Part shown: in pieces, positions 1 to 64,000 of the stretch | Layout of the letters: each line of letters begins with the position of its first letter | How positions within the stretch are numbered: position 1 is the first letter of the stretch | Assembly: GCA_963704145.1 (NCBI GenBank) | Contig: CAVPHB010000002.1 | Coordinates: 1,859-65,858 of the forward strand | Direction: 5' to 3' | DNA: 64,000 bases | Source: an uncultured Chloroflexia bacterium | Lineage (GTDB): Bacteria > Chloroflexota > Limnocylindria > Limnocylindrales > CSP1-4 | Notes under the pieces: generated by a model | What the model was told of the DNA's origin: nothing | The model's input: only the letters and a program-made list of their open reading frames with translations | Database searches by the model: none | Made by a program: the position numbers and the translations under genes

Positions 1-1
1 C

Positions 2-757
2 GAGGTCATGAACGCCTGCATCGCGCAGAGCCGTGACGAGGTCGCCGAGACCGCACCGAAGATCTCCACGATCTACATCCCGCTCGACAAGGTCGGTGAA
101 GTGATCGGCCCGAAGGGCAAGGTCATCAACACGATCCAGCAGGAGACCGGAGCCGACATCGGCGTCGACGACGACGGTGCCCGCGGCATCGTCACCATCG
201 GTGCCGTCGAGGCATGGCGCATGGAAGAGGCCAAGGCGGCGATCCTCGCGATCGTCGACCCGCCGAAGGCCGAGCTGGGCGCCGTCTACACGGGCCGTGT
301 GGTGAACATCACCAAGTTCGGTGCGTTCGTCAACATCCTGCCGGGCCGCGACGGCCTCGTGCACATCTCGAAGCTGGGTGGCGGCAAGCGCATCAACTCG
401 GTCGAGGACGTGCTCGAGCTGGGCCAGGAGATCGAGGTCCGCGTCGAGGAGATCGACGACAAGGGCAAGGTCAGCCTGACCCCCGCCGGCGATCCGCCCC
501 CCGCCAAGGAGGGCTCCTCGTCCGGTGAGTCGAGCGGTTCCTCCGATCGCCGCGAGCGTGCGCCCCGCAAGGAGCGCTCGAGCGACTCCGACGCTGCGCC
601 CGCCAGCTCGGGTGGCGGCGTCGACGTCGTCGAGGTGAGCTTCGAGGACAGCTTCGACGCCCAGCTCGCCGACGAACTCGGCGACCTCGGCCCGAAGTCG
701 GACCGTCCGTCCGGTGACGGTGGTGGCCGCAGCGGCGGCCGTCGTCGCCACCGCTGA
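2..757 (+). CDS. pnp: Polynucleotide phosphorylase, C-terminal part (KH + S1 domains), 5' end outside the window
   Basis: The frame is open from the window edge to TGA 755-757. It contains a KH motif (VGEVIGPKGKVINTIQQETGA), an S1 domain (YTGRVVNITKFGAFVNILPGRDGLVHISKL) and a Gly/Arg-rich tail. Confidence 0.9.
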   Translation, partial: EVMNACIAQSRDEVAETAPKISTIYIPLDKVGEVIGPKGKVINTIQQETGADIGVDDDGARGIVTIGAVEAWRMEEAKAAILAIVDPPKAELGAVYTGRVVNITKFGAFVNILPGRDGLVHISKLGGGKRINSVEDVLELGQEIEVRVEEIDDKGKVSLTPAGDPPPAKEGSSSGESSGSSDRRERAPRKERSSDSDAAPASSGGGVDVVEVSFEDSFDAQLADELGDLGPKSDRPSGDGGGRSGGRRRHR

Positions 758-788
758 TTTCACCAGGGGTCAGACCCCTGCTGCAATC
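754..788. repeat. REP-type palindrome, copy 1 (CTGATTTCACCAGGGGTCAGACCCCTGCTGCAATC)
   Basis: It is the near-exact reverse complement of the copy at 2269-2303 (1 mismatch). The two ~15-nt arms pair around GGGGTC/GACCCC. It contains the pnp stop codon. Confidence 0.85.
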
Positions 789-823
789 GCGGTCGGTGCG
801 TGCGCATCGGCCAGACTGAACAC

Positions 824-1591
824 ATGAGAATCGGGGTCAACGGCGCTGCCGGACGAATGGGTCGAACCGTTTGTGCGGCGGTGGTCGCTGACCCCGATCT
901 CGTTTTCGCTGCCGCGGTCGACCCGTTCGGCGTGGGGCAGGCGGTCGAGGGCATCGAGGTGTCCGAACACCTGCACGCGTTCGCCGAGTCGGCGTGCGAT
1001 GTCGTCGTCGACTTCACGGTTGCCGACGCCGCCCGCAACACGCTGCCGTGGCTGGGCATGCACGGCATCCACGCCGTGGTGGGCACGACCGGGTTCACTG
1101 CAGACGATCTCGCTCTGTTCGAGTCGACGTTCGGGTCCGACGGCGGCCCGAACTGCGTGATCGCACCGAACTTCGCGATCTCCGCGGTACTGATGATGCG
1201 CTTCGCCGAGATGGCGGCACCGTTCTTCGACACCGCCGAGATCATCGAACTGCACCACGACCGCAAGATCGACGCACCGTCGGGCACCGCGGTGAAGACC
1301 GCCGAGCGGATGGCCGACGCCCGGGGACGACGCTTCGATCCCGACCCGACGACCGACGAGGTCTACGAGGGCGCCCGCGGCGGCGAGGGCCCGAACGGGA
1401 TCCGAGTCCACTCGGTTCGCATGCGCGGCATGGTCGCCCACCAGGAGGTGATCCTGGGAGCCCAGGGCCAGACCCTGACGATCCGCCAGGACAGCTACGA
1501 CCGCGACAGTTTCATGCCCGGTGTCGTGCTCGCCTGCAAGAAGATCGCCGACGTCCCCGGCCTCTCGAGATCCCTCGACCCCTTCCTGTAG
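824..1591 (+). CDS. dapB: 4-hydroxy-tetrahydrodipicolinate reductase
   Basis: N-terminus MRIGVNGAAGRMGRTV, later EIIELHHDRKIDAPSGTA, matching the DapB family. ATG at 824 is preferred over the GTG at 800. Confidence 0.9.
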   Translation: MRIGVNGAAGRMGRTVCAAVVADPDLVFAAAVDPFGVGQAVEGIEVSEHLHAFAESACDVVVDFTVADAARNTLPWLGMHGIHAVVGTTGFTADDLALFESTFGSDGGPNCVIAPNFAISAVLMMRFAEMAAPFFDTAEIIELHHDRKIDAPSGTAVKTAERMADARGRRFDPDPTTDEVYEGARGGEGPNGIRVHSVRMRGMVAHQEVILGAQGQTLTIRQDSYDRDSFMPGVVLACKKIADVPGLSRSLDPFL

Positions 1592-1593
1592 GA

Positions 1594-1628
1594 ATTGCAG
1601 CAGGGGTCAGCTCGCAACACCCCTTCGT
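1594..1628. repeat. REP-type element, half-diverged copy 2
   Basis: AATTGCAGCAGGGGTC matches the left arm of the REP consensus. The right half has diverged (AGCTCGCAACACCCCTTCGTCAG) but can still pair AGGGGT with ACCCCT. Confidence 0.6.
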
Positions 1629-1641
1629 CAGAGTGGTGGGC

Positions 1642-2265
1642 ATGGGACGACGATTGCGCATCGATCTCGAAGACGGCTGGCACCACGTCATGAACCGTGG
1701 CACGACCACGGCGTGTTCGACGACGGACCGCATCGAGTGGGCAGCGACTCGCGACTGGTCGATCGATTCGACGTGCACGCACGCGTACTGTCCATGACAA
1801 TCATTCCACCTGTGTCACTGCCCGACGGCGGATGTCCGCCGCGATGCAGCGCTCGGCTCGATCTACACCCGCCCGAACGATCGGTCGGCGCGACGGGGCG
1901 TCCGAGGCGGTTCCACTCACGATGTGTCGACGACCCCACCTCTCTCGACGGTCGCTACGCAATGCGCTGGACCTCGCGGGGTCGAGCGGGCCAGCGCATA
2001 CCTCGGCCATCGGGCGTCCTCGGCCTCGCCCGCGCGGTGGCTAACCATCGCCTTCGTTCGGGCTGGACGACGTCCGGGATCGACGAGTTCGTCGAGCGGC
2101 CTCGCTGAAGCGGCTGTCGGATGCGGTGGACGAGCCTTGCCAGTTCCCGAGCCGCGACCCAGTCGACGACGCTGCGATCGGCCGTCTCGCGGATTCGTTC
2201 CCGTCTGGCGACCGACGCGGCGTTCGCCGCCGCAGTCACACGAACGGCGGAACTCGTCTTCCCGA
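1642..2265 (+). pseudogene. Decayed REP-associated tyrosine transposase (RAYT, IS200-like Y1 transposase)
   Basis: No intact ORF spans this interval. Frame pieces read MGRRLRIDLEDGWHHVMNRG, then VFDDGPHR, then FDVHAYCP*QSFHL (a degenerate HAYCLM.NHFHL HUH region). The interval is flanked by REP copies 2 and 3. Confidence 0.6.
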
Positions 2266-2268
2266 CGC

Positions 2269-2303
2269 GATTGCAGCAGGGGTCTGACCCCTGGTGCAAT
2301 CAG
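2269..2303. repeat. REP-type palindrome, copy 3 (GATTGCAGCAGGGGTCTGACCCCTGGTGCAATCAG)
   Basis: Near-perfect palindrome. It overlaps the tpx stop codon (TGA, reverse complement of 2300-2302). Confidence 0.85.
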
Positions 2304-2794
2304 AGGGCGGCGAGGGCGGCGTCGTAGTTGGGTTCCTGGGCGATCTCGGGGACGAGTTCGGTGTGCTTCACCGTGCCGTCGGGGCCGATCACCACCACTG
2401 CACGGGCGAGCACGCCCTGGAGCTTGCCGTCGGTCAGGTCGACGCCGTAGGTCGAACCGAAGTCGGACCGGAACGTCGAGCCGACCTTCACGTTCTCGAT
2501 GCCCTCGGCGCCGCAGAACCGACCCATTGCGAACGGCAGGTCGGCCGAGACGCACACGACCACCGTCTCGTCCATGCCGGCGGCGCGCTCGTTGAACTGC
2601 CGGACGCTCGTGGCACACGTCGGCGTGTCGATGCTCGGGAAGATGTTCAGGATGACGTTCTTGCCGGCGAACTCACCGGCGTCGAACTCGCCCAGGTCGG
2701 CGCCGACCAGCGAAAACGACGGCGCGGCGGCACCGACAGCGGGGAGATCTCCGGACGTGTGGACGGGGTTTCCCCCGAGGGTGACTTCAGCCAT
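2300..2794 (-). CDS. tpx: Thiol peroxidase
   Basis: 164 aa that align end to end with Tpx. Shared motifs include GNPVHTSG, NIFPSIDTPTCATSVRQFN, SADLPFAMGRFCGAEG and ARAVVVIG. Confidence 0.92.
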   Translation of the reverse strand: MAEVTLGGNPVHTSGDLPAVGAAAPSFSLVGADLGEFDAGEFAGKNVILNIFPSIDTPTCATSVRQFNERAAGMDETVVVCVSADLPFAMGRFCGAEGIENVKVGSTFRSDFGSTYGVDLTDGKLQGVLARAVVVIGPDGTVKHTELVPEIAQEPNYDAALAAL

Positions 2795-2853
2795 GACTGT
2801 CGTTCTAGCAACGTCGGGCCGGTTTGGCCCAGGCGAGCGGCCCTCGAACTGCG

Positions 2854-2888
2854 GATTGCATCGGGGGTCTGACCCCTGATGTAATCAG
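2854..2888. repeat. REP-type palindrome, copy 4 (GATTGCATCGGGGGTCTGACCCCTGATGTAATCAG)
   Basis: Same architecture as the other copies, with compensatory arm changes. It overlaps the stop codon of the 2885-3499 gene. Confidence 0.8.
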
Positions 2889-3499
2889 GCGCCGCGGAGG
2901 TTGCGGACGTTGACGAGCACGACCAGGGCGATCGAGATGCCCACCGCCCACCACTGGTACCGCTGCAGCCACTCGAGGAAATCGACCAGCTGGGCCTCGA
3001 ATGTGCGGGCCAGCCACCACATCAGCGCCAGGCGCCCTGCGATGCCGACCGTGAGCAGAACGGCGAGGCGCACCGGGGGAGTGCGGTGGACGCCACTCAG
3101 CGCCGCGACGATGTTCGAGCCGGCGAAGAACGGGATCAGGAACCACTCCGCCTTCGAGAATCCACGGTTGAACGAGTCGATGGCGTCCTGACGGACACCG
3201 AGGTACTTGCGGAACCAGCCGATCGCATCGTCGTGATACGCCCGGCCGATCATGTGGCACACCAGGAACGCCGCGCCGATCCGGACGAAGCCGATCACCA
3301 CGTACACCGGAACCGAGACACCGGCGGCCAGCGTGAGCGAGGTGTCTGAGACTGACACAGGAGAACAAGACGACGAGTCGAGCAGATGTACAATAGCCGC
3401 ATTGCTGCACGACGGGCAACCGGCTTCGAGCGTCGTGCCGCACTCCATGCAGAACTTCGCGCCCGGAAGATTCTGTGTGCCGCACGTTGGGCAGTTCAA
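2885..3499 (-). CDS. Zinc-ribbon domain membrane protein (possibly VTT/DedA-like)
   Basis: N-terminal CPTCGTQNLPGAKFCMECG...CPSC zinc ribbon followed by several hydrophobic helices. The family assignment is tentative. Confidence 0.6.
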   Translation of the reverse strand: MNCPTCGTQNLPGAKFCMECGTTLEAGCPSCSNAAIVHLLDSSSCSPVSVSDTSLTLAAGVSVPVYVVIGFVRIGAAFLVCHMIGRAYHDDAIGWFRKYLGVRQDAIDSFNRGFSKAEWFLIPFFAGSNIVAALSGVHRTPPVRLAVLLTVGIAGRLALMWWLARTFEAQLVDFLEWLQRYQWWAVGISIALVVLVNVRNLRGA

Positions 3500-3626
3500 G
3501 CCGGCGCCTCTCCAATCGGACTGCTACTCGCGCTGCGAAGGATACGCGCCGCGGGCCCGTTTCCGACACCGCGGAGAACCGGCGGCCGGCCATGCGCCGA
3601 ATGATGGTTGCGCCCTGGTCGGCGGC

Positions 3627-4142
3627 TCAGAGGATTGTGACGCGTGGTGACCTGGCGCGAGGGAGGGGCGGGCGCACCGGCTGCTGCGCTGGCCGGGACT
3701 GCCTCCGCGGCCTGGGCGGCCTGGGCAGCTTGGGCTGCCGGGGCTGCAATGTGCGGCGAGATGAGCTCCCAGCCAGCTGGGCCACACGCTGGTGTGAAAT
3801 GTCGAGCAGCCGGCCTATGTCGCGCAAGGGTAGGCCCAGCTCGATCAGCGTGCGCACGGCTTCGCGCGATGCCGCGGCGGCGTCAGCCTGCGCCCTGGAC
3901 ATGTCGCGCCGAGCAGCCACTGCAGCCTTCACGACGAGCTCGACGGGCGGGTCAAGAATGGGCTCGACGATCAGGTCGAACGACTCGGCTGGGACATCCA
4001 GTTGCAGACAGATAGCGTTGCGTGCCACATCGTTGACGTGCTCAAGCCGCTTGGCCTGGCTGAAGATGCCGGGCAGCTCGACCACCTCGATCGCCCACCA
4101 CTTGCCCCTGGGTCGCGCGCGAACCGTGTAGCCGTGCCTCAT
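3627..4142 (-). CDS. HicB-like antitoxin family protein with a C-terminal HTH, and no adjacent HicA
   Basis: N-terminus GYTVRARPRGKWWAIEVVELPGIFSQAKRLEHVNDVARNAI is typical of HicB. It is followed by LPLRDIGRLLDISHQRVAQL (an HTH) and a Pro/Arg-rich tail. Confidence 0.6.
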   Translation of the reverse strand: MRHGYTVRARPRGKWWAIEVVELPGIFSQAKRLEHVNDVARNAICLQLDVPAESFDLIVEPILDPPVELVVKAAVAARRDMSRAQADAAAASREAVRTLIELGLPLRDIGRLLDISHQRVAQLAGSSSRRTLQPRQPKLPRPPRPRRQSRPAQQPVRPPLPRARSPRVTIL

Positions 4143-4199
4143 GTCCCCTCACCAACGCTGGCCCCAGCCGTGTCGCGCCAGTCTTCGGCGCGGCGGCTT

Positions 4200-4242
4200 G
4201 TGTCTATTGTGCTTGCCTTGTCAAGGCTATTGCCATAGACAC
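4200..4242. promoter_or_regulatory. Nested inverted repeat in a divergent intergenic region (candidate operator)
   Basis: GTGTCTAT-N27-ATAGACAC encloses GCCTTGTCAAGGC. It lies between the divergent starts at 4142 (-) and 4340 (+). Confidence 0.3.
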
Positions 4243-4339
4243 GTCGCAAGAGCCGCTCCACGGTTCCGCAGCACAGCACGCGGACAATCGGCGGTGTCGG
4301 ATGCCCGCCGCGGCATCGAGCTGAAAGGGGAGCACAAGG

Positions 4340-4525
4340 ATGGTCAAAGACGCGACTGGACGAGAGGGCCTCTCAGCCGGAGCCATCGCCAAGGAGCTCG
4401 ACGCGACTCCCGGGGCGGTGAAGAAGGCGCTCGCGGCAATGAAGATCGAGGCCGACTTCGTCAAGGCCGGCTGCGCGTACTACTACGCCGAGCGCCTGCC
4501 AAAGGTGAAGCAGGCTCTCGCCTAG
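4340..4525 (+). CDS. Small hypothetical protein (61 aa, possibly HTH-like)
   Basis: ATG is preceded by AAGGGGAG. The codon bias looks coding, but no family was recognised. Confidence 0.45.
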   Translation: MVKDATGREGLSAGAIAKELDATPGAVKKALAAMKIEADFVKAGCAYYYAERLPKVKQALA

Positions 4526-4610
4526 CCGGAATCGACCCTCGCACCTTCGGAGGCTCATACTGTCAGCTGACGGTGCGCACTCGGTCGTACCCGATAGCGA
4601 GGATCTGGGT

Positions 4611-4868
4611 ATGGCCAAGCACTCGAAGTCAGAACGCGCCCGACGCGTCGTGGAGAACGAGAACGTCGCGCGCATAGAAGCGGCCTGGCAGGCGAGCGTC
4701 CCTGCCGCCACGGCCAAGGAGTTCGCCCGCGCGGTGGCCGAGGCGAAGGCGCGTGGTCCCCAAGAGCGGCGGCCGGACATGGCCCCCGGGACCGCCCCCC
4801 GACCGCCCCGACCGGGCCGCGAACCGAAGCCACCCAAGGAGCAGACCCGGTCGCGCCGGAGCTACTGA
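4611..4868 (+). CDS. Hypothetical protein (85 aa, Pro/Arg-rich C-terminus)
   Basis: ORF co-directional with its neighbours. No family recognised. Confidence 0.35.
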   Translation: MAKHSKSERARRVVENENVARIEAAWQASVPAATAKEFARAVAEAKARGPQERRPDMAPGTAPRPPRPGREPKPPKEQTRSRRSY

Positions 4869-4913
4869 TGCTCGTCCGACCACCCTCCGCCACCGTCGGC
4901 CGACGGTTCGCCG

Positions 4914-5234
4914 ATGCGTAAGCGCAAGGTCAACTACCCGCCGGCCAAGACGGCCACCAAGCGGGCCCCGGCGCCGGCCCCCGACCCGACCTTCGAGCGC
5001 CCCAACCTGGCCACGATCAACCTTCAAGCCGGCGCAGGCCGAGCGGGCTTTGCCGTCGGCGACCGCGTACGCATCGAGGCCGCGGGCATCTACGCCGGCC
5101 AGATCGCGGTCATCGAGCGACTCAGCAGCGGAGTCATCCCATCCGCGCTGGTGCGCACCGACAGTGGCGGCACCCGCCAGGTCCGAACGATCGATCTCGT
5201 TGCCGCGCCCGCGGAGCCACCGCCCTCAGGCTGA
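4914..5234 (+). CDS. Hypothetical protein (106 aa)
   Basis: ORF with a plausible small beta-rich domain (GDRVRIEAAGIYAGQIAVIERL). No family recognised. Confidence 0.4.
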   Translation: MRKRKVNYPPAKTATKRAPAPAPDPTFERPNLATINLQAGAGRAGFAVGDRVRIEAAGIYAGQIAVIERLSSGVIPSALVRTDSGGTRQVRTIDLVAAPAEPPPSG

Positions 5235-5723
5235 CCCGACGCGGGTGTCCTCTTTCGTTGGGACGGCGAGCAGTTTGAGGATGCGCGCCCTGATGGCCGA
5301 AGCGGTGGCCGAAGCGGTGGCCGGAGCGTCGAACTCGAGCAGCGTCCATTCGTCGGCCGGACCCGACTCGTCGTCGTCCGTGCGGACGATGCACACGCCG
5401 TCCCAGAAACCGTCGCGCCCGAAGCCCGGCTGGCCACCCTGGTCGAGCGCTCGAAACGGGAGCACCAGGCTGCCGTGGTCCATCTGCAGGAACTTGGCCG
5501 TTATGCGCATCAGCGGGTACGGCCCGCCGCGGTGCGCCGGGCTCCAACGGTAGGCAGCGCCGCGGCGCTCGACGTAGATGAGCGGCGTGAACGGGATCGC
5601 GAGGGCGATGCCCTTGGCCACGATGTCGATCGTCGTGGCGTGGTTGATGCCCTGGGCGAGGCTTACGCGCTCCGGATTCGGCCGCGCGCCAACGGCGCCG
5701 GCAGGATTGGATGACATCCCCAT
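5226..5723 (-). CDS. Hypothetical protein (165 aa)
   Basis: Non-repetitive ORF with an ordinary amino-acid composition. No family recognised. Confidence 0.45.
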   Translation of the reverse strand: MGMSSNPAGAVGARPNPERVSLAQGINHATTIDIVAKGIALAIPFTPLIYVERRGAAYRWSPAHRGGPYPLMRITAKFLQMDHGSLVLPFRALDQGGQPGFGRDGFWDGVCIVRTDDDESGPADEWTLLEFDAPATASATASAIRARILKLLAVPTKEDTRVGSA

Positions 5724-5889
5724 CTCCTATCGCACCTGGCAGTGGCACCGTGCCGACATGAGGGATGTCGGTGGTTGCCGGGCCGTCAACGAGCCAGGAC
5801 TCTCGGGCCGCTCTGGATAGGCGCCGCGCGTCTGTGCGCGGCAGCTCCCATTCTACGCTGCGGGTCGGTCGGGGAGACGCCCGCAGAAG

Positions 5890-6303
5890 TCAGGCGTGCG
5901 AGTGATCGTGGTCCTCGTGCGCCGGTGGGCCGGGCAATGCTCCTTTGACCACTCGACCGCCGCGCACGACCGCCAGCGTCCGAACCGCCGGGCTCGTGGG
6001 CGAACCGGCACGGTGGGCCCGCCCCGTGCGCGGGTCGCTGCTGAGCACCGCCAGGTCTGCCCGCCCGCCGACCTCGAGCCTCGCGTCAACCGGCCACCCA
6101 GCGTCGGCATCCCCGGCAATGGGAATGACGCAGGCGCCGGCAAGGTCGATGAAGTGCGAATCGCCGCGCGAGATCGAGCGCACGGCGTCGTCGCGGCCGA
6201 GGGCGATCACCACGTCGGCGGCCCAGACGATGGCCGAGGCATCCGGCTCGTCGCCACCCGGAATGACGACGCCGCCGACGAGCACCGTGTACAGGTGGGT
6301 CAC
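5890..6303 (-). CDS. Amidohydrolase-like mini-protein (composite beta-sandwich only, catalytic barrel missing)
   Basis: The N-terminal strands (VLVGGVVIPG...AADVVIALGRDDAV...IDLAGACVIP) join directly to C-terminal strands (LEVGGRADLAVLSSDP...VVRGGRVV). It ends in a His-rich tail. Confidence 0.5.
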   Translation of the reverse strand: MTHLYTVLVGGVVIPGGDEPDASAIVWAADVVIALGRDDAVRSISRGDSHFIDLAGACVIPIAGDADAGWPVDARLEVGGRADLAVLSSDPRTGRAHRAGSPTSPAVRTLAVVRGGRVVKGALPGPPAHEDHDHSHA

Positions 6304-6316
6304 GACGGCCCGTCGG

Positions 6317-6829
6317 CTATTTGGCGGCCGGGCTGGGTATCGCGCCCGACTCCTCGCCCGCCACCAGCGCGACGACCGGCTCGTAGGCAGCCCACAGGCT
6401 GCTGAACTTGCTGGCCGAGATGAACGGCCGCAGCATCACCAGGCCGAGCGCGGCGCACGACGCGTCGATAAAGGCCATCTCGTGGGCCGGCGGGAGGTCT
6501 TCCGAGAATGCGGTCTCATGCTGCCCATCCCAGGCGTTGACCGCGGCCACGTGCTCCAGGGTGCGCGGCTGCTCGTGGACTGCTGCCGCGTACGCCTTCG
6601 CGGCGGCACGGGCAATCTCGGTCGCCTCGTGGCGCATGGCGAACCACTCCTCCCGGAGTCCGGAGTCGTCCAGCGCGGTGGCCAGCGCATCCTCAAGCTT
6701 CTCGACCGAGTTGGCGCCGTAGCCATCCTCGAGCTTCTTCCAGCGTCGCGCCGGCAGCTCGCGCAGGTATGCCAGCAACCACTCGACCTGCTGCGTGTTC
6801 GGGCCGTACATGTCCCCAATGGTAGCCAT
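6317..6829 (-). CDS. Hypothetical protein (170 aa, helical)
   Basis: Non-repetitive ORF. No family recognised. Confidence 0.45.
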   Translation of the reverse strand: MATIGDMYGPNTQQVEWLLAYLRELPARRWKKLEDGYGANSVEKLEDALATALDDSGLREEWFAMRHEATEIARAAAKAYAAAVHEQPRTLEHVAAVNAWDGQHETAFSEDLPPAHEMAFIDASCAALGLVMLRPFISASKFSSLWAAYEPVVALVAGEESGAIPSPAAK

Positions 6830-6913
6830 GCCTGCACGGCACGCCCGAGACGCGCTGACCCCGCCGGCTGGTTGAGTCGGTTCGGTGGCTAGACGGGCGC
6901 GGACGGCGCCGGC

Positions 6914-7180
6914 CTATACCTCGCGGTAGATCTTGTCGTGCTCGCGGACGTGGTCGTCGACGTGCAGCGCAACGTCGTCGCCGGGTTTGGCCCGCTCGAT
7001 CGCGGCGTGCTCGACCTGCATCGAGTCGACCGTCTGAACGAGGTTCGTGGTGTGGCCAATGATGTGCACACGCTCGCCCACCGACAGCGGCTTGTCCAAC
7101 GCCACCGCCGCCACTTCAAGGTGGGTGAAGTAGTGGGTCACCGTGCCAATCGCATCGGCCGGATCGTGATCGGTCGCCAT
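6914..7180 (-). CDS. Small EF-Tu-domain-2-like beta-barrel protein
   Basis: 88 aa (GTVTHYFTHLEVAAVALDKPLSVGERVHIIGHTT...) resemble the small translation-elongation-factor-like proteins. Confidence 0.5.
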   Translation of the reverse strand: MATDHDPADAIGTVTHYFTHLEVAAVALDKPLSVGERVHIIGHTTNLVQTVDSMQVEHAAIERAKPGDDVALHVDDHVREHDKIYREV

Positions 7181-7276
7181 CCATCCACCTCCCGCGCTAC
7201 GTTACTCGCTCCGTCCACTCGTTTTCCAGCCCCGCCATGCTCGTGCCGCACGCAGCCCGTGCCCCGCGCCGCCTAC

Positions 7277-8443
7277 CTACCGCCACAGGTCGCCGTATGG
7301 ATGGTCGCCGCGCAGCTGCTTGCCGGCCGCGAAGCGCCCCGGATCGAACATCGAGATGTCTGCACTGGCCGCGGCGCCGTCGAGGATCAGCTCGGCGACG
7401 GCCAGGCCCACCGCGGGCGCGATCTTGAAGCCCGTCCCGGAAAAGCCGGTCTGGAATACCAGCCCGTCCGGGCCGTAGCGGCCGATGATCGCGCGCTGGT
7501 CGGCGGTGATCCCGTCCGTGCCCCCGTGCGAGCCGCGGAACTCGGACTGCGCGAAGGCCGGCACGCGACGGCACAGCCGGTCGACCACGTGGTCGATGAA
7601 GGCTGGATCGCTGGGGCTGTCGTCGCCGGCCAGATCGTCGATCCGGTTGCCGTCCTCCAGGCCGACCAGCGCCAGCGTGTGCCCCTCGGGCCGGAAATAG
7701 AGCTCGTTGATGTCGTCGATGACCGTGGGCAGAGCGCCCTCCAGGGCGTCCGGGCGGGAGACGTAGCCCGTGTCGTGGTGCCAGGCGCGGATCTCCACCT
7801 TGACGCCGGCGGTCGCCGCCAGAGCAGCCGACCAGGCGCCCGCCGCAAGCACGACCACCGGTGCCGAGATCATGCCGCCCGCCATGCGCACACCGACCAC
7901 CCGCCCGTCATCGACCTCGATCGCCTGCACGACACTCGCCTGGCGCAGGACGGCGCCCTTCGCGCGGGCCGCGGCGAGCAGGGAGGTGCACGTGCTGGTC
8001 GGGTCGGCGTAGCCCGAGTCGGGCTCGTAGGCGGCGATGTTGAAGTCGTCGGTCACGAAGCCCGGGGCAAGGCGGGCGACGTCGGCGGCCGACACGACCG
8101 TGGTCGGGATGCCGATCCGCTGCTGGTCGGCCACGTTCGCACGCAGGTTGTCCTCTTGAGCCGGGGGCACGATGCGCACGAAACCGGTGCGCGTGAAGCC
8201 GGCGTCGCCGCCCACGCGCTGGGCCCAGTTGGTGAAGTAGTCGAACGACTTCCAGGCCAGCGCGCTCTCAGCGGCCAAGTCGTAGTGCATGCGCACCAGG
8301 CCGCTCGAGCGACCCGTCGCCGCGGAGCCGGCCACCGTCCGCTCGAGCACCATGACGCGAGCGCCGCGCTCGGCCAGGTGGAAAGCCGTGCTCGCGCCGT
8401 GCACCCCGGCACCGATCACGACGACATCGGCGATCTCGTTCAC
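7277..8443 (-). CDS. FAD-dependent oxidoreductase (DAO / sarcosine-oxidase-beta-like)
   Basis: Contains the ADVVVIGAGVHGASTAFHLAERGARVMVLE dinucleotide-binding fold. Full length, 388 aa, intact. Confidence 0.85.
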   Translation of the reverse strand: MNEIADVVVIGAGVHGASTAFHLAERGARVMVLERTVAGSAATGRSSGLVRMHYDLAAESALAWKSFDYFTNWAQRVGGDAGFTRTGFVRIVPPAQEDNLRANVADQQRIGIPTTVVSAADVARLAPGFVTDDFNIAAYEPDSGYADPTSTCTSLLAAARAKGAVLRQASVVQAIEVDDGRVVGVRMAGGMISAPVVVLAAGAWSAALAATAGVKVEIRAWHHDTGYVSRPDALEGALPTVIDDINELYFRPEGHTLALVGLEDGNRIDDLAGDDSPSDPAFIDHVVDRLCRRVPAFAQSEFRGSHGGTDGITADQRAIIGRYGPDGLVFQTGFSGTGFKIAPAVGLAVAELILDGAAASADISMFDPGRFAAGKQLRGDHPYGDLWR

Positions 8444-8554
8444 CCTCGCTCCTCCTGGCAGCGGTCCGCGTTGGATCAGACGTTAGCCGATCGAGTGTCG
8501 ACTGGGTCTGTGCTCGCACCGCCCGCTTCTCACCAAGGACGTCCATCCAGTCGG

Positions 8555-8805
8555 TGAGTCGGTCTTGTGGATCATCGACAGTCGGAGCTCCCTCTGCCCG
8601 GGCCGGCCGCGCGGGGTGCCGGCCGCGCGGGTGCCGGCCGCGGAGGTGCCGGCCGCGGGGGTGCCGGCCGCGCCGGGTGCCGGCCGCGCGGGGTGCCGGC
8701 CGCGGAGGTGCCGGCCGCGGGGGTGCCGGCCGCGCCGGGTGCCGGCCGCGCGGGGTGCCGGCCGCGCGGGGTGCCGTCCATGCCGCTGAGTCGGTTATGT
8801 GGATC
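8555..8805. repeat. GC-rich minisatellite (about 12 units of GGTGCCGGCCGCGNGG) bounded by two direct copies of the 20-nt core GTGAGTCGGTYWTGTGGATC
   Basis: The cores lie at 8555-8574 and 8786-8805. The 15-16-nt tandem units run from 8603 to 8778 with a higher-order ~63-nt periodicity. Confidence 0.85.
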
Positions 8806-9142
8806 AGTCTTCGAGCAGGCGGGCGAGCGTGGACGTCGCATCTGGGTTGAAGGGGTAAGCGCAGCTGTGCTGGTGCGGGCAGAAGCCGAAAGGAAAGTGC
8901 GGACCGATCGCCGTGGCGATGCGAATGACCCGTTCCGCGATCATGCCGGTGGCCAGTCCGCGCTCAAGGCGCGAGATGCCGCTCTGGCTGATGCCCGACA
9001 GCTCCGCCAAGCGCCGCTGCGACAGTCCAGCCTGGCGCCGACCATTCCGAAACCGGGCACCCACGATCACCATCTCGGGCACGGGCCAGACCAGGTATCG
9101 GCTGCCCTTCCAGGGGGTGCGCGCCCACGGGCCACCTTGCAT
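8804..9142 (-). CDS. XRE-family HTH transcriptional regulator
   Basis: GLSQRRLAELSGISQSGISRLERG helix-turn-helix. The alternative start at 9073 (MVIVGARFRNG) is more plausible. The stop codon lies inside a repeat core. Confidence 0.75.
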   Translation of the reverse strand: MQGGPWARTPWKGSRYLVWPVPEMVIVGARFRNGRRQAGLSQRRLAELSGISQSGISRLERGLATGMIAERVIRIATAIGPHFPFGFCPHQHSCAYPFNPDATSTLARLLED

Positions 9143-9203
9143 CGACCCATGAAAGCAGACGGCTCTTGTCGGTCGCTTACCCCCGACTCATCGCCCAATG
9201 CAT

Positions 9204-9640
9204 GATCCACGTAACCGACTCACTGCCGGGCAATGGTGCGCGAGCCCTACGGACAACGTATGGCGGCTCGGGACGACCTGATCCACGTAACCGACTCACT
9301 GCCGGGCAATGGTGCGCGAGCCCTACGGACAACGTATGGCGGCTCGGGACGACCTGATCTACGTAACCGACTCACTGACCGGGAGCTGGTGCCCGAGCCC
9401 TACGGACAAACGCATGGCGGCTCGGGACGACCTGATCCACGTAACCGACTCACTGACCGGGAGCTGGTGCGCGAGCCCTACGGACAAACGCATGGCGGCT
9501 CGGGACGGCCTGATCCACGTAACCGACTCACTGACCGGGAGCTGATACCCGAGCTCATTCGCAAGAACGGTCTTCGAACTCCGTGACGGGCAATGGTGCG
9601 CGAGCCCTACGGACAACGTATGGGGGCGCACCGACCCGAC
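9204..9640. repeat. Tandem array of five 76-78-bp units plus a partial sixth, each carrying the inverted core GATCCACGTAACCGACTCAC
   Basis: Core copies start at 9204, 9280, 9356, 9434 and 9512. There are two unit subtypes, (..GCAATGGTGCGCGAGCCCTACGGACAACGTATGGCGGCTCG..) and (..GAGCTGGTGCSCGAGCCCTACGGACAAACGCATGGCGGCTCG..). A partial unit lies at 9585-9630. Confidence 0.9.
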
Positions 9641-9641
9641 C

Positions 9642-11045
9642 CTAGTGGCGCGCGAGCCGCTCCTCGAGCGATCGGCCGCGGGGCGGCTGCCCAGACTGCT
9701 CGGACAGGCGGTCGACCCGGCCGAGGGCGGCCTGGGCGAAGCGCACGCCGAGCCAGCGCAACGGCTCGGGCTCCCACGCACGCGAGCGGTGGCCGACCAG
9801 CGGCAGCGCGGTGCGCGCGGTCTCTTGCCCGGTGATCAGCTCGGCCAGCGTTCGGCCACTGAGGTTGGCGGTCGAAACGCCGTGGCCGACGTAGCCGCGG
9901 GCGGTCGCCACCCCGGCAGCCCGGTCAAGGGCGATGGTTGGATGCCAGTCGCGCGGCATGCCCAGCGGACCGCCCCAGGCGTGGCTGAAGCGGACGCCGT
10001 GGCGGGCCAGCGCCGGGAACCACTCGCGCGCCAACGAGCGCAGCATCTCGTGCGTCGGTTCGTGCAGGTCGTACTCGTCGCGGATCGGCGACCCGAAGCG
10101 ATATGGCGCGCCACGGCCGCCGAACAACAGGCGGCCGTCGGACGTGCGCGACAGATAGACGACGGTGTAGCGCGGCGAGCCGATCAGTTCGTGCCCCTGC
10201 CAGCCGATCTCGGCCCACACAGCGTCGGGCAGCGGCTCGGTCAGCACGATCAGCGACCAGATCGGAATGAGCGAGCGATGCAGGCGGCGCAGGCGTGTCA
10301 GGTAGGCCTCGCCGGCGAGGACGATCGTGTCGGCCGTCACCGATCCACGGCGGGTTAGCAGCGCAGGCGGCGCATACGCCGACCGCGGCTGGAAGTCGGT
10401 GACCCCCGTCTGCTCGTGGATCGTGGCGCCCATGCGCTCGACCACCCGGGCCAGGCCGCGCGCCAGCTTGGCCGGCTGGATGGCCGCGGCGTCGGGCGTG
10501 AACAAGGCGGCCGTGGCTCGGCCGATGCGCAGGTGCGCGGAGAGTGCCGGTCCGTCGAGGAGCTGGTAGCGCGAGGCGAAGCCGAAGCGGTCCAGCTCGG
10601 CGAACTCGTCCTCGAGCTGGGGCGTCTCGTGCGGGCCGCGGGCGACAATCAGCTCGCCGCCGCGCCGCCAGTCGATATCGATCCCCTCCTCCACGGCCAC
10701 GCGGCCCACCTGGTCGACTGCCTCGAAGACTGCCTCGTACGTTGCCCGCGCGGCGTCGAAGCCGTGCAGCTTCTCCAGCCGGCCGAGCGAGATGTTGAGC
10801 CCCGGCGCGCACCACGCCCCGTTGCGTCCCGACGCGCCGAAGCCACAGATGTCGCGCTCCACGATCACGACGCGCAACGACGGCTGTGCGCGCAACAGGT
10901 AGTAGGCCGTCCACAGGCCGGTGTAGCCAGCGCCGAGGATGGCCACGTCGGCGTGGACGGATCCGTCCAAGGCCGGCCGCGAAGTCAGGTCATCGCCACA
11001 CGATTCGAGCCAGAACGAGACCAACGAGTAGTCGCGCGTGGTCAC
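9642..11045 (-). CDS. FAD-dependent oxidoreductase (PuuB/OrdL-like DAO family)
   Basis: ADVAILGAGYTGLWTAYYL...GFGASGRNGAWC and the C-terminus GYVGHGVSTANLSGRTLAELI. The start is set at GTG 11045. The longer ORF extension to 11549 is antisense to the divergent ALDH gene. Confidence 0.8.
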   Translation of the reverse strand: MTTRDYSLVSFWLESCGDDLTSRPALDGSVHADVAILGAGYTGLWTAYYLLRAQPSLRVVIVERDICGFGASGRNGAWCAPGLNISLGRLEKLHGFDAARATYEAVFEAVDQVGRVAVEEGIDIDWRRGGELIVARGPHETPQLEDEFAELDRFGFASRYQLLDGPALSAHLRIGRATAALFTPDAAAIQPAKLARGLARVVERMGATIHEQTGVTDFQPRSAYAPPALLTRRGSVTADTIVLAGEAYLTRLRRLHRSLIPIWSLIVLTEPLPDAVWAEIGWQGHELIGSPRYTVVYLSRTSDGRLLFGGRGAPYRFGSPIRDEYDLHEPTHEMLRSLAREWFPALARHGVRFSHAWGGPLGMPRDWHPTIALDRAAGVATARGYVGHGVSTANLSGRTLAELITGQETARTALPLVGHRSRAWEPEPLRWLGVRFAQAALGRVDRLSEQSGQPPRGRSLEERLARH

Positions 11046-11109
11046 GGTGATTACGATACGTGTACCCAGCACATCACAACCGAGCCTTGTTGCAGCAGAG
11101 GTCACCACC

Positions 11110-12563
11110 ATGACGCTTACGGCCACGCGTCGCAGCATGTTCATCAACGGAGAGTGGACGGACGCGGCGAACGGCGAAACGACATCGGTCATCAACCCCG
11201 CGACCGAGGAGGCCATCGGCGACGTGCCCAAGGGCGCCGAAGCCGATGCCGACCGCGCCGTGTCGGCCGCCCGGGCAGCGTTCGAGGACTGGTCGCAGAC
11301 CACCCCCGGCGAGCGGAGCCTGATGCTCTGGCGCTGGGCGCAGAAGATCGAGGACAGCAAGGCCGAGCTGTCGGCGCTCGAGTCGGCCAACGTCGGCAAG
11401 CCCAAGGGCGTGGCCGACTTCGACATCGACTTCAGCGTCGACAACCTGCGCTTCTTCGCCGGTGCCGCGCGCGTGCTCGAGGGCAAGGCGGCGGGCGAGT
11501 ACACCAAGGGCTGGACGAGCATGATCCGGCGTGAACCGGTCGGCGTCATCGGCCAGGTCGCGCCGTGGAACTACCCGTTGATGATGGCCATCTGGAAGCT
11601 CGGCCCGGCCCTCGCCGCGGGCAACACGGTGGTCCTCAAGCCGGCCTCGAGCGACGCCGCTGACCGCGCTGGCACTGGCCGAGCTGGCCGCCGACATCTT
11701 CCCCAAGGGCGTGCTCAACGTCATCACCGGGCCGGGCATGACGCTCGGCCAGCAGGCTGATGACGCACCCTGAAGTGGACATGGTCTCGCTGACCGGCGA
11801 CACGGCGACGGGCATCGAGATTGCCGCGGCGGCGGCACAGACGGTCAAGCGCGTCCACCTGGAGCTGGGCGGCAAGGCGCCGGTGGTGGTGTTCGACGAC
11901 GCCGATCTGGGCGCCGTGGTCGAGGCGGTCAAGCTGGCCGGCTTCTTCAACTCGGGCCAGGACTGCACCGCCGCGACGCGGATAATCGCGGGGAGTGGCG
12001 TCTACGAGAAGTTGCTCGCCGATTTAGTGCCGGCAATCCAGTCGCTCAAGGTGGGCAACCCGGCCGACGCCGAGGATCTCGACATGGGCCCGCTCGTGAG
12101 CGCCAGCCAGCGCGAGCGAGTGGCCGGCTACGTCGACCGGGCGCGCGGCTACGGTGCGAGCGTCGTGCTCGGCGGCGGCAGCGGTGCGCACGGCAACGGT
12201 CGCGGCTTCTTCTACGACCCGACCGTCGTGACCGACATCGGCCAGGACTCGGAGATCATCCAGCAGGAAGTGTTCGGCCCGGTCGTCACCGTGCAGCGCT
12301 TCAGCGACGACGAGGAGGCGATCCGCTGGGCCAACGGCGTCCCGTTCGGCCTCGCGTCGTCGGTCTGGACGCGCGACGTCAAGCGGGCACTCAACGCCGC
12401 GCGACGGTTGCGCTACGGGACGGTGTGGATCAACGACCACCTGACGATCGCGTCGGAGATGCCGCACGGTGGCTTCGGCCGCTCGGGCTACGGCAAGGAC
12501 ATGGGCATGTACTCGATCGAGGACTACACGATCGTCAAGCACGTCATGGCCAAGATCAGCTGA
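11110..12563 (+). pseudogene. patD: Gamma-aminobutyraldehyde dehydrogenase-like ALDH (PatD/YdcW-like), disrupted by two +1 frame changes
   Basis: It aligns along its whole length with the recalled E. coli YdcW/PatD (FFAGAARVLEGKAAGEY, APWNYPLMMA.WKL.PALAAGN.VVLKP, ELGGKAP, EMPHGG...SGYGKD). The frame moves 1 to 2 near 11653 and 2 to 3 near 11756. Confidence 0.85.
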
Positions 12564-12582
12564 CCGGCGAGCTCGTCCCCCG

Positions 12583-15498
12583 ATGACTGGCGGGCTGCCG
12601 ACCGGCGTCGTGACCTTTCTGTTCAGCGACGTCGAGGGCTCGACCAAGCTCCTGCACGAACTGGGCGACGGCTACGCCGCTGCGCTGCACGAGCATCGCC
12701 GCCTGCTCAGAGGGGCATTCGCGGCGCACGACGGCGTCGAGGTCGACACCCAGGGCGATGCCTTCTTCGTGGCCTTCGGCCGCGCGTCGGACGGCGTCGC
12801 CGCAGCGATCGACGCGCAACGCGCCCTGGCGGCCGGCCCGATCAAGGTCCGCATCGGCCTGCACACGGGCGAGCCGCGCCTGACTCCGGAAGGCTACGTC
12901 GGGCTCGACGTCCACAAGGGCGCGCGCATCGCCGCCGTGGGCCATGGCGGCCAGGTTCTGGTGTCGCAGGCGACGCGCGCGCTGGTCGAAGCCAGCGTGC
13001 GCGATCTCGGCCCGCATCGCCTGAAGGACCTGACCGCGCCCGAGCGCATCTTCCAGCTCGAGATAGAGGGCCTGCCGTCCGACTTCCCGCTGCTCAAGAC
13101 GCTCGAGGCGGGCATGCGCAACCTGCCCGCCGCGCGCACCTCGTTCGTGGGCCGCGAGACGGAGCTGGGTGAGATAGACAGGCTGCTGGGCGAGCCCGAC
13201 TGTCGGCTGCTGACGCTCGTCGGGCCGGGCGGCACGGGCAAGTCCAGGCTGGCCCTCGAGGCTGCCGGACGACGGATCGAGCACTACCCGCACGGCGTCC
13301 ACTACATACCCCTCGCCGGAGTGCCCGAGCCGGGCCTCCTCGCACCGGCCGTGGCCGAGGGACTGCAGTTCCAGGTCGACTTCGCCCACAGCGCCATACC
13401 TGCTCGCGATCAACTGGTCGATTACCTGCGCGATCGCTCGGCGCTGCTCGTGCTTGACAACTTCGAGCACCTGCTCGACGCACGAGACGTGGTCACGCAG
13501 ATCATCGACGAGGCGCCGCTGGTCGAGCTGCTGACCACATCGCGCGAGCGGCTGCAGGTGCAGAGCGAGTGGGTCATCGATGTGGCCGGGCTCGAGTTCG
13601 TTCCCGGCAACGGGCACGCTTCCGGTAACGGGCACGCTTCCGGTAACGGGCACGGCAGCGGGCACGGCAGCGGGCGCGGCAGCGGCAACGGTCACGCTGC
13701 CGACAGCCCGGCGACCCGGCTGTTCGTCGATCGCGCTCGGCACGTCGATCCGGCGTATGCCCTGACCGAAGCGGAGCGTCCGCACGTCGAGCGCATCTGC
13801 CGGATCGTCCACGGCATGCCGCTCGGCATCGAGCTTGCCGCGGCCTGGGTGTCGATGCTGTCGGCGGCAGAGATCGCCGACGAGATCGAGCGCAACCTCA
13901 GCTTCCTGCAGACCACCATGGCCGACGTGCCCGAGCGTCACCGCAGCCTGCGGGCGGCGTTTGACCAGTCGTGGCGGCTGCTCGCCGATGATGGGCGGCG
14001 CGTGTTCGCCCGGCTGTCCATCTTCCGCGGTGGCTTCACCCGCGAAGCAGCAGCAGCCGTGGCCGAGGCGGGCATCGTCCAGCTGCACGATCTCGTCGCC
14101 AAGTCGCTCGTGCGCCGGACCGAGCTGGGTCGCTTCGAGCTGCACGAGTTGCTGCGCCAGTACGCCGCCGAACGGCTGGCGGAGACAGCCGACGGGCAAG
14201 CCGCCACTGCCGAGCGACATGGCCGTTACTACGTCGGCATGCTCGGCGAGCGAAGAAGCGCGCTTGCGGGCCCGGGAATGGCCGAGGCGCGCGATGAGTT
14301 GCGCCGCGATCTCGACAACCTCCGCCTGGCGGCCGAATGGGTGGTCGGTCATGGATCCGATCAGGAGTCGTTTGCCCTGACGGCCGCACTCGGTCTGTTC
14401 TTCTTCGTCCACGGGCCATTCGAGGGCGCCCAGACGTTCGAGCGCCTGGCAGAGGCGGTGGGCGTGACGGGAGGCGTCGCAGTCGACCCGGCTTCGGTCT
14501 CCGATGCTGCGTTGTCTGTTCTCACCCACTGGGCGGTCGTGCGCACCGACCTGGGCTACGACGAGGAGACGGAGCAGCTGCTGCTCGCCCTCGTGCCCGT
14601 GCTGCGCGAGCGCGACCTGCGCGCCGACCTCGGCTACGCACTCTATGGATCTGGCGTCGTGGCTTGTTACGAGGACGTCTACGCCGATTCTGCGCGCTTC
14701 CTCGAGGAGGCAATTCCCCTGCTCAGGGCGGCGGGCGACCTGTTCTATGTGGGGGCCGCGCTGTCGTGGCTGGGCTTCGTCCGCTTGTTGCAGAACGATC
14801 TCGAGGCCGCGGGCAGGAACTTCAGGGAGTGTGATGCGGTCGCGCGCGAGTGTGGTCAGCCGCTCACACGCGCCTATGCGACGAGCAAGCTCGGCATCCT
14901 GGCCGATGCCGAGGGCCGTTACGCCGAGGCGATGCGCCTGCACATGGAGGCCAACGCCCTGTTCGAGAGCGTGGGCGACGTGGGCGGCACGGGCTACACG
15001 CTCAGCCGGGCCAGCCTGAGCGCGTTCGGCGTGGGCGACTTCGGCGAGGCGCTGCGCTTTGGGCGAGCCGGGTACGAGGCCTTCCGGCAGGTCAACCACC
15101 GCTGGGGCATGATCGGCGGGCTGTGCCGGATCGGTTTCGCAGAATTCGCTCTCGGCAGCAGTGACGAGGCACGCGATCACCTGCGCGACGCGCTCAGCCG
15201 TGCCCGCGAGTCCAAGGCGATCTCGCTCGAGCTGCTCGCCCTGAGCGGGATCGGGGCGGTGCTCGCCAAGGGTGATGATCCGAGCCGAGCCGCGCTGCTG
15301 CTCACGTTTGCGCTCGGCCACGAACAGCTGCCGGCCGCGTACGGTTTCGCCGCGCGGCCGGCGCTGGACGCGCTCGAGGCGTCGCTGACAGCCGACGAAC
15401 TGGCCGCCGTGCGCGAGGCAGCAGCCACGGCCGACCTCGACGAACTGGTGGCCAACGTGCTTGGAGAGCACACCCTGATTGGAGGTGGCAGCCCATGA
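12583..15498 (+). CDS. Class III adenylate/guanylate cyclase domain - AAA/NB-ARC ATPase - TPR (STAND-type) protein
   Basis: Cyclase signature VVTFLFSDVEGSTKL...VDTQGDAFFVAF...IGLHTGE and a Walker A motif LVGPGGTGKSRLA. The C-terminal region is helical and repeat-rich. 971 aa, intact. Confidence 0.85.
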   Translation: MTGGLPTGVVTFLFSDVEGSTKLLHELGDGYAAALHEHRRLLRGAFAAHDGVEVDTQGDAFFVAFGRASDGVAAAIDAQRALAAGPIKVRIGLHTGEPRLTPEGYVGLDVHKGARIAAVGHGGQVLVSQATRALVEASVRDLGPHRLKDLTAPERIFQLEIEGLPSDFPLLKTLEAGMRNLPAARTSFVGRETELGEIDRLLGEPDCRLLTLVGPGGTGKSRLALEAAGRRIEHYPHGVHYIPLAGVPEPGLLAPAVAEGLQFQVDFAHSAIPARDQLVDYLRDRSALLVLDNFEHLLDARDVVTQIIDEAPLVELLTTSRERLQVQSEWVIDVAGLEFVPGNGHASGNGHASGNGHGSGHGSGRGSGNGHAADSPATRLFVDRARHVDPAYALTEAERPHVERICRIVHGMPLGIELAAAWVSMLSAAEIADEIERNLSFLQTTMADVPERHRSLRAAFDQSWRLLADDGRRVFARLSIFRGGFTREAAAAVAEAGIVQLHDLVAKSLVRRTELGRFELHELLRQYAAERLAETADGQAATAERHGRYYVGMLGERRSALAGPGMAEARDELRRDLDNLRLAAEWVVGHGSDQESFALTAALGLFFFVHGPFEGAQTFERLAEAVGVTGGVAVDPASVSDAALSVLTHWAVVRTDLGYDEETEQLLLALVPVLRERDLRADLGYALYGSGVVACYEDVYADSARFLEEAIPLLRAAGDLFYVGAALSWLGFVRLLQNDLEAAGRNFRECDAVARECGQPLTRAYATSKLGILADAEGRYAEAMRLHMEANALFESVGDVGGTGYTLSRASLSAFGVGDFGEALRFGRAGYEAFRQVNHRWGMIGGLCRIGFAEFALGSSDEARDHLRDALSRARESKAISLELLALSGIGAVLAKGDDPSRAALLLTFALGHEQLPAAYGFAARPALDALEASLTADELAAVREAAATADLDELVANVLGEHTLIGGGSP

Positions 15499-16754
15499 AG
15501 ACGCTACGCGTACTGCTGGTCGGCGCCGGCACGGTCGGCGAGGCGATCGCGCAGGTCAGTGCCGGGCGCGACTGGCTGGAGCACATGGTCGTGGCCGACT
15601 ACGACGCCGTCCGGGCGGAGCAGGTGGCTGCCGGCGCGACGCAGACGGCCAAGGCTGCTGGTCGGTCGGACCAGTTCGAGTCGGCCCGGATCGACGCGTC
15701 CTCAGCGCAAGCGGTGACCGACATGGCCCGCCAGCATCGGGCCGATCTGGTCATGAACGCGGTTGACCCGCAGTTCGTGATGCCCGTCTTTGACGGTGCC
15801 CTGGCCGCCGACGCGAACTACATGGACATGGCCGTGAGCCTGTCCAAGCCGCATCCCGATGTGCCGCACCAGAAGCCCGGGTTGAAGCTGGGCGACGAGC
15901 AGTTCGAGCGGGCGGCCGATTGGCAGCGGGCGGGCCGGCTGGCGCTGGTCGGCATGGGCATGGACCCCGGTCTGACCGACGTCTTCGCCGCGTATGCCGC
16001 CAAGCACCTGTTCGACGAGGTCGACGAGGTCCACATCCGCGACGGCGGCGACCTGGCCATCCAGGGCTTCGCCTTTGCGCCGGTCTTCTCGATCTGGACC
16101 ACGATCGAGGAGTGCCTCAATCCGCCGATCATCTGGGACAACGGGGCGTGGCACACCACCGAGCCGTTCAGCGCGCCCGAGATGTTCCCCTTCCCCGACG
16201 GCGTGGGCGAGGTCGAATGCGTCAACGTCGAGCACGAGGAGGTGCTGCTCGTGCCGCGCGGGCTGCCCGCCGTGCGCCGGGTGACGTTCAAGTACGCCCT
16301 GGGCAGCGACTTCATCGACAAGCTGAAGACCATCCACGCGCTGGGCATGGACCGCACCGACCGCGTGTCGGTCAAAGGCGTCGAGGTGGCGCCGCGCGAC
16401 GTGCTGGCGGCAATCACGCCCGACCCGGCCAAGGTGGGCGACCGCATGATCGGCCGGGCCATCGTGGGCACGTGGGTGATCGGCAAGCGCGACGGAGCGC
16501 CGCGCGAGGTCTACCTGTACCAGACGACAGACGCGGCCGATGTCTGGCGTCGACTCGGGCTGGGCGCGGTGGCCTGGCAGACCGGCTTCAATCCGGTCAT
16601 TGCCATGGAGCTGCTGGCCAGCGGGGAGTGGCAGGGCAGCGGCGTGCTGGGGCCGGAAGCCTTCGACCCCGACCCTTACCTGGGACTGCTCGACGCGTAC
16701 GGCATCCACCACGCGATGGCGGAGATGGAGCCCGGCCGGCACCGACCGACCTGA
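15495..16754 (+). CDS. Saccharopine dehydrogenase family NAD(P)-binding protein
   Basis: N-terminal Rossmann fold VLLVGAGTVGEAIA, 419 aa, intact. Its ATG overlaps the upstream stop codon (ATGA). Confidence 0.75.
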   Translation: MKTLRVLLVGAGTVGEAIAQVSAGRDWLEHMVVADYDAVRAEQVAAGATQTAKAAGRSDQFESARIDASSAQAVTDMARQHRADLVMNAVDPQFVMPVFDGALAADANYMDMAVSLSKPHPDVPHQKPGLKLGDEQFERAADWQRAGRLALVGMGMDPGLTDVFAAYAAKHLFDEVDEVHIRDGGDLAIQGFAFAPVFSIWTTIEECLNPPIIWDNGAWHTTEPFSAPEMFPFPDGVGEVECVNVEHEEVLLVPRGLPAVRRVTFKYALGSDFIDKLKTIHALGMDRTDRVSVKGVEVAPRDVLAAITPDPAKVGDRMIGRAIVGTWVIGKRDGAPREVYLYQTTDAADVWRRLGLGAVAWQTGFNPVIAMELLASGEWQGSGVLGPEAFDPDPYLGLLDAYGIHHAMAEMEPGRHRPT

Positions 16755-16945
16755 CCGGCGGCACCCGCCGACCTGACCAGGGGGATCCGCCGACCCGACC
16801 TGAGCAGGGGGGATCCGCCGACCCGACCTGGGGACGTCCTACCTGCCGGTGAGTCGGTTACGTGGACCAGCCGGCGGTGCCGGGCCCGCGATGGGGCGCG
16901 AAGTGATCTGCCTAACTGACTCACTGACCGTCAGGCAGGCGCGCC
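16755..16945. repeat. Composite repeat: ~26-bp direct repeats (GGGGATCCGCCGACCCGACCTG, about 2.5 units) plus a hairpin-type copy of the 20-nt core family
   Basis: A direct core lies at 16849-16868 (GTGAGTCGGTTACGTGGACC) and an inverted variant at 16905-16924 (GATCTGCCTAACTGACTCAC). The outer arms CCTGCC/GGCAGG extend the pairing. Confidence 0.8.
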
Positions 16946-16967
16946 AAGCCGGGGCTGGCTGAAGGAT

Positions 16968-19900
16968 CTAGCGCGGGGCGGGCACCGTGCGAGGCTTGGC
17001 GGCGGCGGTCGGTGTATTTGGGCGACCGGCCGATCCGGCCAGCGCCGCTTCAAGTCGCTCGAGGTAGGGCTGCGCGCCCAGTCGGGCCAAGGTCAGCCGG
17101 GCGGCTTCGGCCGCGCTGCGCACCTCCGGCTCGTCCGGGCCCAGGAAGGCGACCATGTCGACCACGGTGAGCGCCTCGTCCCAGGCCAGCTTGAGCGCCC
17201 GCCAGCCGCCCAGCGTCTCGCGGTACAGCACCAATGCCTCGGCCGGACGACCTTCGAGGGCCAGGATTCCGGCGCGAACCGCCGCCTTGTCGAGCGCCAG
17301 CGCATGCCCGCGATACATCGTCCGACCCAGCACGTCCATCGCCTCGCGAGCGCCTGCCGCGTCCCCCGCCCAAAGCGATGCCCGCGCCGCCAGCGGTACA
17401 GAAAGGGGGTGGAAGTAGGACGTCGTCTCGGCGGCTCGTAGACCCTCCGTGCGCGCCTCGCCGAACCGGCCGGCGCTGAAGGCGGCCCATGCCCGGGCCC
17501 ACATGTCGTACGACTCGTACTGCGGGTCGGTGATCCCGACATGCATGGCCGTCCCACGCGCGATGTCTGCGGACGGGTCACCGCCCCGCAGCGCGTTCAG
17601 GATCGCGCGGTCCACGAAGAACTCGGAGAACTGGCCGGCGGCCGCGTCGGCCGGGATCCAGTCCTCCAGCAGGGCGGCGGCCCAATCCCACTCGCCCACG
17701 CGAATGGCACACACGACTCCATTGCCGACCATCAGGAAGCCGTACACGCTCGAGCCTATCTGGCGGGCGATCTCAAGGCCCTCGCGGGCCAGTTCGAGGC
17801 CTGCCGCCGGCTCGGCCCATTGCTCCCAGAAAGTGAGCAGCGTGCGCCCGCCGCGCTCACGGTCGCGAAATCCATTGGCCAGCGCCATGGCGTGAGCGCC
17901 GCGCAGGAGGAGCAGGCCTTCCCGCGGCCGATCTGTCCCAGCCAGGCTCACGCCCCTGCCGAGCAGCGCGCCGACCAATTCGTCGAGCAAGTCAAGGCGC
18001 TCGGCGATGGGGATGAGGCGATCGAGCCAGACGATCTCCTCTGCCGGCCGGTCCAGTTTGCCGTAGGCAGACGCGATCTGGCCCATCAGCTTGACGCCGA
18101 CCGGTGTCGCCTCCAGGTCGGCGAACTCATCCCACGCCGGCAGCAGCAACCCGAGCGCGCGGTTTGGATCGCCAAGGGAGTTGGAGACGGCCCGCGCGTG
18201 CGTGGCGACGGCGTCGGCGATCGCCGTGCGCTCGCCGAGCTCGCGCCGCGCGGCCAGCGCCTCCTCGGCGTGGCGCACGATGACATCCACCGACAGACCC
18301 TCGACCGCCGATTTCAGGGCACGCCCGTGCAGTTCGGCCCGCTCGGCTGTGTCGGTGGTCACCTCGAGCGCCTCCTCAAAGAAGGTGACCGCCTGCTCGT
18401 GCGAGCCGAGCGCCGCCGCCCGGTCTCCGGCACCGCGTAGGGCCACCCGGGCCTGCGCGGCGAGAGCGTCCGCCTCGGGCCCCTCCCCGGCCAGCCGATA
18501 CGCGGCCAGGTAGTGCCCGGCCAGCGCGCCGGCGGCTTCGCCCGTGGCCTGACCCTCGAGGTAACGCGCGGCGGCCAGGTGGCGCGCCTTGCGATCCTTC
18601 TTGGACAGCGTGTTGTAGGCCACCTCGCGAATGAGTGCCTGGACGAAGACGTACTGGCCCAGTTCCGGTGAGCGTGGGTCCGCCTCGCGACGCAGCAATT
18701 CGCGCCGCGCCAGCCCGGCCAGCCGCGCCTCGAGGGCGTCGGGCTTGACCCCGGCCAGTACTTCTAAGGCGCCCGGCGTGAAGCTCTGGCCGAGGACGGC
18801 CGCGTCGGCGATCAGGGCATGATCGGCCGCGTCCAGGCCATCGAGTCGCGCCGCGATAAGCGCGGTCAGCGTCTCGGGCACGGCGATGTCGTCGAGGTCG
18901 CCGGTTGGCCGGTAGACGCCGTCCTCGAGCGTCAGCCGGTCCTGCGCGAGGAGCATGCGCACCGTCTCGACGGCATACAGCGGGATCCCGTCGGCGCGGG
19001 CCACGATCGCCGCCGCCGCCCGCTCGGGCAGACCGGGCACGAGGCCGGCCAGCAGCTCGCGCATCTGGGCGTCAGCCAGCGGCTCGAGATAGATCGACGT
19101 GAAGCTGCGCTTGCCGGCACCCCAATTCGGGCGGCGTTCGAGCAGCTCGGGCCGGGCGAGAGTGATGATCGTGATCGGCGACGTGCGGCTCCACTCGAGC
19201 ACGTGGTCGATGAAGTCGAGCAGCCCCGGGTCGGCGAAATGGAGGTCCTCGAAGACCATCACCACCGGCAACTCGTCGGCCAGGCGCTCGAAGAACGTCC
19301 GCCACGCGCCGAACAGTTGCTGCGGGTCGACGCCCGACTCGAACCCGAGCAGGACCAGCAGCGCCCGCTCGATCGGTGCCCGCTCCGCGTCGCTGGGCAC
19401 ATGCTCGCGCACGGACGTGGCCAGCTTCTCGCGCGTGGTTTGTTCGTCATCCGATTCGAGCAGCCCGGCGCGGCCGCGGATCATCTCGCCCAGCGCCCAG
19501 AAGGTGATCCCGTCGCCGTACGCCGGGCTGCGCCCGTCGTGCCACCAGACGGTGTCCGACAGGCCGTCGATGTACTTCAGGAACTCCCACGCCAGGCGGC
19601 TCTTGCCGATCCCGCCCGGGCCGATGACCGACACCAGCCGCGGCCGCTCTTCCCGATTGGTAGCGTGAAACAGGTCCTTTAGCAGTCGCATCTCTTCGTC
19701 GCGGCCGACGAACGGCGCCTCGAGCGTCTCGCTCCGACCCCGACCACCGCGCTGGGCGACGACGCGCAGCGCGCGCCACGCAGCGACGGGCGTGCTCTTG
19801 CCCTTGAGTGCCTGGTCGCCCAGCTTCTCGAAGACGATCGCCTCGCTCGAGGCGCGCTGGGTCGCTTCACCGACCAGCACGGTCCCCGGTTCGGCCACGC

Positions 19901-20489
19901 CCTGCAGACGGGCGGCAGTATTGACCAGGTCACCCGCGACCATGCCCTGGTTCGTGGCGCCGAGGGTGACTGCTGCCTCGCCGGTCAGAACGCCCGCCCG
20001 CGCCTGGATGCCCGGGCCAAGGCCGCCGACGCCGGCCACCAGGTCGAGCGCCGCACGAACGGCGCGCTCGGCGTCGTCTTCCTGCGCCGTGGGCGCGCCC
20101 CAGACGGCCATCACCGCGTCACCTATGAACTTCTCGACCGTGCCGCCGTACAGCTCGATGACGTTGCGCGCCATATCGAAGTAGCGCGTCAGCGTCTCGC
20201 GCACGTCCTCTGCGTCGCGCTCCTCGGCGAACGGCGTGAACCCGACCAGGTCGGCGAACAGGATGCTGACCAGCCGCCGCTCGGCGCCTGGCTCCTGGGC
20301 CGCAGCGACCACCGGCACGGCGCCCGCCGCCAGCGGGGTCGCGCATTCGGAGCAGAACTTCGCACCGGGCAGGTTGGCGAAGCCGCAGCTCGGACAGGTC
20401 GCCGCCAGCGGACTGGCGCACTCCATGCAGAACTTGGCCCCGCCGAGGTTCTCGGTCCCACACTGCCCGCAGATCACGCGCAGGAGCAT
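16968..20489 (-). CDS. Double zinc-ribbon - class III nucleotide cyclase - AAA ATPase - TPR (STAND-type) protein
   Basis: CGQCGTENLGGAKFCMEC...CPSCGFANLPGAKFCSEC, then the cyclase signature ILFADLVGFTPF...KFIGDAVMAVWG, then a Walker A motif VIGPGGIGKSRLA. 1173 aa, intact. Confidence 0.85.
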   Translation of the reverse strand: MLLRVICGQCGTENLGGAKFCMECASPLAATCPSCGFANLPGAKFCSECATPLAAGAVPVVAAAQEPGAERRLVSILFADLVGFTPFAEERDAEDVRETLTRYFDMARNVIELYGGTVEKFIGDAVMAVWGAPTAQEDDAERAVRAALDLVAGVGGLGPGIQARAGVLTGEAAVTLGATNQGMVAGDLVNTAARLQGVAEPGTVLVGEATQRASSEAIVFEKLGDQALKGKSTPVAAWRALRVVAQRGGRGRSETLEAPFVGRDEEMRLLKDLFHATNREERPRLVSVIGPGGIGKSRLAWEFLKYIDGLSDTVWWHDGRSPAYGDGITFWALGEMIRGRAGLLESDDEQTTREKLATSVREHVPSDAERAPIERALLVLLGFESGVDPQQLFGAWRTFFERLADELPVVMVFEDLHFADPGLLDFIDHVLEWSRTSPITIITLARPELLERRPNWGAGKRSFTSIYLEPLADAQMRELLAGLVPGLPERAAAAIVARADGIPLYAVETVRMLLAQDRLTLEDGVYRPTGDLDDIAVPETLTALIAARLDGLDAADHALIADAAVLGQSFTPGALEVLAGVKPDALEARLAGLARRELLRREADPRSPELGQYVFVQALIREVAYNTLSKKDRKARHLAAARYLEGQATGEAAGALAGHYLAAYRLAGEGPEADALAAQARVALRGAGDRAAALGSHEQAVTFFEEALEVTTDTAERAELHGRALKSAVEGLSVDVIVRHAEEALAARRELGERTAIADAVATHARAVSNSLGDPNRALGLLLPAWDEFADLEATPVGVKLMGQIASAYGKLDRPAEEIVWLDRLIPIAERLDLLDELVGALLGRGVSLAGTDRPREGLLLLRGAHAMALANGFRDRERGGRTLLTFWEQWAEPAAGLELAREGLEIARQIGSSVYGFLMVGNGVVCAIRVGEWDWAAALLEDWIPADAAAGQFSEFFVDRAILNALRGGDPSADIARGTAMHVGITDPQYESYDMWARAWAAFSAGRFGEARTEGLRAAETTSYFHPLSVPLAARASLWAGDAAGAREAMDVLGRTMYRGHALALDKAAVRAGILALEGRPAEALVLYRETLGGWRALKLAWDEALTVVDMVAFLGPDEPEVRSAAEAARLTLARLGAQPYLERLEAALAGSAGRPNTPTAAAKPRTVPAPR

Positions 20490-20549
20490 AGCCGACCGCC
20501 CTTCCGTGTCACGCTATCGTTGACGGGAACCTGGCACAGGAGTTGACCG

Positions 20550-22002
20550 ATGAAGACCACCCCGGCAGCGATCGATCGTCAGCGAATCAAGCGCATCGGC
20601 GACGCGCGAGGAGGCCGAGTACCGGCGCCGAACGCCAAAGTCGGCCGCGCTCCACGAGCGCGCCAAGAGGGCACTGCCGCTGGGCGTGGCCAGCTCGTTC
20701 CAGTCGTACGAGCCTTACCCGCTCTTCATGACCGACGCGCGCGGATCGCGCATCAGGGACGTCGACGGCAACGAGTACATCGACTTCGACATGGCCTTCG
20801 GCGTGCTCGCCGCCGGCCACTCGCACCCCGATGCTTCGCCGAGGTCCTGGCGCGCGCGCGTCGCGAACGGCACCTGCTACACCTTCCCGGTCGAGGACGG
20901 CATCATCCTGGCCGAGGAGATCAAGCGCCGCTTCGGCTGCGACCTGGTGCGCTTCTCCAACTCCGGCACCGAGGCGACGATGGACGCCATCCGCGTCGCG
21001 CGCGGCTTCACCGGCCGCGAGAAGCTGCTCAAGTTCGAGGGCGGCTACCACGGCCACCACGACGACGTGCTCGTGTCGATCCAGCCGCCGCGCGAGCTGA
21101 TCGGGCCCGGCAGAGGCGCCGAGCGACCGTCCCGGCCTCGGCCGGACTGCCGCGCTCGCGCGTCGATGAGACGGTCGTCGCGCCGTACAACAATCCCGAG
21201 GCGCTGGAGGCGATCCTCGACCGCCACCGCGGGCGAGATCGCGGCGATCATCGTCGAGCCGGTGCAGTTCAACATCGGCGTCGTGCCGCCGCTGCCCGGC
21301 TTCCTGGAGCGCGTGCGCGAGCTGGCCACGGCGCACGGCAGCGTGCTCATCTTCGACGAGGTCAAGACCGGGCGTGGTGCTCGCCTACGGTGGCGCGACC
21401 GAGTGGTTCGGCGTCAAGCCCGACCTGTTCTGCCTGGCCAAGAGCATCGGCGGCGGCGTGCCGATCGGCGCCTTCGGCGGCCGCGGCGAGGTCATGGGCG
21501 TGATCGAGCGGCTGCCCGAGTCGCGTCTGGCCGGGGCGACACGGGCACCGCCCTGGAGCACTCGACCATCCCCGGCGGCGCCACGCGCGTGGCCCACCTG
21601 GGCACGTTCAACGGCAACCCGCTGTCGATGGCCGCCGGCGTGGCGGTGCTGACGCGCATCCTGACCCGCGACGTCTACCCCCGACTGCAGGCCATGGGCG
21701 ACCGACTGACCGCCGGCTGCCAGGCGGTGGTCGACGAGTTCGGCCTGCCCGGCTACGCGGTCAACGTCGGCCCCAAGGGCTGCGTCATGTTCACGCCCGG
21801 TCGCGGGTGACCAACTACCGCGACTTCATCGGCCTCGACTCCGAGCTGTGGGCAGGCGTCGTTCTTCTACCTCGCCAACCGCGGCATCCTCCTGCCGCCC
21901 GGACCGGACGACCAGTGGACGCTGTCCGTTCAGCACACCGACGCCGAGGTCGACCGCTACGTCAGCACCTTCCGCGACTTCGCCGCCGAGCTGACCGCCT
22001 GA
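20550..22002 (+). pseudogene. Class III aminotransferase (glutamate-1-semialdehyde aminomutase-like), at least 7 frame changes
   Basis: Recognisable pieces sit in alternating frames: [86 protein letters not shown] and [15 protein letters not shown]. Confidence 0.8.
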
Positions 22003-22018
22003 CCGTCGCTGGCTGTCC

Positions 22019-22113
22019 GTGAGTCGGTTATGTGGATCTGTTGGGCGGTCGACGGTACGGCGCCCGGTGAGGCCGGCCGCGCAGCAAGGTGGTGATCTGC
22101 CTAACCGACTCAA
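22019..22113. repeat. Hairpin (MITE-like) copy of the 20-nt core family
   Basis: GTGAGTCGGTTATGTGGATC at 22019-22038 faces GATCTGCCTAACCGACTCAA at 22094-22113. It lies between two convergent aminotransferase genes. Confidence 0.8.
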
Positions 22114-22187
22114 CGACGGATTGGGGCCAGAGACAACGGCTGCGGACGGCCCGGCGCGGGCCCGGGGGAAGCGACTGGAGACCCGGC

Positions 22188-23535
22188 TCAGGCCACCGGT
22201 AGCGACTCGCCGATGATCGCGATCGCCTGATCGATCTCTGCGTCGGTCGTGACCAGCGGCGGGATCACGCCGCACGACCTGACCGTAGGTGCCGCAGGTC
22301 AGCAGCAGCAGCTTGCGGTCGAAGGCATCGTGGAGCAGCCCCTTGGCCAGGTCCGGGCCGCGGCTGCAGCGTGCCGGGCTCGGCGAACTCGATCGCGGCC
22401 ATCAGGCCGCGGCCGCGCACCTCGGCGACGTAGGGCTTGCCCGCCGTCGACGCGCTGCAGGCCGGCCAGCAGCCGCTCACCCTGCCGCGCGGCGTTGGCG
22501 ACCAGGCCCTCGTCCTCGAACACGTCGAGCGTCGCCAGCGCCGCGGCACAGGCGACGGCGTTGCCACCGTACGTGCCACCGTGCGAGCCGGGCGCGAACG
22601 CCTCGAGCAGCGACCGGCGGGCCATGATGCCCGACAGCGGCAGGCCCGGAGGCGATGCCCTTGGCCATGACGACGACGTCGGGCCACGGCGGCGGTCCAC
22701 TCGGTCGCGAAGAAGCGGCCCGTGCGGCCGTAGCCGGTCTGGATCTCGTCGACGATGAGCAGGATGCCGTGCTGGTCGGCCACCTCGCGCAGCGCCGGCA
22801 GGAAGCCGTCTGAGGGGACCACGTAGCCGCCTTCGCCCAGGATCGGCTCGACCAGGAACGCGGCCACGTCGTCGGGATAGGCCATCGTCGCGAACAGCTC
22901 GTCGATCGCGGCCATGGTGCTGCTCGAGCGCCACTGACGCGCGCCGTCGCCCAGACGCAGCGGATCGGGGAACGGGACGAAGTGCACGCCGCCGGGGAGT
23001 GGCTCGTAATGGCCGCGGTACTTGACGCCGCTGCTGGTGAGGGCCATCGTGCCGTGCGTTCGGCCGTGGAAGCCGCCCCGGAAGGCGACGATCAACGGCC
23101 GCCGCGTGGCGATCTTGGCCAGCTTGACCGAGGCCTCGATCGCCTCGGCACCGGAGTTGGACAGGAACAGGCCGAACTCGGATCGCGGGCGCGGCGGCGC
23201 CGGGAAGAGCCGCGGCAGTCGGTCGTGCAGCTCCAGGCCGGGCTGGTGGTAGAGGATGTTCTGCTGGGCGTGGATGATCTTGGCCGCCTGCTCGGCGATC
23301 GCCGCCGCAACCCGCGGATGGGCGTGGCCGGTGTTGGTCACGCCGATGCCGCTGGTGTAGTCGAGATAGCGCTCGCCGTCGATCGTCTCGATCCACGAAC
23401 CGCTGCCGCGTTCGACGACAAGGTCGGTGTAGCGCGCCCAGACGGGCGCGACGCCGTCGCGCAGGGCCAGCCACGCGGCGGCTCGGCTGGGCGGCGGCGG
23501 CCTGTGTCGGCAGTTGGCTGTGCGGTGACGACCAT
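22188..23535 (-). pseudogene. Class III aminotransferase (GABA/putrescine/acetylornithine-type), at least 3 frame changes
   Basis: YLDYTSGIGVTNTGHAHP, LSNSGAEAIEASVKLA, DEIQTGYGRTGRFFA, GLPLSGIMAR and SHGGTYGGN appear in different frames. The ATG at 23535 and TGA at 22188 were inferred. Confidence 0.8.
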
Positions 23536-23537
23536 GG

Positions 23538-24394
23538 TTACACCTCGGTCGGTCGCTGGTCGAGCGGCTCGCTGCCGGCGCGCCCGACCAGATCTGGAGC
23601 AGCGATGAACAGCGCCAGGCGACGAGCAAAGATGAGCGTGCCCAGCACGTTGACCTCGGGCGGCACGCCGAAGCGGCGAGGCGCCGTAGACCCACAGCGG
23701 GAAGGTCACGCGTCTGCCCGGCGACGAACGAGGTGATGACGTAGTCGTCGATGGACAGCGCGAAGGCGAGCAGCGCGGCGGCCAGGATGCCCGGGAAGAT
23801 GAGCGGCAAGGTCACCTTGCGGAAGGTCGTCCACTCGTCCGCGCAGAGGTCCATCGCCGCCTCCTCGAGCGCGCGGTTGAAGCCGGCGATGCGCGCGCGC
23901 ACGGTGACCACGACGAAGCTGATGTTGAACATGACGTGGGCGATGACGATGGTGGTCAGGCCGCGCTGGGTGCCGAGGCTCACCCACAGCGCCAGCAGCG
24001 AGGCGCCCAGGATCACCTCCGGCGTGGCCATGGGCACGTAGATGAGCAGGTTCAGCGGGCCGCTGCCCGCGGAACTGGTAGCGCGTCAGCGCCAGGCCGA
24101 TGAGCGTGCCCAGGATGGTCGCCACGATCGGTCGCCACGATGGCCACGATGAGGCTGTTGAGCATCGGGCCCGGTGATGTCCGGGCGGTTCCAGACGGTG
24201 AGCGTAGTTCTCGATCGTGAAGCCCTGCCAGGTGATGTTCTGGCGGCCGCAGCGGGTCGTTGAACGAGAAGGCGATCATGACCGCGATGGGCAGGAACAG
24301 GTAGAGCACCGCCAGCGCCGTGTAGCAGCCGGCAGAGACCGCCCGCGACAGGCGCTGGCGCGAGCGGCGGCCGGCGCATCGACATGGCGGTCAT
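23538..24394 (-). pseudogene. ABC transporter permease (PotC-like), multiple frame changes
   Basis: MATILGTLIGLALTRYQFRG, PEVILGASLLALWV and EEAAMDLCADEWTTFRKVTLPLIFPGILAAALLAFALSIDDYVITSF sit in different frames. The start overlaps the upstream stop codon (ATGA). Confidence 0.75.
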
Positions 24395-25251
24395 CCGGAG
24401 GTCAGTTCGCGCGTGCCCACGGCACGCGCGTAGATGGCCACCAGGACCAGCACCGCGCCCATCAGCACGAAGCCCAGGGCGGCCGCCTCCGGGTAGGCGT
24501 TGGTGTTCAGGAACAGACGCTGGATGACGTTGCCGATCATGGTCGTGTCGCGGCTGCCCAGCATGTCCGCGTTGATGAAGTCACCCACGGCCGGGATGAA
24601 GACGAGCAGCGAGCCCGGCGAAGACGCCGGGCATCGAGAGCGGCAGGGTGACCCGCCGGAAGGCCTGCAGTCGGCTGGCATACAGGTCGTTGGCCGCCTC
24701 GATCAGGCTGCGGATCGATCTTCTCCAGGGCGACGTACAGGGGCAGGACCATGAACGGCAGGAAGTTGTAGGTCAGGCCGCTGATGACCGCCAGGGGCGA
24801 GGCCAGCACGTGGAAGCTCGGGTCGAGCAGGCCCATGTCCTTGAGCGTGCCGAGCACGAAGCCGTTGTCGGACAGGATCAGCCTCCAGTTCAGCGTGCGG
24901 ATGACGAACGCGGTGAAGAAGGGCAGGATGACCAGCAGCAGCAGGATGTTCTTGGCGCGCCCACCGCGGAAGGCGATGGTGTAGGCGATGGGGTAGCCGA
25001 TGAGCAGCGTCAGGACGGTGACGATCAGCGCGTAGATCGACCGAGCGCACGAACTGGTGGCAGTACTCGATCATGACCTCGGGCGTAGACGCCGAAGTTC
25101 CAGGTCAGCGCGAAGCCGGTCCCGAGCGTGCCCTCCTGCAGGCTGAGCGACGACCATGACGATCATCGGCACGACGAAGAAGACGATCAGCCACAGGCCG
25201 CCCGGGACCAGGAACAGGTACGGCGTCAGCCAGCGCAGGCGGCGGCGGCAT
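24391..25251 (-). pseudogene. ABC transporter permease (PotB-like), multiple frame changes
   Basis: LTPYLFLVPGGLWLIVFFVVP, LGTLKDMGLLDPSFHVLASPLAVISGLTYNFLPFMVLPLYVALEKID and LLVFIPAVGDFINADMLG sit in different frames. Confidence 0.75.
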
Positions 25252-25294
25252 CCCGGCCCTCGGTCAGCTGGCTGCCGCCACGGCCGTAGCCGGC

Positions 25295-26608
25295 TCAGCC
25301 GATGACGCACCTCGTTGAAGAGGTCGTTCCAGATGCGCTCCTCGTCCTCGGTCAGGATCTTGTAGTCGTAGATGTTGGCCGAGCTGCTCCGCGGTCGGGA
25401 AGGCGTCGATCGCGACCTGAGTCCAGCGTCGGCCGCGCATTCCGCGTCGACCCTCGTCACGCGCGGCCTGCGGCGTCGAGCCGGACCTGCTCCTGGACGC
25501 CGGTCGACGGGGCTGAAGTAGCCGATGTACTCGGTCAGCGGTCGGCCGCCTCGAGCGTGTACCAGTAGTCCATGAAGCATGAGCGCGTCGGTCGGGTGCT
25601 GCGGCGCCGTTGGGGATGACCATGTTGTCGACGAACAGCATGCCGCCCGTCTCGCGGGACGACGAACTTCGACGTCGGGGTTGTCGTACAGCTGCATCTG
25701 GCTGACGTCACCTGACCAGGCCATGGTGATGGCCAGGTCGCCGGCCGCGAGCGCGTCGTAGTAGTCGTTGCCGTAGAAGTCGCGGAACTGGCCGGCCTGG
25801 GCCGGACCCGAGCAGCTTGTCCTGCGCCGCCTGGACGTCGCCGATCGGTCGCGTCCTCCGGCTGCACGCCCATCGACAGCAGGGTCAGGCTCATCGTGTC
25901 GCTCATCTCGCTGAAGAGGCCGACGCGGCCGGCGAAGGCGGGATCGAGCAGGTCGTCGAAGGTGGTGATCGCGCGCCCGGTCAGCTTCGGGTTGTAGCCG
26001 ATGCCGACGATGCCGGCCTGCCACAGGATACGGAGTAGCACGTTGCCCGGGTCGTACCACGGGTCGCGCAGCACATCCTGGGCGTTGGCCTGCCAGTTGG
26101 GCAGCAGCGACTTGTCGAGCGGCTGGAGGTAGCCCAGGCGGATCATGCGCTCGATCATCCAGTCGCTCGGGGCGATGACGTCGTAGCCGGTCGAGTGCCC
26201 GGCGGCGAGGTCAGGCTGGATCTGGCCGAAGAACTCCGCGTTGTCGGCGATGGCCTCGATGTAGGTCGACGTGCGATGCCGGTCTCGGCGGTGAACTGGT
26301 CGAGCGTCGGGTAGGCGCCGGTCTCCTCGTCGATGTCGATGTAGAGGGGCCAGTTGCCGAAGATGACCTGCCCGGCGATGCGTGGGCTGCGGGTCGGCGC
26401 CGGGTGTCGGTCGGTGCGGCGGCCGGCCGCGGCGTGTGATCCGGCTGGCGGCGACGGCCAGGGCGTGGCCGAGGCACGCATCGGCTGGCGTCGGCGCGAC
26501 GGTCGGTGCAGGAGTCGGGCTCTGCGCGGCGATGCCACAGGCACGCAGACCAGCGGTCGATGCGACAGCCGATGGCCATCGACCGCGCGTCACTCTTAGC
26601 TCAGGCAT
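25295..26608 (-). pseudogene. Polyamine-type ABC substrate-binding lipoprotein (PotD/PotF-like), multiple frame changes
   Basis: The pieces are GQVIFGNWPLYIDIDEETG, IEAIADNAEFFGQIQPDLAAGHSTGYDVIAPSDWMIERMIRLGYLQPLD, GGMLFVDNMVIPNGA and IYDYKILTEDEERIWNDLFNEV. The stop position is approximate. Confidence 0.7.
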
Positions 26609-27761
26609 TGGCTGTTCCTCCTCCGGCTTGGATGACGAAGGTGTGCTGCGGCTTCCAGCTCAGCACGCACCGCGCTGGCCGGCCGAGAGCTGATCGCCGG
26701 CACCGCTCACCTCGATGTTCTGGCTGTAGACGACGACGTCGTGGCCGTCGTCGGTGCGGACGACGTACTGCGTGCTGACGCCGACATAGCTGGCGTCGAG
26801 GACGCTGCCGTCGAGCGAGTTGCTGGCTCAGCGGCGTCTCAGACGCGCCGGGCTCGGCTCGTCGAGCTGCGATCAGGTGCAGCTTCTCGGGCCGCACCCC
26901 GACCTGCACGCGCGTCGCCCTGGCGCAGGCCGTCGGCCGGCGCGCGCACCCGCGTGCCCGACGTCGAGCTCGAGCGCGACCATGTCTCGCATCGCGCCCG
27001 ACGACAGTCGCCGGCAAGCAGGTTGCGACACGCCCAGGAAGCCGGCCACGAACGCGGTCGCCGGGCGCTCGTAGAGCTCCTCCGGGCCGCCCAGCTGCTC
27101 GATCCGGCCGGCGCGCATGACGGCGATGCGGTCGGACATCGTCATCGCCTCATCCTGGTCGTGGGTGACGTAGACGAAGGTGATGCCGACCTCGGTCTGG
27201 ATGCGCTTGAGCTCGAGCTGCATCTGCTTGCGCAGCTTCAGGTCGAGCGCGCCGAGCGGCTCGTCGAGCAGCAGCACCTCGGGGTGGTTGATCAGCGCCC
27301 GGGCCAGCGCGACGCGCTGCTGCTGGCCGCCGGACGAGCTGGCTGGGCTTGCGCCGCTCGTAGCCGGGCAGCTCGACCAGCTCGAGCATCTCACCCACCT
27401 GGCGGCTGATCTCGTCGCCGTCCGACCTTGCGCCGGCGCAGGCCGAAGGCGACGTTCTCGAAGACGTTCAGATGCGGGAAGAGGGCGTAGTTCTGGAAGA
27501 CCGTGTTGACGTCGCGCTTGGTAGGGCGGCCGATTGGTGACGTCCGCCTCGCCCAGGATAGATCGGTGCCGGCGCGTCGACCTCCTCGAAGCCGGCGATC
27601 ATGCGCAGCGTCGTCGTCTTGCCGCAGCCCGACGGGCCGAGCAGCGAGAAGAACTCGCCGCTGCTCGATGTCGAGCGACAGGTCGTCGACGGCCACGACA
27701 TCGTGAAAGCGCTTGGTGACTCGGTCGAGCCGTACGTCGGTCTGGGCCAAGCCAACCTCAT
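26601..27761 (-). pseudogene. ABC transporter ATP-binding protein (PotA-like), multiple frame changes
   Basis: Walker A ([25 protein letters not shown]), signature and Walker B ([31 protein letters not shown]) and VRPEKL sit in different frames. An alternative start is TTG 27750. Confidence 0.8.
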
Positions 27762-28675
27762 CGGAACGTGTCCGGCCGCGCGCCTGGGTGCGCCGCCGGA
27801 CGGATAGCCCCCGTCGATCGACCGCGAGTATAGGCCGTCCGCCAGGCACGCCCGATTGTGTCGCGTGACGTCGCCGCTGAGCGCTGGGCAAGGTAGACCG
27901 GGATGCACGCTGAGCACGATCAGGACCAGCGCCACGACGTTGACGACAGGCAGCTCGTTGGGACGCTGGATGGCCGCGAAGATCCACATCGGCACTGTCT
28001 GCGTGCCGGCGCCGGCAGTGAAGATGGTCACGATGACCTCGTCGAATGACAGGCCAAAGGCGAGCAGGCCGCCGGACGACGAGCGCGGTGCAGCATGCCC
28101 GGCAAGGTCACCCGTCCGGAAGGTCGTGAAGGCATCTGCGCCAAGGTCGGCCGACGCCTCCTCGGGCGATGCGCGGGCAGGCGCCGCAGACGGGCGATGA
28201 CGTTGTTGTAGACGACCACCACGCAGAACGTGGCGTGGCCGATCGATGATCGTCATCAGGCCGAGGTCGATGCCGAACGTGGTGAACGTCGTGCGTAGGG
28301 CGATGCCCGACACGACGCCGGGCAGCGCGATGGGCAGGACGCAGGAGGAACGAGATCGGTCTGGCGGCCGAAGAAGTCGTAGCGCTGCACGGCCAGCGCG
28401 GCGAGCGTGCCCAGGACAGAGCGCGACCGAGTCGCCGCGCCGGCCGCAGCGAGCGAGTTGTCACGACCGCGCTGATGACGCCCGGGTTGTTGGCCGCCTC
28501 GGCGAACCAGTTGAGCGTGAAGCCAGCCGGCGGCCATGCTTGCAGCCGGCTGGTGTTGAAGGCGTAGATGGCCAGCACGACGATGCGGCAGGTAGATGAA
28601 GGACAGGATCGGCCACCGTCGCCAAGCGCAACGCGACCCGGACGAAACGCGGCTCAGCCACTGTGCCGTGCTCAC
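27758..28675 (-). pseudogene. ABC transporter permease (PotC-like, second operon), multiple frame changes
   Basis: AIYAFNTSRLQAWPPAGFTLNWF and [53 protein letters not shown] sit in different frames. The start and upstream stop overlap as GTGA. Confidence 0.7.
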
Positions 28676-29612
28676 AGCGACTCGAAGGCGCCCAGGCGCC
28701 GAGCGAGCAGAAGGTAGACGATCATGATCGCCGATCGGTACGAGCGAGTAGGCCGCGGCCAGGGGCAGGTTGACGTTGGCCGAGTTGTCATAGATCACGT
28801 TGCCGATGAACTTCGCGTCCGAGACCAGGTCGGGCGTGATGTAGTCGCCCAGGGTCAGCGAGAACGAGAAGATCGAGCCGGCCACGAGCGCCGGGAAGAC
28901 GAGCGGCAGGACGACCCGCCGGAAGGTGGTCAAGGCTGCGCGCCGCCCAGGTCGGCCGATGCCTCGAGGAGCGAGTTCGGGATGCGCTCAAGGCCAGCGT
29001 AGACGGGCAGGATCATGTAGGGCAGCCACAGGTAGCTGAGGACCAGCCACGAGTTGAGCTCAGCCGGATAGACCCGGGCCGCTGCATGCCAAATGGGCGT
29101 CGAGCAACCAGTCGACCAGGCCGTTGCCCTGCAGGATGATGCGCCACGAGTAGACCTTGACCAGGTACGCCGCCCAGAGTGGGATGAGCACGGCGACGAC
29201 GAGAAAGCCGCGCATCCGTGGCGATGCGATGCGCGCCATGTAGTAGGCGATGGGGATGGCCAGCAGCGCGTCGGTGATGGTCACGAGCACCGCCATGCCG
29301 ACATCGTCCGTATCGGCGATGGTGCCGTAGACCGCGTTGCTGACCAGCGTCTCGAAGGCGGCGAGCGTCCAACTGAACGGCTCGACGCGGCCGGTGAACG
29401 CGTCCTTGGCCCAGAGCGAGTTAAGTAGCAGGATGAGCGAGCGAGCCGAGATAGGCGATCAGCAGCCAGCCGACCGGCCCGGCCAGCAGCGGCGCGCAGC
29501 TGCACGCCGCGGCGCGGTGCAGCCACGATCCGAGGCGACGACGCAGGCTGCGCTGTGGCGCCGGCCTCGAGTACCTCGGGGGTCGTGAGTCGGGACGGTC
29601 GACTAGGCTCAT
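28672..29612 (-). pseudogene. ABC transporter permease (PotB-like, second operon), multiple frame changes
   Basis: AVLVTITDALLAIPIAYYMARIASPRMRGFLVVAVLIPLWAAYLVKVYSWRIILQGNG and TTFRRVVLPLVFPALVAGSIFSFSLTLGDYITPDLV sit in different frames. Confidence 0.75.
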
Positions 29613-29676
29613 GCGCTTCCTAGAGTCGAGGGCTCCCCGGCTTACGCTCGGGGAGCCCTTGAAGCGGTGTTCCGGA

Positions 29677-30912
29677 TTAGCGGATCAGCTGCCGCGCAGC
29701 GTGGTCCATGCCTGGACCCAGTCGTCCTGGGCTCTTGCACGTGGTCGCCGCGTCGTCGTCGGCGCAGTCGGCCTGTGGGGTGCTCCAGTACCAGATCGTT
29801 GTCCCAGTAGGCTTCGTCATCGGCGTGCGCAGATGCGCAGTGACCGGGCGACAGCGTCTCGGCGAACTCGCACGCCTGTGGGCTGGTCGCGCCTCGCCGA
29901 ACCAGACCGTGCGCCTGCGACGTTCGCCTCGGCCGACATCATGTGGTCCATCCACATGAGCATGCAGTTCGGATGTGCTGCGTTCTTGGCCATCATCCAG
30001 GTGTCCGACCAGCCGGTCGAGCCCTCGTCGGGCTGCACGCCAGCAATCGGCCGACGCCGTCGCCTGGAGCAGGTTGGACCTGAAGCTGCCACGTCGTGCC
30101 GACGACGACGTCGCCGGCGGCATACGACGCGATCTGGTCGGTGTAGGTCGCCCCAGTACAGCGGCGCGTTGGCCTTCTGTGCGTCGAGCAGCGCGATCGC
30201 TGCCGCGAATTGCTCTTCGTTGAGCTGATACGGGTTGGTAGATGCCCAGCTCGGGCTGCGTGGCCATCAGGTGCACCGCGGCGTCGGCGATGTAGATCGA
30301 CGAGTCGTAGATGCTGATGTCGCCGGCGTAATCCGAGCCGCCTTCCCACACCGGCGTCCCAGCTGGTGGGCGCCTCGGTTACCAGCATCGGTGTTGTACA
30401 TGAGCAGGTTCGGCACCACGTCCGTGCGGCACGCCGTAGTTGACGCCGTCGACGGTGTTGTGCGGCAGGTCCTTGAGGCCGTCAAAGACGTTGGCGTAGT
30501 TGGGCAGCATCGACGTGTCGATCGGGGCGACGTAGTCGCCCGAGATGAGCCGCGTCGTCGCGTCGCCCGAGGCCGAGATGCCGTCGTAGTTGCCCGACTG
30601 GATTAGTGAAACGCCGTTGTTCGAGTCGGTCATGTCGGTCGTGTTGACGGCACAGCCCGTTCGCTCTTCGAACGGCGTCACCCAGTCATAGGCCGGGTCG
30701 ACTGCGCCGCGCTCGGCGTAGCCAGCCCAGATGACCAGGTTGAGCGCGCCCTCGCCCGGGCCAATGCCGGCAGGCGTTGGTACGGCCGTTGGTGCGGCCG
30801 TTGGTGCGGCCGTTGGTGCGGCCGTTGGTGCGGCCGTTGGTGCGGCGCCGGCACAGGCCGAAGCCACCAGCGCGGTGATGGCGATGAACCCCCAGATGCG
30901 TCGGTTGGTCAA
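29677..30912 (-). pseudogene. Polyamine-type ABC substrate-binding lipoprotein with an (APTA)n linker, frame changes in the C-terminal two thirds
   Basis: TTG start, lipobox ALVASAC, an (APTA)5 linker, then LNLVIWAGYAERG...FEERTGCAVN. Later pieces are in other frames. Confidence 0.75.
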
Positions 30913-32025
30913 GACTCCTCCTTGTCGTGGATGCCCTCGTGGGTGAGTGTCAGATTATGAATGCGTTTCCAGGTCAGGCGCACCCTTTTTTCTTCGAGTG
31001 CGAGCGCCTCTGACGAAGATGTGGCCAGATTCTGTTGGGCGACGACCAGTTGCGCGCCCGCGTCAAGCTCGACGATGTAGCGTGTTTCGTGGCCCAGGTA
31101 GATCACCTTGCCGATGTGGCCGAGGGCCGAAACCTCGTCGGCTGCCGGCTGGTCGTCCGGCTCGACCAGGCGGATCTTCTCCGGTCGGACGGTGAACGTC
31201 CCGGCGTGGCCGACGATCGCCCGGGCGACTTCGCCGCTGAGCAGGTTGGACGTCCCCACGAAGCCGGCCACGAATTGGGTCGCGGGGCGCTCGTAGACGT
31301 CGGCCGGGGTGCCGATCTGCTCGATCCGGCCGTGGTTGAAGACGGCCAGCCGATCGGACATCGTCAGCGCCTCGCCCTGGTCGTGGGTGACATAGATGAA
31401 GGTGATGCCGACCTGCTGCTGGATCTGCTTGAGCTCGATCTGCATCTCCTCGCGCAGGCGCAGGTCGAGCGCGCCCGAGTGGCTCGTCGAGCAGCAGCAC
31501 GCGCGGCCGGTTGACCAGCGCTCGGGCGAGCGCGACGCGCTGGCGCTGGCCGCCCGACAGCTGGCCCGGCTGGCGCTGCTCGTAGCCTTCGAGGCGGACC
31601 ATGCGCAGCGCCTCCTCGACCCGAGTCTCGACGCGTGGCGCGGTCGACCTTGCTTGATCATCAGGCCGTAGCCGACGTTGTCGCCGACCGTCATGTGCGG
31701 GAACAGCGCGTAGTCCTGGAAGACGGTGTTGACGTCGCGCTCGAACGGCGGCACGTTGGTCACGTCCTGGCCGTGGAGCAGGATGCGGCCGCTGCGTCGG
31801 CAATTCGAAGCCGGCGATCATGCGCAGCGTCGTGGTCTTGCCCGAGCCGGACGGGCCGAGCATCGAGAAGAACTCGCCGTCGCGCACCTCGAGGTCGATG
31901 CCGGCCACGGCGACGACGTCGCCGAAGTGCTTGACGACGTGCTCGAGCTGCACGGCCAGCGACGGTGCGTCACGGGGCGCGCCGGGCGCGCCTGATTGCC
32001 CTCTCGTATCAGCGGCCAGCGCCAC
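30909..32025 (-). pseudogene. ABC transporter ATP-binding protein (PotA-like, second operon), frame changes in the middle
   Basis: [25 protein letters not shown] (one frame) and DVNTVFQDYALFPHMTV...ITFIYVTHDQGEALTMSDRLAVFNHGRIEQIG...VRPEKI (another frame). Confidence 0.8.
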
Positions 32026-32149
32026 AACCCCTCCGAACCGGTGAAGTAGGGCGACTATCAGCGCAGGCGCAGGCGACTGTCAAGCGCTGGCTGAGCGCAC
32101 GCGGGTCCAGCGGCGCGGGTTGGCGCCGATCCGGTCATGCACCTGGTCC

Positions 32150-32398
32150 ACGAGTCGGCTAGGTGGATCAAGGCGGCGGCTGGTCCGCCGCGGCTGGTCC
32201 GCGGCGGCTGGCTTGCGCGAGTCGGTTATGTGGATCAAGGCGGCGGCTGGTCCGCCGCGGCTGGCCCGCCGCGGCTGGCTTGCGCGAGTCGGTTATGTGG
32301 ATCAAGGCGGCGGCTGGTCCGCCGCGGCTGGTCCGCCGCGGCTGGCTTGCGGCGGACCAAGTGCGGGTCCGGGCCAGTGATCCACGAAACCGACTCAA
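32150..32398. repeat. Three direct 67-bp units, each starting with the core (G)CGAGTCGGYTAKGTGGATC, closed by one inverted core
   Basis: Direct cores lie at 32150-32169, 32217-32236 and 32284-32303. The inverted core GATCCACGAAACCGACTCAA lies at 32379-32398. The unit bodies are GC-rich GCGGCTGG repeats. Confidence 0.9.
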
Positions 32399-32519
32399 CC
32401 ACTGGTTGCCACGCCCGGCGCGGGCGAGCCCAATTGGGCGCACGCCGGCCCCAACAACGCCAGCGCCGCCACACGTGAGCGGCCTAGAATCAGGCTCCCA
32501 CTGACCACGGAGGCAGGCA

Positions 32520-33734
32520 ATGCAGCAACACCAGATCGCCATGCTCGGTACGGGCCTGATCGGCGATTTCTACACCATGGCCCTGCATGCCCAGCGCAGC
32601 CGTGACCGGGTGCGCGTCGTCTATTCGCGCAGCGAGGAACGCGGCCGCGCTTTCCGCGAGCGCTGGGACATTCCCGAGTCGGTGACCGACCTGAAGGCGG
32701 CCATTGAGCATCCCGAGGTCGACGTGGTCGTTGTCGGGCTGCCCAACTTCATGCACGAGCAGGCAGTCGGGATGGCCGCTGCGGCAGGCAAGGCGGTGCT
32801 GTGCACCAAGCCGCTCGGGCGCACCGCCGAAGAGGCGCGCCGGTTGCTCGAGGTGACTGAGCGGGCGGGAGTCTTCGCCGGCTACCTCGAGGATCTGTGC
32901 TACACGCCCAAGACGCTCAAGGCGATCAAGGCCGTTCGCGGAGGCGCGATCGGCGAGGTGACCTGGGTTCGCTCGCGCGAGGCCCATCCGGGTCCCCATT
33001 CGGCCTGGTTCTGGGACGGTCGGCTGACCGGCGGCGGAGCCATTGTCGACCTGGGCTGTCACTGCATCGAGATCATTCGCAATTACGTGGGCAAGGACAA
33101 CCGGCCGCTGGCGGTCATGTGCCATGCCGACACGCTCGTCCACCCGATTGCCGACGAGGACAACGCCGTGGCCCTGATCCGCTTCGAGAGCGGCGCGCTG
33201 GGCCAGTTCGAGGTCAGCTGGACGTTTCGCGGCGGGATGGACCTGCGCGACGAGGTGGCCGGCACGCACGGCACGGTCTGGGTCAACAACTTCCTGCGCA
33301 CGGGCTTCGAGATGTTCGCCGCCGGCGCGTCGGGCGGCTACGTCGCCGAGAAATCCGAGTCGGACAAGGGCTGGCTCTTCCCGGTCGGGGACGAGGTCGT
33401 CGAGCTGGGCTACGTCGACATGTTCAGCGACATGTTCCGGGCGCTGGAATCGGGCGTCAGTCCGCAGGAGACCTTCTACGACGGCTACGTGGTCAACGCG
33501 ATCATGGATGCCTGCTTCCGATCGGCCAAGAGCAGCCAATGGGAAACCGTGCAGCTCGTCGACTGGCGCGGCGCGGCGGTGCCGCGCATCGGTGCCGGGC
33601 GCGAGCCCGAGACCTACGATGGCATGGTCGTCATCAAGCGCGAGATCCTGCCCGACGGCAGACACAAGCTGATCCTGAAGGACCCCGCCAACGGCGACTT
33701 CACAGATCGTGTCGTGAGCACCAAGGGCAACTGA
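32520..33734 (+). CDS. Gfo/Idh/MocA family oxidoreductase
   Basis: [13 protein letters not shown] Rossmann start and [12 protein letters not shown]...AVLCTKPL. 404 aa, intact. Confidence 0.85.
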
Positions 33735-33763
33735 GTGCACCGTGCGCTGACGGCCGCGGGGCG

Positions 33764-35023
33764 CTAGCCCGTCGGGACCGGCGCCTCCTGCGGTCCCCCG
33801 GCGGCCATCCAACCGGCGATGTAGTCGCGCGCAAAGAGCTGATCAACGACCATCGCCGACGCGCCGATGACGCCGGCCAGGCCGGCCAGCGATGAACGGG
33901 TGATGAGCAGTTCGCGCGTGGCCAGGGGCAGCGAGCGCCGATAGACGGTCTCGCGGACTGCGTCCAGCAGCTGGTGACCGCTCTGCGCCACTCCCCCGCC
34001 GATGATGATCAGCGACGGATTGAAGAAGTTGACCACCGAGGCGAGCACGCGCCCTACCCGCCGGCCGGCCGTCTGCAGCAGATCGACCGCGATTGGATCG
34101 CCGAACGAGGCGGCGCGGGCAACGTCCTCGGCGGTCAGCCCGCCGTGCTGGTCGAGCGCCATCCGCAGCCGCTCGCTTTGCCCGGCGCGCGCGGCAGCTT
34201 CTCCGTCACGCGCCAGCGCGGCGCCGCCGGCGAGCGCCTCCAGGCAACCGATGTTGCCGCAACGACAGACGACCGACGGCTCATCGACAACCTGGATGTG
34301 GCCCACGTCGCCGGCACTGCCCTGTGCCCCGCGGTGGAGCCGGCCGTCGGAGATGATGCCCGCGCCGATGCCCGTGCCGACCTTGATCACGACCACGTTG
34401 TCGTGGCCGACGGCCGCACCGCTGCGCCACTCGCCGAGGGCAAGCAGGTTGACGTCGTTGTCGACCCAGACCGGCGCGCCGTAGGCCGCCATGTACCTCT
34501 CGCGCAGCGGATAGCCGTCCCAGCCGGGCATGATCGGTGGCGAGGTGGGCTGCCCGGTCCGGAACTCGACCGGCCCAGGCACGCCGATGCCGATGCCCCA
34601 CAGCCGGCCGGGCAGCGAGCGCGCCCCGCCGACCAGCTCGGCGAACAACTCGTCCACCCGGGCCAGGCAGCGCTCGGGTCCGGCACCGATGTCGGCCGGC
34701 TCATCGCGATGAGCCAGGATCCGTCCGTTGAGCGTGGTCAAGGCGACGTCGATGCTGGTCGCGCCCAGGTCGGCGACCAGCACGTGGCCGGCGTCGGCGT
34801 TGAAGGCCAGCTGGCGCGGCGGCCGGCCGCCGGTGCTGCGTCCGTGGCCGCCCTCCCGGATCAGGCCGCGCTCGATCAGCTCGCCCGCGCGCTGCGCGAC
34901 CACCGATCGGCTGAGGCCGGTGCGCGCCAGCAGCTCCGAGCGTGAGCGCGAACGGCCGAGCCGGATCTCGTCGAGCACGGTCACCAGCGCGTCGAGCGTC
35001 TCCTCGGCCGGGACGGTCGTCAC
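33764..35023 (-). CDS. ROK family transcriptional regulator
   Basis: N-terminal winged helix (RSELLARTGLSRSVVAQRAGELIERGLI) followed by the ROK sugar-kinase fold and the Cys motif CRCGNIGCLE. 419 aa, intact. Confidence 0.85.
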   Translation of the reverse strand: MTTVPAEETLDALVTVLDEIRLGRSRSRSELLARTGLSRSVVAQRAGELIERGLIREGGHGRSTGGRPPRQLAFNADAGHVLVADLGATSIDVALTTLNGRILAHRDEPADIGAGPERCLARVDELFAELVGGARSLPGRLWGIGIGVPGPVEFRTGQPTSPPIMPGWDGYPLRERYMAAYGAPVWVDNDVNLLALGEWRSGAAVGHDNVVVIKVGTGIGAGIISDGRLHRGAQGSAGDVGHIQVVDEPSVVCRCGNIGCLEALAGGAALARDGEAAARAGQSERLRMALDQHGGLTAEDVARAASFGDPIAVDLLQTAGRRVGRVLASVVNFFNPSLIIIGGGVAQSGHQLLDAVRETVYRRSLPLATRELLITRSSLAGLAGVIGASAMVVDQLFARDYIAGWMAAGGPQEAPVPTG

Positions 35024-35061
35024 CCCCTAACTATAGCGGTCAGGGGTGCTTACTCGACCGA

Positions 35062-35084
35062 CTTTTGCTCTTGACATGCAGAAG
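35062..35084. promoter_or_regulatory. Candidate operator (CTTTTGC-N9-GCAGAAG) in the AT-richest intergenic stretch
   Basis: An imperfect 7-bp inverted repeat sits between the divergent ROK regulator (start 35023) and the Gfo/Idh/MocA operon (start 35189). Confidence 0.25.
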
Positions 35085-35188
35085 TACCATTGGACGAGGA
35101 GGAGCGCACCCACGCGGGTCTCGTGGCTGGCTCCATATCGTCCCAGGCATCGCCCGTTCCCACCCAGCAAGGAGACGGAAAGCGGCCA

Positions 35189-36385
35189 ATGCGGGCAAAC
35201 AGCGCCATCGGCGCGGCAGTCATCGGCAGCGGCTTCATCGGAACGGTCCACATCGAGGCGCTGCGCCGGATCGGAGTCCAGGTCCACGGCCTGCTCGGCT
35301 CTGCGCCCCAGCGCGCCACGGAACGCGCTGCCGCGCTTGGCCTGCCCCATGCGTACGCCAGCCTGGACGAGCTGCTCGACGACGAGAAGGTCGATGTCGT
35401 CCACGTCACCTCGCCCAACCACCTGCACCATGACCAGGTCAGCGCGGTGCTCCGCGCCGGGCGCCACGTTGTGTGCGAGAAGCCGCTGGCCATGACGGCG
35501 GCCGAATCAGCCGAGCTCGTGCAGTTGGCCGGGCAGAGCGGGCGGGTGGCGGCGGTCAACTTCAACATCCGCTTCTACCCGCTCAACCAGCACCTGCGCG
35601 AGGCGGTTGCCGGCGGCGAGCTGGGCGACGTGCGCCTGATCAGCGGCCACTACTTCCAGGACTGGCTGCTGCTGGAGACCGACTGGAACTGGCGCCTCGA
35701 ACCGGAGCGCGGCGGCGCGCTGCGCGCCGTGGGTGACATCGGCTCGCACTGGCTCGATCTGACGTCGTTCATCAGCGGCCTGCGGGTGACCGAGGTGATG
35801 GCCGACCTGGCCACCTTCATCCCCGTCCGCCGCCAGCCGGCCGGACCGGTCGAGACCTTCTCCCTCGCCAGGGCCGAGCAGACTGTTGCGCGCGAGATCA
35901 GCACGGAGGACGTGGCGACCATCCTGCTGCGCTACGACGGCGGCGCGCGCGGCGTGGTGGGCATCAGCCAGATCAGCGCCGGGCGCAAGAACTCGCTCCA
36001 GTACGAGATCGACGGCTCGAGCTCCGCCGCGGCGTGGGATTCGGAGCAGCCCGATTCGCTCTGGCTGGGTCACCGCGGCCGGCCCAACGAGCTGCTGGCC
36101 CGCGATGCGGCGTTGATGAACGCAGCCGGCCGCGCTGCGGCGGCCCTGCCCGCCGGCCATGTCGAAGGCTTCGCCGACACGTTCGCCGCTTTGTTCCGGG
36201 CGGTCTATGCGGACGTGACCAACGGCACGGCACGCGAGCGGCCGCCCTACGCTACGTTCGCTGACGGCCACGAAGAGATGCTCGTCGGCGAGGCTATCGC
36301 GCAGAGCGCCCGGAGCGGCCAGTGGGAGCCGGTCGGCGACCCGCGGCCCGCCGTCCGGCAGGAGATGGAGGAGGTTCGCCGATGA
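35189..36385 (+). CDS. Gfo/Idh/MocA family oxidoreductase
   Basis: ATG is preceded by AAGGAGA. Contains IGAAVIGSGFIGTVHIEAL and VHVTSPNHLHHDQ...HVVCEKPL. Intact. Confidence 0.85.
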   Translation: MRANSAIGAAVIGSGFIGTVHIEALRRIGVQVHGLLGSAPQRATERAAALGLPHAYASLDELLDDEKVDVVHVTSPNHLHHDQVSAVLRAGRHVVCEKPLAMTAAESAELVQLAGQSGRVAAVNFNIRFYPLNQHLREAVAGGELGDVRLISGHYFQDWLLLETDWNWRLEPERGGALRAVGDIGSHWLDLTSFISGLRVTEVMADLATFIPVRRQPAGPVETFSLARAEQTVAREISTEDVATILLRYDGGARGVVGISQISAGRKNSLQYEIDGSSSAAAWDSEQPDSLWLGHRGRPNELLARDAALMNAAGRAAAALPAGHVEGFADTFAALFRAVYADVTNGTARERPPYATFADGHEEMLVGEAIAQSARSGQWEPVGDPRPAVRQEMEEVRR

Positions 36386-37310
36386 GACTCGGCTTCCTGA
36401 CCGCACCCTTTCCCGAGACGCCGCTCATGGACGTCGCCGATTGGGCGGCGGCAAACGAGTTCGACAGCCTGGAGATCGCCTGCTGGCCGCCGTTCGAGCG
36501 GTGCCACGCGGCGCTACGCAGGCACTTCCCACATCGACGTCGTCAACCTGTCCCAGTCAGCGGCGAGTGACCTCGTCGGCCAGATCGCGGCGAAGGGCCT
36601 GGCCATCTCCGGCCTGGGCTTCTATCCCAACCCGCTGCACCCGGATCGCGCCACTGCGTGCCGCGGCGATCGCGCACATCAGGAAGGTCATCGAGGCGGC
36701 GCGATTGATGGGCGTGCCGTTCATGAACACCTTCATGGGCGGCGACCCGGCCAAGAGCCTCGACGAGAACTGGGCAGGCCGCGCTGCGAGGTCTGGCCTG
36801 ACATCGTCCGCCACGCGCAGGACCAGGGCGTGCAAGATCACGATCGAGAACTGCCCGATGATCTTCTCGCGCGACGAGTGGCCGGGCGGCAACAACATCG
36901 CCTGGTCGCCCTACATCTGGCGGCGCATCCTCGAGCAGTGGGGCGGCACCGTCGGGCTCAACTACGACCCATCGCACCTGGTCTGGCTGATGATCGACCA
37001 GGGCCGCTTCATCCGCGAGTTCGGGCCGCACATCCTTCACTTCCAGGCCAAGGACGTGATGATCGATCGCGACGGACTGTACGAACGGGGCACCATGTCG
37101 TCCGGCATCGGCTGGCAGATTCCGCGCCTGCCCGGACTGGGCGACGCCAATTGGGCCGAGATCTTCTCCAATCTTTACCGCGTCGGCTACGACGGGGACT
37201 GCATCATTGAGCACGAGGATCGGCGCTTCGAGGGCACCGACGCGCTGGTCAAGCGCGGCTTCCTGCTGGCGCGCAACATCCTGCGCCCGTACATCCCGAA
37301 GGAGTCGTGA
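36382..37310 (+). pseudogene. Sugar phosphate isomerase/epimerase (xylose-isomerase-like TIM barrel), about 4 frame changes in the first half
   Basis: MRLGFLTAPF and SLEIACWP are in one frame, GTSHIDVVNLS in a second, and IENCPMIF...LNYDPSHLVW...FQAKDV...IIEHED in a third. The start is coupled to the upstream stop as ATGA. Confidence 0.75.
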
Positions 37311-37316
37311 GCGCCG

Positions 37317-38068
37317 ATGAGTGACCTGTTCGAGCGCCTGACCTACGCTCAGATCGCCAAGACGATCGACCACTCGCTGCTCCGACCCGAGCTGGACGAC
37401 GAGTTCATTGCGCAGGGCCTTCGCCTGGCCGCCGAATACGACGTCGCCTCGGTCACCGTGCGCCCGGTCGACGTCGTGCGCGCGGTCGAGATGCTGCGCG
37501 GGACGGACGTCAAGGTGGGCACGGTGGTCGGCTTCCCGCACGGCGACGTGTTGACCGAGACCAAGGTGTTCGAGGCACACCGCGCGCTCGAGCAGGGCGC
37601 GCGCGAGCTGGACATGGTGCATCCAGATCAGCTGCGCTGCGCTCCGGGCGCGACGGTGACGTGCGCGCCGATATCGCGGCCGTGGTCGAGCCGGCCCACG
37701 CCGCCGGCGCGATCGTCAAGGTCATCTTCGAGAACGCGTACCTGACCGACGACGAGAAGATCCGCGCCTGCCGCGCGACCGAGGCCGCCGGCGGCGACTT
37801 CGTCAAGACGTCGACCGGTTTCGCGCCGACCGGCGCCACGCACGACGACCTGCGCCTGATGCGCGCCAACACCGGCATGCACATCGCGGTCAAGGCGGCC
37901 GGCGGCGTGCGCACCCTTGACGCGCTGCTGGCGGTCATGGAGCTGGGCGTGACGCGCGTCGGCGCGACGGCGACAAAGGCGATGCTCGACGACTTCAGGG
38001 CGCGCAAGGCGGGCACCGCCGCGGCTCAGCCGGCGGCGGTCGGGACAGCGGACAGGGGCGCCTACTAG
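37317..38068 (+). pseudogene. deoC: Deoxyribose-phosphate aldolase, 2 frame changes near 37620-37660
   Basis: IAKTIDHSLLRP and VGTVVGFPHG are in one frame. KVIFENAYLTDDEKIRACRATEAAGGDFVKTSTGF...HIAVKAAGGVRT is in another. Confidence 0.8.
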
Positions 38069-38886
38069 GTGAACGGCGGCGGTTCCGCGACGATGCTGCC
38101 CGCCTCGACGCTGCGCTGGCTGGGCGACGCCCAGGCGCTGCTGGAGCGCATCGTCGACGACGCAGGCCGACGCCATCGAGCAGGCCAGCCAGTGGTGTGC
38201 CGAGGCGATCGCCGCCGACGGGCTGGTCGCATCTGTTCGGCACGGGCCACTCGCGCATCCCGGTCGAGGAGATGTTCCCGCGCTACGGCTCGTATCCGGG
38301 CTGGAACCCGATGATCGAGCTGTCGATGACCTTCGTCGGCCAGGTGGTCGGCACGAACGGCCAGCGCCAGGCGATGTTCGTCGAGCGGACGCCCGGCCTG
38401 GCCGAGGTGATCCTGTCCAACTTCACCTTCGGCCCTGGCGACCTGATGATGATCTTCTCGGCCAGCGGCCTGAGCACGGTGCCGGTCGAGATGGCGCGCG
38501 GCGCGCGGGCGCGCGGCCTGCGTGTCATCGCGGTCACGTCCGTGGCGCAGTCGATGTCGTCTGAGCCGGACGAGGCGGCCGGCGCGCGGCTGCTCGATGA
38601 GGCTGACCTGGTGATCGACCTGTGCACGCCGGCGGCGGACGCACTAACGATGATCGATTATCTTGAGACACCGGTGGGCCCGGGCTCTACCATCGCTGCG
38701 GTCGCCATCGTCAACTCCATCAAGGTCCGCACCGCCGAGCTCCTCGTGGAGCGTCAGGCAATGCCGCCAGTCATCACGCGTAGCGCGGTGGTGGGTGAGG
38801 CTCGGTCGCGGGCTCTGTTCGACAAGGCATACCGGGAACACGCGCGGCGGATCGCGCGGGTTCTCGATCAACAAGGAGGTGAATGA
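38069..38886 (+). pseudogene. SIS-domain (UPF0309-type sugar isomerase-like) protein, 1 frame change near 38160
   Basis: GTG start. LFGTGHSRIPVEEMFPRYGSYPG and MMIFSASGLSTVPVEMARGARARGLRVIAVTS. The last 690 nt are intact. Confidence 0.7.
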
Positions 38887-38944
38887 CGCGCCAAGAAGGA
38901 CGCTCGACAATTCATCAAGCGACATTGAGGAGGATCTCTGACCA

Positions 38945-40180
<1,236 letters not shown>

Positions 40181-40187
40181 CCGATTT

Positions 40188-40223
40188 GGACGGCGGACGC
40201 CGGCTTGTCCGGCTCCGCCGTCC
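40188..40223 (+). terminator. Strong intercistronic stem-loop (attenuator or mRNA stabiliser) after the binding-protein gene
   Basis: GGACGGCGGA-CGCCGGCTTGTCCGGC-TCCGCCGTCC has perfect 10-bp outer arms plus an inner GCCGG/CCGGC stem. No U-tract follows. Confidence 0.5.
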
Positions 40224-40244
40224 AGTCCAATTCACTGGGAGCTG

Positions 40245-41786
40245 ATGAACGTCACGACCGAGTTGCTGCTCGAAGCGACCGGGATTACCAAGGCCTACGG
40301 CGCCGTCGTCGCGCTCAAGTCGCCTCGCTCGCCGTCAGGCCCGGCGAGGTCCATGCCCTGATGGGCGCCAACGGCGCCGGCAAGAGCACGCTGGTCAAGA
40401 TCCTGACCGGCGCGGTACGACCCGACAGCGGCCGCATCGTTGTCCGCGGACGCGAGCGGACCTCCCACTCGCCGGCCGAGGCACGGCGCAACGGCCTGAT
40501 CTCGCGTCTACCAGGAACCGGCGGTCATTCCCGACCTCGATATCCGCTCCAACCTGAGCCTGACCGACACACCCGTCGAGACCATTCCGGCACTGGCTGA
40601 ATGAGCTCGGCCTGGGCGATCTCGACCTGTCGAGCCTGGCGCGCCGGCTGCCGCTGGCCTCGCTGCGCATCGTCGATCTTGCCCGTGCACTGGCCATCGA
40701 GCCCGACGTGCTGCTGCTCGACGAGATCACCGCGGCGCTGCCGGCCAACCTGACCGAGCGCGTGCTGGAGATCATCCGCGCGCCCGCGCGGCGACAAGTG
40801 CGTCATCTTCATCTCGCACCGGCTGATCGAGATCGGCGCGGTGCTGCGATCGGGCGACGGTGCTGCGCGAGGGCGAGACCGTCGGCGTGGTCGACGTAGC
40901 CGCCGGCTCGGAGGACCGGATCGTCGAGCTGATGCTCGGCGAGAGCGCGGCTTCCCTCGGGAAGCGAGCGGCCGAGACGGCCGGGGCGGTGGCGCCGGCC
41001 ACGGAGCGGACGCCGCGCATCTCGGCACGCGAACCTGGGCCGATGGCCGGCTGCACGAGGCGTCATTTGATCTCTATCCGGGCGAGGTGCTGGGCGTCGT
41101 CGCGCTCGAAGGCCAGGGCCAGGACGAGCTGTTCGGCATCCTTTCCGGTGCTCAGCGCCCGACTGGCGGCACACTGCGGGTGGACGGCAGGCCCGCGTCC
41201 TTCGACCATCCAGCCGATGCCATCCGCGCCGGCTTCGTCTACGTGGCGGCCGACCGGGCGGAGGCGCTCCTGATGCAACGCTCGGTGCGCGAGAACATCG
41301 CGCTTGCCCAGCGGTGCACGCATCCGCAACTGGGGCTGGATCAACCTGGCCAAGGAGGGGCAGACCGTCGGCGACGCGGTCGAGAAGCTCCAGATCGACG
41401 CCCGCGCCGGCGGCGAGGTGCGCCGGCTGTCGGGCGGCAACCAGCAGAAGGTGACGATTGCTCGCTGGGTCGCCGGCGGCGTCAGGACGATGCTCTGCTT
41501 CGACCCCACGCGAGGCATCGACATCCGGACCAAGAACCAGATCTACCTGCTGCTGCGCGACCTCGCCCGAGCCGGAGCTGCAATCCTGCTCTACACGTCC
41601 GAATTGAAAGAGATCGAGCTGGTCTGCGACCGCGCGATCGTGATCTTCGGTGGCGAGGTGGTCGCCGAGCTGCCGGCGGCAGACGCTGACGAGGCGGCCC
41701 TGCTGCGTGCCGCCCACAACCTCAGCGCGGACGCGCCACTGCCCGAGGCAATGATCGCTCAGACGGCCACGGCGGCCGACGCATGA
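40245..41786 (+). pseudogene. Sugar ABC transporter ATP-binding protein (two NBDs, RbsA/MglA-like), multiple frame changes
   Basis: [65 protein letters not shown] and ILLYTSELKEIE sit in different frames. Confidence 0.8.
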
Positions 41787-42793
41787 GCGCAGCCGCCGCG
41801 AGCGCCGGCGAGGCCCGCGCGCGACCCGTTGACTTGCTCCGAGCGTGGGCGAGCAACAATTCTTGGACGCTGGGACTGCTGGTCTTCCTGGGCGTTCTGC
41901 TCGTGTTCACCAAGATCATTCAACTCGTCCTACGGCGTCACCGACGTGCAGGGCCTGGCGATCTCGGTCCTGCCGCTGGCCCTGGCGGCGGTCGCCCAGA
42001 CGGTCGTCGTCATCAGCGGCGGCATCGATCTTTCGATCGCCTCGGTCGATGGCCCTGACCAGTTGCGTCACCGCAGTGCTGATGGCAGGACCAGAGCCCG
42101 GAGGTGGGGGTGCGGTGGTCATCGCCGTGCTGCTGTTCGGGCTCGTCATCGGCGCCGTGAATGGCGCATTGGTGGTCGTCACGCGGGTGCCGGACATCGT
42201 CGTCACGCTGGCGATGGGTTTCGTCTGGGCCGGCATCGCGCTGCTCGTCCTGCACAGCACCGGGCGGCTCCACGGCACAGTGGCTGAAGGACCTGGTCAT
42301 CGGACCCTCGTCATCGAATGGATCCCCAAGGCCGCCGTTCGCTGCTCATCGTGTCGTGGCCATCGTCTGGATCCCGTCTGACGCGATCGCAGCTTGGGCT
42401 GTCGCTGTACGCCGTTGGTAGCAACCAGCTGGCGGCGTTCCGGAGCGGCGTATCGGTCGGCCGGACGAAGGTCATCTCGTACGTCCTCACCGGCTTCTTC
42501 GCCACGCTCGCCGGCCTCTCGCTGACCGCCAGCACGGGCATCGGCACGCCGGTTCCGGAGGCACCTACGTGCTGCTCGCCATCGCCGCCGTCGTCCTGGG
42601 CGGCGTCAGCCTGGCGGGTGGCGTCGGCGGCGTGCTCGGACCCATCGTCGCGGTGCTCGTGCTGCAGCTGATCCGCAACGACATGACATACCTGCGGGTC
42701 GATACCAACCTGGGCACGGTCGCCCAGGGCCTGATCCTCGTCGGCGTGCTGATGGTCGCTAACTACATCCAGATTCGCCGGCGCCGAGCATGA
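41783..42793 (+). pseudogene. Sugar ABC transporter permease (RbsC-like), multiple frame changes
   Basis: AVAQTVVVISGGIDLSI, VTRVPDIVVTLAMGFVWAG, LYAVGSNQLAAFRSGVSV and AIAAVVLGGVSLAGGVGGVLG sit in different frames. The start is coupled as ATGA. Confidence 0.75.
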
Positions 42794-43784
42794 CCGCCGC
42801 CGCAGCACCGATCGAACGCCGCGGTCGTTGGCGTGGCGCAAGCTGCTACGCGACCAGCCGCTCGATTCCGCTGAGCGTCCTGCTGGCGACGCTCGTTCTC
42901 ATCGTGTGGGCCGGTCAGCCCCTCAAGCCGCGACGCGGGCTGGGTCGGCGTGATCGTGCGCGCCGCGGTGCCGCTCGCCATCCTCGCCGGTTGCCAGACG
43001 CTGACGATGCTGACCGGCGGCATTGACCTGTCGGTCGGCTTCGTCGCCTCAATGGCCGGCTTCGTGACCGCAACATTCATCAACCAGCCGGGCGGCTGGC
43101 CGCTCGGCGTCGCCGTGGCGCTCAGCGCGGCGGTGCTCGTCGGACTCGTCAATGGCATCAGCGTGGGCGTCTTTCGCGTCCATCCGCTCATCGTGACCCT
43201 GGGCATGGGTCTGGTCGTGCTGGGCTTCTCGAACGTCTGGCAGCTGCGCATGCTCCAGACCGGCTCCGGCGATCCCGGTCGAGCTGCGCAGACCCTGGGC
43301 ACCGGCCTATGGGCCGACATCGTGCCGTACAGCCTGATCGTCTTCGTGCCGCTGCGCGGTCATCATCATCCTGGGATTGCGCCGTTCGGGCTACGGGCGA
43401 ATGCTCTATGCGCTGGGCGACAACCCCGTCGCCGCGCGCCTGTCGGGCGTCCGCTCATGGCAGGTCCTGCTCGTCCTGTACGTCATCTCGGCCGTGCTCG
43501 CCGCGATAGCCGGGCTGATCTACGCGGGCCTGAACCAGACGGCCAGCGTGAAGCTGGTGGCCGGCGAGCTGTTGCCTTCGGTCGCGGCCGCGGTCATCGG
43601 CGGCACGTCCATCCTGGGTGGCCGCGGCACGTTCACGGGCACGATCATGGGCGCGCTCATCCTGACCGTGCTCAGCGCCCTGCTGACGATCCTGCTGCTT
43701 GCCCGAACCGGTCCGCCAGATCGTCTTTGGCTCAATCGTGGTGCTCGTCGCTGCGGCCTACACGCGCGCGACCACCGAGTCTGA
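42790..43784 (+). pseudogene. Sugar ABC transporter permease (second), multiple frame changes
   Basis: CQTLTMLTGGIDLSVGFV, VHPLIVTLGMGLVVLG, LYALGDNPVAARLSGV and AAVIGGTSILGGRGTFTGT sit in different frames. Confidence 0.75.
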
Positions 43785-43787
43785 AAC

Positions 43788-44703
43788 GTGGGCCGGCGAG
43801 CGTTACTCGGCCTCGATCTCGGCGCCACCAACATTAAGTGCGCCATCGTTGACTGGGACGGCGACGCATGGAAGGTGGCTGATCGGGGCCAGCAGCCCAC
43901 GCCCAAGGGTGAGCCAGCTGAGGTCGTCGATCGACTCATCGCCATCGCCAGGGAAGTCATCGCCCAGGCGCCGGGCGCGAGCACCATCGGTATCGGGGTG
44001 CCGGGCTCTACTACCCGGAGAGTGGTGCGACCAGGTTCCTCGTCAATCTGCCGGGGGAATGGGACGGCGTGCCGGTGCGGCCGATGATCCGCGGAGCGCT
44101 GGGGCTGCCGACGCACCTGGTCAACGACGCGCGCGCTTTTGGTCTCGCCGAGCTGCGCCTGGGGGCGGGCCGCGGCGCGTCGTCGATGGTCGGCCTGACG
44201 CTGGGCACGGGCATCGGCGGCGTCGTCGCCATCGGCGGGCGCATCGTCCAGGGTCATGACGGGACCGCGGGCGAGCTGGGCCACCAGACGATCGACCCGG
44301 ACGGGCCTGACTGCAACTGCGGCAACAACGGCTGCCTGGAGGCGTTCGCCCGGGCAGACCGGCTGGCCGAGGCGTGCGGCGCATTGAACGCACGGGAGGC
44401 GATCGAGCGTGCGCGCGCCGGTGATGAGGCAGCGCTGGCCGGCCTGGCGTCGGTCGGCCGATGTCTCGGTATCGGCATCGCCAACATGGTCGTCGTGCTC
44501 ACGCCGGACAAGGTGGTCATCGGTGGCGGAAACGCCGCGGCCGGTGACCTGCTGCTCGATCCCATTCGGTCCGAGGTCGCGCGACGCGTCCATGTGACAT
44601 CTCTCGACAAGGTCACCATCGCGCTCGCCGAGCTGGGCACGTGGGCCGGCGCGATAGGTGCGGCGATCCACGGCGCGGAGACGGCGGAGGCGACGCCCCA
44701 TGA
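43788..44703 (+). pseudogene. ROK family sugar kinase, at least 2 frame changes
   Basis: LGLDLGATNIKCAIV, then in another frame LVNDARAFGLAE...GTGIGGVVA...GELGHQTIDPDGPDCNCGNNGCLE. The stop was inferred from an ATGA overlap with nagA. Confidence 0.7.
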
Positions 44704-45819
44704 CGGAGCGCATTACCGGCCGATTGATCCTGGAGGACCAGGTCGTCGCGGGAGCGCTGACGGTCGAGGACGGGCTGATCACCGACGTCCAGGCTGGGGC
44801 CGATGCCGCGGAAGGTGGCCCATACATCAGCCCCGGTTTTGTCGACGTCCACGTTCACGGTTGGGGCGGCCACTGCAGCGATGGGCGACCGCGCGGCACT
44901 CGACGGGATGGCGCGCGCCCTGTTGCGGCGCGGCGTCACGTCGTTCCTGCCGACGGCCGTGAGCGCGCCGCTGTCGACGCTGGGCGAGTTCGCGGAGCAG
45001 GTCCGCTCGTGGATGCCCTACGCGCCAGATGACGGTGCCGAGCCGCTCGGCTTCAACCTCGAGGGGCCGTTCCTCGCACAGGCGCGGCGCGGTGCGCACG
45101 ACCCGCCATCCTGCAGATCGCCGGCCGACGTGGCCAGCGAGCGCACTCGCCCCACTGCTTGAGGCGGCTACGTGTCTCACCATCGCGCCCGAGCTGCCCG
45201 GCGCGCTCGAGCTGATCGCGTGGCTGCGGGTCGGCCGGGGTGTGCGTGTCGGTCGGTCACTCGGTCGGCGACGCTCGAGCAGCGCGCGGGCGGCGTACGC
45301 GGCCGGCGCGACATCGACCACGCACCTGTTCAACGCGATGACCGGCGTCGACCACCGCGCCCCGGGCGTGGCGGTCGCGGCGCTGCTCGACGACCGCGTC
45401 TACATCGAGCTGATCGCCGACGGCGATCCACGTCGATCGCGAACTGTGGCCGCTCATTACGCGACTCAAGCCCGTCGAGCGGCTGCTGCTGGTCAGCGAC
45501 GCGATACCGCTCGCCGGCACGGGCGACGGGCGCGGCCGCCTTGGCTCGCTGGACATCGAGATTGTCGGGAGCGCGTCACGCTCGCCGGCACGGCACCCTG
45601 GCGGGATCGGTTCTTGCCCTCGACAAGGCGGTGCGCAACATGGTCGCCGCCGGTCTCGCGCTACCAGCCGCGGTCGCCGCGGCGACGCGCAACCCCTTGG
45701 AGATGCTCGGCATCAAGGATCGCGGCCGCCTCGCGCCCGGGCAGCGTGCGGATCTGGTCGAACTCGACACGGAACTCAACCTTCGCCGCGTGATGCGCGG
45801 CGGCGTCTGGGTCGCCTAG
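44700..45819 (+). pseudogene. nagA: N-acetylglucosamine-6-phosphate deacetylase, multiple frame changes
   Basis: ISPGFVDVHVHGWGGH, GVTSFLPT, GFNLEGPFL, THLFNAM, IELIADG and GRLAPGQRADLVELD sit in different frames. Confidence 0.75.
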
Positions 45820-48035
45820 CCGACCGGGGCCGTAGTCGGCTCCTTGCCGTTGACCGGTGCCTTCTCGGCTCGGCCATCAGCTCGTTCATGCGCACCTGGG
45901 TGTAGCCCGGCCCTACCGTTCGCTTGAGCTGGCCCAGGATATCGATCGGCAGGTCGTTGACGATCGCCCCATTGGGGTTGAAGAGCAGTTCCTGGTCCAC
46001 CGCGAGACCGAAGGCGGCCCCTTCCTTGACCGCGTGGTAGAGGTTGCGCGGCCTGACCGAGTCGCCCACGTTCAGGACGTGCACCCCGGCCGCACGAAGC
46101 TCGTTGTACAGCGCGAGTCTCCGGTCGCGTGTGGCAGGCGACCACGTCGTCCACCGCCAGGACGGTCCGGTTGAAATCCTTGTCCCGGAGCACCACCTCG
46201 CCGTCACGAATCTCATCCACAGTCGTGCTCGTGAGCACGGTCACCGGATGCTTGTAGGGCCGCGACGTGAGGACTTCCGCGTCCTCTGTGCGAACCGCTT
46301 GCGCAGCACGTACATGTGGATGACCTCGACAGTCGGCCGCGAATTCGCGGTTCTCGGTCACGATCGTGACTCTCTTGCCGATGTTGGCCAGGAACGCCGC
46401 CGTGTCGGTCGCGGCGTAGCTGTCACCCCACAGCAGAACTCGGTCGCCCAGCTTGCGCATCTTGCGCCCGCCCGGATGGCACTCGCAGGCGATCTTCGGA
46501 CAGGCCATCGATTCCTCGAACGGGCATCGACGCGCGATGCGTCGCCGACCACCGGCGGGCACGATACGACGCCGCACCGGTCGCGTTGAGCACGACGTCG
46601 AAGCCGCTTCAGCTCGTCGACGCTCGGGGCATGGTTGAGCCGGATCTCGACGTGCAGGTCGAGCAGCTGGTCGCGGATCCAGTCCAGGTACCAGCGCATC
46701 TTCTCCTTGCCCGGCACCAGGCAGACGTACTTCATCGCGCCGCCCAGCTCACCGGTCTTCTCGTAGAGCGTCACCAGGTGGCCGCGCTCGGTCGCGATGC
46801 GCGCCGCCTCCATGCCCGCCGGGCCGCCGCCCACGACGGCGACGTTGACCGGCTTCTCGGTCCGGGCCATGTCGGCGAACGCGGTGATTGCCGCAGGCCG
46901 GGTTGATCGAGCACGCGATCTCGTGCTTGGCCATGAGCGATTCCTGCCAGCAGCCGCCCAGGCACGAGATGCACTTGCGGATGGCCTTGACCCGGCCGTA
47001 GCGGGCCTTGACCGGCCAGTAGGGGTCGGCCAGCAGCTGCCGCGACAGGCCGACCAGGTCGGTCTTGCCCTCGGCCAGGATCTGCTCGCAGTACTCGGGC
47101 TCGCGCAGCGAGTGGGACGTGATGACCGGGACCTTGACAACCTTCTTGATCGCCTCGGCCGCGTACGTCGCCCAGCCCTGCGGGTAGTGCATCGGGTCGA
47201 ACCCGGCACCGGGGCTCTCCTGCATGCCCTGGCTCAGGTCGAGCGCGGCGACGCCGGCGCGCTCGAGGACGCGCGCCGTCTCCAGGCCTTCGTCCATGTC
47301 GCGACCGCCCGGACACCACTCCTCGAACGAGTAGCGCACGAGGATCGGGAAGGACTTGCCGCACTTCTTCTTGATCGAGTCGATCACCGCCAGCGGGAAG
47401 CGCATCCGGTTCTCGAAGCTGCCGCCGAAACGGTCGGTGCGCATGTTCAGGTACGGGCTCATGAACTCGGACAGCAGGTAGCCGTGCGCGGCGTGCAGCT
47501 CGACCGCGTCGAAGCCGGCCTGCTTGACTCGCCAGGCCGCCTCGCTGAACAGGTCGACCAGCTCGAGGATCTCGGGGATCGACGCCTCTCGAATCTCCTT
47601 GCCCTTCTCCTCGGCGTTCTCGTAGATGATCTCGTGCCCGGCCGACCAGGGCAGCTTCAGGACCCGATCGGTGGCGCCCAGCGTGTTGTAGCGCGGGATG
47701 GCGGACTGGCGGCCCGGATGCTGGAGCTGGACGGCGCACTTCGCGCCGTAGCGGTGCATCGATTCGGCCAGCCGGGCGAGGCCCGGCACGTAGTTGTCGC
47801 CGTCGGCCACGAGGCAGGTCACGGTCGGCCGGCCGGTCTTGGCGTCCGGCGTCGTGGCACCGACGATGATGAAGCCGGTGCCGCCGCGGGCGATGTCGGC
47901 GTGATGGTGGATGTCCCGCTCGCTTACCTCACCGTCGGCGTGCGACGAGCTGATGTCGGTCGGCACGTGAACGATGCGGTTGGGGAGCTCCATGTTGCCA
48001 AGCTGGAGGGGGCTGAAGAGATGTGGGTAGGTCAT
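45816..48035 (-). pseudogene. Old-yellow-enzyme-type NADH:flavin oxidoreductase fused to an FAD/NAD(P)-binding domain (2,4-dienoyl-CoA-reductase-like). The N-terminal ~380 aa are intact and the C-terminal half is frameshifted
   Basis: LFSPLQLGNMELPNRIVHVP, FDAVELHAAHGYLLSEFMSPYLNMRTDRFGGSFENRMRF and a CxxC iron-sulfur motif lie in the intact part. VAVVGGGPAGMEAA and later pieces are in shifted frames. Confidence 0.8.
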
Positions 48036-48241
48036 CGTGGTCGCTCCTGCTGGCGCGGTAGCTCTCGACCCCTCGATGCTCGGCCCACGACCCCGCCCCT
48101 GGCTACGTCCGGAGGAACCCCCGGCGACGGTCCGGATGGCCCTGTCCGCCGAACAGCCGAGCGGCGAAGGTCCGGTCATGTCGACGGCGACGAGCGTCAC
48201 GCTCCGTGCGGACGCGCGCACCCAAGGGACGTCAAGCCTCG

Positions 48242-49096
48242 ATGTGCCACGTGCGCGAGGCGCGAGCCGAGGATGCGCCGGAGGCCGGCCGGATCTGCTA
48301 CGAGGCGTTCGCGACGGTGGCCGACGAGCACGGGTTCGCGCACGACTTCCCAACGGTCGAGGCTGCCGCCGCGCCGATCCGCTGGATGATCGAGCACCCG
48401 CGCTTCCATGGCGTCGTGGCCGAGGCCGGCGGGCGCGTGGTCGGCAGCTCATTCCTCGACGAGCGCGGCACCATCCTCGGGATCGGTCCGGTGAGCGTCG
48501 ATCCGCAGGCCCAGAACCGGCGGGTGGGGCACGCTCTGATGGGCGCGATGCTGGCCCGTGCCGCGCACCATGCGGCACCCGGGGTGCGACTTCTCCAGCT
48601 TGCCTATCACAACCGTTCGCTGAGCCTGTACGCCGAGCTCGGCATGGACGTGCGCGGCTCGTTCGCCGCGATGTACGGCCGGCCGATCCGCGTCGCGCTG
48701 CCCGGCTACACGGTCCGGACCGCCACGCCTGCGGACGAGGCAGCCTGCAACGCGCTGTGCCTGTGCGTCCACGGCCACGCCCGCGCGGGCGAGGTGGCCG
48801 AGGCAATCGCGAACGGCAGTGCCAAGGTCGTCGAGCGGCTCGGACGGATCACCGGCTACACGACCGGCGTCACGTACTTCAGCCACTCGGTGGCCGAGAC
48901 GAGCGACGATCTGCGCGCGTTCATCGGCGCGGCGGACGACTACGGCACGCCCGGCTTCCTGGCCCCGCTGGCCGACGCCGACCTGTTGCGCTGGTGCCTG
49001 GGCTACGGCCTGCGCGTCTTCTTCGTGCTCAACATGATGACTCTCGGTCTGTACCAGGAACCGCTGGGCGCGTACATGCCGTCGGTCGGCTACTGA
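48242..49096 (+). CDS. GNAT family N-acetyltransferase
   Basis: VREARAEDAPEAGRI...GIGPVSVDPQAQNRRVGHALM acetyl-CoA-binding motif. Intact. Confidence 0.7.
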   Translation: MCHVREARAEDAPEAGRICYEAFATVADEHGFAHDFPTVEAAAAPIRWMIEHPRFHGVVAEAGGRVVGSSFLDERGTILGIGPVSVDPQAQNRRVGHALMGAMLARAAHHAAPGVRLLQLAYHNRSLSLYAELGMDVRGSFAAMYGRPIRVALPGYTVRTATPADEAACNALCLCVHGHARAGEVAEAIANGSAKVVERLGRITGYTTGVTYFSHSVAETSDDLRAFIGAADDYGTPGFLAPLADADLLRWCLGYGLRVFFVLNMMTLGLYQEPLGAYMPSVGY

Positions 49097-49192
49097 ACAG
49101 CGCGGCGGCAGCCGAGGCGCGCCATATCGGCAGCCTGTCTGCCCGCGGCGAAGGTGCTCGCCGGATGGCCCGCCGAGGCGGCAGCGCGATGG

Positions 49193-50002
49193 TCAGTCCC
49201 CGGAGCGCGGCGGCATGGCCGTGAACGTCCGGCCGACGTCGTTGATCATCCGCTCGGTCGCGGTCGTCATCACCTCCAGGTAGCGCTCGCCGAACTCCGC
49301 GGTCGCGTCGCGCGCGTCGCCCCACGTGCCCGAGCGCGTGGCGCGATGGACCGAGCCCGGCGAGGTGAAGAAGAACGCCGTGTGGACGGGGCCCGGGCTG
49401 GTGACGTCGGGGAAGGGCGGCATCTCGGCATTGGCCCGGTCCATGTCGACCAGCGCCGGGTTGATCGCCAGCATCGCCGACGTCTCGCCGCGGTTGGCGT
49501 GCAGGCCGTCCTCGGGACCGAAGAACTCGCTCGCCTCGTCGGCCGTCATGCCGTCCCAGTAGTTGACCGGGAAGCACGCGACCCCAGCGGGCAGGCGCGG
49601 CGCCGCGTTGGCACAGGCGTAGGCGATGGCGTAGGTGTTGTCGTAATGGCCGTTCAGAAAGACGACGCGCTTGAAGCCGACCGTCGCGAGCGAGACACAC
49701 AGGTCCTCGATCAGCGCCATGAAGGTCGGGATCCGGATGTGGACCACGCCCTTGAAGCCGGCGTGTGGGTAGGACAGCGAGTAGCAGATGGGCGGCGCGA
49801 CGAGCGCTTTGACGCGCGGCGCGACGCGACGCGCGACCTCCTGCGCGGCGAGCATGTCGGTCAGCAGCGGCCCGTGCGGGCCGTGCTGCTCGGTCGAACC
49901 GGTGGGCACGATGACCGTCGGGTGGACGTTCGGGCGATCCTTCAGGAACGCCTCGACCTCCGGGTTGGTCATCTCGCCCAGGAACACAGTCGCTGGCTTC
50001 AT
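49193..50002 (-). CDS. Creatininase family amidohydrolase
   Basis: PTGSTEQHGPHGPLLTD, FLNGHYDN and HANRGETS motifs. 269 aa, intact. Confidence 0.8.
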   Translation of the reverse strand: MKPATVFLGEMTNPEVEAFLKDRPNVHPTVIVPTGSTEQHGPHGPLLTDMLAAQEVARRVAPRVKALVAPPICYSLSYPHAGFKGVVHIRIPTFMALIEDLCVSLATVGFKRVVFLNGHYDNTYAIAYACANAAPRLPAGVACFPVNYWDGMTADEASEFFGPEDGLHANRGETSAMLAINPALVDMDRANAEMPPFPDVTSPGPVHTAFFFTSPGSVHRATRSGTWGDARDATAEFGERYLEVMTTATERMINDVGRTFTAMPPRSGD

Positions 50003-50029
50003 GTCTGGCGGTCCTCCTCCTTGCGCGGC

Positions 50030-50659
50030 TCAGGCGATGGTGTTGGTCAGGTCTCCGATGCCCTCGATCCAAGCTGTCATGACGTCCCCGGGCTGAAGAT
50101 GCCGGCCGGCGTCCGGGCCGATCCTGCCCGGGGTGCCGGTCGCAATCAGGTCGCCCGGTCGAAGCACGACGTGCGCGCCGAGATACGCGATCACTTCGGC
50201 GATCGAGAAGCGCATGTGCGACGTGCGCCCTTCCTGAACGGCCGCGCCGTTGACGGTGAAGCCCAGGCGCAGGTCGGCCGGGTCCAGGTCGCTGGCCGGC
50301 ACGATCCACGGACCGACGGGGCAGAAACCGGGCATCGACTTGCCCAGCAGCCACTGGTCGCCGTCGAGCCATGCATCCTGCGACGTCACGTCGTTGACGA
50401 TGGTGTAGCCGAGGACCGAGTTGGCGGCCCCGATGACGACGCCCAGCTCGCACTCGCCGTTGACATTGGCCGTCAGCGAGCGGTCCCAGGCGATGACGAA
50501 CCCGTGGCCGGTCAGCGATGACGACGCCTTGCCGTAGATCAGCGGCCGCTCCGGCCTCCGATCATCGACCATGGCTGGGTCGCGGTAGTTCAGGCCGACG
50601 GTGTAGACGGCACCGATCTCGACCTGTGGATGCTTACCCCCGCGGACGGGCAACTGCAT
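50030..50659 (-). CDS. Fumarylacetoacetate hydrolase family protein
   Basis: Contains ECELGVVIG, VNDVTSQD, KSMPGFCPVGPW and DLIATGTP. Intact. Confidence 0.8.
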   Translation of the reverse strand: MQLPVRGGKHPQVEIGAVYTVGLNYRDPAMVDDRRPERPLIYGKASSSLTGHGFVIAWDRSLTANVNGECELGVVIGAANSVLGYTIVNDVTSQDAWLDGDQWLLGKSMPGFCPVGPWIVPASDLDPADLRLGFTVNGAAVQEGRTSHMRFSIAEVIAYLGAHVVLRPGDLIATGTPGRIGPDAGRHLQPGDVMTAWIEGIGDLTNTIA

Positions 50660-50663
50660 CGGC

Positions 50664-51488
50664 TCAGGCCCGCGCGGCCGGGTCGGCGAGGAGCGGCTCC
50701 ACCGCGGCCCGCATCAGGTCGGCCATTCCGCCCACGCCAGTCCAGCGCTCGAACGCGATGGCCGCCTGAGCGATGAGCATCTCCGAACCGTTCGCGGCGC
50801 GCAGGCCGCGCGCCCGGGCAGCGGCGAGCAGCGGCGTCTCGAAGGGCACGTAGACGAGGTCGAAGACGGTCGCGCTGGCGGGCAGCTCGTCGACCGCGAC
50901 GGTCATCCCGGGCGCGAGCATGCCGACCGTCGTCGCATTGACCGCCAGATCGGCCGAGCGCAGAGCTGCCGCAAACTCGGGGCCGTCAAGGGCCACGGCG
51001 GATACCCCGTGCACAACGGCGGGCACGCTCCGGTTGCCCAGCGTCAGGCTGCGCACGCCGGCCTGCAGACATGCGAAGACCAGTGCATGGCCCGCGCCGC
51101 CGGCCCCGGCGACAACGACATCGAGACCGGTCAGCGAGCGTCCGAGCGCGAGCTCGACTCCGGCGCGAAAGCCGGGCGCATCGCTGTTGAAGCCGACCAG
51201 CCGGCCGGCGGCGGTGCGCACGACGTTGTTGACCGCGCCGATTTGTGCCGCGTCAGGCTCGACCTCGTCGAGCAGCTCGGCCACCAAGCGCTTGTACGGT
51301 GCGGTCACGCCCAGGCCCAGCCACTCCGGTCCGTGCGCCTCGGCCACAACGCGCTCGACCTCGCCCGGCTCGATCTCCATCAGCTCGTAACGGGCGTCGA
51401 TGCCGGCCGCCTCGAAAGCGGCATTGTGCATCACGGCCGAGTGGCGCCGCCGCAGCGGCTTGCCCAGCAGCGCGACGCGCCGGGTCAC
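50664..51488 (-). CDS. aroE: Shikimate/quinate 5-dehydrogenase family protein
   Basis: LLGKPLRRRHSAVMHNAAF...GLGVTAPYK...GAVNNV...GFNSDAPGF...VAGAGGAGHA. Intact. Confidence 0.75.
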   Translation of the reverse strand: MTRRVALLGKPLRRRHSAVMHNAAFEAAGIDARYELMEIEPGEVERVVAEAHGPEWLGLGVTAPYKRLVAELLDEVEPDAAQIGAVNNVVRTAAGRLVGFNSDAPGFRAGVELALGRSLTGLDVVVAGAGGAGHALVFACLQAGVRSLTLGNRSVPAVVHGVSAVALDGPEFAAALRSADLAVNATTVGMLAPGMTVAVDELPASATVFDLVYVPFETPLLAAARARGLRAANGSEMLIAQAAIAFERWTGVGGMADLMRAAVEPLLADPAARA

Positions 51489-51492
51489 GATG

Positions 51493-52536
51493 TCACTCCG
51501 CGGCGACGGCGCTGCGCCGGACGGGCCCGGCCGTCGGCGGGAACTTCACGTTGGGGATGATCTCGTCGATCCAGTCCTGGAGTTGCGCCGGATCGGGGGT
51601 CATCGTGTGCAGGAAGAAGTACTCCACTCCGGCGTCAACGCGCGCCTGGAGCGAAGCGATGATCTCGTCGGGCGTGCCAAAGAGATAGACCGACTCGAGG
51701 TAGCTCGGACCACGCTCCGTGCTCATTACCTTGAGAAAGGTGCGGTGTTGCTCCTCGCGTGCCTTGACTGGGTCGTTGGTCAGTACGAGGTGCACGAAGT
51801 TTTCGTGGGCGACGAAACACTCGCTCGGGTCGCGCCCGTGGGCGCGGTAGTAGTCCTGCAGCTCACGCCAATCGCGCGCAATGTCGTCCGGTGGGCAGGT
51901 CGGCCGCGGGATCCACCCGTCGGTCCTGATCGTCCTGGCCTTGACCGACTCGACGAAGCGCGGCAGGTCGGGCGACTTCGGGTCGGCCAGCTGCGAGCCA
52001 CCACCGATCCAGATCTCCGGACGCTGCGAGGTGCGTGGCTCGATGAACAGGTCGTCGACCGAGTAGAACTGGCCGTGGTATGTGACCGTCTCGCCCTCGA
52101 GCAGCGGGATCATGATGTCGAGCATCTCGTCGGTGCGCTTGCCGCGCTCCGATTTCTTGACGCCCACGGCCGCGTACTCGAGCTCGTTCCAGCCCACGCC
52201 GGCGCCGAGGATCATCCGGTTCTCCGACAGGAACTGCATCGTCGCCAGCTCCTTGGCGAGGAGGACCGGGTTGCGCAGCGGCATGATCAGGATCGATGTG
52301 CCCAGCCGGACACGCTTCGTGACGCCCGCCGCGACCGCTAGCGCGGCCAGAGGCTCCAGCCACGAGACGGAGTAGAAGCGCTTGGCGGCGAGCATGTGAT
52401 CGGTGATGAACAGCGAATCAAAGCCGAGGTCTTCGACCGTCCGCGCGAACTCTTTGATGCCTCGCGCGCGCTCAGGGCCGTCGCCCTCCCAGATGTACGA
52501 CGGCAGGAACACGCCGAAGCGCCCGATGTCACTCAT
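51493..52536 (-). CDS. LLM-class (luciferase-like) flavin/F420-dependent oxidoreductase
   Basis: FDSLFITDHM, RLGTSILIMPLRNPVLLAKELATM and GAGVGWNELEY. 347 aa, intact. Confidence 0.8.
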   Translation of the reverse strand: MSDIGRFGVFLPSYIWEGDGPERARGIKEFARTVEDLGFDSLFITDHMLAAKRFYSVSWLEPLAALAVAAGVTKRVRLGTSILIMPLRNPVLLAKELATMQFLSENRMILGAGVGWNELEYAAVGVKKSERGKRTDEMLDIMIPLLEGETVTYHGQFYSVDDLFIEPRTSQRPEIWIGGGSQLADPKSPDLPRFVESVKARTIRTDGWIPRPTCPPDDIARDWRELQDYYRAHGRDPSECFVAHENFVHLVLTNDPVKAREEQHRTFLKVMSTERGPSYLESVYLFGTPDEIIASLQARVDAGVEYFFLHTMTPDPAQLQDWIDEIIPNVKFPPTAGPVRRSAVAAE

Positions 52537-53313
52537 TCATTTGCCCCTGTAGTTCGGCCGTCTCTTCTCGAAGAAGGCGCGCGCGCCTTCCAGCATGTCG
52601 TCGGTGTTGAAGACCCGTTCCGAGGCATCTGTCTCGGCCGCGATGCCGGCCCCGATGCCGACATCGGACGAAAGGTCGATCAGCCGCTTGACCTGGCGCA
52701 CCGCGATCGGGCCGCGCTCGCTGATCTGCGCCGCAATCTCGTCCGCCGCAGCTCGCGCTTCGCCAGCGGGCACGACGCGGCTGACGAGCCCGATCCGCTC
52801 TGCCTCTGCCGCGTCGACGATGCGTCCGGTGAGCGTCAGCTCCTTGGCCCTGCCGACGCCTATGACGCGCGGCAGCCGCTGCGTCCCGCCGGCGCCGGGC
52901 GTGACAGCGAGGCGCACTTCCGGCAGTCCAAGCCTCGCCCGCTCCGAACAGACCCGGATGTCACACGCCAGCGCCAGCTCGAGGCCGCCGCCAAGGGCAT
53001 TGCCCTCGATGGCGGCGATGGTCGGCATGGGCAGGTCGGCGAGCCGCGCGAAGACGCTCTCCTCGCGCTCGAAGTGGGCGCGCCCCGCCGCGCCGCGATA
53101 GGACTCGAAGAGCTTGACGTCCGATCCGGCCGAGAACGCGCGGTCACCGCTTCCGGCGACGACGACGACACGGACGTCACCCGGCGCCGCCGCCTCGAGC
53201 CGTGCCAGCGCGGCATCGAGCTCGGTCAGCAGAGCCTCGGACACCAGGTTCAGCGGCGGGTTGTTGAGCGTCAGATGAGCGATGGTGCCCAGCTCGAGGT
53301 CGATCAGGCTCAT
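52537..53313 (-). CDS. Enoyl-CoA hydratase/isomerase family protein
   Basis: VVVAGSGDRAFSAGSDV, IAAIEGNALGGGLELALACDIRV and TPGAGGTQRLPR. The start is inside a longer artefactual ORF. Intact. Confidence 0.85.
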   Translation of the reverse strand: MSLIDLELGTIAHLTLNNPPLNLVSEALLTELDAALARLEAAAPGDVRVVVVAGSGDRAFSAGSDVKLFESYRGAAGRAHFEREESVFARLADLPMPTIAAIEGNALGGGLELALACDIRVCSERARLGLPEVRLAVTPGAGGTQRLPRVIGVGRAKELTLTGRIVDAAEAERIGLVSRVVPAGEARAAADEIAAQISERGPIAVRQVKRLIDLSSDVGIGAGIAAETDASERVFNTDDMLEGARAFFEKRRPNYRGK

Positions 53314-54864
53314 CGCTCGAAGTCCGCCGCGATGCCCATCGGCCCGGCGGCGTAGACGCGCGCGGTCGGTCGTGCGCAGCGTCGTCCGCGACGCGCGGCC
53401 GGAAGCCCATCTGGCCGAGCACGTCGCGCTCGACGTCGATGCCCGGCGCGACCTCGGCAGGACCAGCCCGTCGTCGTCGAGCGCGAACACCGCGCGGTCG
53501 GTGATGTAGCGCACCTGCTGGCCGCGTTCGCGGGCCAGCTGGCCGTTGAACGACACCTCGCGCACCGCGGGCACGAACTTGTGCAGGCTGCCCTCGTGCG
53601 CGATGCGCACGCCGCCGTCGATTCCGAGCTCCAGGCCCTGCGCGGTGAGCGTGCCGACGAAGTTGATGCGCGGCGTGCGCGCGCTGATGTTCGGGAAGCC
53701 GCCCGGACCGCGGACGCGGCCCTCGAAGGCGTGCACGTTGACGTTGCCCTGCGCGTCGACCTCGGCGAAGGACAGGCTGGCGATGTCCAGCCCGCCGCCG
53801 TCGTAGAAGCCGAACATGTCGGGCTGGTCGATCATCGCCTGGTAGTTGAAGCCGGCGCCGCCCTCGTTGCCGGCGACCGGCACGCCGCCGAAGATGCCCT
53901 GCTCGACGGTCAGCACGAGCTGCTCGGTGATGCCCTCCTCCCACGCGACGCGGCCGATCAGCTGGCTGATGCCGAAGCCGAGGTTGCAGATCGCACCGGC
54001 TGGAAACTCGAGCAGCGAGCGGCGGGCGATGATCTTGCGCACATCGAGCGGCAGCGGCGGATCGCCCGCGACCGGCTTGCGCATCTTGCCCGCGTAGTAC
54101 GGCGAATCCTGCGTGATGTACGTCTGCCACTGCTCCGGGTCGACGAAGACGTGGTCGATCAGCGCCCCGGGCACCTTGACGTCGCGCTCGGCAGCGAGCC
54201 ACGCGGCGCGACCTGGCGCACCTGGGCGATGACGATGCCGCCGCTGTTGCGCGCGGCCATGGCCATGGCCAGCATCTCGGCCTGGATCGCCTCGCCCTCC
54301 ATGGTCAGGTTGCCGTCCTCGTCGGCGGTCGTGCCGCGGATGACCGCGACGTCGATCGGGAAGGCGTGGAAGAGCAGCCATTCACGCCCGCGCAGCGTGA
54401 CGAGCTCGACCAGGTCGTCCGTGGTCCGCGCGTTCTGCTTGCCGCCGGTCTGGCGCGGATCGACGTACGTGCCCAGGCCGACGTGGGTGACCAGATCCGG
54501 GCCGGCCCGCCGCGATCTCGCGCATCAGCTGGCTGAGCACGCCCTGCGGGAACGAGTAGGCCTCGATCTCGTTCGCCTCGACCAGCGCGCCCAGGCGCGG
54601 CTCGTTGCCGATGTTGCTGCCGATGGTCCGGCGCTGGAGGCCGGGCAGGCCGAGCTGGCTGAAGCCCCGATCGGCGAAGTCGCCGATGCCGACGATGCGC
54701 ACGGTGGTCAGGTCGCGTGGGTGGCCTTGCGCGCTGTACACGGCGGCCGACTCGTCGATGAAGCGCTGGGGCAGGGCGTGACCGGCGCCCGAGCCACCGA
54801 TCAGCAGCGTCGCGCCGTCCTTGACCAGGCCAACCGCCTCGCGCACGGAGATGACCTTGCTCAC
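53310..54864 (-). pseudogene. Family I acyl-CoA:acetate/3-ketoacid CoA-transferase (YdiF-like), about 3 frame changes
   Basis: KDGATLLIGGSGAGHALP, the N-terminal half, and a long intact C-terminal piece (GFGISQL...EQGIFGG...GGLDIASLSFAEVDAQGNVNV) are separated by frame changes. The stop was inferred from an ATGA overlap. Confidence 0.75.
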
Positions 54865-55614
54865 GGCATGTACCCGCCGGAGTTCGGATTGAGCGTCTGG
54901 CCCAGGAACAGGCTGGCCCGGTCCGAGAGCAGGAAGATGACCGCCTCGGCGACCTCATCGGCGCCGCCCGAAGCGGCCGAGGGGCATGTCGCGCAGCCGG
55001 CGCCGGCCCTCTTCGCTGCGACCAGGTCGGTCGTCATCCCGGTCATCGTCACGCCCGGCGCGACGGCGTTGATGCGGATGCCGCGCGGGCCGAACTCGCG
55101 CGCCAGGGCGCGGGTCAGCCCGATCAGTCCGGCCTTGGCCGCGCTGTACGCCGCGGTCTCGGCGACGCCCATCTGGCCCAGCCGCGAGGCAGACGTTGAC
55201 GATCGCGCCGCTGCCCGCTCGAGCATCTGCGGCAGCACCGCGCGGCAGGTGTGGAAGGCGGCAGTCAGATCGGTCGCGAGGACGGCGTCCCACTCCGCGG
55301 GCTCGATCTCCAGGAACGGCGCCGACCTGCGTCAGGCCGGCGTTGTTGACCAGCGCGTCGAGCCGCCCGAAGCGGTCGATCACGTGTCTGACGAGCGCCT
55401 CGGCCTGGGCGCCGTCGGTCAGGTCGGCCTGGAAGGCCTCCGCCTCGGCGCCCGCCGCTCGTTCCGCGTCGACCGTCTGCCGCGCACCATCGGCGGAGCT
55501 GCGGTAGTGGACGGCGACCGGTCGCGCCCTCGGCCGCGCCTGGGCGGCGATCTCGGCACCGATGCCGCGGCCGCTACCGGTCACGAGCACGCACCCGGCC
55601 GGCGAGAGCGTCAC
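54861..55614 (-). pseudogene. SDR family oxidoreductase (FabG-like), at least 2 frame changes
   Basis: VLVTGSGRGIGAEIA and LDALVNNAG are in one frame. YSAAKAGLIGLTRALAREFGPRGIRINAVAPG is in another. Confidence 0.75.
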
Positions 55615-56541
55615 CCATCAAGCAGGCCGGCGCGCGACGAGCGCGGCGCCGGATTGCCGCGGCCTCGGTCGCCGACTGGGCATCAGCGGCGGGCGCATGA
55701 CCGTGTTCTCGATCACGCCCAGCGCCTTGAGCGCAACCTTGGTGCGCGCGCGATAGTCACGCACCGGCTGGCCGTAGACGACCTCCTCGAGCGGCAGGAT
55801 GCGCTCCCAGATCGCGCGCGCCTCGTCCCAGCGGCCGGTCGCGGGTCAGCCCGTACATCTCGCACCTGCAGGTCGGTGGCCAGCGTGCCGAAGCCGATCA
55901 GCGCGCCCTCGGCGCCCATCACGAACGACTCGTAGATGAAGTTGTCGTCGCCGGTGAGCAGGTCGATCGGGCGCTCAGCGCGCTCGATCATGCGCCGCGT
56001 CGCAAGGTACAGGCGCGCGTCGAAGCGACGCCTCCTTCAGCGCCACGACGCTGTCGATGGCAGCGATCCGGCGCAGCGTCTCCTCGCGAGAAGATGACGC
56101 CACCGAGCGCCGGCTGGAGCTGGAAGGCGACCATCGGCAGGCCGCAGCCCTGGGCGATCGCCTCGTGGTAGGCGACCGGGACTGCCGGATCGAGCGGCGT
56201 GGCCCTGGTAGGCCGGGATGGGAAAGACGAGCAGCCCGCGCGCGCCGGCACCCTCGGCCCGCTTGGCCTCCTCGATCGCCTGGGCGGTGAACGTCGCGCT
56301 CAGGCCGGCGACGATCGGCACGTCGCCCGCCTCCTCGACCGCGACGCGCAGAACGAGCTCGCGTTCGTCGGGCCACAGGTGCGGCCCCTCGCCGGTGTCG
56401 GCGTTGATCGCCAGCGCCACCGGACCCTGCGGCAGGAGCCATTGCAGGTAGCGCCGGTAGGCGGCGCTCGTCGAACTTGCCCGTCGCCGTCGAAGGTGAC
56501 GACGCAGGCGGGAACTGATGCCGCGCAGGTTGAGGACTCAT
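55611..56541 (-). pseudogene. Dihydrodipicolinate synthase/N-acetylneuraminate lyase family protein, multiple frame changes
   Basis: ALAINADTGEGPHLWPDERELVLRVAVEEAGDVPIVAGL, PMVAFQLQPALGG and FVMGAEGALIGFG sit in different frames. Confidence 0.65.
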
Positions 56542-57567
56542 GCGCTTCCTCTCATCGCTGCGGTGGAGTCTCGAAGGACGACCTCGGTCGGCAGGGATCG
56601 GGGTTCGACCGGCTCGCCGGCCAGCAGCCGAATGGCGCACTCGAAGCCGCGCCGGCCCATCTCGCGCAGCGGCAGACGCACGGTCGAGAGGCTCGGCGCC
56701 GTCAGGGCCGCGACGGGATGTCGTCGAAGCCGGCCACCGACACGTCGCCCGGAACGTCGCACGCCGCAGCTCTGCCAGCCGCTGCAGCGCGCCCAGCGCG
56801 AGCAGGTCGTTGGCGCAGCGATCGCGCTGAACTGGACGCCGCCGTCGAGCAACACGTCGACGCCCGCCGCGCGCCGTCCTCGGTCGAAGCCGGTCTCCAC
56901 GATCAGCCGCTCGTCAACGTCGATACCCGCCGCGCCCAGGCCGCGCCGGTAGCCGGCCAGGCGCTCGCGCGCGACGTAGAGCGACGCCGGTCCGGCCAGG
57001 AACGCGATCGCGTCGATGCCCCAGTCTCGACCAGCGCGCCGATCATCTGCGGCGATGCCGCCGACGTTGTCGACGCCCACCTCGGGCTCGCCGAGCGTGC
57101 GGCGAGAGGTGCACCACGGCGGCGCCTGGCGCGCGCAGGGCGGCGAGGTGCCTGGCCAGCTCCTCGTTGAGCGTCGGCATCGTCCAGGCCGCTGCCGGCG
57201 AAGATGACGCCCGCCGGCGCGCATCGAGCGCAGCAGCCGGACGTAGGAGTTCTCGCGCTCGCCGCTGCGCTCGGACGAGCAGGTGATCGACCAGGTAGCC
57301 GCCCGATTCGCGGCGTCCTCCACGCCGCGCACGACCTCGGCGAAGTACGGGTCGGTGATGTCGTGGACGATCACGCCGACAACCGGCAAGGTGCTCTTGA
57401 GCAGGCCACGCGCGAGGGCATTGGGCACGTAGTCGAGCGTCGCGGGCGGCGTCGAGGACGCGCTCGCGCGTCGGCGCGCTGACCGGGTAGTCGGCCGATG
57501 AGACGACGCGTGAGGCGGTGGCGATCGAGACGCCCGCGCGGCGCGCGACCTCCGTGATCGACGTCAA
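56538..57567 (-). pseudogene. LacI family transcriptional regulator, multiple frame changes
   Basis: TSITEVARRAGVSIATASRVVS (HTH, TTG start), YVPNALARGLLKSTLPVVGVIVHDITDPYFAEVVRGVEDAA and LSTVRLPLREMGRRGFECAIRLL sit in different frames. Confidence 0.7.
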
Positions 57568-57578
57568 GCTGGCTCGGC

Positions 57579-59078
57579 TCAAGTACGGCGCCGGGAACGA
57601 CTTGGGCTCGTCGCGCACGGTCAGCCACTGCCATTGCGTGAACGTCTCGAGGTTGGCCTCGCCGCCGAAACGCGATCCGTTGCCCGACATGCCCATCCCG
57701 CCGAACGGGATGGTCGCCTCGTCGTTGATCGTCTGGTCGTTGACGTGGAGCATGCCCGCCCTGATCCGGTTGGCGACGGCCAGGCCGCGCGAGATCGAGC
57801 GCGAGTAGACGCCCGCGGCGAGGCCGTATTCGGACGAATTGGCCAGTTCGACCGCCTCGTCGTCCGAGGCGAACGTGACCACTGGCGCGACCGGGCCGAA
57901 GACCTCGTCGGTCCACGCCGGCGCGTCGAGGCGCACGTCGACCAGGACGGTCGGCCGATAGAAGAGGCCGTCGTACGTCCCGCCCGTCGACGAGGCGCGC
58001 GCCACCGCTTTGCGATCGAGCGCTGGACGATGTCGTTCACGCGCTGGAGCTGCGTTCTGGTTGACGATTGGCCCCAGGTCGACGTCGTCGCGAAACGGAT
58101 CGCCCGTGCGCAGGCCGCCTGGCCTTGCTGCGCGAGCAGCTCGATGTACTCGTCCGCGACCGAGCGCTGGACGATGTGCCGGCCGGTCGCGAAGCAGACC
58201 TGGCCCTGGAACTGGAAGCTGGCGTAAGCGCCTGCGCTCGCGGCAGCGGCGACGTCGGCGTCGTCGAGCACGACCAGCGCGTTGTTGCCGCCCAGCTCAA
58301 GGCTGACCTTCTTGAGCAGACCGCCCGCGAGCGCGCCAACCAGCCGGCCGACTTCGGTCGAGCCGGTGAACGAGACCATGTCGATGTTCGGATCGGTCAC
58401 CAGCGCCTGGCCGGCCTCAGCGTCGCCGATCACGATCTGGAGCAGCCCTTCGGGCAGGCCTGCCTCACGAAAGACGGCGGCGAACACCGCGCCACCGCAG
58501 ACCGGCGTCTGCGGGTCCGGCTTGAGCACGACCGCGTTGCCCAGGGCCAGCGCCGGCGCGACGACGCGCATGCCCAGCACGCTGGGCGAGTTCCATGGCG
58601 TGATGGCGCCGATCACGCCGACCGGCACGCGACGGATCATCGACAGCCGTTCCTGCTGGACGGTCGGCACGAGCGATCCGTACGGCTGCCAGGGCATGGC
58701 CGACGCGCGGCCAGCGCCTCGCCTGCGGTGAAGTTCTGCTCGTGGTGCATCTTGTTGCGGTGAGCGCCGGTCTCGCGCTGCGTCCAGGTGCCGAACTCAG
58801 CGCGGTGCGCTCGTAGATGTCGGCCGCGCGGCGCAGGATCGCGGCGCGTTCCTGGTAGCTCGTCTGCTGCCCACGCCGGTTGGGGCTGCGGCCGCGGCGG
58901 CGGCGGCGCGCGCGACGTCCTGCGGCGTCGATTGCCTGACGGTCAGCAGGAAGCGGCCGGTCGCCGGCTCGTGGACCTCGCGCGTCTCACCGGTGCCGGT
59001 CTGCCACTCGGCCAGGAACGAGTCGAGCCAGCCCTGCCGGCACCTGTGGCAGCTGGCGTCAGGCGCCGTCGCGACCAT
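57579..59078 (-). pseudogene. Aldehyde dehydrogenase family protein, multiple frame changes. The 3' end is approximate
   Basis: GVIGAITPWNSP...VVLKPDPQTP, FTGSTEVG, ELGGNNALVV, FQGQVCFA and EVFGPVAPVV...NSSEYGLAAGVYS sit in different frames. Confidence 0.75.
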
Positions 59079-59589
59079 CGTTGTCCTCCTCGTCCGCGCC
59101 GGTTGCGTCCGACCAGCGTTCGGCGTATGTCCTGGGCGCGTCCGTGGCCACGCGCGCGCCGGCCGGTGGCCGGGTCGCGCCACACCGGGCCGCGCTCGAG
59201 GACCTTGTCGATCAGGCCCTTCCTCGAGATAGGGCGGCATCACCCACGACTTGACGTCGATCGCCTCCTGGCCCGGGTATCCGATCAGCTCGCGCACGTG
59301 CTCGTCGGTGTAGTAGCCGCCGACGATCGACCAGCTGCAGCGCGCCGAGGTGGGCCGGCTCGTCCTTGCCGAGCGCGTCGAGGCGGGCGTGCGACGTCCT
59401 CGCCGAGCTCGGCCCGCAGCGCCGCGACCAGTGGCCCGACGCAGGTCCGGCCGAGCGCGCAGGACGAAGCGCAATCCGCTCGTCCGTCGACGACATCGGC
59501 CGCCGAGGGCATGCCGTGCGCGGCTGGGATGAGGTGGTCGGCGACTGGCCGCGCAGGTCGCGCCGGTCGCCGCGAATCTCGGCGCTCAT
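59059..59589 (-). pseudogene. Gluconate 2-dehydrogenase subunit-3-like small subunit, frameshifted. Boundaries approximate
   Basis: The pieces are VADHLIPAAHGMPSAADVV and IVGGYYTDEHVRELIGYPGQEAIDVKSWVMPPYLEEG. The start is coupled by ATGA to the GMC gene stop. Confidence 0.5.
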
Positions 59590-61204
59590 GCCGGCACCTG
59601 CTGCTCGAAGCGCGTCTCGACCATGTGCTCGGCCGCGCGCAGCGCGATGCGCCACGATGGTCGAGGTGGGATTGACGCCGCGACGAGGTGACGAAGCACG
59701 GAGCCGTCGACGACGTACAGGTTGGGCACGTCATGCGTCCGGTTCCAGCGATCGACGCACGGAGGTCGCCGGTCGTCGCCCATGCGCGCGGTGCCCAGCA
59801 GGTGCCAGCCGCTGTAGCGCATCAGCCGGTCGACCTCGATCTTGTAGGCGCCGGCCGCCTGCAGCGACTCGGTCGCCCGCTCGATGTGGAAGTCGAGCAT
59901 CCGCCGCGCGTTATCGGACATCTGGTAGTGGACCTCGGGCGCGGCGATGCCCGAGCAGTCCGTGACCGTCGCCGAGAGGGTGATGTGGTTGGTCTCGTCG
60001 GGCAGGTCCTCGGCGAAGAGGCCCCAGTTGGCGCCGTGCCCCAGGTGGGACTTGACGTGCAGGTGGTGGTCGGGGCCCCAGGCCTGCTCGCCGGCTCGGC
60101 TGGGCAGGGCGGTGTTGATCGGCCCGCCGGTCGGCGCGAGCCCCCAGCGCGCGCCGCGCACGAAGCCGCGCTTCTCGTCTGTCTCGTAGAACTCGAGCGA
60201 CTCGATCAGGTCGCCGAACTGGCCCTGCCAGCTCATGAGCGGCTCGTCGAACAGGCCGGCGACGTTGGCGAAGGGGTGCATCATCAGCCGCTTGCCCACC
60301 AGGCCGGACGAGTTGGCCAGGCCGTCGGGGGCTGGCGCACGTCGGCCGACAGCAGCAGCAGCCGCGCGGTGCCGATCGCGTTCGCGGCGAGCACGACGAC
60401 CTTGGCCGGCTCGAAGTGCTCCTTGCCCTCCCGATCGATCCACGTTGCGCCGGTCGCGAGGCCGCGCGCGTTGGTCTCGACGCGCCGCACGCGCGCACCC
60501 GTGACCAGCCGCGCCCCAAGCCCGATCGCTTTGGGCCAGTGGGTCAGGTCGGTCGATGCCTTGGCGCCTTCGTTGCAGCCGGACTGGCAGGTGCTGCGCT
60601 GGACGCACGGACGCCGCCCGTCGTAGGGCACGGAGTTGATCGAGTTGAACTCGGGCCACCAATGCCAGCCCAGCTTGGCGTGGGCGCGCGCGATCTTCAG
60701 GCCGGCGGCGCCGATGGGCAGCGGCGGCATCGGCGGATCGTCTGCCTCGGGCGGATAGGCCGGGTCGCCCGCGAGACCGGAGACACCGAAGTCGCGGTCG
60801 GTCTGCTTGAAGTAGGGCAGCAGCTCGTCGTAGGTCAGCGGCCAGTCATCGGCGATGCCGTCGAGTGAGCGGACGCGGAAGTCGGAGGGCAGTGCGCGCG
60901 GCCACGCCCCGGCGAAGATGAGCGTCGAGCCGCCGACGCCGTTGAACATAAGTGGCGAGACGGGCGTGTCGTCCTCGACGATCGGGTAGTCCTGCGCGAG
61001 GCCGCGGATGTTCGGGCTGGTCGCCCAATCCTTGCGCGCCTTGAGCTCCCAATCAAGCTTGTCGCCCGGGTAGTCGGCCCTGTCGTGCCACTCCCCCTGC
61101 TCGAGGCAGACGACCTTGAAGCTGGCCTCGGCCAGGTGCTTGGCGACCACGCCACCGGATGCACCGGCGCCGATGATCAGCACATCTGCGGGTTCCGCAA
61201 CCAC
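59586..61204 (-). pseudogene. GMC family oxidoreductase, about 2-3 frame changes
   Basis: GTG start after AGAGGGAGG. Contains ADVLIIGAGASGGVVAKHLAE. The C-terminal piece GWHLLGTARMG...NLYVVDGSV is in another frame. Confidence 0.8.
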
Positions 61205-61287
61205 GGCGCCTCCCTCTCGACGACTGGCGGCCCAACGCCTCGTCCGGCCGGTCAGGCCCGAACCAGACGACCTCCCTGGCCACTTAC

Positions 61288-61301
61288 AGTAAACGTTCTC
61301 T
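61288..61301. promoter_or_regulatory. Candidate LacI-type operator (AGTAAAC|GTTCTCT) upstream of the GMC operon
   Basis: An imperfect 14-bp palindrome centred on AAACGTT sits in the only AT-rich patch between the GntR stop (61329) and the GMC start (61204). Confidence 0.3.
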
Positions 61302-61328
61302 ATCGCTGCCGCAAGACTCCCAATCCGG

Positions 61329-62015
61329 TCAGCCTGCCGGGTGCTGGACGCGTCCGGGCCGCGTGCCCAGGACCTGCGCCTCAGCCTCCCGCGCGTGGAC
61401 GCGCATCGCGTCGGCAGCCCGCTCTGGGTCGCGCGACTCAAGTGCCTCGAGGATCGCGTCGTGACGGTCGGCCAGCCAGCGCAGGTCGGCGCCGGGCGCC
61501 GTCGCGGTCACGTAGGTCCGGGCGAACGGCTCGAGGATCGACCACAGGCGCTGGACGGTTCGGTTGCCGGAGGCGACTATGACGCAGCCGTGGAACTCGG
61601 AGTTCTTGAGCGCCTGGGCATGGGCGTCGCCCCGCGCGGCGCTGGCGCGCATGTCATCGAGCAGCCCGCGCATCTTGTCCAGCACCACGGCGTCGATGGT
61701 CGGGGCTGCCTGTCGCGCGGCGATGGCCTCCAGCTCGCCGCGCACCTCCATTGCCTCGATCAGCTCTTCTGGAGCCGGCTGGCGCACGCGTGCGCCGCGG
61801 TAGGGGTGCACTTCGACCAGCCCGAGAGTCGCCAGATCGCGCAGCGCCTCGCGCACCGGCGCCTGGCTGGTGCCCAGCTGGCGTGCTACGCGCGTCTCGA
61901 TGATCCGTGAACCGGGTGACAGCTCTCCCTCCAGGATCCAGCGCAGGAGCTTGTCCTTGACCTGGGCACTCAGCACGCTGCGCGCCAACGGGGTGGTGGC
62001 CTGCTCGACGTCCAC
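61329..62015 (-). CDS. GntR family transcriptional regulator (FadR/FCD subfamily)
   Basis: N-terminal winged HTH (LSPGSRIIETRVARQLGTSQAPVREALRDLATLGLV) and a helical FCD domain. Intact. Confidence 0.85.
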   Translation of the reverse strand: MDVEQATTPLARSVLSAQVKDKLLRWILEGELSPGSRIIETRVARQLGTSQAPVREALRDLATLGLVEVHPYRGARVRQPAPEELIEAMEVRGELEAIAARQAAPTIDAVVLDKMRGLLDDMRASAARGDAHAQALKNSEFHGCVIVASGNRTVQRLWSILEPFARTYVTATAPGADLRWLADRHDAILEALESRDPERAADAMRVHAREAEAQVLGTRPGRVQHPAG

Positions 62016-62018
62016 TGC

Positions 62019-62309
62019 TCAGTCCATGGTCAGGTAGAAGGCGCGCTCGCGGCTCTCGAGCCGGGCCAGGGCCTGGCCGCGAACGTACTCTTCGAAGTGC
62101 CTGGTCTTGGTATGAGCCCTGAAGCCCGCCTCGTCGTCGTACTGCTCATACAGGAAGAAGAGGCGCGGATCTTCCGGCGAGCGGTGGGCCTGGTACATGC
62201 GGCAGGCGGGCTCGGCGCGCGAGAGCGGCGCCATGATTTCGACGATCTCCTGGATCCTGTCCTCCTCGCCCGGCTTCGCGCGCCAGGTCGCGGCGACGAC
62301 ATAGGCCAT
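62019..62309 (-). CDS. Antibiotic-biosynthesis-monooxygenase (ABM) domain protein
   Basis: 96 aa with a ferredoxin-like pattern (FFLYEQYDDEAGFRAHTKTRHFEEY). Intact. Confidence 0.75.
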   Translation of the reverse strand: MAYVVAATWRAKPGEEDRIQEIVEIMAPLSRAEPACRMYQAHRSPEDPRLFFLYEQYDDEAGFRAHTKTRHFEEYVRGQALARLESRERAFYLTMD

Positions 62310-62371
62310 CTCACCGACCTCCGTTGTTCGAGTTGACGCGATTGCCCCAGGACACCGCTCGCCGGCCCGGT

Positions 62372-63499
62372 CTATAGGTCAGGGTTGGGCAGCTGCGCAT
62401 CGGTCACTGCCGCGAGCAGGTCGTGGTAGCTGCTGATGAAGGAGCGCAGCGTGCGCACCGTGGGCGGGAAGTCGTCGAACTCGTCGAGCGCCAGCCCGTC
62501 CGGCTCATACGCCCGGCGGAAGTCGGGAAAGAGCGCGAGCAGCTCGTCGACGTACGCCTGATCGACCGGCTCGTCCATCCGCTCGCGGACCTCGACTGAC
62601 GATGCGTTGAACTTCTTCTGCCACGCAGACGGGAGCGTGATCACGACGTCGCCGCCGATGAATTCCGACCAGTGCAGGTGGTGCCGGATCGCGGCCGCCA
62701 GCAGCCGCGCGCGGAAGCCCCGCTCGCGGAAGATGCCGTAGGCGCGCTTGAAGACCGCCACCCCGGAGAGCGGCAGCGCGCCGGGATGGGCGATGATCCC
62801 ATCCCGCTCGGCCTGCACTCGCAGCCAGTCTTCGAGCCGGCCGACCATGATCGTGATGACCGGGCCCATGTCGGCCGTGGGCAGGCCTTCCCGCTCACGC
62901 CGCGCCAGTCCGCGCTCGACGGCCGCGGCCGCGGCCACGGCCTGCGCGACGGAGAACGAGACGGTGCAGTTGACCGACACGCCGCGGTAGGTGGCCTCTT
63001 CCATCACCGCGATGCCGATTTGCGTGGCCGGGAACTTGACGATGATGTTGGGTGCCACGGACGCGAAGTGGACGCCCTGGGCGAGCATCGGCTCGGGGCT
63101 GCGCCAGAAGGTCGGGTTGGTCTGCATCGACAGCCGCCCCTGGCGGCCGCCGAAGCGCTCGAAGGCGGGCTCGAGCAGGCGTGCGCCGGCAGTCGACATC
63201 TCCTCCACCACCGCCCACGCAAGGTCCACTTCGGTCGCGTCGCGCTGCCCAGCGGCCAGCTCGCGCACCCGTGCGCGCCAGCGCGCGGGATCCCTCTTCC
63301 AGACGTCGTGGACGATGGTCGGGTTGGCGGTCGCGCCAACTGCACCGTGCTCGATGGCGTACGCCAGCTCATCGACCGCGCAGGAGTCGTTCCAGATGTC
63401 TGTCGCCGTAGCCGCCGTCCGCTGAAGCGGGCTCAGCCCTCGTAGGTCGGACCCCGACTTCACTTCGTTGCCCATCGATGATCGATCATAAACCAGCAC
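62372..63499 (-). CDS. Transaldolase family protein
   Basis: TDIWNDSC, GATANPTIV, RLSMQTNP, IVKFPAT and VNCTVSFS. An alternative start is ATG 63475. Confidence 0.8.
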   Translation of the reverse strand: MLVYDRSSMGNEVKSGSDLRGLSPLQRTAATATDIWNDSCAVDELAYAIEHGAVGATANPTIVHDVWKRDPARWRARVRELAAGQRDATEVDLAWAVVEEMSTAGARLLEPAFERFGGRQGRLSMQTNPTFWRSPEPMLAQGVHFASVAPNIIVKFPATQIGIAVMEEATYRGVSVNCTVSFSVAQAVAAAAAVERGLARREREGLPTADMGPVITIMVGRLEDWLRVQAERDGIIAHPGALPLSGVAVFKRAYGIFRERGFRARLLAAAIRHHLHWSEFIGGDVVITLPSAWQKKFNASSVEVRERMDEPVDQAYVDELLALFPDFRRAYEPDGLALDEFDDFPPTVRTLRSFISSYHDLLAAVTDAQLPNPDL

Positions 63500-63509
63500 G
63501 GGTCGGGGG

Positions 63510-64000
63510 CTAGTTCCCTGCGCTGATCGACCAGCCGGCGTCGACGTCGATCACCTGGCCGGTGACCATCCGCGCGTCGTCGCTGAGCAGGAAGAGGGCC
63601 GTGCCGACCAGGTCGTCCGGGCTGAGCGGCCCGCCCGCCAGGGGCTGCTTGGCGCGCACCAGATCCATGATCTGCGGATCCGTCTGAGCGCGCTCGCTCA
63701 TCGGTGTGGCGACCAGCGATGGTGCGATGACGTTGACGCGAATGCCCTGGCCGGCGTAGTAGGCGGCGATCGACCGGGAGAACGCCTCGATCGCGCCCTT
63801 GCTCGCGGCATATCCATGAGTGCCGAAGAAGCGCGGTGAGGGGCTGCGCGCCAGGACGCTCGACATGTTCAGGATCGCGCCGCGCTGGCCGTTCGCGCGC
63901 TGTGGCTGGGCGAGCATCTGGCGCACCGCCGCGCGGCAGACGAGCATCATGGAGGTGACGTTGTTGTCGAGCACCGTCCGCCAGCCGTCGAGCGTCAGAT
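63510..64000 (-). CDS. SDR family oxidoreductase, C-terminal part (5' end beyond the window)
   Basis: YAASKGAIEAFSRSIAAYYAGQGIRVNVIAPS catalytic YxxxK region and a C-terminal GQVIDVDAGW. Confidence 0.8.
   Translation of the reverse strand, partial: LTLDGWRTVLDNNVTSMMLVCRAAVRQMLAQPQRANGQRGAILNMSSVLARSPSPRFFGTHGYAASKGAIEAFSRSIAAYYAGQGIRVNVIAPSLVATPMSERAQTDPQIMDLVRAKQPLAGGPLSPDDLVGTALFLLSDDARMVTGQVIDVDAGWSISAGN

Follow-up and report, generated by a model that had tools for sequence, protein, structure and literature searches.

What is the 20-nt sequence that recurs, in both orientations, between the genes of a polyamine and amino-acid catabolic cluster in a Limnocylindria-like Chloroflexota MAG, and does it have a partner among those genes?

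Distribution of the core repeat

The core, GTGAGTCGGTTAYGTGGATC, is present in 15 clear copies and one degenerate copy in the 64-kb window (the whole stretch of DNA analysed here), where 0 would be expected by chance; with ≤3 mismatches allowed there are 12 matches against 0.00 expected from 100 shuffles. All positions listed in the first-pass annotation were recovered at ≤5 mismatches, on the plus strand at 6872 (degenerate), 8554, 8786, 16849, 22019, 32150, 32217 and 32284 and on the minus strand at 9204, 9280, 9356, 9434, 9512, 16905, 22094 and 32379, with the start of the first clear copy moved from 8555 to 8554. A profile search of the 64 kb with nhmmer returned the same 16 copies and nothing further (next match E=0.25), all of them within 6.8-32.4 kb and none in the other 38 kb. 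The genes of this region include two DAO genes, an aldehyde dehydrogenase gene, a saccharopine dehydrogenase gene, two aminotransferase genes and PotABCD-like ABC genes. The degenerate core, TTGAGTCGGTTCGGTGGCTA (6872..6891, plus strand; nhmmer E=0.0015), stands alone 43 nt upstream of the start of the ORF at 6317-6829 on the minus strand. Another solo sequence, GTGAGTCGGGACGGTCGACTAGG (29583..29605, plus strand), resembles the core type of the related locus L026 (..GTCGACTA) and is possibly a 17th, variant copy, of uncertain status. A separate, classical-looking REP family lies at 754-2888.

The cores are non-coding, as first annotated: the ORFs that overlap them have neither the GC3 signature of real genes nor a Pfam match, and the sole contact with a credible gene is a 2-nt overlap of the copy at 8786-8805 with the stop codon of an XRE-family gene. 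Nor is the core peculiar to this window, variants of it being present in at least seven other contigs.

Elements built from the core

The copies are organized into elements, one of which contains the XRE gene (8804..9142, minus strand; 112 aa, HTH_3/HTH_31 domain), whose product is the proposed protein partner of the core. Downstream of this gene, the core at 8786..8805 (plus strand) supplies the stop codon with its inner end (TGATCC on the XRE strand), and the outermost copy (8554..8573, plus strand), inverted with respect to the XRE sense strand, lies 111 nt upstream of the start of a DAO gene (8443). Between these two cores Tandem Repeats Finder (TRF) detects a GC minisatellite (8602..8776) of 11.2 units with a period of 16 nt, not the 15 nt first given, and a 62-nt super-unit. 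Upstream of the gene is a leader (9146..9195, minus strand) with the pattern GATAAGTC-N4-GATAAGCG-N7-GCTTTCATGG, kept in all orthologues; its conserved motif contains an AAGTC/GAGTCGG element, its first half in the window, GATGAGTCGG, is core-like, and the leader is a candidate promoter or proximal operator. Beyond it, five cores in forward orientation relative to the gene (9203..9544, minus strand) form tandem units of 76-78 bp (78-bp units x4.4 by TRF), each a core plus a GC hairpin, followed by a coreless partial unit to about 9640; the array lies between the end of a DAO gene (9642) and the XRE start.

The remaining elements carry no gene. Element C (16849..16924, plus strand), an inverted pair of cores spanning 76 bp, separates the convergent saccharopine dehydrogenase and cyclase/AAA_16 genes, and element D (22019..22113, plus strand) is a 95-bp inverted pair between two convergent aminotransferase genes, with a hairpin z of -5.4. 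Element E (32150..32398, plus strand; 249 bp, hairpin z=-6.9) consists of three forward cores in 67-bp units (x3.0 by TRF at 32151-32351) and one inverted core, and lies in the divergent region between ABC-transporter genes on the minus strand and a Gfo/Idh/MocA gene on the plus strand. We observe that the GTGAGTC ends point outward in 12 of 14 elements, and that the copies without a gene form inward-pointing pairs or arrays, 76-249 bp long, with hairpin folds (z = -5.4 to -6.9). The XRE gene always sits inside one element, with forward cores upstream, often in tandem units, and inverted cores downstream, from or beside its stop codon; the gene-less elements, scattered in nearby intergenic DNA, follow the same (forward)n ... 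(inverted)m layout.

Could these structures act at the level of RNA, as 3' or 5' UTR stem-loops that terminate or stabilize transcripts, with the link to the XRE gene secondary? The predicted hairpins are strong, they lie at gene ends, and by direct reading the arm differences of elements C and D are G-U-compatible pairs on the plus strand, whereas the corresponding asymmetry is inconsistent in the related locus L027 (also a direct reading). The stems are not followed by U-tracts, and no Rfam family matches the repeat elements in the window at the gathering threshold. Same-orientation arrays fold unremarkably, as exemplified by the five units upstream of the XRE gene (z = -0.02), and the primary sequence GAGTCGG is conserved beyond what pairing would demand, which points to sequence-specific recognition. 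We consider action through RNA improbable. Within the window Rfam matches only a SAM riboswitch, at 5724-5823.

The first-pass annotation offered the terminal inverted repeat of a MITE as one identity for the core, and several features agree with an ordinary MITE family mobilized in trans, the XRE gene being a captured passenger, as in mobile insertion cassettes, or lying in an insertion hot spot. The elements are small, strictly intergenic and bounded by inverted termini some 20 nt long, and versions with and without a gene exist side by side; C (76 bp), D (95 bp) and E (249 bp) each consist of non-coding DNA within 50-500 bp bounded by inverted repeats. Gene-less elements are copied whole: two dispersed elements of L027 are homologous over ~110 bp, their entire length, sequence outside the cores included. 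A transposase could lie outside the visible 64 kb. Against a MITE family stand the borders, the interiors and the gene content of the elements. No direct repeat of ≥2 nt that could represent a target-site duplication abuts the termini of C, D, L027:14923-15072 or L027:17520-17597, and no transposase or recombinase domain was found in the 45 window ORFs tested, the XRE gene being the only gene found between termini and itself single-copy in the window. The interiors differ completely between the window copies, and the termini occur in tandem arrays. The attached sequence is nevertheless not wholly different between loci, as had been claimed: 13 of the 17 nt just outside copies 8554 and 16849 are identical (GGACGTCC...), and elements C and D have a common right-arm variant, GATCTGCCTAAC.

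The XRE gene and its cores in related genomes

The evidence that ties the core to the XRE gene is comparative. In all eight orthologous loci (the window, L024, L026, L027, L028, L029, L031 and L034; orthologues 41-77% identical to the window protein) inverted copies of a core variant particular to the genome stand on both sides of the gene, often as tandem arrays, and in five loci the first downstream copy overlaps the XRE stop codon. In L031 and L034, the loci most distant from the window, the cores point the opposite way with respect to the gene. Pairwise core identity follows pairwise XRE identity (Spearman 0.64; Mantel r=0.61, p=0.006), a co-divergence that could be mere vertical descent of the gene and its adjacent DNA. 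The gene itself is under purifying selection (dN/dS 0.17-0.44, with dS about 1 or more), and the GAGTCGG half of the core is kept despite saturated synonymous sites; GTGAGTCGG survives in non-coding DNA down to the 41%-identical orthologue of L034. The 3' half is variable in the orthologous families (GACTA, GCATA, GCATGA and other variants). The variant of L024 is the only full palindrome, and that of L031 has short dyad ends (GAGTC...GACTC).

This pattern bears directly on the suggestion, made in the first-pass annotation from the presence of TGATCCACA and a GATC in the reverse complement of the core, that it is a DnaA-titrating or Dam-related site. TGATCCACA, one mismatch from TTATCCACA, does occur in four window copies (8786, 22019, 32217 and 32284), but most window copies read TGATCCACG; the half bearing CCACA and GATC is precisely the 3' half that is replaced by unrelated sequence in L024, L026, L028, L029, L031 and L034, the other half being the conserved one. 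No dnaA gene or origin features were seen in the window. Such a role is extremely improbable, and a DnaA-box cluster of the datA/DARS kind was rejected on the same unconserved half.

The surroundings of the gene are the same in six genomes, and in L029 and L034 the module lies in unrelated gene contexts. Its neighbouring genes thus differ from genome to genome, so that the gene travels together with its cores. The site of element D is occupied in L026 and L028 by the entire XRE module. Such changes of position would suit a MITE, whereas a passenger or hot-spot association is not expected to last in eight of eight genomes down to 41% identity with co-diverging termini, and on balance we find a MITE family unlikely. 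AGTCGG-type hairpin repeats also occur in L023 and L025, where no XRE gene is in view, and the cores may seem clustered around the gene only through sampling, with 64 kb seen of the source genome and about 20 kb of each relative.

The recognition helix of the encoded protein, SQSxISRxERG, is invariant, and a FPFGxCPHxxxC motif lies near the C-terminus. Its fold is that of a C-protein-like HTH, with C.AhdI and C.BclI (PDB 1y7y, 2b5a) as the closest solved relatives; in the alignment the likeness is limited to the generic HTH, and the recognition residues differ. The subfamily with the CPHxxxC tail comprises 1069 representatives at E≤1e-10. Most homologues of the XRE gene are found on contigs of 0.5-4 kb, as would be expected if repeats on both sides break short-read assemblies, which lends the bracketing indirect support. 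Weak NCBIfam matches include PuuR, the putrescine-utilization regulator.

In a purely regulatory explanation, the cores would be immobile operator or roadblock sites through which the XRE protein regulates the local catabolic cluster, in the manner of the asymmetric operators and stoperators of Cluster A mycobacteriophage repressors, and the arrays would be products of slippage. The confinement of all window copies to this cluster, the constant neighbourhood in six genomes and the PuuR matches speak for it, and there is a precedent for a monomeric HTH repressor that binds asymmetric sites at the ends of genes (PMC9283540). The copied elements, however, exceed a binding site, since outer leader and interior are common to the L027 pair, and operators need neither strict inward-pointing pairs nor hairpin potential. 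Elements lie between convergent, tandem and divergent genes at about the frequencies of random intergenic placement. Added to the unrelated contexts of the module in L029 and L034, this makes regulation by immobile sites a doubtful account of the family.

The core is most likely the DNA partner of the XRE protein rather than a DnaA site or an ordinary transposon end. The earlier proposal of a protein-binding site with the XRE protein as candidate gains from the bracketing in all eight loci and from the co-divergence; binding itself we infer. If the protein binds GAGTCGG(TT), the constancy of the GAGTCGG half, beside a 3' half that changes along with the protein, would be explained. Two points count against such binding: the sites of XRE proteins are usually dyads, and the window core, GTGAGTCGGTTACGTGGATC, has no internal dyad by direct reading; and an operator would have little evident function between the convergent genes that flank elements C and D.

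Known systems and a possible partnership

We give an even chance to the reading that a lineage-specific family of hairpin-forming intergenic repeats in Limnocylindria-like Chloroflexota has the core as its conserved end and is coupled to one conserved, single-copy XRE-type gene; the more specific formulation, in which the family is REPIN/BIME-like and its partner, a C-protein-like HTH, binds the conserved core half, seems to us equally balanced between right and wrong. By the REPIN definition of PMC3337134, both inverted doublets with a short spacer and tandem arrays are found here. REP/REPIN-RAYT systems (PMC3116915, PMC3337134) are alike in further ways: their short intergenic repeats form doublets that measure about 70-110 bp and fold into hairpins, their arrays reach about five units, a single-copy gene has its cognate repeats on both sides, and each version of that gene is paired with its own repeat type, in an inheritance pattern that looks vertical. 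Unlike in those systems, the single window core is not palindromic and has no GTAG head, and the flanked gene encodes a 112-aa XRE helix-turn-helix protein without HUH or catalytic-tyrosine motifs. A RAYT (HUH/Y1 transposase) was rejected as its identity: the Pfam matches are to HTH_3/HTH_31 only, and Tyr is not invariant in the tail, where the Tyr-like position behind the second Cys is occupied by Y or W. Enterobacterial BIMEs likewise combine a conserved short motif and variable linker motifs in arrays between genes, but here copies of one orientation are stacked, with inverted ones closing the stack, and do not strictly alternate, and the sequences are unrelated.

In Cluster A mycobacteriophages (PMC9283540) a small HTH repressor has many asymmetric stoperators in short intergenic spaces, often at gene ends, and site and repressor diverge together; the likeness to our repeats is one of layout only, for the phage-borne sites are single, 13 bp long and oriented with transcription, whereas those described here are chromosomal, form inverted pairs and arrays, and are embedded in copied elements. 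The controller (C) proteins of restriction-modification systems are the closest solved relatives, and their operators, built of GACT/AGTC half-sites (consensus GACT-N3-AGTC-N4-GACT-N3-AGTC; PMC2175313), are autoregulatory and adjoin their own gene. C proteins are without the CPHxxxC tail, and the cores read GAGTC-N8-10-GACTx or have no second half-site. A C-box system was rejected, its spacing being absent from cores and leader and the neighbouring genes being catabolic, with no restriction-modification genes nearby.

Two further candidates were set aside. A CRISPR array is contradicted by the repetition of whole 67-78-bp units at 95-96% identity, inter-core sequence included, and no cas domains were found in the tested window ORFs. 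An integron attC site is an imperfect palindrome that has RYYYAAC as its 5' end, GTTRRRY as its 3' end and an intI gene in its vicinity; here the order is GTT...AAC on either strand, 8 nt outside each, and no integrase was found.

How, then, might a repeat family coupled to the XRE gene arise and persist? The C-protein-like XRE protein would bind the conserved GAGTCGG(TT) half of the core, whole elements would be copied to new intergenic sites by a route that we leave unspecified, and units that contain a core would multiply on the spot into arrays, through slippage or unequal exchange that the bound protein may promote. A likely consequence would be that the XRE gene and the neighbouring catabolic operons are autoregulated or insulated. 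Against this reading, the 112-aa HTH protein contains no catalytic motif able to move DNA.

We tentatively hypothesize, while regarding it as probably too bold, a non-enzymatic partnership, in which a REPIN-like population of hairpin repeats has as its lasting cognate partner a small XRE/C-protein-like protein instead of a transposase. The gene would lie inside one element, the recognition site would be the element ends, gene and repeats would co-diverge over long distances, and the bound protein would drive local array expansion and dispersal, for example via stalled replication forks and template switching. If true, given the large size of the XRE subfamily, such a partnership could represent a widespread, unrecognized class of repeat systems in high-GC Terrabacteria.

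Core copies and tandem arrays in the window

Scanned with the pattern GTGAGTCGGTTAYGTGGATC, the window yields 12 matches at up to three mismatches against 0.00 expected. At up to five mismatches every one of the 15 core copies listed in the first-pass annotation is recovered, together with the degenerate copy at 6872, and a profile search built from the core copies returns the same 16 and no others across the whole 64 kb; a further, variant copy may be present at 29583-29605. The first copy stands, with its start moved from 8555 to 8554. The non-coding status of the copies holds as well: the GC excess at third positions that real genes show in this genome (70% GC) is absent from the ORFs overlapping them, and a Pfam search of these ORFs gave no match.

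The tandem arrays reported earlier are real, and comprise 4.4 units of 78 bp (9203-9544) and 3.0 units of 67 bp (32151-32351), with a GC minisatellite beside the cores whose 11 units (8602-8776) measure 16 nt and not 15 nt as first given; these unit lengths need some caution, because the genes of the window show a frameshift pattern typical of long-read assembly. Many of them are interrupted by in-frame stops or by frameshifts that compensate each other, apparently at homopolymers (11038-12563, 20554-22002, 22265-24037 and the 24-31 kb region): an aldehyde dehydrogenase gene is split at 11760, an aminotransferase gene runs out of frame in places and meets a stop beside a G run (21808-21810), and the ABC-transporter genes of the 24-31 kb region are fragmented. 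These interruptions resemble homopolymer errors of long reads, not gene decay.

Besides the core-containing units, short GC-rich minisatellites with units of 14-22 nt recur beside the cores in several genomes (window 8602-8776 and 32176-32345; 320-380 in the related contig L026; 2860-2900 and 10480-10840 in L028), and core-adjacent sites seem to favour local tandem duplication.

Exact-core scans of wider collections returned 8 matches in GTDB species genomes, 14 in JGI metagenome contigs and 5 in viral contigs, all of them single. The eight genome and metagenome matches inspected all fall inside open reading frames, and the single GTDB and JGI matches look like chance; the scans are no proof of absence, since at least one genuine exact match (L027, JGI 3300046710) escaped them. 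A search of the plasmid collection gave just weak coding matches, and a literature search nothing relevant on the core string or on Chloroflexota repeats.

The XRE gene and its bracketing cores

The XRE module, taken in the sense of its gene (window minus strand), runs from 9531 to 8554: five forward cores in 76-78-bp units are followed by a 62-nt leader, the gene itself (8804-9142, 112 aa), an inverted core that provides the stop codon through its TGATCC, then the minisatellite and a second inverted core. The gene-less elements of the window repeat this layout without the gene, with one forward and one inverted core in elements C (16849-16924, 76 bp) and D (22019-22113, 95 bp), and three forward and one inverted core in element E (32150-32398, 249 bp). 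Long hairpins are predicted for the core pairs (z = -5.4 for D, -6.9 for E and -1.8 for C); the folding of two same-orientation units is not unusual (z = -0.02). The G-U asymmetry that would suggest an RNA stem in C and D was not reproduced in L027, and an Rfam search of the window gave no match at the repeats. Integron attC, CRISPR, iteron or partition-site and C-box identities are ruled out by the anatomy. The attached sequence had been described as wholly different between loci, which does not hold for the outer flanks of the copies at 8554 and 16849 (13/17 similar); elements C and D have in common a distinct right-arm variant.

Close homologues of the XRE protein number 36, mostly on contigs of 0.5-4 kb, and we sampled about 20 kb around all homologues on longer contigs and also around the closest. 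In each of the eight loci that carry the gene (the window, L024, L026, L027, L028, L029, L031 and L034), inverted copies of a genome-specific core bracket it. The core reads GTGAGTCGGTTCTGCGGATC in L027, GTGAGTCGGTTTGTTGACTA in L026, GTGAGTCGCTTTACTGACTA in L028, GCGAGTCGGTTAGATGCATA in L029, GTGAGTCGGAATACGCATGA in L034, CTGAGTCTCCGATTGGACTC in L031 and CTGAGTAGAGTCGCCTACTCAG, a palindrome, in L024. Across these loci the bracketing cores often form tandem units of 22-87 bp, and the first downstream core overlaps the XRE stop codon in five. The GTGAGTC ends face outward in 12 of 14 elements and are reversed in the two most distant loci. Also conserved in 8/8 loci is a leader motif, GATAAGTC-N4-GATAAGCG-N7-GCTTTCATGG-N5-ATGCA, which follows the last upstream core and precedes the XRE start codon (window 9146-9195, with GATGAGTCGG as its first half there) and may act as a promoter or proximal operator.

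An ordinary MITE with its transposase encoded outside the 64 kb seen would fit poorly with this 8/8 association. The 45 window ORFs tested gave no transposase or recombinase domain, and no target-site duplication is visible at the element borders read (C and D of the window, and the L027 elements).

In L029, a gene for a 342-aa reverse transcriptase (RVT_1; 10614-11642) lies directly downstream of the module's inverted cores. It may represent an RT element, retron-like or of another kind, or its position may be coincidental. The near-identical contigs L031/L032/L033 and L029/L030 differ by zero indels and are hence uninformative on array-length polymorphism.

Genomic setting and dispersal

One window protein has its best relatives, at 80-83% identity, in MAGs of Chloroflexota or Candidatus Limnocylindria. 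The core copies sit within a conserved catabolic cluster, syntenic in relatives, of two DAO oxidases, an aldehyde dehydrogenase, a saccharopine dehydrogenase, two class-III aminotransferases, PotABCD-like ABC genes and large cyclase/AAA_16 proteins. The last are encoded inside the cluster by two STAND-like genes (adenylate/guanylate cyclase with AAA_16/NB-ARC and TPR; 12469-15498, plus strand, and 16968-20489, minus strand), the second of which is placed elsewhere in the neighbourhood in relatives, so that element C marks a rearrangement junction.

The neighbours of the XRE module differ from genome to genome, and the insert that separates the convergent aminotransferase genes varies with the genome: element D in the window; the XRE module, at exactly the same site, in L026 and L028; an ArsR-like ORF with another tandem repeat in L024 (12700-13290); and other hairpin repeats, more diverged and of AGTCGG type or related to it, in L023 (12690-12900) and L025 (2790-2900), whose fetched stretches contain no XRE gene. 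This site is a hot spot of intergenic turnover. Further gene-less pairs or arrays lie a few kilobases from the module in L027 and L028. Two dispersed L027 elements align along their whole length of about 110 bp, the interior and some 30 nt beyond the left core included, which indicates that the spreading unit is the element and not just a binding motif.

Other features of the window include a SAM-I riboswitch (5724-5823, minus strand, 54.5 bits) upstream of an ORF ending at 5723, and two ARAGORN tRNA calls, both probably false positives, as Rfam gives no tRNA at its gathering threshold: a 97-nt tRNA-Leu (26803-26899) and a tRNA of undetermined anticodon (30783-30861) that coincides with six copies of the 12-nt tandem repeat CGTTGGTGCGGC. 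A second, unrelated repeat family at 754-2888 consists of GC hairpins (e.g. GCAGCAGGGGTCTGACCCCTGGTGCAAT at 760, 1596, 2270 and 2856) and flanks a broken ORF (about 1643-2260) with the motifs GWHHVMNRG and HAYC..FHL, which look RAYT-like; Pfam and PDB sequence searches do not support this ORF as a RAYT.

Constraint on the core and its proposed coupling to the XRE protein

The XRE protein matches generic HTH_3/HTH_31 models only. In the XRE alignment the recognition helix SQSxISRxERG is invariant and an N-terminal WPVPE motif is conserved; in the C-terminal FPFGxCPHxxxC, probably a small metal-binding knuckle, the two cysteines are invariant and the histidine nearly so. The subfamily numbers 1069 representatives at E<=1e-10, and the CPH-type tail is present in 43 of 43 sequences sampled; viral relatives are generic HTH proteins with no such tail. 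The HTH is confidently modelled by AlphaFold (mean pLDDT 83), and by both fold and sequence the best solved relatives are C.AhdI and C.BclI, controller proteins of restriction-modification systems, with ClgR next. The operators that C proteins bind lie next to the C gene and consist of GACT/AGTC half-sites (PMC2175313), and the likeness hints, as a lead and not a test, that the XRE protein may recognise GAGTC/GACTC.

How closely do core and gene change together? Taken pair by pair, core identity rises with XRE identity (Spearman 0.64; Mantel r=0.61, p=0.006), a co-divergence that is also predicted by plain vertical descent of a gene with its adjacent DNA. Purifying selection acts on the XRE gene (dN/dS 0.17-0.44), with dS of about 1 or more and synonymous sites saturated, yet GTGAGTCGG persists down to an orthologue of 41% identity. 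Its survival where non-coding DNA should be randomised means that the 5' half of the core is kept by selection or continual homogenisation, whereas the 3' half drifts. It is this retention at saturated dS, not the co-divergence, that carries the weight of the argument. The same pattern undoes the DnaA/Dam role first proposed for the core, because the half resembling a DnaA box is the one that is not conserved.

The system closely paralleled here is the REPIN-RAYT arrangement (PMC3337134). As there, a single-copy gene lies within a repeat of its own, the repeats occur as inverted doublets and as tandem arrays, gene and repeat co-diverge genome by genome, and whole elements are copied; the partner here differs in being a DNA-binding protein without a catalytic motif. 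We suggest that the repeats form a REPIN/BIME-like population coupled to the XRE protein, which would bind the conserved half of the core; the simplest account of the arrays would be slippage or unequal exchange at the protein-bound site, and dispersal of copies is likewise inferred. The main alternative would be purely regulatory, with the XRE protein as a local repressor and the cores as operator or roadblock sites, for which Cluster A mycobacteriophages offer a precedent (PMC9283540). It is compatible with the REPIN/BIME-like population, and the two are not mutually exclusive. Were the protein just a local regulator, the finding would still define a probable operator and regulon, the polyamine-catabolism cluster.

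In the Limnocylindria-type Chloroflexota, an uncultured lineage abundant in soil and freshwater, the repeats break short-read assemblies exactly at the XRE gene, and the arrays would serve as VNTR-style strain markers. To our knowledge, interspersed hairpin repeats tied to a cognate gene are essentially represented by one case, REPINs and their RAYT transposases. If the coupling is true, it would constitute a second, independent repeat-gene pairing, with a plain DNA-binding protein as the partner; one small protein and one 20-bp site would then give a testable handle on the origin of bacterial tandem arrays and dispersed copies, and long-lived repeat populations would prove maintainable without a dedicated transposase.

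Follow-up and report, generated by a model that had tools for sequence, protein, structure and literature searches.

Why should the gene of a small regulator lie between inverted copies of one short repeat, and what might these copies be for? The question is raised by a locus in a 64-kb stretch of the genome (the window; all window counts given here refer to this one stretch), which a preliminary description had read as an XRE helix-turn-helix gene between two arrays of the same repeat family. We find a conserved cassette of a single gene, of which this locus is one copy, with a protein that we call XRE-CPH and a site that is a 20-bp pseudo-palindrome, TGAGTC-N8-GAyTCA (window version TGAGTCGGTTACGTGGATCA). 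With a probability of about one half, and judging from sequence comparison, we propose that the protein and this site, its cognate candidate binding site, form a co-evolving pair that resembles the REPIN/RAYT systems and is built on a helix-turn-helix protein.

The cassette and its repeat in the window

A search of the 64-kb window with the core TGATCCACGTAACCGACTCA, allowing up to three mismatches, gave 14 matches, compared with 0 in 100 dinucleotide shuffles, and a profile search added a 15th copy at 16904. The TGAGT ends point outward in all copies in the window, and all of them lie within 8.5-32.4 kb, with none in the remaining 40 kb. Two cores in minus orientation stand on one side of the XRE gene and five in plus orientation on the other (Table 1), so the inverted arrangement described earlier is confirmed. 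The description of two arrays of the same family holds for the right side, where five cores recur in the 76-bp array, except that its sixth unit is degenerate and has no core; on the left there are instead two cores bracketing a minisatellite of a sequence unrelated to them. The start codon of the neighbouring gene DAO1 (8443) is 112 nt from the distal downstream core, which thus lies upstream of DAO1. The density of tandem arrays within 150 nt of cores is 11 times that found elsewhere, and this excess of unrelated minisatellites suggests that the copies may be made by replication slippage or template switching at putatively bound sites. Among 185,579 species genomes, an exact search for the core returned one match, inside a gene of an Acidobacteriota MAG, which we judged to be due to chance; the core variant of the window is therefore species-specific.

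Table 1. Coordinates of the cassette and of the gene-less core sites in the window
Feature	Position	Strand	Details
Distal downstream core	8555-8574	-	TGATCCACAAGACCGACTCA on the minus strand, 3 mismatches
GC-rich 15/16-bp minisatellite	8602-8776		unit GTGCCGGCCGCGSGG, ~11 copies, between both downstream cores
Proximal downstream core	8787-8806	-	first three bases TGA (8806-8804) are the XRE stop codon
XRE-CPH gene	8804-9142	-	112 aa; sole gene in the cassette; single copy in the window
XRE-CPH parts			N-terminal WPVPEM motif; helix-turn-helix ~22-80; C-terminal FPFGFCPHQHSCAYP motif
Promoter-proximal region	9143-9202	-	same layout in ~20 homologue loci
TTTCAT hexamer	9149-9154		6 nt before ATG
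G[GA]TAAG-type boxes	9176-9181, 9165-9170		GGTAAG and GACAAG, respectively
Upstream array	9203-9544	+	five cores (9203, 9279, 9355, 9433, 9511); 76-78-bp units
Degenerate sixth unit	9563-9638	+	spacer-like, without core; repeat family at 66% identity
22-28-bp tandem repeat	16732-16830		adjoins doublet 16850-16923
Gene-less inverted doublet	16850-16923		arms 16850-16869 and 16904-16923
Gene-less inverted doublet	22020-22112		arms at 22020 and 22093; between two convergent class-III aminotransferase genes
Gene-less core site	32151-32397		three direct cores (32151, 32218, 32285; 67-bp units) facing an inverted core at 32378

For the XRE-CPH gene we favour the 112-aa reading, since homologues have kept its N-terminal WPVPEM motif. 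Pfam assigned residues 28-77 to HTH_31 (37.3 bits, cut-off 27) and HTH_3 (35.3 bits, cut-off 23), and across Pfam, NCBIfam and PADLOC the matches were to helix-turn-helix profiles alone, with no Y1_Tnp domain. The AF2 model shows a confident XRE fold over residues 21-80 (pLDDT 85-98) and a tail of low confidence (residues 81-112, pLDDT 52-59). The best Foldseek matches in the PDB were C.AhdI, C.BclI, ClgR and SinR, all dimeric operator binders, with an rmsd of 1.0-1.4 Å over 53-60 columns. The recognition helix, SQSxISRLERG, is almost invariant across the family and has one variable residue; that so constant a helix stands beside cores with a variable centre counts against our main reading. 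The Cys/His tail had been called unusual, and it proved to be the signature of the family: the motif FP[FL]GxCPHxHxC is invariant, with C88, P89, H90 and C94 the same in all members and H92 present in at least 90% of sequences, and we infer that it is a candidate metal- or redox-binding motif. Members of the family were named only from Chloroflexota/Limnocylindria MAGs.

Several familiar identities for this protein were tried and rejected. As an antitoxin of a type II toxin-antitoxin system (HigA/HipB-like) it would stand alone, given that no cassette at any locus contains another ORF, and the NCBIfam antitoxin profile scored 33.5 bits against a cut-off of 71.65. A PuuR-type regulator was rejected on the lack of a cupin domain and on the PuuR profile NF007408, which reached 30.3 bits, over the helix-turn-helix region alone and far below its equivalog cut-off of 211. 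A restriction-modification (R-M) controller protein did not fit either, given that the immediate neighbours are FAD oxidoreductases, that there is no C-box and that the helix is unlike that of C.AhdI. As for an origin from phages, plasmids or viruses, tblastn against phage and plasmid collections gave no match, and the matches on viral contigs were generic Cro-like proteins without the CPH motif.

The promoter-proximal region offers a second set of candidate sites. Its direct G[GA]TAAG boxes precede the -10-like hexamer TTTCAT by exactly 10 nt, and this hexamer is so near the ATG that it suggests a leaderless transcript. The boxes are as invariant as the recognition helix and, on this pattern, would make an equally plausible candidate operator, competing with the core as the site of XRE-CPH. 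Scans of 8300-9800 for sigma-70-like promoters and intrinsic terminators found none, and Rfam gave no match at the locus, its sole match in the window being a SAM riboswitch at 5724-5823.

Apart from the cassette, the 64-kb window holds three gene-less core sites, all within 25 kb of the XRE gene. The first doublet in Table 1 lies between the convergent 3' ends of a saccharopine-dehydrogenase-like gene and a cyclase/AAA_16 gene, and the site with three direct cores separates an ABC ATPase gene from a divergently oriented GFO/IDH/MocA oxidoreductase gene. Two of the four core sites in the window thus fall between convergent 3' ends, unlike operator positions, a further observation that counts against the main reading. 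The doublets of one genome have a common arm asymmetry and a common spacer sequence: they were probably copied as whole units. Where their arms mismatch, the differences are concentrated centrally and are uncompensated. We rejected an origin of the doublets by internal deletion of the cassette: alignments of their spacers with the cassette interior were no better than shuffles (a fraction of 0.07-0.99 of the shuffles reached the same score or a higher one), and a 9-nt match, GCAAGGTGG, was at chance level. No target-site duplication was visible on either side of the cassette or of the three doublets, where we saw only an inverted-repeat extension, (C)CG-TGAGTC.

Homologous loci and the divergence of protein and core

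In other assemblies, too, homologues of XRE-CPH have a diverged version of the 20-bp core on their two sides, as inverted copies or as arrays, and the flanking repeats are mostly tandem arrays. We compared the 19 homologue loci in which both flanks were readable with 501 controls of the same geometry, and the flanking inverted repeat was at or above the 99th percentile of the controls in 14/19 and above every control in 11/19. The preliminary description had proposed a look at homologues elsewhere, and they turned out to be the opposite of never associated with the repeat. Exceptions include one locus with direct rather than inverted copies (L027), one with an array upstream only (L028) and one with a weak flanking signal (L008). 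The same flanked architecture was found around two distant long-form members (L022 and L023), which are among the 14 loci and lie in unrelated gene neighbourhoods. The overlap of the stop codon with the first downstream core recurs as well, being present in the window and in L006, L015, L017, L025 and L026.

Across lineages the core keeps a length of about 20 bp and its ends (TGAGTC ... GAyTCA/GATCA), and its centre is lineage-specific; palindromes with perfect ends occur in L026 (TGAGTC-N8-GACTCA) and L009 (TGAGTAG-N6-CTACTCA). Fixed ends with a changing centre would be the pattern expected of the operator of a dimeric helix-turn-helix protein. Core classes follow the protein clades, over 48-78% identity, and so does the variable residue of the recognition helix (SQS-E/L/V/A/G); the covariation of this residue with the core class represents few independent events, because about four clades carry it.

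In the window, the XRE-CPH gene is surrounded by an amine/polyamine-catabolism cluster, with DAO-type oxidases, an aldehyde dehydrogenase, class-III aminotransferases, a saccharopine dehydrogenase and an ABC importer with a TOBE-domain ATPase. Across genomes, this gene neighbourhood is shuffled, and at least seven of its intergenic sites have been found to carry the cassette. For example, the site between the aminotransferase genes (AT1|AT2) holds the cassette in L010, L013, L018 and L025 and the second doublet of Table 1 in the window, with both neighbour genes unchanged; because these genes are kept around the doublet, a simple inversion between cores was rejected as the cause of the changed position at this site. 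Upstream of DAO1, where cores are found in three genomes (the window, L002 and L008), there is a cassette, an inverted cassette or a doublet, depending on the genome, and the orientation of the cassette relative to DAO1/DAO2 is opposite in the window and L008. Both orientations would be expected of an invertible DNA switch (inverton), but no invertase gene was seen, and no empty orthologous site was found in the loci compared. The earlier proposal of a composite mobile or regulatory cassette, with the XRE protein as a candidate binder of the core, is supported by the flanks of the homologues and by the co-divergence of cores and clades, and its mobile half has comparative support because position and orientation change between genomes and doublets seem to be copied as units.

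What the cores may do

We hypothesise that the 20-bp site is the recognition sequence of XRE-CPH itself, with a dimer reading both conserved ends. Sites on either side of the gene could then allow a cooperative or looped complex around a presumably leaderless promoter, resulting in autoregulation, and through the Cys/His tail a metal or redox signal could act on dimerisation or on the binding of DNA. Whole inverted doublets copied into nearby intergenic regions would provide extra binding loci, and hairpins if transcribed, and protein and site would then co-evolve as a pair. This would make a testable protein-DNA pair, namely a 20-bp site whose ends are fixed and whose centre differs by lineage, and a protein whose recognition helix has one variable residue, and it would offer a possible cause of local genome shuffling and minisatellite formation. 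If XRE-CPH were merely an autoregulator, it would still represent a new and sharply defined XRE subfamily with a candidate metal/redox motif and an unusual two-sided operator architecture. A bolder version, which we consider doubtful, is that there is a second class of inverted doublets, which propagate themselves without HUH transposases and have XRE-CPH proteins as dedicated partners. Either this helix-turn-helix-Cys/His protein of 110 aa would itself help its 20-bp sites to be copied or recombined, or its tight binding there would lead to template switching at replication forks. If true, this would account for the doublets in the vicinity, for the tandem arrays and for the minisatellites next to cores, and it would be a new long-term protein-repeat symbiosis in Chloroflexota, comparable to REPIN/RAYT.

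The cores could alternatively be the ends of an IS/MITE-type transposable or recombining unit that is moved by an enzyme encoded elsewhere, with XRE-CPH as a resident regulator or cargo that binds the G[GA]TAAG boxes and not the cores. In its geometry the cassette recalls terminal inverted repeats that are joined, left and right, by several subterminal copies, and the end of the ORF falls inside the right-hand repeat, which is common among insertion sequences. The boxes are as invariant as the recognition helix. Doublets apparently copied whole would be compatible with such a unit, and so would cassettes that differ between genomes in their site and in their orientation to DAO1/DAO2. We nevertheless regard it as unlikely, since no transposase or recombinase was found in any cassette, in the called genes of the homologue loci or among the window genes scanned (part of the window), no target-site duplication is visible at the ends of doublets or cassette, and the doublet spacers have no significant similarity to the cassette interior. 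Moreover, the gene is single copy and confined to one gene neighbourhood, no member was found on phage, plasmid or viral contigs, and the co-divergence of core classes with a protein over 48-78% identity is unexpected for passive cargo.

Action at the level of RNA or single-stranded DNA is quite improbable in our view, although the doublets do fold into long hairpins, far below shuffled controls (z -3.2 to -5.4). On this account the cores would act like REP elements, with arm hairpins that end or stabilise transcripts and insulate the XRE transcript, rather than as protein sites, and the two doublets between convergent 3' ends, as well as some arm mismatches that would be G-U pairs on the plus strand, would fit. 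Around the gene, however, a distance of 400-1000 nt separates the arms, folding of the 76-bp array unit is not significant (z +0.65), and we saw no terminator-like T-runs and no Rfam match at the locus; the central, uncompensated arm mismatches, together with fixed ends, a free centre and a palindrome inside each 20-mer, make the pattern of a protein site and not of a helix. Finally, XRE-CPH could be a PuuR-analogous local regulator of the amine/polyamine-catabolism cluster, the cores being the operators of its regulon and the arrays and doublets incidental. The gene content of the neighbourhood (DAO-type oxidases, aminotransferases, importer) invites this account, as do the cores upstream of DAO1 in three genomes, those in the divergent promoter region at 32151-32397 and the confinement of all window cores to one part of it. 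It is very unlikely all the same: L022 and L023 are flanked alike in unrelated neighbourhoods, copies are also found past the stop codon of XRE-CPH itself and between convergent genes, PuuR is matched in the helix-turn-helix alone (30 bits against 211, no cupin), and ordinary operators seldom turn over with their regulator this fast or multiply as tandem units.

Relation to known protein-repeat systems

Arrays of binding sites beside the gene of the binding protein are known from plasmid iterons and from centromeres such as sopC/SopB and parC/ParR. The likeness lies in tandem units of 40-90 bp, each made of one short motif and a spacer, beside the gene of the presumed binder; the XRE-CPH locus differs in being chromosomal, with no partition ATPase or replication initiator nearby, in arrays that flank the gene in inverted orientation, and in the gene-less doublets elsewhere. 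Regulators can also bind the ends of insertion sequences, for example InsA of IS1. With IS and MITE elements the cassette shares terminal inverted repeats, an ORF that ends in the right-hand repeat with the promoter beside the left-hand one, gene-less derivatives in the same genome, and a small DNA-binding protein that could bind both ends. In contrast to them, it is single copy, without a transposase domain or target-site duplication, its ends are tandemly multiplied with lineage-specific spacers, and it co-diverges vertically across a protein family.

Dimeric XRE binders, such as C-proteins, SinR, ClgR and the phage 434 and P22 repressors, have the same fold as XRE-CPH and autoregulate through palindromic or pseudo-palindromic sites with conserved ends near their own gene. 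Unlike them, XRE-CPH has a CPHxHxC tail, no adjacent R-M, toxin or phage genes, and sites on both sides of its gene that are arrayed and dispersed as doublets. The controller C-proteins of R-M systems bind an upstream C-box, GACT-N3-AGTC-N4-GACT-N3-AGTC (PMC2175313). The likeness of the core to the C-box stays an analogy only, because the recognition helices differ (DRSYVGGVERG in C.AhdI, SQSxISRLERG in XRE-CPH).

The closest parallel to the proposed pair is that of REP/REPIN sequences and RAYT genes, together called 'REPtrons' (Nunvar 2010; Bertels and Rainey 2011, PMC3116915, PMC3337134). In both cases a chromosomal gene present once has a short, lineage-specific repeat in inverted copies on its two sides, the repeat recurs elsewhere as inverted doublets without the gene, and gene and repeat co-diverge. 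REPIN doublets evolve as units, and the doublets of the XRE-CPH core seem to do so too. The protein, on the other hand, is an XRE helix-turn-helix with a Cys/His tail and no evident catalytic activity, whereas RAYT is an HUH Y1 transposase of the IS200/IS605 type. The repeats differ as well: XRE-CPH cores start with TGAGTC or TGAGTA and lack the GTAG/CGTC head of REP, they are 20-bp pseudo-palindromes where REP is a hairpin-forming sequence of 20-40 nt, and in the 64-kb window the copies lie within about 25 kb of the gene. REPINs number tens to hundreds per whole genome. To our knowledge, a gene locked between inverted copies of its own repeat has so far been tied to RAYT transposases alone. 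Here a comparable genomic logic is centred on a simple helix-turn-helix protein that carries a metal-type tail, family-wide in an uncultured bacterial class, and partnerships between proteins and repeats may arise by more than one route.

The XRE locus and its core repeats in the window

Two minus-strand FAD-dependent (DAO-type) oxidoreductase genes are separated in the window by a 1.2-kb gap (8444-9641), in which we found a single ORF (8804-9142, minus strand, 112 aa), so the XRE gene is indeed the only gene there, as the preliminary description had it. This gene, present in one copy in the window, belongs to the XRE family according to Pfam, both scores exceeding the curated thresholds (HTH_31, 37.3 bits, cut-off 27; HTH_3, 35.3 bits, cut-off 23), and we call its product, with its conserved Cys/His tail, XRE-CPH. 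The 20-nt core, TGATCCACGTAACCGACTCA, has 14 matches in the window at up to three mismatches and none in any of 100 dinucleotide-preserving shuffles, and a profile made from these matches retrieved a fifteenth copy. The cores upstream of the gene are inverted relative to those downstream, in agreement with what had been proposed; the accompanying claim of arrays of one repeat family on both sides stood for the right side, which carries five cores in 76-78-bp units, and failed for the left, where two cores enclose a foreign minisatellite. The TGA stop of the gene forms the initial three bases of the adjacent downstream core. The remaining eight copies fall at three gene-less sites, including two inverted pairs, or doublets, and at all of these sites, as at the XRE locus, the GATCA ends point inward and the TGAGTC ends outward. 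When both strands were searched with a loose cross-lineage pattern, TGAGT[CA]-N9-10-[GC]AT[CT]N, the window matched at these core sites only; with 0-8.5 kb and 32.4-64 kb free of copies, the core family is clustered in this window within about 25 kb of the XRE gene.

The window has a G+C content of 69.6%, and the only Rfam match in it was a SAM riboswitch (RF00162, 54.5 bits; gathering score 44.4). Two large regulators, paralogues of each other, are also encoded in the window; both have adenylate/guanylate cyclase, AAA_16 and TPR domains, and the second has an N-terminal zinc ribbon as well. Several genes appear broken (11757-11760; 21808-21810; 22265-24037; 25000-29000): the aldehyde dehydrogenase gene is split across two frames, AT1, one of two convergent class-III aminotransferase genes (AT1 and AT2), has an in-frame stop, a single ORF joins an aminotransferase to an ABC permease domain, and overlapping ORF fragments span 25-29 kb. 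Either the assembly contains indels here, as happens in long-read MAGs, or the genes are true pseudogenes.

Positions of cores, associated elements and other features in the window and at homologue loci
Locus	Feature	Position	Strand	Remark
Window	3' cores (n=2)	8555-8574, 8787-8806		downstream of XRE gene
Window	GC minisatellite	8602-8776		15/16-bp units, ~11 copies; unrelated to core; bracketed by both 3' cores
Window	5' cores (n=5)	9203, 9279, 9355, 9433, 9511		upstream of XRE gene
Window	degenerate sixth unit, core-less	9563-9638		next to five-core upstream array
Window	G[GA]TAAG-type boxes	9176-9181, 9165-9170	minus	within 9143-9202 promoter region
Window	promoter hexamer	9149-9154	minus	
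Window	doublet	16850/16904		between convergent 3' ends
Window	doublet	22020/22093		between AT1 and AT2
Window	three cores facing an inverted core	32151, 32218, 32285 facing 32378		divergent intergenic region
Window	unrelated minisatellites beside or between cores	16732-16830, 32176-32345		
L010	unrelated minisatellite beside or between cores	2240-2296		
L011	unrelated minisatellite beside or between cores	2426-2515		
L025	unrelated minisatellite beside or between cores	10482-10820		
Window	short tandem repeats with no nearby core	30775-30846, 39026-39141, 13604-13685		in or near genes; 12 bp x 6, 12 bp x 9.7, 18/12 bp
Window	paralogous regulator	12469-15495	plus	
Window	paralogous regulator	16971-20489	minus	
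Window	SAM riboswitch	5724-5823	minus	
L002	PIN/RHH toxin-antitoxin pairs	16371-17017, 19284-19917		cassette neighbourhood; one adjoins the doublet
L002	doublet	17521-17596		
L003	RVT_1 gene	4228-5601		
L004	RVT_1 gene	10614-11642		342 aa, retron-sized; starts ~160 nt past last downstream core

Flanking cores at homologue loci and their co-divergence with the protein

DNA around homologues from other assemblies was taken from a contig index (L002-L007, L022-L028) and from a metagenome scan (L008-L021). In locus after locus a diverged 20-bp core in inverted copies brackets the gene, often as arrays of 2-5 units that repeat every 50-90 bp and have lineage-specific spacers, and most strikingly in L025, where TGAGTCGCTTTGCTGACTAG occurs five times upstream and three times downstream. 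As controls for the top-scoring inverted match between the two 350-nt flanks, we used 501 placements drawn at random from these loci with the geometry unchanged. The match beat every control in 11 of 19 loci and reached at least the 99th percentile in 14, so that the comparison with homologues which the preliminary description had proposed supports its interpretation of gene and flanking cores as a composite mobile or regulatory cassette. The arms are visibly related yet diverged in four further loci (L002, L003, L013, L015), and the match is weak in L008. The long-form members (L022, L023) keep the flanked architecture with different sequences; the exceptions are L027, with direct rather than inverted copies, and L028, with an array upstream only. 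The first of the downstream cores contains the stop codon both in the window and in L006, L015, L017, L025 and L026. Near the cassette we also noted reverse-transcriptase (RVT_1) genes in two loci, probably a coincidence, two toxin-antitoxin pairs in L002, homologues of the cyclase/AAA_16 regulators adjoining it in L002 and L007, and an extra partial copy of such a regulator (residues 5-359) beside the DAO-type gene DAO1 in L008.

Across lineages the core keeps a constant length of 20 bp, with an outer end of TGAGTC or TGAGTA, an inner end of GATCA, CATCA, GACTA or ACTCA, and about eight central bases that vary by lineage; the ends are perfectly palindromic in L026 (TGAGTC-N8-GACTCA) and L009 (TGAGTAG-N6-CTACTCA), and within the window the variable positions are likewise central, CCGACTCA being nearly invariant. 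Constant ends separated by roughly one and a half turns of the helix, around a free centre, make up a pattern of conservation that would be expected for an operator of a dimeric HTH protein and not for an RNA helix. In a neighbour-joining tree of the proteins, four short-form clades have one core class each, and they also differ at x, the one residue that varies in the recognition helix (SQS-x-ISRxERG): x is E with TGAGTCC...GCCATCA, L with TGAGTA...GTGATCA, V with TGAGTCG...GATyS, and A or G with TGAGTCG...GATCA. This match of helix residue and core class is compatible with direct recognition, though it comprises few independent events.

A word-indexed search gave 28 close relatives, all from metagenomes or MAGs, and when 1.84 billion cluster representatives were searched exhaustively with a profile, about 100 of the best 150 matches were single-domain relatives, including long forms of 160-240 aa. 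With G28, R35, Q42, Q53, R58, E60, P84, G86, C88, P89, H90 and C94 invariant, the family is defined as an HTH followed by FP[FL]GxCPHxHxC, in which at least 90% of sequences also have H92. All named members are Chloroflexota, several of them Candidatus Limnocylindria or Limnocylindrales, and judging by these named homologues the window probably derives from that group too; no member was found on phage, plasmid or viral contigs, and no curated family in Pfam, NCBIfam or PADLOC extends past the HTH. The AF2 model predicts a confident XRE fold for residues 21-80 and a tail with pLDDT of 52-59, and the closest solved structures (C.BclI, C.AhdI, ClgR, SinR) are dimeric operator binders. The profile also matches very long proteins (P0029, P0031, P0044 and others; up to 2059 aa, one of 5640 aa) with 8-14 tandem XRE-like HTH stretches.

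Promoter boxes, copying of doublets and rival readings

In most cassettes examined, at about 20 homologue loci, the stretch from the closest upstream core to the start codon contains direct G[GA]TAAG-type boxes, two or three in number and repeating every 11-12 bp; they are absent from L023. A hexamer (TTGAAT/TTTGAT/TTTCAT) lies exactly 10 nt downstream of the proximal box and ends 6-8 nt before the start codon, an arrangement suggestive of a leaderless transcript whose promoter is overlapped by an operator. Because these boxes vary as little as the recognition helix does, they compete seriously with the cores as candidate binding site of XRE-CPH.

Mapping of the window genes onto all loci outlined one shuffled neighbourhood (aldehyde dehydrogenase, DAO1, a second DAO-type gene DAO2, cyclase/AAA_16, AT1, AT2, a GFO/IDH oxidoreductase and an ABC ATPase), within which the cassette occupies seven or more different intergenic positions. 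Between the convergent AT1 and AT2 there is a cassette in L010, L013, L018 and L025 and a doublet in the window, where both neighbours are unchanged, ruling out a single inversion; the site upstream of DAO1 holds a cassette in the window, one of opposite orientation in L008 and a doublet in L002. The window doublets at 16850 and 22020 have a common right arm, TGATCTGCCTAAC, unlike their left arms, and partly similar spacers, while both L002 doublets have the spacer TCGCnGCAATCGACTCA; this arm asymmetry and the spacers common within a genome indicate that doublets were copied as whole units. Derivation of their spacers from the cassette interior was not detectable. Tandem arrays with a period of at least 10 number 1.64 per kb within 150 nt of cores and 0.15 per kb elsewhere in these loci, an 11-fold excess that may partly be due to intergenic location. 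Of the 24 arrays near cores, 15 are minisatellites that contain no core and are unrelated in sequence.

The HTH-CPH gene, its promoter with direct boxes, the inverted 20-bp pseudo-palindromes on both sides and the gene-less doublets nearby form a conserved, co-diverging unit. From sequence, we hypothesise that an XRE-CPH dimer binds the 20-bp sites, those on both flanks giving a cooperative or looped complex that would control the gene's own leaderless promoter; that the CPHxHxC tail, whose four potential ligands at i, i+2, i+4 and i+6 would share one face of an extended strand, modulates dimerisation or binding through metal binding or redox sensing; that doublets provide additional binding loci; and that slippage of replication or template switching at bound sites may produce array growth, adjacent minisatellites and local copying. 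To this reading as a whole we give a probability of roughly 0.5.

A rival reading, which we regard as doubtful, is that an unlinked enzyme moves a unit whose ends are the cores, and that XRE-CPH binds only the promoter boxes. The cores could also act at the RNA level as REP-like hairpins, and the doublets do fold with z of -3.2 to -5.4, but the array unit has no such fold (z +0.65), and we consider this unlikely. That the whole is an ordinary local regulon of an amine-catabolism cluster seems very unlikely, as the long forms keep the flanked architecture in unrelated neighbourhoods.

Comparison with known systems

By its defining features an IS or MITE was rejected, with no transposase or recombinase in any cassette and no target-site duplication seen, as were a restriction-modification controller (R-M genes and the C-box described in PMC2175313 are absent, and the recognition helices differ), the antitoxin of a toxin-antitoxin system (no toxin gene) and PuuR (no cupin domain). 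The literature we searched contained no account of an XRE-type gene with a dispersed repeat family consistently at its flanks, nor anything about repeats of this kind in Limnocylindria. In its logic the cassette comes nearest to REP/REPIN-RAYT (PMC3116915, PMC3337134), where a gene likewise lies between inverted copies of a dispersed repeat and doublets evolve as units, as those here appear to; XRE-CPH, however, is not an HUH Y1 transposase, and the core is without the GTAG/CGTC head. By this analogy, the cassette can be regarded as a REPtron-like architecture outside that family.

What the first reader, a model, noticed from the sequence alone, without database searches (positions are those of the whole stretch)
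9204..9640. Five-and-a-half-unit tandem array (76/78-bp period) immediately upstream of an XRE regulator gene
Seen in sequence: core copies recur at 9204, 9280, 9356, 9434 and 9512. Two near-identical unit subtypes are arranged A-A-B-B-B, followed by a partial A-type unit at 9585-9630. Each unit contains a CGAGCC..N18..GGCTCG hairpin. GGCTCG can also pair with CGAGCC of the next unit, so alternative structures are possible. The array fills the whole space between the XRE gene start (9142 or 9073) and the stop of the FAD oxidoreductase (9642).
Inference: this may be a repeated operator or promoter-proximal array, or a structured non-coding RNA array, rather than junk.
Basis: partly seen in the sequence, partly recalled or inferred. 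Interest (0 to 1): 0.7.

Follow-up and report, generated by a model that had tools for sequence, protein, structure and literature searches.

The report
Repeated binding-site array beside XRE gene
The tandem array is real, but its meaningful part is a 20-base motif at the head of each unit that also sits inverted behind the neighbouring XRE regulator gene, recurs at other intergenic sites, and brackets the same regulator in nine related uncultured Chloroflexota sequences, so it is most likely a multiplied binding site for that regulator and not a structured RNA.

Summary
The array exists as described: units start at 9203, 9279, 9355, 9433 and 9511, with periods of 76 and 78 nt. The 5th unit is truncated, and only 4 units carry the CGAGCC/GGCTCG hairpin.

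The hairpins and the whole array fold no better than shuffled sequence. The filler is not found in any other array. The structured-RNA reading is not supported.

The conserved element is the 20-nt head of each unit, TGATCCACGTAACCGACTCA.
- It occurs 16 times at 6 intergenic loci between 6.8 and 32.4 kb of the window.
- An inverted copy overlaps the stop codon of the XRE gene (8804-9142, minus strand), so the gene is bracketed by the motif.
- In all 9 homologous XRE loci retrieved (45-75% protein identity; Candidatus Limnocylindrales/Chloroflexota metagenomes) the gene is bracketed the same way. Copy number is 1-5, and the core TGAGTCGGTT is nearly invariant.
- Other copies form convergent pairs, several of them at synteny breakpoints.

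Best reading: a VNTR-like amplification of an operator-like site of this uncharacterised XRE subfamily, which has a conserved FPFGFCPHxHxC tail. Protein binding is inferred, not shown. Rival readings are MITE/REPIN-like selfish repeats and RNA hairpins. I rate it a new variant of a known kind, of moderate interest.

The parts
8804..9142 (-). XRE-family HTH gene (112 aa). It has a conserved N-terminal PWxR..WPVPEMV segment and a C-terminal FPFGFCPHxHxC Cys/His motif. It is single copy in the window.
   Evidence: HTH_31 at 3.3e-9 and HTH_3 at 1.2e-8. NCBIfam hits cover the HTH only. Alignment A1 of 24 homologues. tblastn finds one copy. AlphaFold2 model pLDDT 81, with the HTH at residues 20-80 confident. 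Nearest solved structures are C.AhdI, C.BclI and ClgR.
9143..9202 (-). Non-repeated promoter-proximal block between the XRE start codon and the first array unit. It contains GCTTTCATGG just upstream of the ATG, GTAAGCG-type short repeats and a degenerate half motif, CCGACTCA, at 9183-9190.
   Evidence: The block aligns across 7 XRE loci (A3). Sequence read. No sigma-70 consensus promoter was found.
9203..9278 (+). Array unit 1 (A type, 76 nt): 20-nt motif TGATCCACGTAACCGACTCA followed by a 56-nt filler.
9279..9354 (+). Array unit 2 (A type, 76 nt), 100% identical to unit 1.
9355..9432 (+). Array unit 3 (B type, 78 nt). The motif has one mismatch (TGATCTAC...).
9433..9510 (+). Array unit 4 (B type, 78 nt).
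9511..9544 (+). Truncated unit 5: the motif plus 14 nt of B-type filler.
9545..9641 (+). Distal end of the intergenic region: unique sequence at 9545-9587, an A-type filler remnant without a motif at 9588-9623, then 18 nt up to the DAO stop codon at 9642. The remnant suggests that the A filler was the original flank that was co-amplified with the motif.
   Evidence: (D3).
8787..8806 (-). Inverted copy of the motif (reads TGATCCACATAACCGACTCA on the minus strand). Its first three bases are the XRE stop codon.
   Evidence: (I6-I10).
8555..8574 (-). Second inverted motif copy (2 mismatches), 112 nt upstream of the DAO gene 7277-8443 (minus strand).
   Evidence: The orthologous position upstream of DAO in L033 is also occupied.
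8602..8776 (.). GC-rich array with a 16-nt period (about 11 copies; 62-nt super-period) filling the space between the two downstream motif copies.
6873..6892 (-). Degenerate single motif copy (5 mismatches), 43 nt upstream of the 170-aa gene 6317-6829 (minus strand). It is orthologous to pair h in L033.
   Evidence: (E = 0.03).
16850..16923 (.). Convergent motif pair c (16850-16869 and 16904-16923), lying between the convergent saccharopine-dehydrogenase-like gene and the guanylate-cyclase/AAA_16 gene.
   Evidence: It folds as a long hairpin, z = -2.3. The orthologous site after the same gene in L033 is also occupied.
22020..22112 (.). Convergent motif pair d (22020-22039 and 22093-22112), with no gene inside it. 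It lies at the site orthologous to where L031 and L010/L032 carry the XRE gene.
   Evidence: Hairpin z = -3.5.
32151..32397 (.). Cluster e: three tandem copies (67-nt period) at 32151, 32218 and 32285 in one orientation, and one opposed copy at 32378-32397, which lies 122 nt upstream of the GFO_IDH_MocA gene at 32520.

Best explanation
The array is a local, VNTR-like tandem amplification of one 20-nt site together with 56-58 nt of its outer flank.

The site has the form TGAGTCGGTT-N4-GGATCA when read in the sense of the XRE gene. It belongs to a lineage-specific family of interspersed sites that always bracket the gene of an uncharacterised XRE-family protein.

Most likely (inferred, not shown), the motif is the DNA site recognised by that protein. 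The five upstream copies and the two inverted downstream copies would then be an operator array for autoregulation, possibly by looping or bridging across the gene. The copies at other intergenic sites nearby would be further targets: upstream of DAO, of a 170-aa gene and of a GFO_IDH gene.

The filler and its hairpins are passengers. Copy number drifts through unequal recombination or slippage between the repeated sites, and the same repeats act as recombination breakpoints that have reshuffled this gene neighbourhood.
For: SHOWN
1. The motif, not the filler, is the repeated entity. The window holds 15-16 copies at 6 intergenic loci against 0.06 expected.
2. The XRE gene is bracketed by opposed copies here and in all 9 homologue loci examined: L009/L033, L010/L032, L011/L012, L027-29, L030, L031, L039 and L040, down to 45% protein identity.
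3. Copy number beside the gene varies from 1 to 5 upstream and 1 to 3 downstream. Unit lengths differ (65-87 nt) and the fillers are unrelated.
4. The outer half TGAGTCGGTT is kept in 43/47 copies across genomes, while the inner half varies. The protein's recognition-helix region VSQSxISRLERG is nearly invariant.
5. At orthologous intergenic sites only the motif remains alignable.
6. The motif flanks the gene in inside-out orientation in L039, which does not fit fixed transposon termini.
7. Units 1 and 2 are 100% identical and units 3 and 4 are 96% identical, the pattern expected from recent neighbour duplication.
8. Synteny breakpoints coincide with motif sites.

INFERRED
- The nearest solved relatives by sequence and by fold are R-M controller proteins C.AhdI and C.BclI. 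Their operators are built from GACT/AGTC half-sites (PMC2175313).
- The motif carries AGTC...GACT dyads in L010, L027, L030 and L031.
Against: - No binding data exist.
- In the window itself the internal dyad is weak (AGTC...GATC), and only one half of the motif is strongly conserved.
- Two of the dispersed sites (16850-16923 and 22020-22112) lie between convergent genes, where an operator has no obvious promoter to control.
- Spacing between copies (54-93 bp) shows no helical phasing.
- No consensus promoter was found in or next to the units.
- Only 64 kb of this genome and 8-20 kb of each relative could be examined, so I cannot tell whether the family is local to this neighbourhood or genome-wide.
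- The assembly shows frameshifted genes, so the exact unit number could be off.
Confidence: 0.5

Rival explanations
1. Selfish interspersed repeat, MITE-like or REPIN/BIME-like. The 20-28-nt arms are the ends of a small non-autonomous element that spreads or is maintained through a transposase or recombinase encoded elsewhere. The XRE gene is cargo, or a domesticated end-binding protein analogous to IS1 InsA, IS3 OrfA or a RAYT. Tandem arrays are BIME-like clusters produced by recombination at the arms.
For: - Convergent pairs fold as long hairpins, z = -3.5 and -2.3, and occur in convergent, divergent and co-directional intergenic regions.
- In L033, two pairs share an internal 20-nt block, as copies of one element would.
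- An empty pair in the window sits where L031 and L010 carry the XRE gene.
- The gene layout resembles an IS: an arm upstream and the stop codon inside the other arm.
- RAYT genes are flanked by inverted REPs in the same way (PMC3184786).
- A minisatellite inside a MITE is known: BrickBuilt (PMC4596501).
Against: - No target-site duplications were seen.
- The loops of the two window pairs are unrelated.
- A single arm is not a hairpin, unlike a REP.
- No transposase, RAYT or recombinase domain was found in 30 scanned ORFs or among the synteny-annotated genes of the window, L032 and L033.
- Arms are retained at orthologous sites across 15-30% nucleotide divergence while the surrounding sequence has decayed.
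- The inside-out arrangement in L039 is hard to reconcile with fixed termini.
Confidence: 0.25
2. RNA-level element. The opposed motif copies pair in transcripts, as 3' hairpins after convergent genes and as a long-range stem enclosing the XRE coding region. They would act as terminators, processing sites or stabilisers. The array would then offer five alternative 5' partners for the single 3' copy.
For: - The pairs at 16840-16933 and 22010-22122 fold at -43 and -56 kcal/mol, z = -2.3 and -3.5.
- Differences between partner arms are mostly transitions that leave G-U pairs on the plus strand (my reading).
- REP elements are known to stabilise mRNA (PMC3184786).
Against: - The left-type and right-type arm variants are shared between pairs, so the differences are subfamily traits and not independent compensatory changes.
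- In L033 the mismatches are not wobble-compatible on one strand.
- No terminator-like T-runs were found.
- Same-orientation tandem copies cannot pair with each other.
- The array as a whole is not more stable than shuffles.
Confidence: 0.12
3. Structured non-coding RNA array, including a guanidine-II-like reading. Every unit junction forms a small UCGGG-ACGR-CCUGA hairpin on the plus strand, and each unit has the CGAGCC/GGCTCG hairpin.
For: - There is a sub-threshold Rfam Guanidine-II hit: 21.3 bits, E = 0.04-0.12.
- Four ACGA/ACGG-loop mini-hairpins occur at 9268-9281, 9344-9357, 9422-9435 and 9500-9513 (sequence).
Against: - The score is below the 32-bit gathering threshold, and the alignment needs a 40-nt insertion in the first loop.
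- The hairpins are 76-78 nt apart, and no plus-strand gene follows them (the DAO gene is on the minus strand).
- Fold z-scores are about 0.
- The filler and junction sequences are absent from the arrays of other genomes.
Confidence: 0.03
4. Assembly artefact. The number of units, or the array itself, results from mis-assembly of a repeat in an error-prone long-read metagenome assembly.
For: - Several genes in the window are split by frameshifts: Aldedh at about 11760, Aminotran_3 at 20550-22003, and an Aldedh fragment at 57621-58697.
- Units 1 and 2 are identical.
Against: Independent assemblies from other samples show the same kind of arrays beside the homologous gene. Units 3-5 carry distinct substitutions.
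Confidence: 0.05

Closest known systems
Tandem operators flanking a Cro/CI-type repressor gene (phage lambda OR and OL, with looping)
   Same: An XRE/Cro-CI-fold protein whose gene has several copies of one roughly 17-20-bp site on both sides. Autoregulation by cooperative binding and looping is the natural analogy (my own knowledge of lambda; not tested here).
   Different: The sites here are 65-87 bp apart instead of 3-7 bp, and the filler is duplicated with them. Upstream and downstream sets are in opposed orientation. Copies also occur at distant intergenic sites. There is no phage context: no hits in phages or plasmids.
REP / BIME / REPIN elements with their RAYT gene
   Same: Short lineage-specific intergenic repeats occur singly, as inverted doublets that form hairpins, and in tandem clusters. 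A single-copy gene is flanked by opposed copies. There is an association with recombination (PMC3184786).
   Different: The flanked gene encodes an HTH-only XRE protein, not a Y1/HUH transposase. A single arm is not a hairpin. There is no GTAG head. Genome-wide abundance is unknown.
MITEs with internal minisatellites (BrickBuilt of Porphyromonas gingivalis)
   Same: Intergenic elements with inverted ends and tandem repeat blocks of variable number. They are species-restricted and may influence transcription (PMC4596501).
   Different: BrickBuilt repeats are 23-nt units without spacers inside one element. Here the repeated unit is the end itself plus its flank. No target-site duplication was seen. 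The elements are consistently linked to a regulator gene.
R-M controller (C) proteins and C-boxes
   Same: These are the closest solved structures by sequence and by fold (C.AhdI, C.BclI). Their operators are built from GACT/AGTC tetranucleotides, which also occur in this motif.
   Different: No restriction or methylase genes are nearby. The site architecture is AGTC-N8/9-GAYY, not GACT-N3-AGTC-N4-GACT-N3-AGTC. The protein has extra conserved N- and C-terminal segments.
MIRU-type VNTRs of mycobacteria
   Same: Tandem intergenic units of 40-100 bp between co-directional genes, whose number differs between related genomes (my own knowledge).
   Different: MIRUs are not headed by a motif that brackets a regulator gene. 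Variation within a population could not be tested here.

Membership tests
Operator array of an XRE/Cro-CI-type repressor | An adjacent gene encodes a Cro/CI-type HTH protein. | tested here: met
   HTH_31 and HTH_3 hits. The fold matches C.AhdI, ClgR and SinR.
Operator array of an XRE/Cro-CI-type repressor | The site is a 14-20-bp (pseudo)palindrome suited to a dimer. | tested here: inconclusive
   There is a clear AGTC-N8-GACT dyad in L027, L030, L010 and L031, but only AGTC...GATC in the window and L009. One half (TGAGTCGGTT) is far more conserved than the other.
Operator array of an XRE/Cro-CI-type repressor | The sites overlap or adjoin the promoter they control. | tested here: inconclusive
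   The nearest copy lies 60-130 nt upstream of the start codon in 7 loci. No sigma-70 consensus was found. Two loci lie between convergent genes.
Operator array of an XRE/Cro-CI-type repressor | The protein binds the site. | not testable with these tools
   This needs EMSA, footprinting or DAP-seq.
REP/BIME/REPIN-RAYT | Each repeat unit is itself a GC-rich hairpin, often preceded by GTAG. | tested here: not met
   The 20-nt arm has no internal stem and no GTAG.
REP/BIME/REPIN-RAYT | Inverted doublets form a hairpin, and tandem clusters occur. | tested here: met
   Pairs fold at z = -3.5 and -2.3. Clusters occur at 9203-9544 and 32151-32397, and in L032 and L033.
REP/BIME/REPIN-RAYT | A RAYT (Y1/HUH transposase) gene is flanked by opposed repeats. 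| tested here: not met
   The flanked gene is an XRE HTH protein with no catalytic domain. No Y1_Tnp domain was seen in the scanned ORFs or the annotated loci.
REP/BIME/REPIN-RAYT | Hundreds of copies per genome. | not testable with these tools
   Only 64 kb of this genome is available. The exact motif is absent from the public collections apart from chance singletons.
MITE | Terminal inverted repeats, size under about 400 bp, and no transposase. | tested here: met
   The pairs span 74-93 bp and have roughly 20-27-nt opposed arms.
MITE | Flanking target-site duplication. | tested here: not met
   No direct repeat flanks the pairs. The outer 7 nt follow a loose CNGYCNG consensus that belongs to the arm.
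MITE | The core sequence is shared by copies of the family. | tested here: inconclusive
   The window pairs c and d have unrelated loops. L033 pairs g and h share a 20-nt internal block.
MITE | The ends match those of an autonomous IS. | not testable with these tools
   No complete genome of the lineage is at hand.
Guanidine-II riboswitch (RF01068) | The score reaches the Rfam gathering threshold, with two ACGR-loop hairpins a short distance apart, upstream of a gene on the same strand. | tested here: not met
   The score is 21.3 bits against a threshold of 32. The first loop needs a 40-nt insertion. No plus-strand gene lies downstream.
R-M controller protein / C-box | The gene lies next to restriction and methylase genes, and the operator is GACT-N3-AGTC-N4-GACT-N3-AGTC. 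| tested here: not met
   The neighbours are DAO, Aldedh, aminotransferase and cyclase genes. The motif architecture differs.
VNTR / minisatellite | Tandem units whose number differs between related genomes. | tested here: met
   Upstream copies number 5 (window, L010), 2 (L009) and 1 (L011, L027, L030, L031). Downstream copies number 1-3. Variation within a population was not tested.

The most novel reading that the evidence does not exclude
The XRE-CPH protein and the 20-nt arms form a self-contained, relocating module. This would be a REPIN/RAYT-like partnership in which the dedicated protein is a helix-turn-helix-only DNA binder with no catalytic domain. The protein would bind the arms. 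The arms would multiply locally, recombine with one another and move the gene between pre-existing arm pairs, as suggested by the filled versus empty pair at the orthologous aminotransferase junction. In this way they would reshuffle gene order in Limnocylindrales genomes.
Probability: 0.15. Interest if true: 0.8.

Novelty: new variant of a known kind. Interest (0 to 1): 0.5.

Why it matters
If the inference holds, it pairs an uncharacterised but widespread XRE subfamily with its DNA site purely from genome architecture. The subfamily has a conserved Cys/His tail and is known only from metagenomes; the profile search found 41 cluster representatives at E <= 1e-30, a count that includes multi-HTH-repeat proteins alongside the single-domain members. 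The pairing gives a directly testable regulator-operator pair in an uncultured soil and freshwater lineage, Candidatus Limnocylindrales.

It also documents a new family of interspersed repeats in Chloroflexota.
- The repeats mark synteny breakpoints.
- They expand into tandem arrays.

This matters for MAG assembly, because repeats break contigs. It matters for understanding rearrangement of catabolic gene neighbourhoods. It also bears on the wider question of whether REP-like repeats can be maintained by proteins other than transposases.

Tried and rejected
- Rfam at gathering thresholds over the whole window found only a SAM riboswitch at 5724-5823. The permissive scan of the region gave one sub-threshold Guanidine-II hit, which I rejected on score, geometry and strand.
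- Folding single units and the whole array gave no excess stability.
- The promoter/terminator consensus scan of 8400-9800 found nothing.
- The coding reading fails. ORF 9233-9586 runs through the units, but the 76-nt units break the frame and there is no family hit (the first Pfam attempt failed on a coordinate error and was repeated as without that ORF).
- The exact-motif scan of 185,579 species genomes gave 8 chance singletons. The JGI metagenome scan gave 14 chance singletons with no partner arms. The viral contig scan gave 15 chance singletons. The window's genome is therefore not in these collections, and the exact variant is private to it.
- XRE relatives in viral contigs are generic HTH proteins lacking the Cys/His tail or the flanking arms. 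There are none in plasmids.
- There is no avoidance of GANTC or GATC in the window that would hint at a methylation or restriction role.
- An ECF-sigma promoter reading of GTAACC...: the would-be -10 part is not conserved between copies (inspection).
- A CRISPR reading fails because the spacers are near-identical to one another.
- Literature searches found no description of this repeat family or of an XRE-REP association.

Full report
OBSERVATION

The tandem array is real. Tandem Repeats Finder reports 9203-9544 with period 78, 4.4 copies, 95% matches and score 575.

The gap-free repeat search and my own extraction give the units:
- Units at 9203 and 9279 are 76 nt long and identical to each other.
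- Units at 9355 and 9433 are 78 nt long and match at 75 of 78 positions.
- A fifth unit at 9511 keeps only the first 34 nt.
- Unique sequence follows at 9545-9587. After it comes a remnant of the A-type filler without a motif (9588-9623), then the stop codon of the FAD oxidoreductase gene at 9642.

CGAGCC and GGCTCG are both present in four units only.

The XRE-family HTH gene lies at 8804-9142 on the minus strand, and a DAO-family oxidoreductase lies at 9642-11021 on the minus strand. An alignment of 24 homologues conserves residues upstream of the alternative start, so 9142 is the better start codon.

WHAT IS CONSERVED IS THE HEAD OF THE UNIT, NOT THE HAIRPIN

Each unit begins with TGATCCACGTAACCGACTCA. 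The window holds 15 matches with up to 3 mismatches, against 0.06 expected. A profile search raises this to 16 sites at six intergenic loci, all between 6.8 and 32.4 kb.

One copy in the opposite orientation (8787-8806) begins with the XRE stop codon. A second copy lies at 8555-8574. The gene is therefore bracketed, with five copies upstream and two opposed copies downstream.

The other loci are:
- a convergent pair at 16850-16923;
- a convergent pair at 22020-22112;
- a cluster at 32151-32397, with three copies at a 67-nt period facing one opposed copy;
- a degenerate single copy at 6873-6892.

The filler between motifs differs completely from array to array.

STRUCTURE TESTS

Single units fold no better than dinucleotide shuffles, with z from -1.8 to +0.65. 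The whole 499-nt region gives z = +1.0 on the XRE-sense strand and +0.06 on the other strand.

No Rfam family passes threshold. The only hit is Guanidine-II at 21.3 bits, against a gathering score of 32. It arises from small UCGGG-ACGR-CCUGA hairpins at the unit junctions and needs a 40-nt insertion. It is on the strand that has no downstream gene.

By contrast, the convergent motif pairs fold as long hairpins, z = -3.5 and -2.3.

RELATED GENOMES

The XRE protein has 38 homologues in the 5.8-billion-protein collection. All are from metagenomes. Two carry names that place them in Chloroflexota / Candidatus Limnocylindrales.

A profile search of 1.84 billion cluster representatives finds 41 at E <= 1e-30. 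Many are single-domain proteins of 100-200 aa that include the conserved C-terminal FPFGFCPHxHxC segment.

I retrieved nine independent homologue loci. In every one the gene is bracketed by opposed copies of a related motif, often in tandem:
- L009/L033: TGAGTCGGTTCTAAGGATCA, 2 copies upstream and 3 downstream, periods 65-68 nt.
- L010/L032: TGAGTCGCTTTACTGACTAG, 5 upstream (period 86 nt) and 3 downstream.
- L011/L012: CAGTCGGTTATGTGCAT, 1 upstream and 2-3 downstream.
- L027-L029: GAGTCCAATCGGAGACTCA, 1 and 1, perfectly complementary.
- L030: CAGTCGGTTGCGGCGACTGG, one copy on each side; the downstream copy is weaker (5 mismatches) and was found by inspection, not by the repeat finder.
- L031: GAGTCGGTTTGCTGACTA, 1 upstream and 2 downstream.
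- L039 (45% identity): the arrangement is inside-out, ...TTCCGACTCA - gene - TGAGTCGGAA, with 2 downstream copies.
- L040: TGAGTAGGTTCTGTGGCG.

Across 47 copies the outer ten bases, TGAGTCGGTT, are nearly invariant, and the inner half varies. The recognition-helix region of the protein is likewise nearly invariant.

Between the proximal copy and the start codon, seven loci share a separate conserved block. It has short RAAGYC repeats at a period of about 11 nt, then GCTTTCATGG. This is probably the core promoter region.

DISPERSED COPIES AND REARRANGEMENTS

The 20-kb loci L032 and L033 also carry convergent pairs away from the gene, in each genome's own motif variant. Two of the L033 pairs share an internal 20-nt block.

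The flanking genes are orthologous to window genes at 71-85% nucleotide identity, but they are arranged differently, and the differences fall at motif sites:
- In L031 and L010/L032 the XRE gene with its arms sits between two aminotransferase genes. At exactly that site the window has the empty pair 22020-22112.
- The single L033 site between the cyclase stop codon and the DAO start codon corresponds to two separate window sites: the pair at 16850-16923 after the cyclase gene, and the copies at 8555/8787 before DAO.
- The pair before a 170-aa gene in L033 corresponds to the degenerate copy at 6873.

In these orthologous spacers only the motif still aligns.

No transposase or recombinase domain appeared in 30 window ORFs or in the annotated relatives. 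No target-site duplications are visible.

INTERPRETATION

Shown:
- The array is a tandem amplification of one copy of an interspersed 20-nt motif together with its flank.
- The motif family is tied to this XRE subfamily across at least nine genomes.
- Copy number varies between genomes.
- Motif sites coincide with synteny breakpoints.

Inferred:
- The motif is the protein's binding site.
- The array is an operator array for autoregulation, possibly with bridging between the upstream and downstream sets.
- Other copies are further targets, or relics of rearrangement.

The protein's closest solved relatives are R-M controller proteins, which recognise GACT/AGTC half-sites (PMC2175313). Such tetranucleotides form a dyad in several of the motif variants. 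This is a resemblance only. None of the defining features of a C-protein system, such as R-M neighbours or the C-box architecture, is met.

The main rival is a selfish MITE/REPIN-like repeat with the XRE gene as cargo or as a domesticated end-binding protein.
- In its favour: the hairpin-forming pairs, the filled versus empty site, and the IS-like layout.
- Against it: the lack of target duplications, the unrelated loops, retention of arms at orthologous sites, the inside-out arrangement in L039, and the absence of any transposase.

An RNA-hairpin role for the pairs cannot be excluded, but it does not explain same-orientation arrays.

NOVELTY AND LIMITS

I found no paper describing this repeat family, the protein subfamily or such an association. 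I rate it a new variant of known kinds: operator arrays and REP/BIME-like interspersed repeats.

Limits:
- No binding or expression data exist.
- Only 64 kb of this genome is available, so genome-wide abundance is unknown.
- The assembly contains frameshifted genes, so the exact unit count needs read-level confirmation.

Noticed in passing
window 5724-5823 (-): SAM riboswitch (RF00162), 54.5 bits, above the gathering threshold. It lies upstream of the minus-strand ORF 5226-5723, which has no Pfam hit.
   Followed up: no
window 8602-8776: Very GC-rich array (88% GC) with a 16-nt period, GCCGGCCGCGCGGGGT x11, and a 62-nt super-period. It lies exactly between the two downstream motif copies.
   Followed up: partly
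window 9268-9281, 9344-9357, 9422-9435, 9500-9513 (+): Each unit junction forms a UCGGG-ACGR-CCUGA mini-hairpin, the loop type of guanidine-II riboswitches. The one A-to-G difference keeps ACGR. This is sub-threshold, on the strand without a downstream gene, and probably chance.
   Followed up: yes
window 9143-9202 and alignment A3 (L009, L010, L011, L027, L030, L031): A conserved block lies upstream of all XRE homologues. It has 2-4 RAAGYC(G) repeats at a period of about 11 nt, then GCTTTCATGG 6-9 nt before the start codon. This could be a second operator, or a promoter for a leaderless mRNA.
   Followed up: partly
XRE protein residues 83-94 (window 8861-8896, -): FPFGFCPHxHxC is invariant or nearly so in 24 homologues (C88, H90, C94). 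It may be a metal- or redox-sensing tail. It is modelled with low confidence (pLDDT 53-61).
   Followed up: partly
window 11038-12563; 20550-22003; 57621-58697: Aldehyde dehydrogenase and aminotransferase genes are split across reading frames, and an Aldedh fragment covers only profile positions 109-333. These are either indel errors of a long-read assembly or pseudogenes.
   Followed up: partly
L011 4614-5642: A 342-aa reverse-transcriptase (RVT_1) gene sits 150 nt beyond the downstream motif copies of the XRE module in one related genome.
   Followed up: no
window 30775-30860: A 12-nt tandem repeat, CGTTGGTGCGGC x6. ARAGORN calls an anticodon-less 'tRNA-???' on it, which is probably spurious. 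The true tRNA-Leu(CAG) is at 26803-26899.
   Followed up: no
window 13604-13691: In-frame 18-, 12- and 6-nt repeats inside the cyclase/AAA/TPR gene 12469-15498 encode GNGHAS/GHGS peptide repeats.
   Followed up: no
window 12469-15498 and 16968-20489; L009, L027, L030: Large guanylate-cyclase + AAA_16 (+TPR) genes recur next to the XRE module in several genomes, together with DAO, Aldedh, class-III aminotransferase, saccharopine-dehydrogenase and polyamine-type ABC transporter genes. This looks like an amine-catabolism neighbourhood that the regulator may serve.
   Followed up: partly
L033 16371-17017 and 19284-19917: Two PIN + RHH toxin-antitoxin pairs lie near the dispersed motif pairs in the related genome.
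   Followed up: no

Follow-up and report, generated by a model that had tools for sequence, protein, structure and literature searches.

Patchy uncorrected single- and double-base insertions very probably explain the fragmented Pot-type transporter and aminotransferase genes of a Chloroflexota contig

Programmed frameshifting and transcriptional slippage involve one, rarely two, events per gene, located where a slippery sequence or a homopolymer is conserved. The consensus errors of nanopore and HiFi assemblies are usually dominated by homopolymers. Genuine pseudogene clusters of bacteria under reductive evolution contain adjacent genes with multiple frameshifts, and in curated pseudogenes of high-GC Burkholderia 300 insertions have been counted against 396 deletions, over a wide range of sizes (PMC6054270). 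Fragmentation of genes by short indels has also been documented for long-read assemblies (PMC12007338), and the artefactual pseudogenes of long-read or hybrid assemblies are characterized by short indels only, partial open reading frames (ORFs), spurious fusions and otherwise conserved proteins. The assembly errors described in the literature are mainly linked to homopolymers and include many deletions. As to gene content, the closest described systems are the PotABCD and PotFGHI importers with adjacent class-III aminotransferases, and intact syntenic operons of the order ATPase, solute-binding protein (SBP), permease, permease and aminotransferase are present in Chloroflexota metagenome-assembled genomes (MAGs).

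The window analysed here, i.e. the whole 64-kb stretch of a Chloroflexota contig, holds at 20550-32025 a block of two class-III aminotransferases and two PotA/SBP/PotB/PotC-type ABC sets, in which each of the ten genes needs 4-12 frame changes by frameshift-aware alignment; the genes adjoining the block are uninterrupted. The protein-to-DNA aligner was written for this analysis, validated with planted lesions, and run with 2-4 intact orthologs per block gene, the reference proteins being drawn from a metagenome scan, a representative search and PDB alignments. At ~72% identity, a multiple alignment of cluster 1 at the DNA level had too much noise for indels to be placed, hence the use of the protein-guided aligner. 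With the best reference per gene, at least 82 frame events were counted in the block, about one per 136 nt. In a GC3 frame plot the coding phase flips repeatedly from ~20.6 to ~31.8 kb and is constant over 12.5-20.5 kb, GC3 being ~0.9 throughout each frame segment of the block, and in the uncorrected block the Pfam domains Aminotran_3, BPD_transp_1, SBP_bac_6/8, ABC_tran and TOBE_2 are found only piecewise, in separate frames. The frame hopping is confirmed as real and far beyond chance, and the original prediction, that ten genes of ten require multiple changes, agrees with the 4-12 per gene and 82 in total given by the aligner. It had also described 12583-20489 as undisrupted, which holds for the coding phase; however, a 971-aa ORF that it counted there as a gene (12556-15471, - strand) is not a real one, being the antisense shadow of a 1009-aa gene on the + strand at 12469-15498 and having no domain match.

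The first gene of the block, AT1 (20550..22002, + strand), encodes a class-III aminotransferase of the glutamate-1-semialdehyde-aminomutase-like type, as judged from Pfam and from three-way nucleotide and protein-guided alignment; its corrected protein spans positions 4-427 of the 429 of NF000818 (NCBIfam). At least seven changes had been claimed for this gene, including -1 shifts. The count agrees with ours: protein-guided alignment gives 7 frame events (6-7 net), and the three-way nucleotide alignment with two relatives, L090 and L091, yields 9 insertion events and 0 deletions private to the window. Seven of the insertions are of 1 nt and two of 2 nt, and they lie at ~20603, 20829, 20854, 21109, 21122, 21233, 21374, 21798 and 21854. 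The supposed -1 shifts are better read as 2-nt insertions, CG being privately inserted at 20829 and 21798. AT2 (22188..23482, - strand), a class-III, GABA-aminotransferase-like gene on which three references agree, carries five +1 events at ~22685, 22648, 22452, 22358 and 22270; once corrected, its protein shares 76-77% identity with intact orthologs and matches its NCBIfam model over the full length.

The remaining eight genes all lie on the - strand. In cluster 1, the PotC-like permease permC1 (23538..24390; 9-10 +1 events) and the PotB-like permease permB1 (24391..25253; five +1 events at ~25155, 25085, 25039, 24710 and 24617), both assigned by the aligner and NCBIfam, are followed by the PotD/PotF-like solute-binding protein SBP1 (25305..26520; 10-12 events, mostly +1) and the PotA-type ATPase potA1 (26625..27833; 10-11 events, mostly +1). 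Cluster 2 comprises the PotC-like permC2 (27848..28715; 11 events, 9 of +1 and 2 of +2, with four references in agreement), the PotB-like permB2 (28675..29722; 7-8 events), the YdcS-like SBP2 (29688..30921; 11-12 events, mostly +1) and the PotA-type potA2 (30909..32031), where four references agree on four +1 events at ~31795, 31653, 31630 and 31477, and where the error patch has its right-hand end. After correction, the proteins of the block match their families over the full length (NCBIfam), and the gene set is of the Pot type: both ATPases exceed the curated TIGR01187 cut-off of 355.6 bits (387.5 for potA1, 375.8 for potA2), and each stands in one operon with PotB/PotC-like permeases and an SBP. 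The corrected block thus resembles the PotABCD and PotFGHI importers in its ATPase, permease and binding-protein matches, but the permeases, although aligned to the PotB/PotC models over the full length, and the two SBPs (SBP1 weakly PotD/F-like, SBP2 YdcS-like) score below the equivalog cut-offs, so that the substrate, a polyamine or a related amine, stays putative.

Two causes had originally been proposed for these lesions, localised uncorrected indel errors and operon-wise pseudogenisation. The former is strongly supported: from the patterns in the sequence, the block very probably consists of intact genes overlaid with patchy uncorrected consensus errors, in the form of 1-2-base insertions of technical origin. 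The latter is contradicted on five counts, namely the insertion-only spectrum of 1-2 nt, the lack of nonsense codons, purifying selection, the presence of patches in unrelated operons and the assembly-specific nature of the lesions. The lesions are almost certainly neither pseudogenisation nor a biological feature.

A recent genuine pseudogenisation, in which polyamine uptake and catabolism were lost and frameshift mutations are eroding the genes, would fit the disruption of ten functionally related genes beside intact adjoining regulators, and the limits of the patch (20603-31795), which roughly match those of the gene cluster. The lesion spectrum speaks against it. The 82 events divide into 67 of +1, 11 of +2 and 4 of -1, all of 1-2 nt, where true 2-nt insertions are shown only by the AT1 nucleotide alignment and the rescoring of the other +2 events is not independent of anchoring. 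Essentially all are extra bases, at least 78 of the 82 being insertions, in contrast to the deletion-leaning and size-diverse natural spectrum, under which so many insertions would have a probability of 6e-24 (PMC6054270). Nor is there the mixture of frameshift and nonsense expected of decay: beside the 82 frameshifts, none of the 3,502 aligned codons of the block genes is an in-frame stop, which bears out the earlier impression that obvious nonsense substitutions are missing. A stop would arise from ~2.65% of random substitutions in the block codons; assuming a substitution:indel ratio of 5:1, one would predict 10.9 nonsense codons, and the probability of finding none is 2e-5. Very short indels with no excess of nonsense or missense changes are what an artefact would leave.

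Furthermore, selection appears not to have been relaxed in the disrupted lineage. The private AT1 substitutions of the window are distributed 5:3:28 over codon positions 1:2:3 (p = 1e-7), 78% of them at the third position, a pattern that indicates purifying selection in this lineage. For 8 of the 10 genes, identity of the corrected protein to intact orthologs is 72-86%, a conservation equal to that of functional orthologs; identities are lower for AT1 (~0.52, with distant intact references) and SBP1 (~0.55).

The block had been implied to be unique, yet at least three more patches with like lesions lie in the window, in unrelated genes of sugar, aldehyde and CoA metabolism. In a reference-free, two-strand codon-usage Viterbi analysis, 115 of the 118 frame jumps fall inside four patches of 27 kb in total, and the clean 36 kb of the window has a single jump, a gene-junction artefact. 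A uniform error process, already discounted in the original prediction, is excluded by this clustering (P = 8e-28 under a uniform rate). The second patch (36490..38840, + strand; 6 jumps by Viterbi) covers a xylose-isomerase-like TIM-barrel gene, a SIS-domain gene and one neighbour, whose Pfam domains are full length once corrected. The third (40310..46900, unstranded; 26 jumps by Viterbi) includes a sugar-type ABC ATPase, a BPD_transp_2 permease, a ROK kinase, an amidohydrolase and only the C-terminal half of an Oxidored_FMN/Pyr_redox_2 gene, and the fourth (53310..60340, - strand; 29 jumps by Viterbi) a CoA-transferase, a DHDPS-family gene, an aldehyde dehydrogenase (7-8 events, mostly extra bases, with 0 stops), a LacI regulator and a GMC oxidoreductase (1 event). 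Correction restores full-length domains in these patches as well (Aldedh 1-460/461, ROK 1-289/294, BPD_transp_2, DHDPS and SIS_2). In addition, a second aldehyde dehydrogenase in otherwise clean sequence, just upstream of the 1009-aa gene (11032..12563, + strand), is split by two +1 events at ~11652 and ~11749, its Pfam Aldedh match lying in two frames (1-165 and 198-461). The edge of the third patch bisects its Oxidored_FMN/Pyr_redox_2 gene (45869-48044, - strand), of which the N-terminal 1,150 nt are clean and the C-terminal 1,025 nt carry 6 lesions; a clean stretch of 1,150 nt has a probability of 2e-4 at the lesion density of the block. The patches are thereby shown to be independent of gene function and of gene borders.

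Comparison with orthologous loci, proposed with the original prediction, showed that the lesions belong to each assembly and lie at other sites in each. The nearest relatives are ~80% identical to the window in the AT2 protein and ~87% in AT1 nucleotides, the latter value applying to both L090 (a JGI metagenome) and L091 (ENA ERZ25039487 'contig_13914', 390 kb, with a Flye-style name). In the three-way alignment, the L090 copy of AT1 shows deletions only (17, with 0 insertions) and the L091 copy a mixture of 5 deletions and 4 insertions; none of the lesion sites is shared among the three sequences, so the lesions are private to each assembly. L091 shows the same gene-fragmenting behaviour as the window, of the artefact type described for long-read assemblies (PMC12007338), and is patchy elsewhere too: its saccharopine-dehydrogenase ortholog has 7 jumps, and the copy in the window is intact. 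As controls, four loci of other metagenome or MAG assemblies (among them L005, a short-read Logan assembly) gave 1-3 Viterbi calls per 9-21 kb, and those calls that were checked fall at gene junctions. With three intact neighbours and the public gene call P0001 as queries, exact-sequence searches of the databases turned up no second, independent contig from this organism. Compared with genuine pseudogene clusters (PMC6054270), then, the block resembles them in having adjacent genes with multiple frameshifts, but it has neither nonsense codons nor diverse indel sizes, its selection signatures are intact and its patches are not bound to function; we consider pseudogenisation highly improbable.

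A mixture might be considered in its place, in which most lesions are errors and one or a few genes of the block hide a real inactivating frameshift. The 82 events are too many to be vetted one by one from sequence, and gene content at this locus varies among relatives, AT2 being missing from L091. However, every gene shows only the background of 1-2-nt insertions, without stops or large deletions, and the lesion density per gene tracks gene length and patch membership, so this case is very unlikely too.

A recoding system, with genuine extra bases that programmed frameshifting, transcriptional slippage or RNA editing would bypass, is scarcely credible, and so is an origin of these bases in localised insertion-biased hypermutation, since the strikingly uniform single-base lesions and conserved proteins, which recoding would also give, come with 4-12 events per gene lacking a slippery motif, homopolymer association or any strong shared k-mer motif (an apparent link to GATC being due to chance), the patches ignore gene boundaries, the orthologs of relatives lack extra bases at the same sites, and we know of no such bacterial recoding system. 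Real extra bases would imply an insertion-only, non-homopolymer process acting on tracts of 2-11 kb in one Chloroflexota chromosome, with the genes either read in the correct frame or very recently inactivated, and this too we hold to be most improbable.

Under the preferred explanation, uncorrected consensus error, the consensus of the block would never have reached finished accuracy, and about one spurious base, sometimes two, per ~136 nt would shift the frame of ordinary intact genes. The 394-kb contig would be a mosaic of high-accuracy stretches interspersed with low-accuracy ones 2-11 kb long, the block being the longest of the latter within the window. The cause may be heterogeneity of consensus or polishing at the scale of read length, for example where gaps were filled or bridged by few long reads, or where short-read polishing failed locally. 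The block shares with the artefactual pseudogenes of long-read and hybrid assemblies the restriction to short indels, the partial ORFs, a spurious fusion (P0001) and the conservation of its proteins, but it differs from the errors of the literature in that those of the window are almost purely insertions, are not associated with homopolymers and occur in sharp patches of 2-11 kb rather than being evenly distributed. Two observations sit awkwardly with this explanation: an insertion-only residue fits no single platform neatly, and extra bases that are not enriched in homopolymers are atypical for a nanopore or HiFi consensus.

As for sequence context, no homopolymer enrichment was found at the extra bases (mean run 1.39, with 1.47 expected locally, p = 0.35), and homopolymer slippage was rejected as the source of the insertions, runs at the best repair sites being of the length expected from the surroundings. 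A k-mer comparison revealed no strong motif shared by the lesions, and association with GATC (Dam) sites is at chance level, with 8.3-8.5 sites per kb in patch and clean sequence alike. GC content was likewise rejected as a cause of the patches, its values being 0.67-0.72 in patch as in clean sequence. A further point against the preferred explanation is that the patches are depleted of G/C homopolymers with a length of 4 or more.

The finding is a data-quality warning only, and has no biological import. Stretches with an insertion error of roughly 0.7% make up some 42% of the window (27 of 64 kb). The public gene calls derived from them, such as the truncated P0121 and the 588-aa 'permease-aminotransferase fusion' P0001, which joins the C-terminus of permC1 to the N-terminus of AT2, are artefacts that find their way into protein databases and into homology searches. 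Pseudogene counts, metabolic capacities and reports of fusion proteins or novel ORFs derived from this contig, or from assemblies like L091, would be misleading unless the sequence is re-polished or its genes are called in a frameshift-aware manner. Most likely, two functional Pot-type importers and two aminotransferases are present in the organism.

The frame-broken block (20550-32025) comprises ten genes, i.e. a class-III aminotransferase on the + strand (AT1), a second class-III aminotransferase on the - strand (AT2), and two consecutive ABC-importer sets on the - strand, each in the order ATPase, solute-binding protein (SBP), permease, permease. The G+C content of the window is ~70%, and its closest relatives in the databases are Chloroflexota metagenome-assembled genomes. 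In the raw sequence of the block, Pfam domains are recovered only partially and scattered across frames; ATPase-SBP-permease-permease-aminotransferase operons are intact and collinear in three related loci (L001, L002 and L005). Upstream, the interval 9642-16754 contains a FAD-dependent (DAO) oxidoreductase, an aldehyde dehydrogenase and a saccharopine dehydrogenase, which, taken with the aminotransferases and the Pot-type importers, fit a neighbourhood for amine/polyamine catabolism. The stretch before the block also encodes two large regulators, both of the adenylate/guanylate-cyclase plus AAA_16/AAA_22 (+TPR) type, one of 1009 aa at 12469-15498 (+) and one with additional N-terminal zinc ribbons at 16968-20489 (-). 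At the N-terminus of the SBP of the second importer set (SBP2; ~30780-30850, -), an (APTA)n repeat forms a Pro/Thr/Ala linker, APTAAPTAAPTAAPTAAPTAVPTP, after a lipoprotein-like hydrophobic leader whose last residue is Cys. In the related contig L091, positions 9700-12912 (corresponding to 20603-25244 of the window) carry AT1 directly followed by PotC/PotB-like permease homologs and lack AT2; gene content at the AT1 locus therefore differs among relatives.

A GC3 frame plot shows that the coding phase jumps repeatedly from ~20.6 to ~31.8 kb and is constant in the adjoining genes. Frame events were located by an aligner of protein to DNA, based on dynamic programming, in which ±1 and ±2 frameshifts are explicit transitions; it recovered planted lesions to within 1-2 nt. 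It was run for each gene against 2-4 intact orthologs, drawn from L001, L002 and L005, from 80 metagenome loci matched by an SBP2 fragment and, for AT1, from representative proteins; positions obtained with independent references agree closely. The original observation that every gene of the block is multiply frame-shifted is confirmed: each of the ten carries 4-12 events, 82 in all, which gives a spacing of ~136 nt from the first lesion at 20603 to the last at 31795. Five extra bases are predicted in 22.2-22.7 kb and eight in 28.0-28.7 kb. The constant phase of the neighbouring genes bears out the claim that they are intact, except that the 971-aa ORF counted among them (12556-15471, -) is not a real gene; it has no domain match and is the antisense shadow of the 1009-aa + strand cyclase/AAA/TPR gene. 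In otherwise clean sequence, the aldehyde dehydrogenase at 11032-12563 (+) has two +1 events (~11652 and ~11749), a mini-patch of ~100 nt that separates Aldedh positions 1-165 from 198-461.

The 82 events comprise 67 of +1 (a single extra base in the window), 11 of +2 and four of -1. Shifts of both signs had been read in 20550-22002; those taken as -1 are accounted for by 2-nt insertions, since modulo 3 a gain of two bases shifts the frame just as the loss of one does. In curated pseudogenes of high-GC Burkholderia, by contrast, deletions outnumber insertions (396 versus 300) and mean indel sizes range from several to ~19 nt (PMC6054270), and under that spectrum 78 or more insertions among 82 events would arise with a probability of 6e-24.

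As had been suspected from the reading frames, nonsense codons are absent, with no in-frame stop in the 3,502 aligned codons of the ten block genes. About 2.65% of random substitutions in the block codons would create a stop, so that at a modest substitution:indel ratio of 5:1 about 11 nonsense codons are expected (P = 2e-5 for the zero observed). After frame correction, eight of the ten proteins share 72-86% identity with intact orthologs; SBP1, the SBP of the first set, reaches ~55%, and AT1, whose sole intact full-length references are distant, ~52%. Several of the closest AT1 homologs in the databases (P0141, P0230, P0132, P0148 and P0123) are themselves frame-scrambled translations. NCBIfam models match the corrected proteins over their full length, and both ATPases clear the curated threshold of the polyamine ABC transporter ATP-binding protein family, TIGR01187. 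Substitutions private to the window in AT1 are distributed over codon positions 1, 2 and 3 as 5:3:28 (p = 1e-7), a signature of purifying selection in just that lineage which supposedly bears nine frame-breaking insertions in this gene.

Those insertions come from a three-way AT1 alignment of the window with two relatives ~87% identical in nucleotides, L090 (JGI metagenome contig, JGI 3300043312) and L091 (ENA ERZ25039487 'contig_13914', 390 kb). The private indels of the window are nine insertions (seven of 1 nt, two of 2 nt) and no deletions, those of L090 no insertions and 17 deletions, and those of L091 four insertions and five deletions, at sites that differ throughout. L091 is likewise patchy, but elsewhere: its saccharopine-dehydrogenase ortholog has seven jumps, whereas the window copy is intact. 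Breakage of AT1 at separate sites, with an indel bias particular to each of the three assemblies, is how technical error behaves, and not inherited or convergent gene decay.

That the block is the sole disrupted stretch had been implied, and this does not hold, as three further patches carry like lesions. A reference-free, two-strand codon-usage Viterbi segmentation with penalised frame jumps, which catches about 65% of homology-mapped lesions, places 115 of its 118 jumps in four patches totalling 27 kb (20.6-31.8, 36.5-38.8, 40.3-46.9 and 53.3-60.3 kb). Of the remaining three, two are the pair that splits the aldehyde dehydrogenase (11.65-11.75 kb), and one, at 15489, is an artefact of an overlapping gene junction; the other 36 kb are clean (P = 8e-28 if the rate were uniform), as foreseen in the claim that a uniform error process cannot explain the distribution. 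Four control loci from other assemblies gave 1-3 calls per 9-21 kb, and the two calls checked sit at gene junctions. Correction in the other patches restores near-full-length domains across the jumps (Aldedh 1-460/461, ROK 1-289/294, BPD_transp_2 6-268/269; also ABC_tran, DHDPS, SIS_2, AP_endonuc_2 and CoA_trans), as well as Oxidored_FMN and Pyr_redox_2, in genes unrelated to polyamines. The aldehyde dehydrogenase of the fourth patch, aligned to PDB chains of two solved structures, has 7-8 events, most of which are extra bases, and is free of stops. In the Oxidored_FMN plus Pyr_redox_2 gene at 45869-48044 (-; ~724 aa, 2,4-dienoyl-CoA-reductase-like architecture) the 5' 1,150 nt are clean and the 3' 1,025 nt hold six lesions, and thus a patch edge falls within a single gene.

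Short indels that fragment genes, as in the block, are typical of long-read assemblies, where insertions are bound to homopolymers more weakly than deletions (PMC12007338). Best-scoring single-base repair of 39 isolated +1 sites removed bases of all four kinds and revealed no homopolymer extension at these sites (run length 1.39 versus a local expectation of 1.47, p = 0.35); an apparent association of lesions with GATC was due to chance. Unexpectedly, the two transporter clusters have only 2.7-2.9 G/C runs of at least 4 per kb, compared with 3.9-7.2 in clean window sequence and 3.8-9.9 in intact orthologous operons, and the depletion in patches deepens with length (patch:clean ratios of 0.64, 0.46 and 0 at lengths 4, 5 and 6), which may be the fingerprint of a consensus algorithm. 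The patch scale of 2-11 kb would fit read-length-scale heterogeneity, with bridging or gap-filling by few long reads, or polishing that failed locally, as candidate causes; the sequence does not name the platform.

Localised uncorrected indel errors, one of the two alternatives originally proposed, thus very probably explain the block, being supported by the indel spectrum, the zero nonsense count, the selection signature, the other patches and the relatives' own lesions. There is a residual possibility that the errors conceal a genuine lesion, or that the insertions themselves are genuine. Five independent observations contradict the other alternative, operon-wise pseudogenisation of polyamine uptake and catabolism: the insertion-dominated spectrum, the lack of in-frame stops, the signature of selection, the recurrence of lesions in unrelated patches, one with its edge inside a gene, and the assembly-specific lesions of the relatives.

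Gene calls from the 394-kb contig CAVPHB010000002.1 are accordingly unreliable. The public call P0001 (22265-24037, -) is a 588-aa chimera of a permease C-terminus (PF00528) and an aminotransferase N-terminus (PF00202), which arose because frame errors took out the stop separating the two genes, and it stands in a public protein collection as an artefactual 'fusion protein'. Public data on this lineage seem to consist largely of error-prone assemblies, and the frame breaks genuinely belong to the sequence as deposited, but not to the organism.
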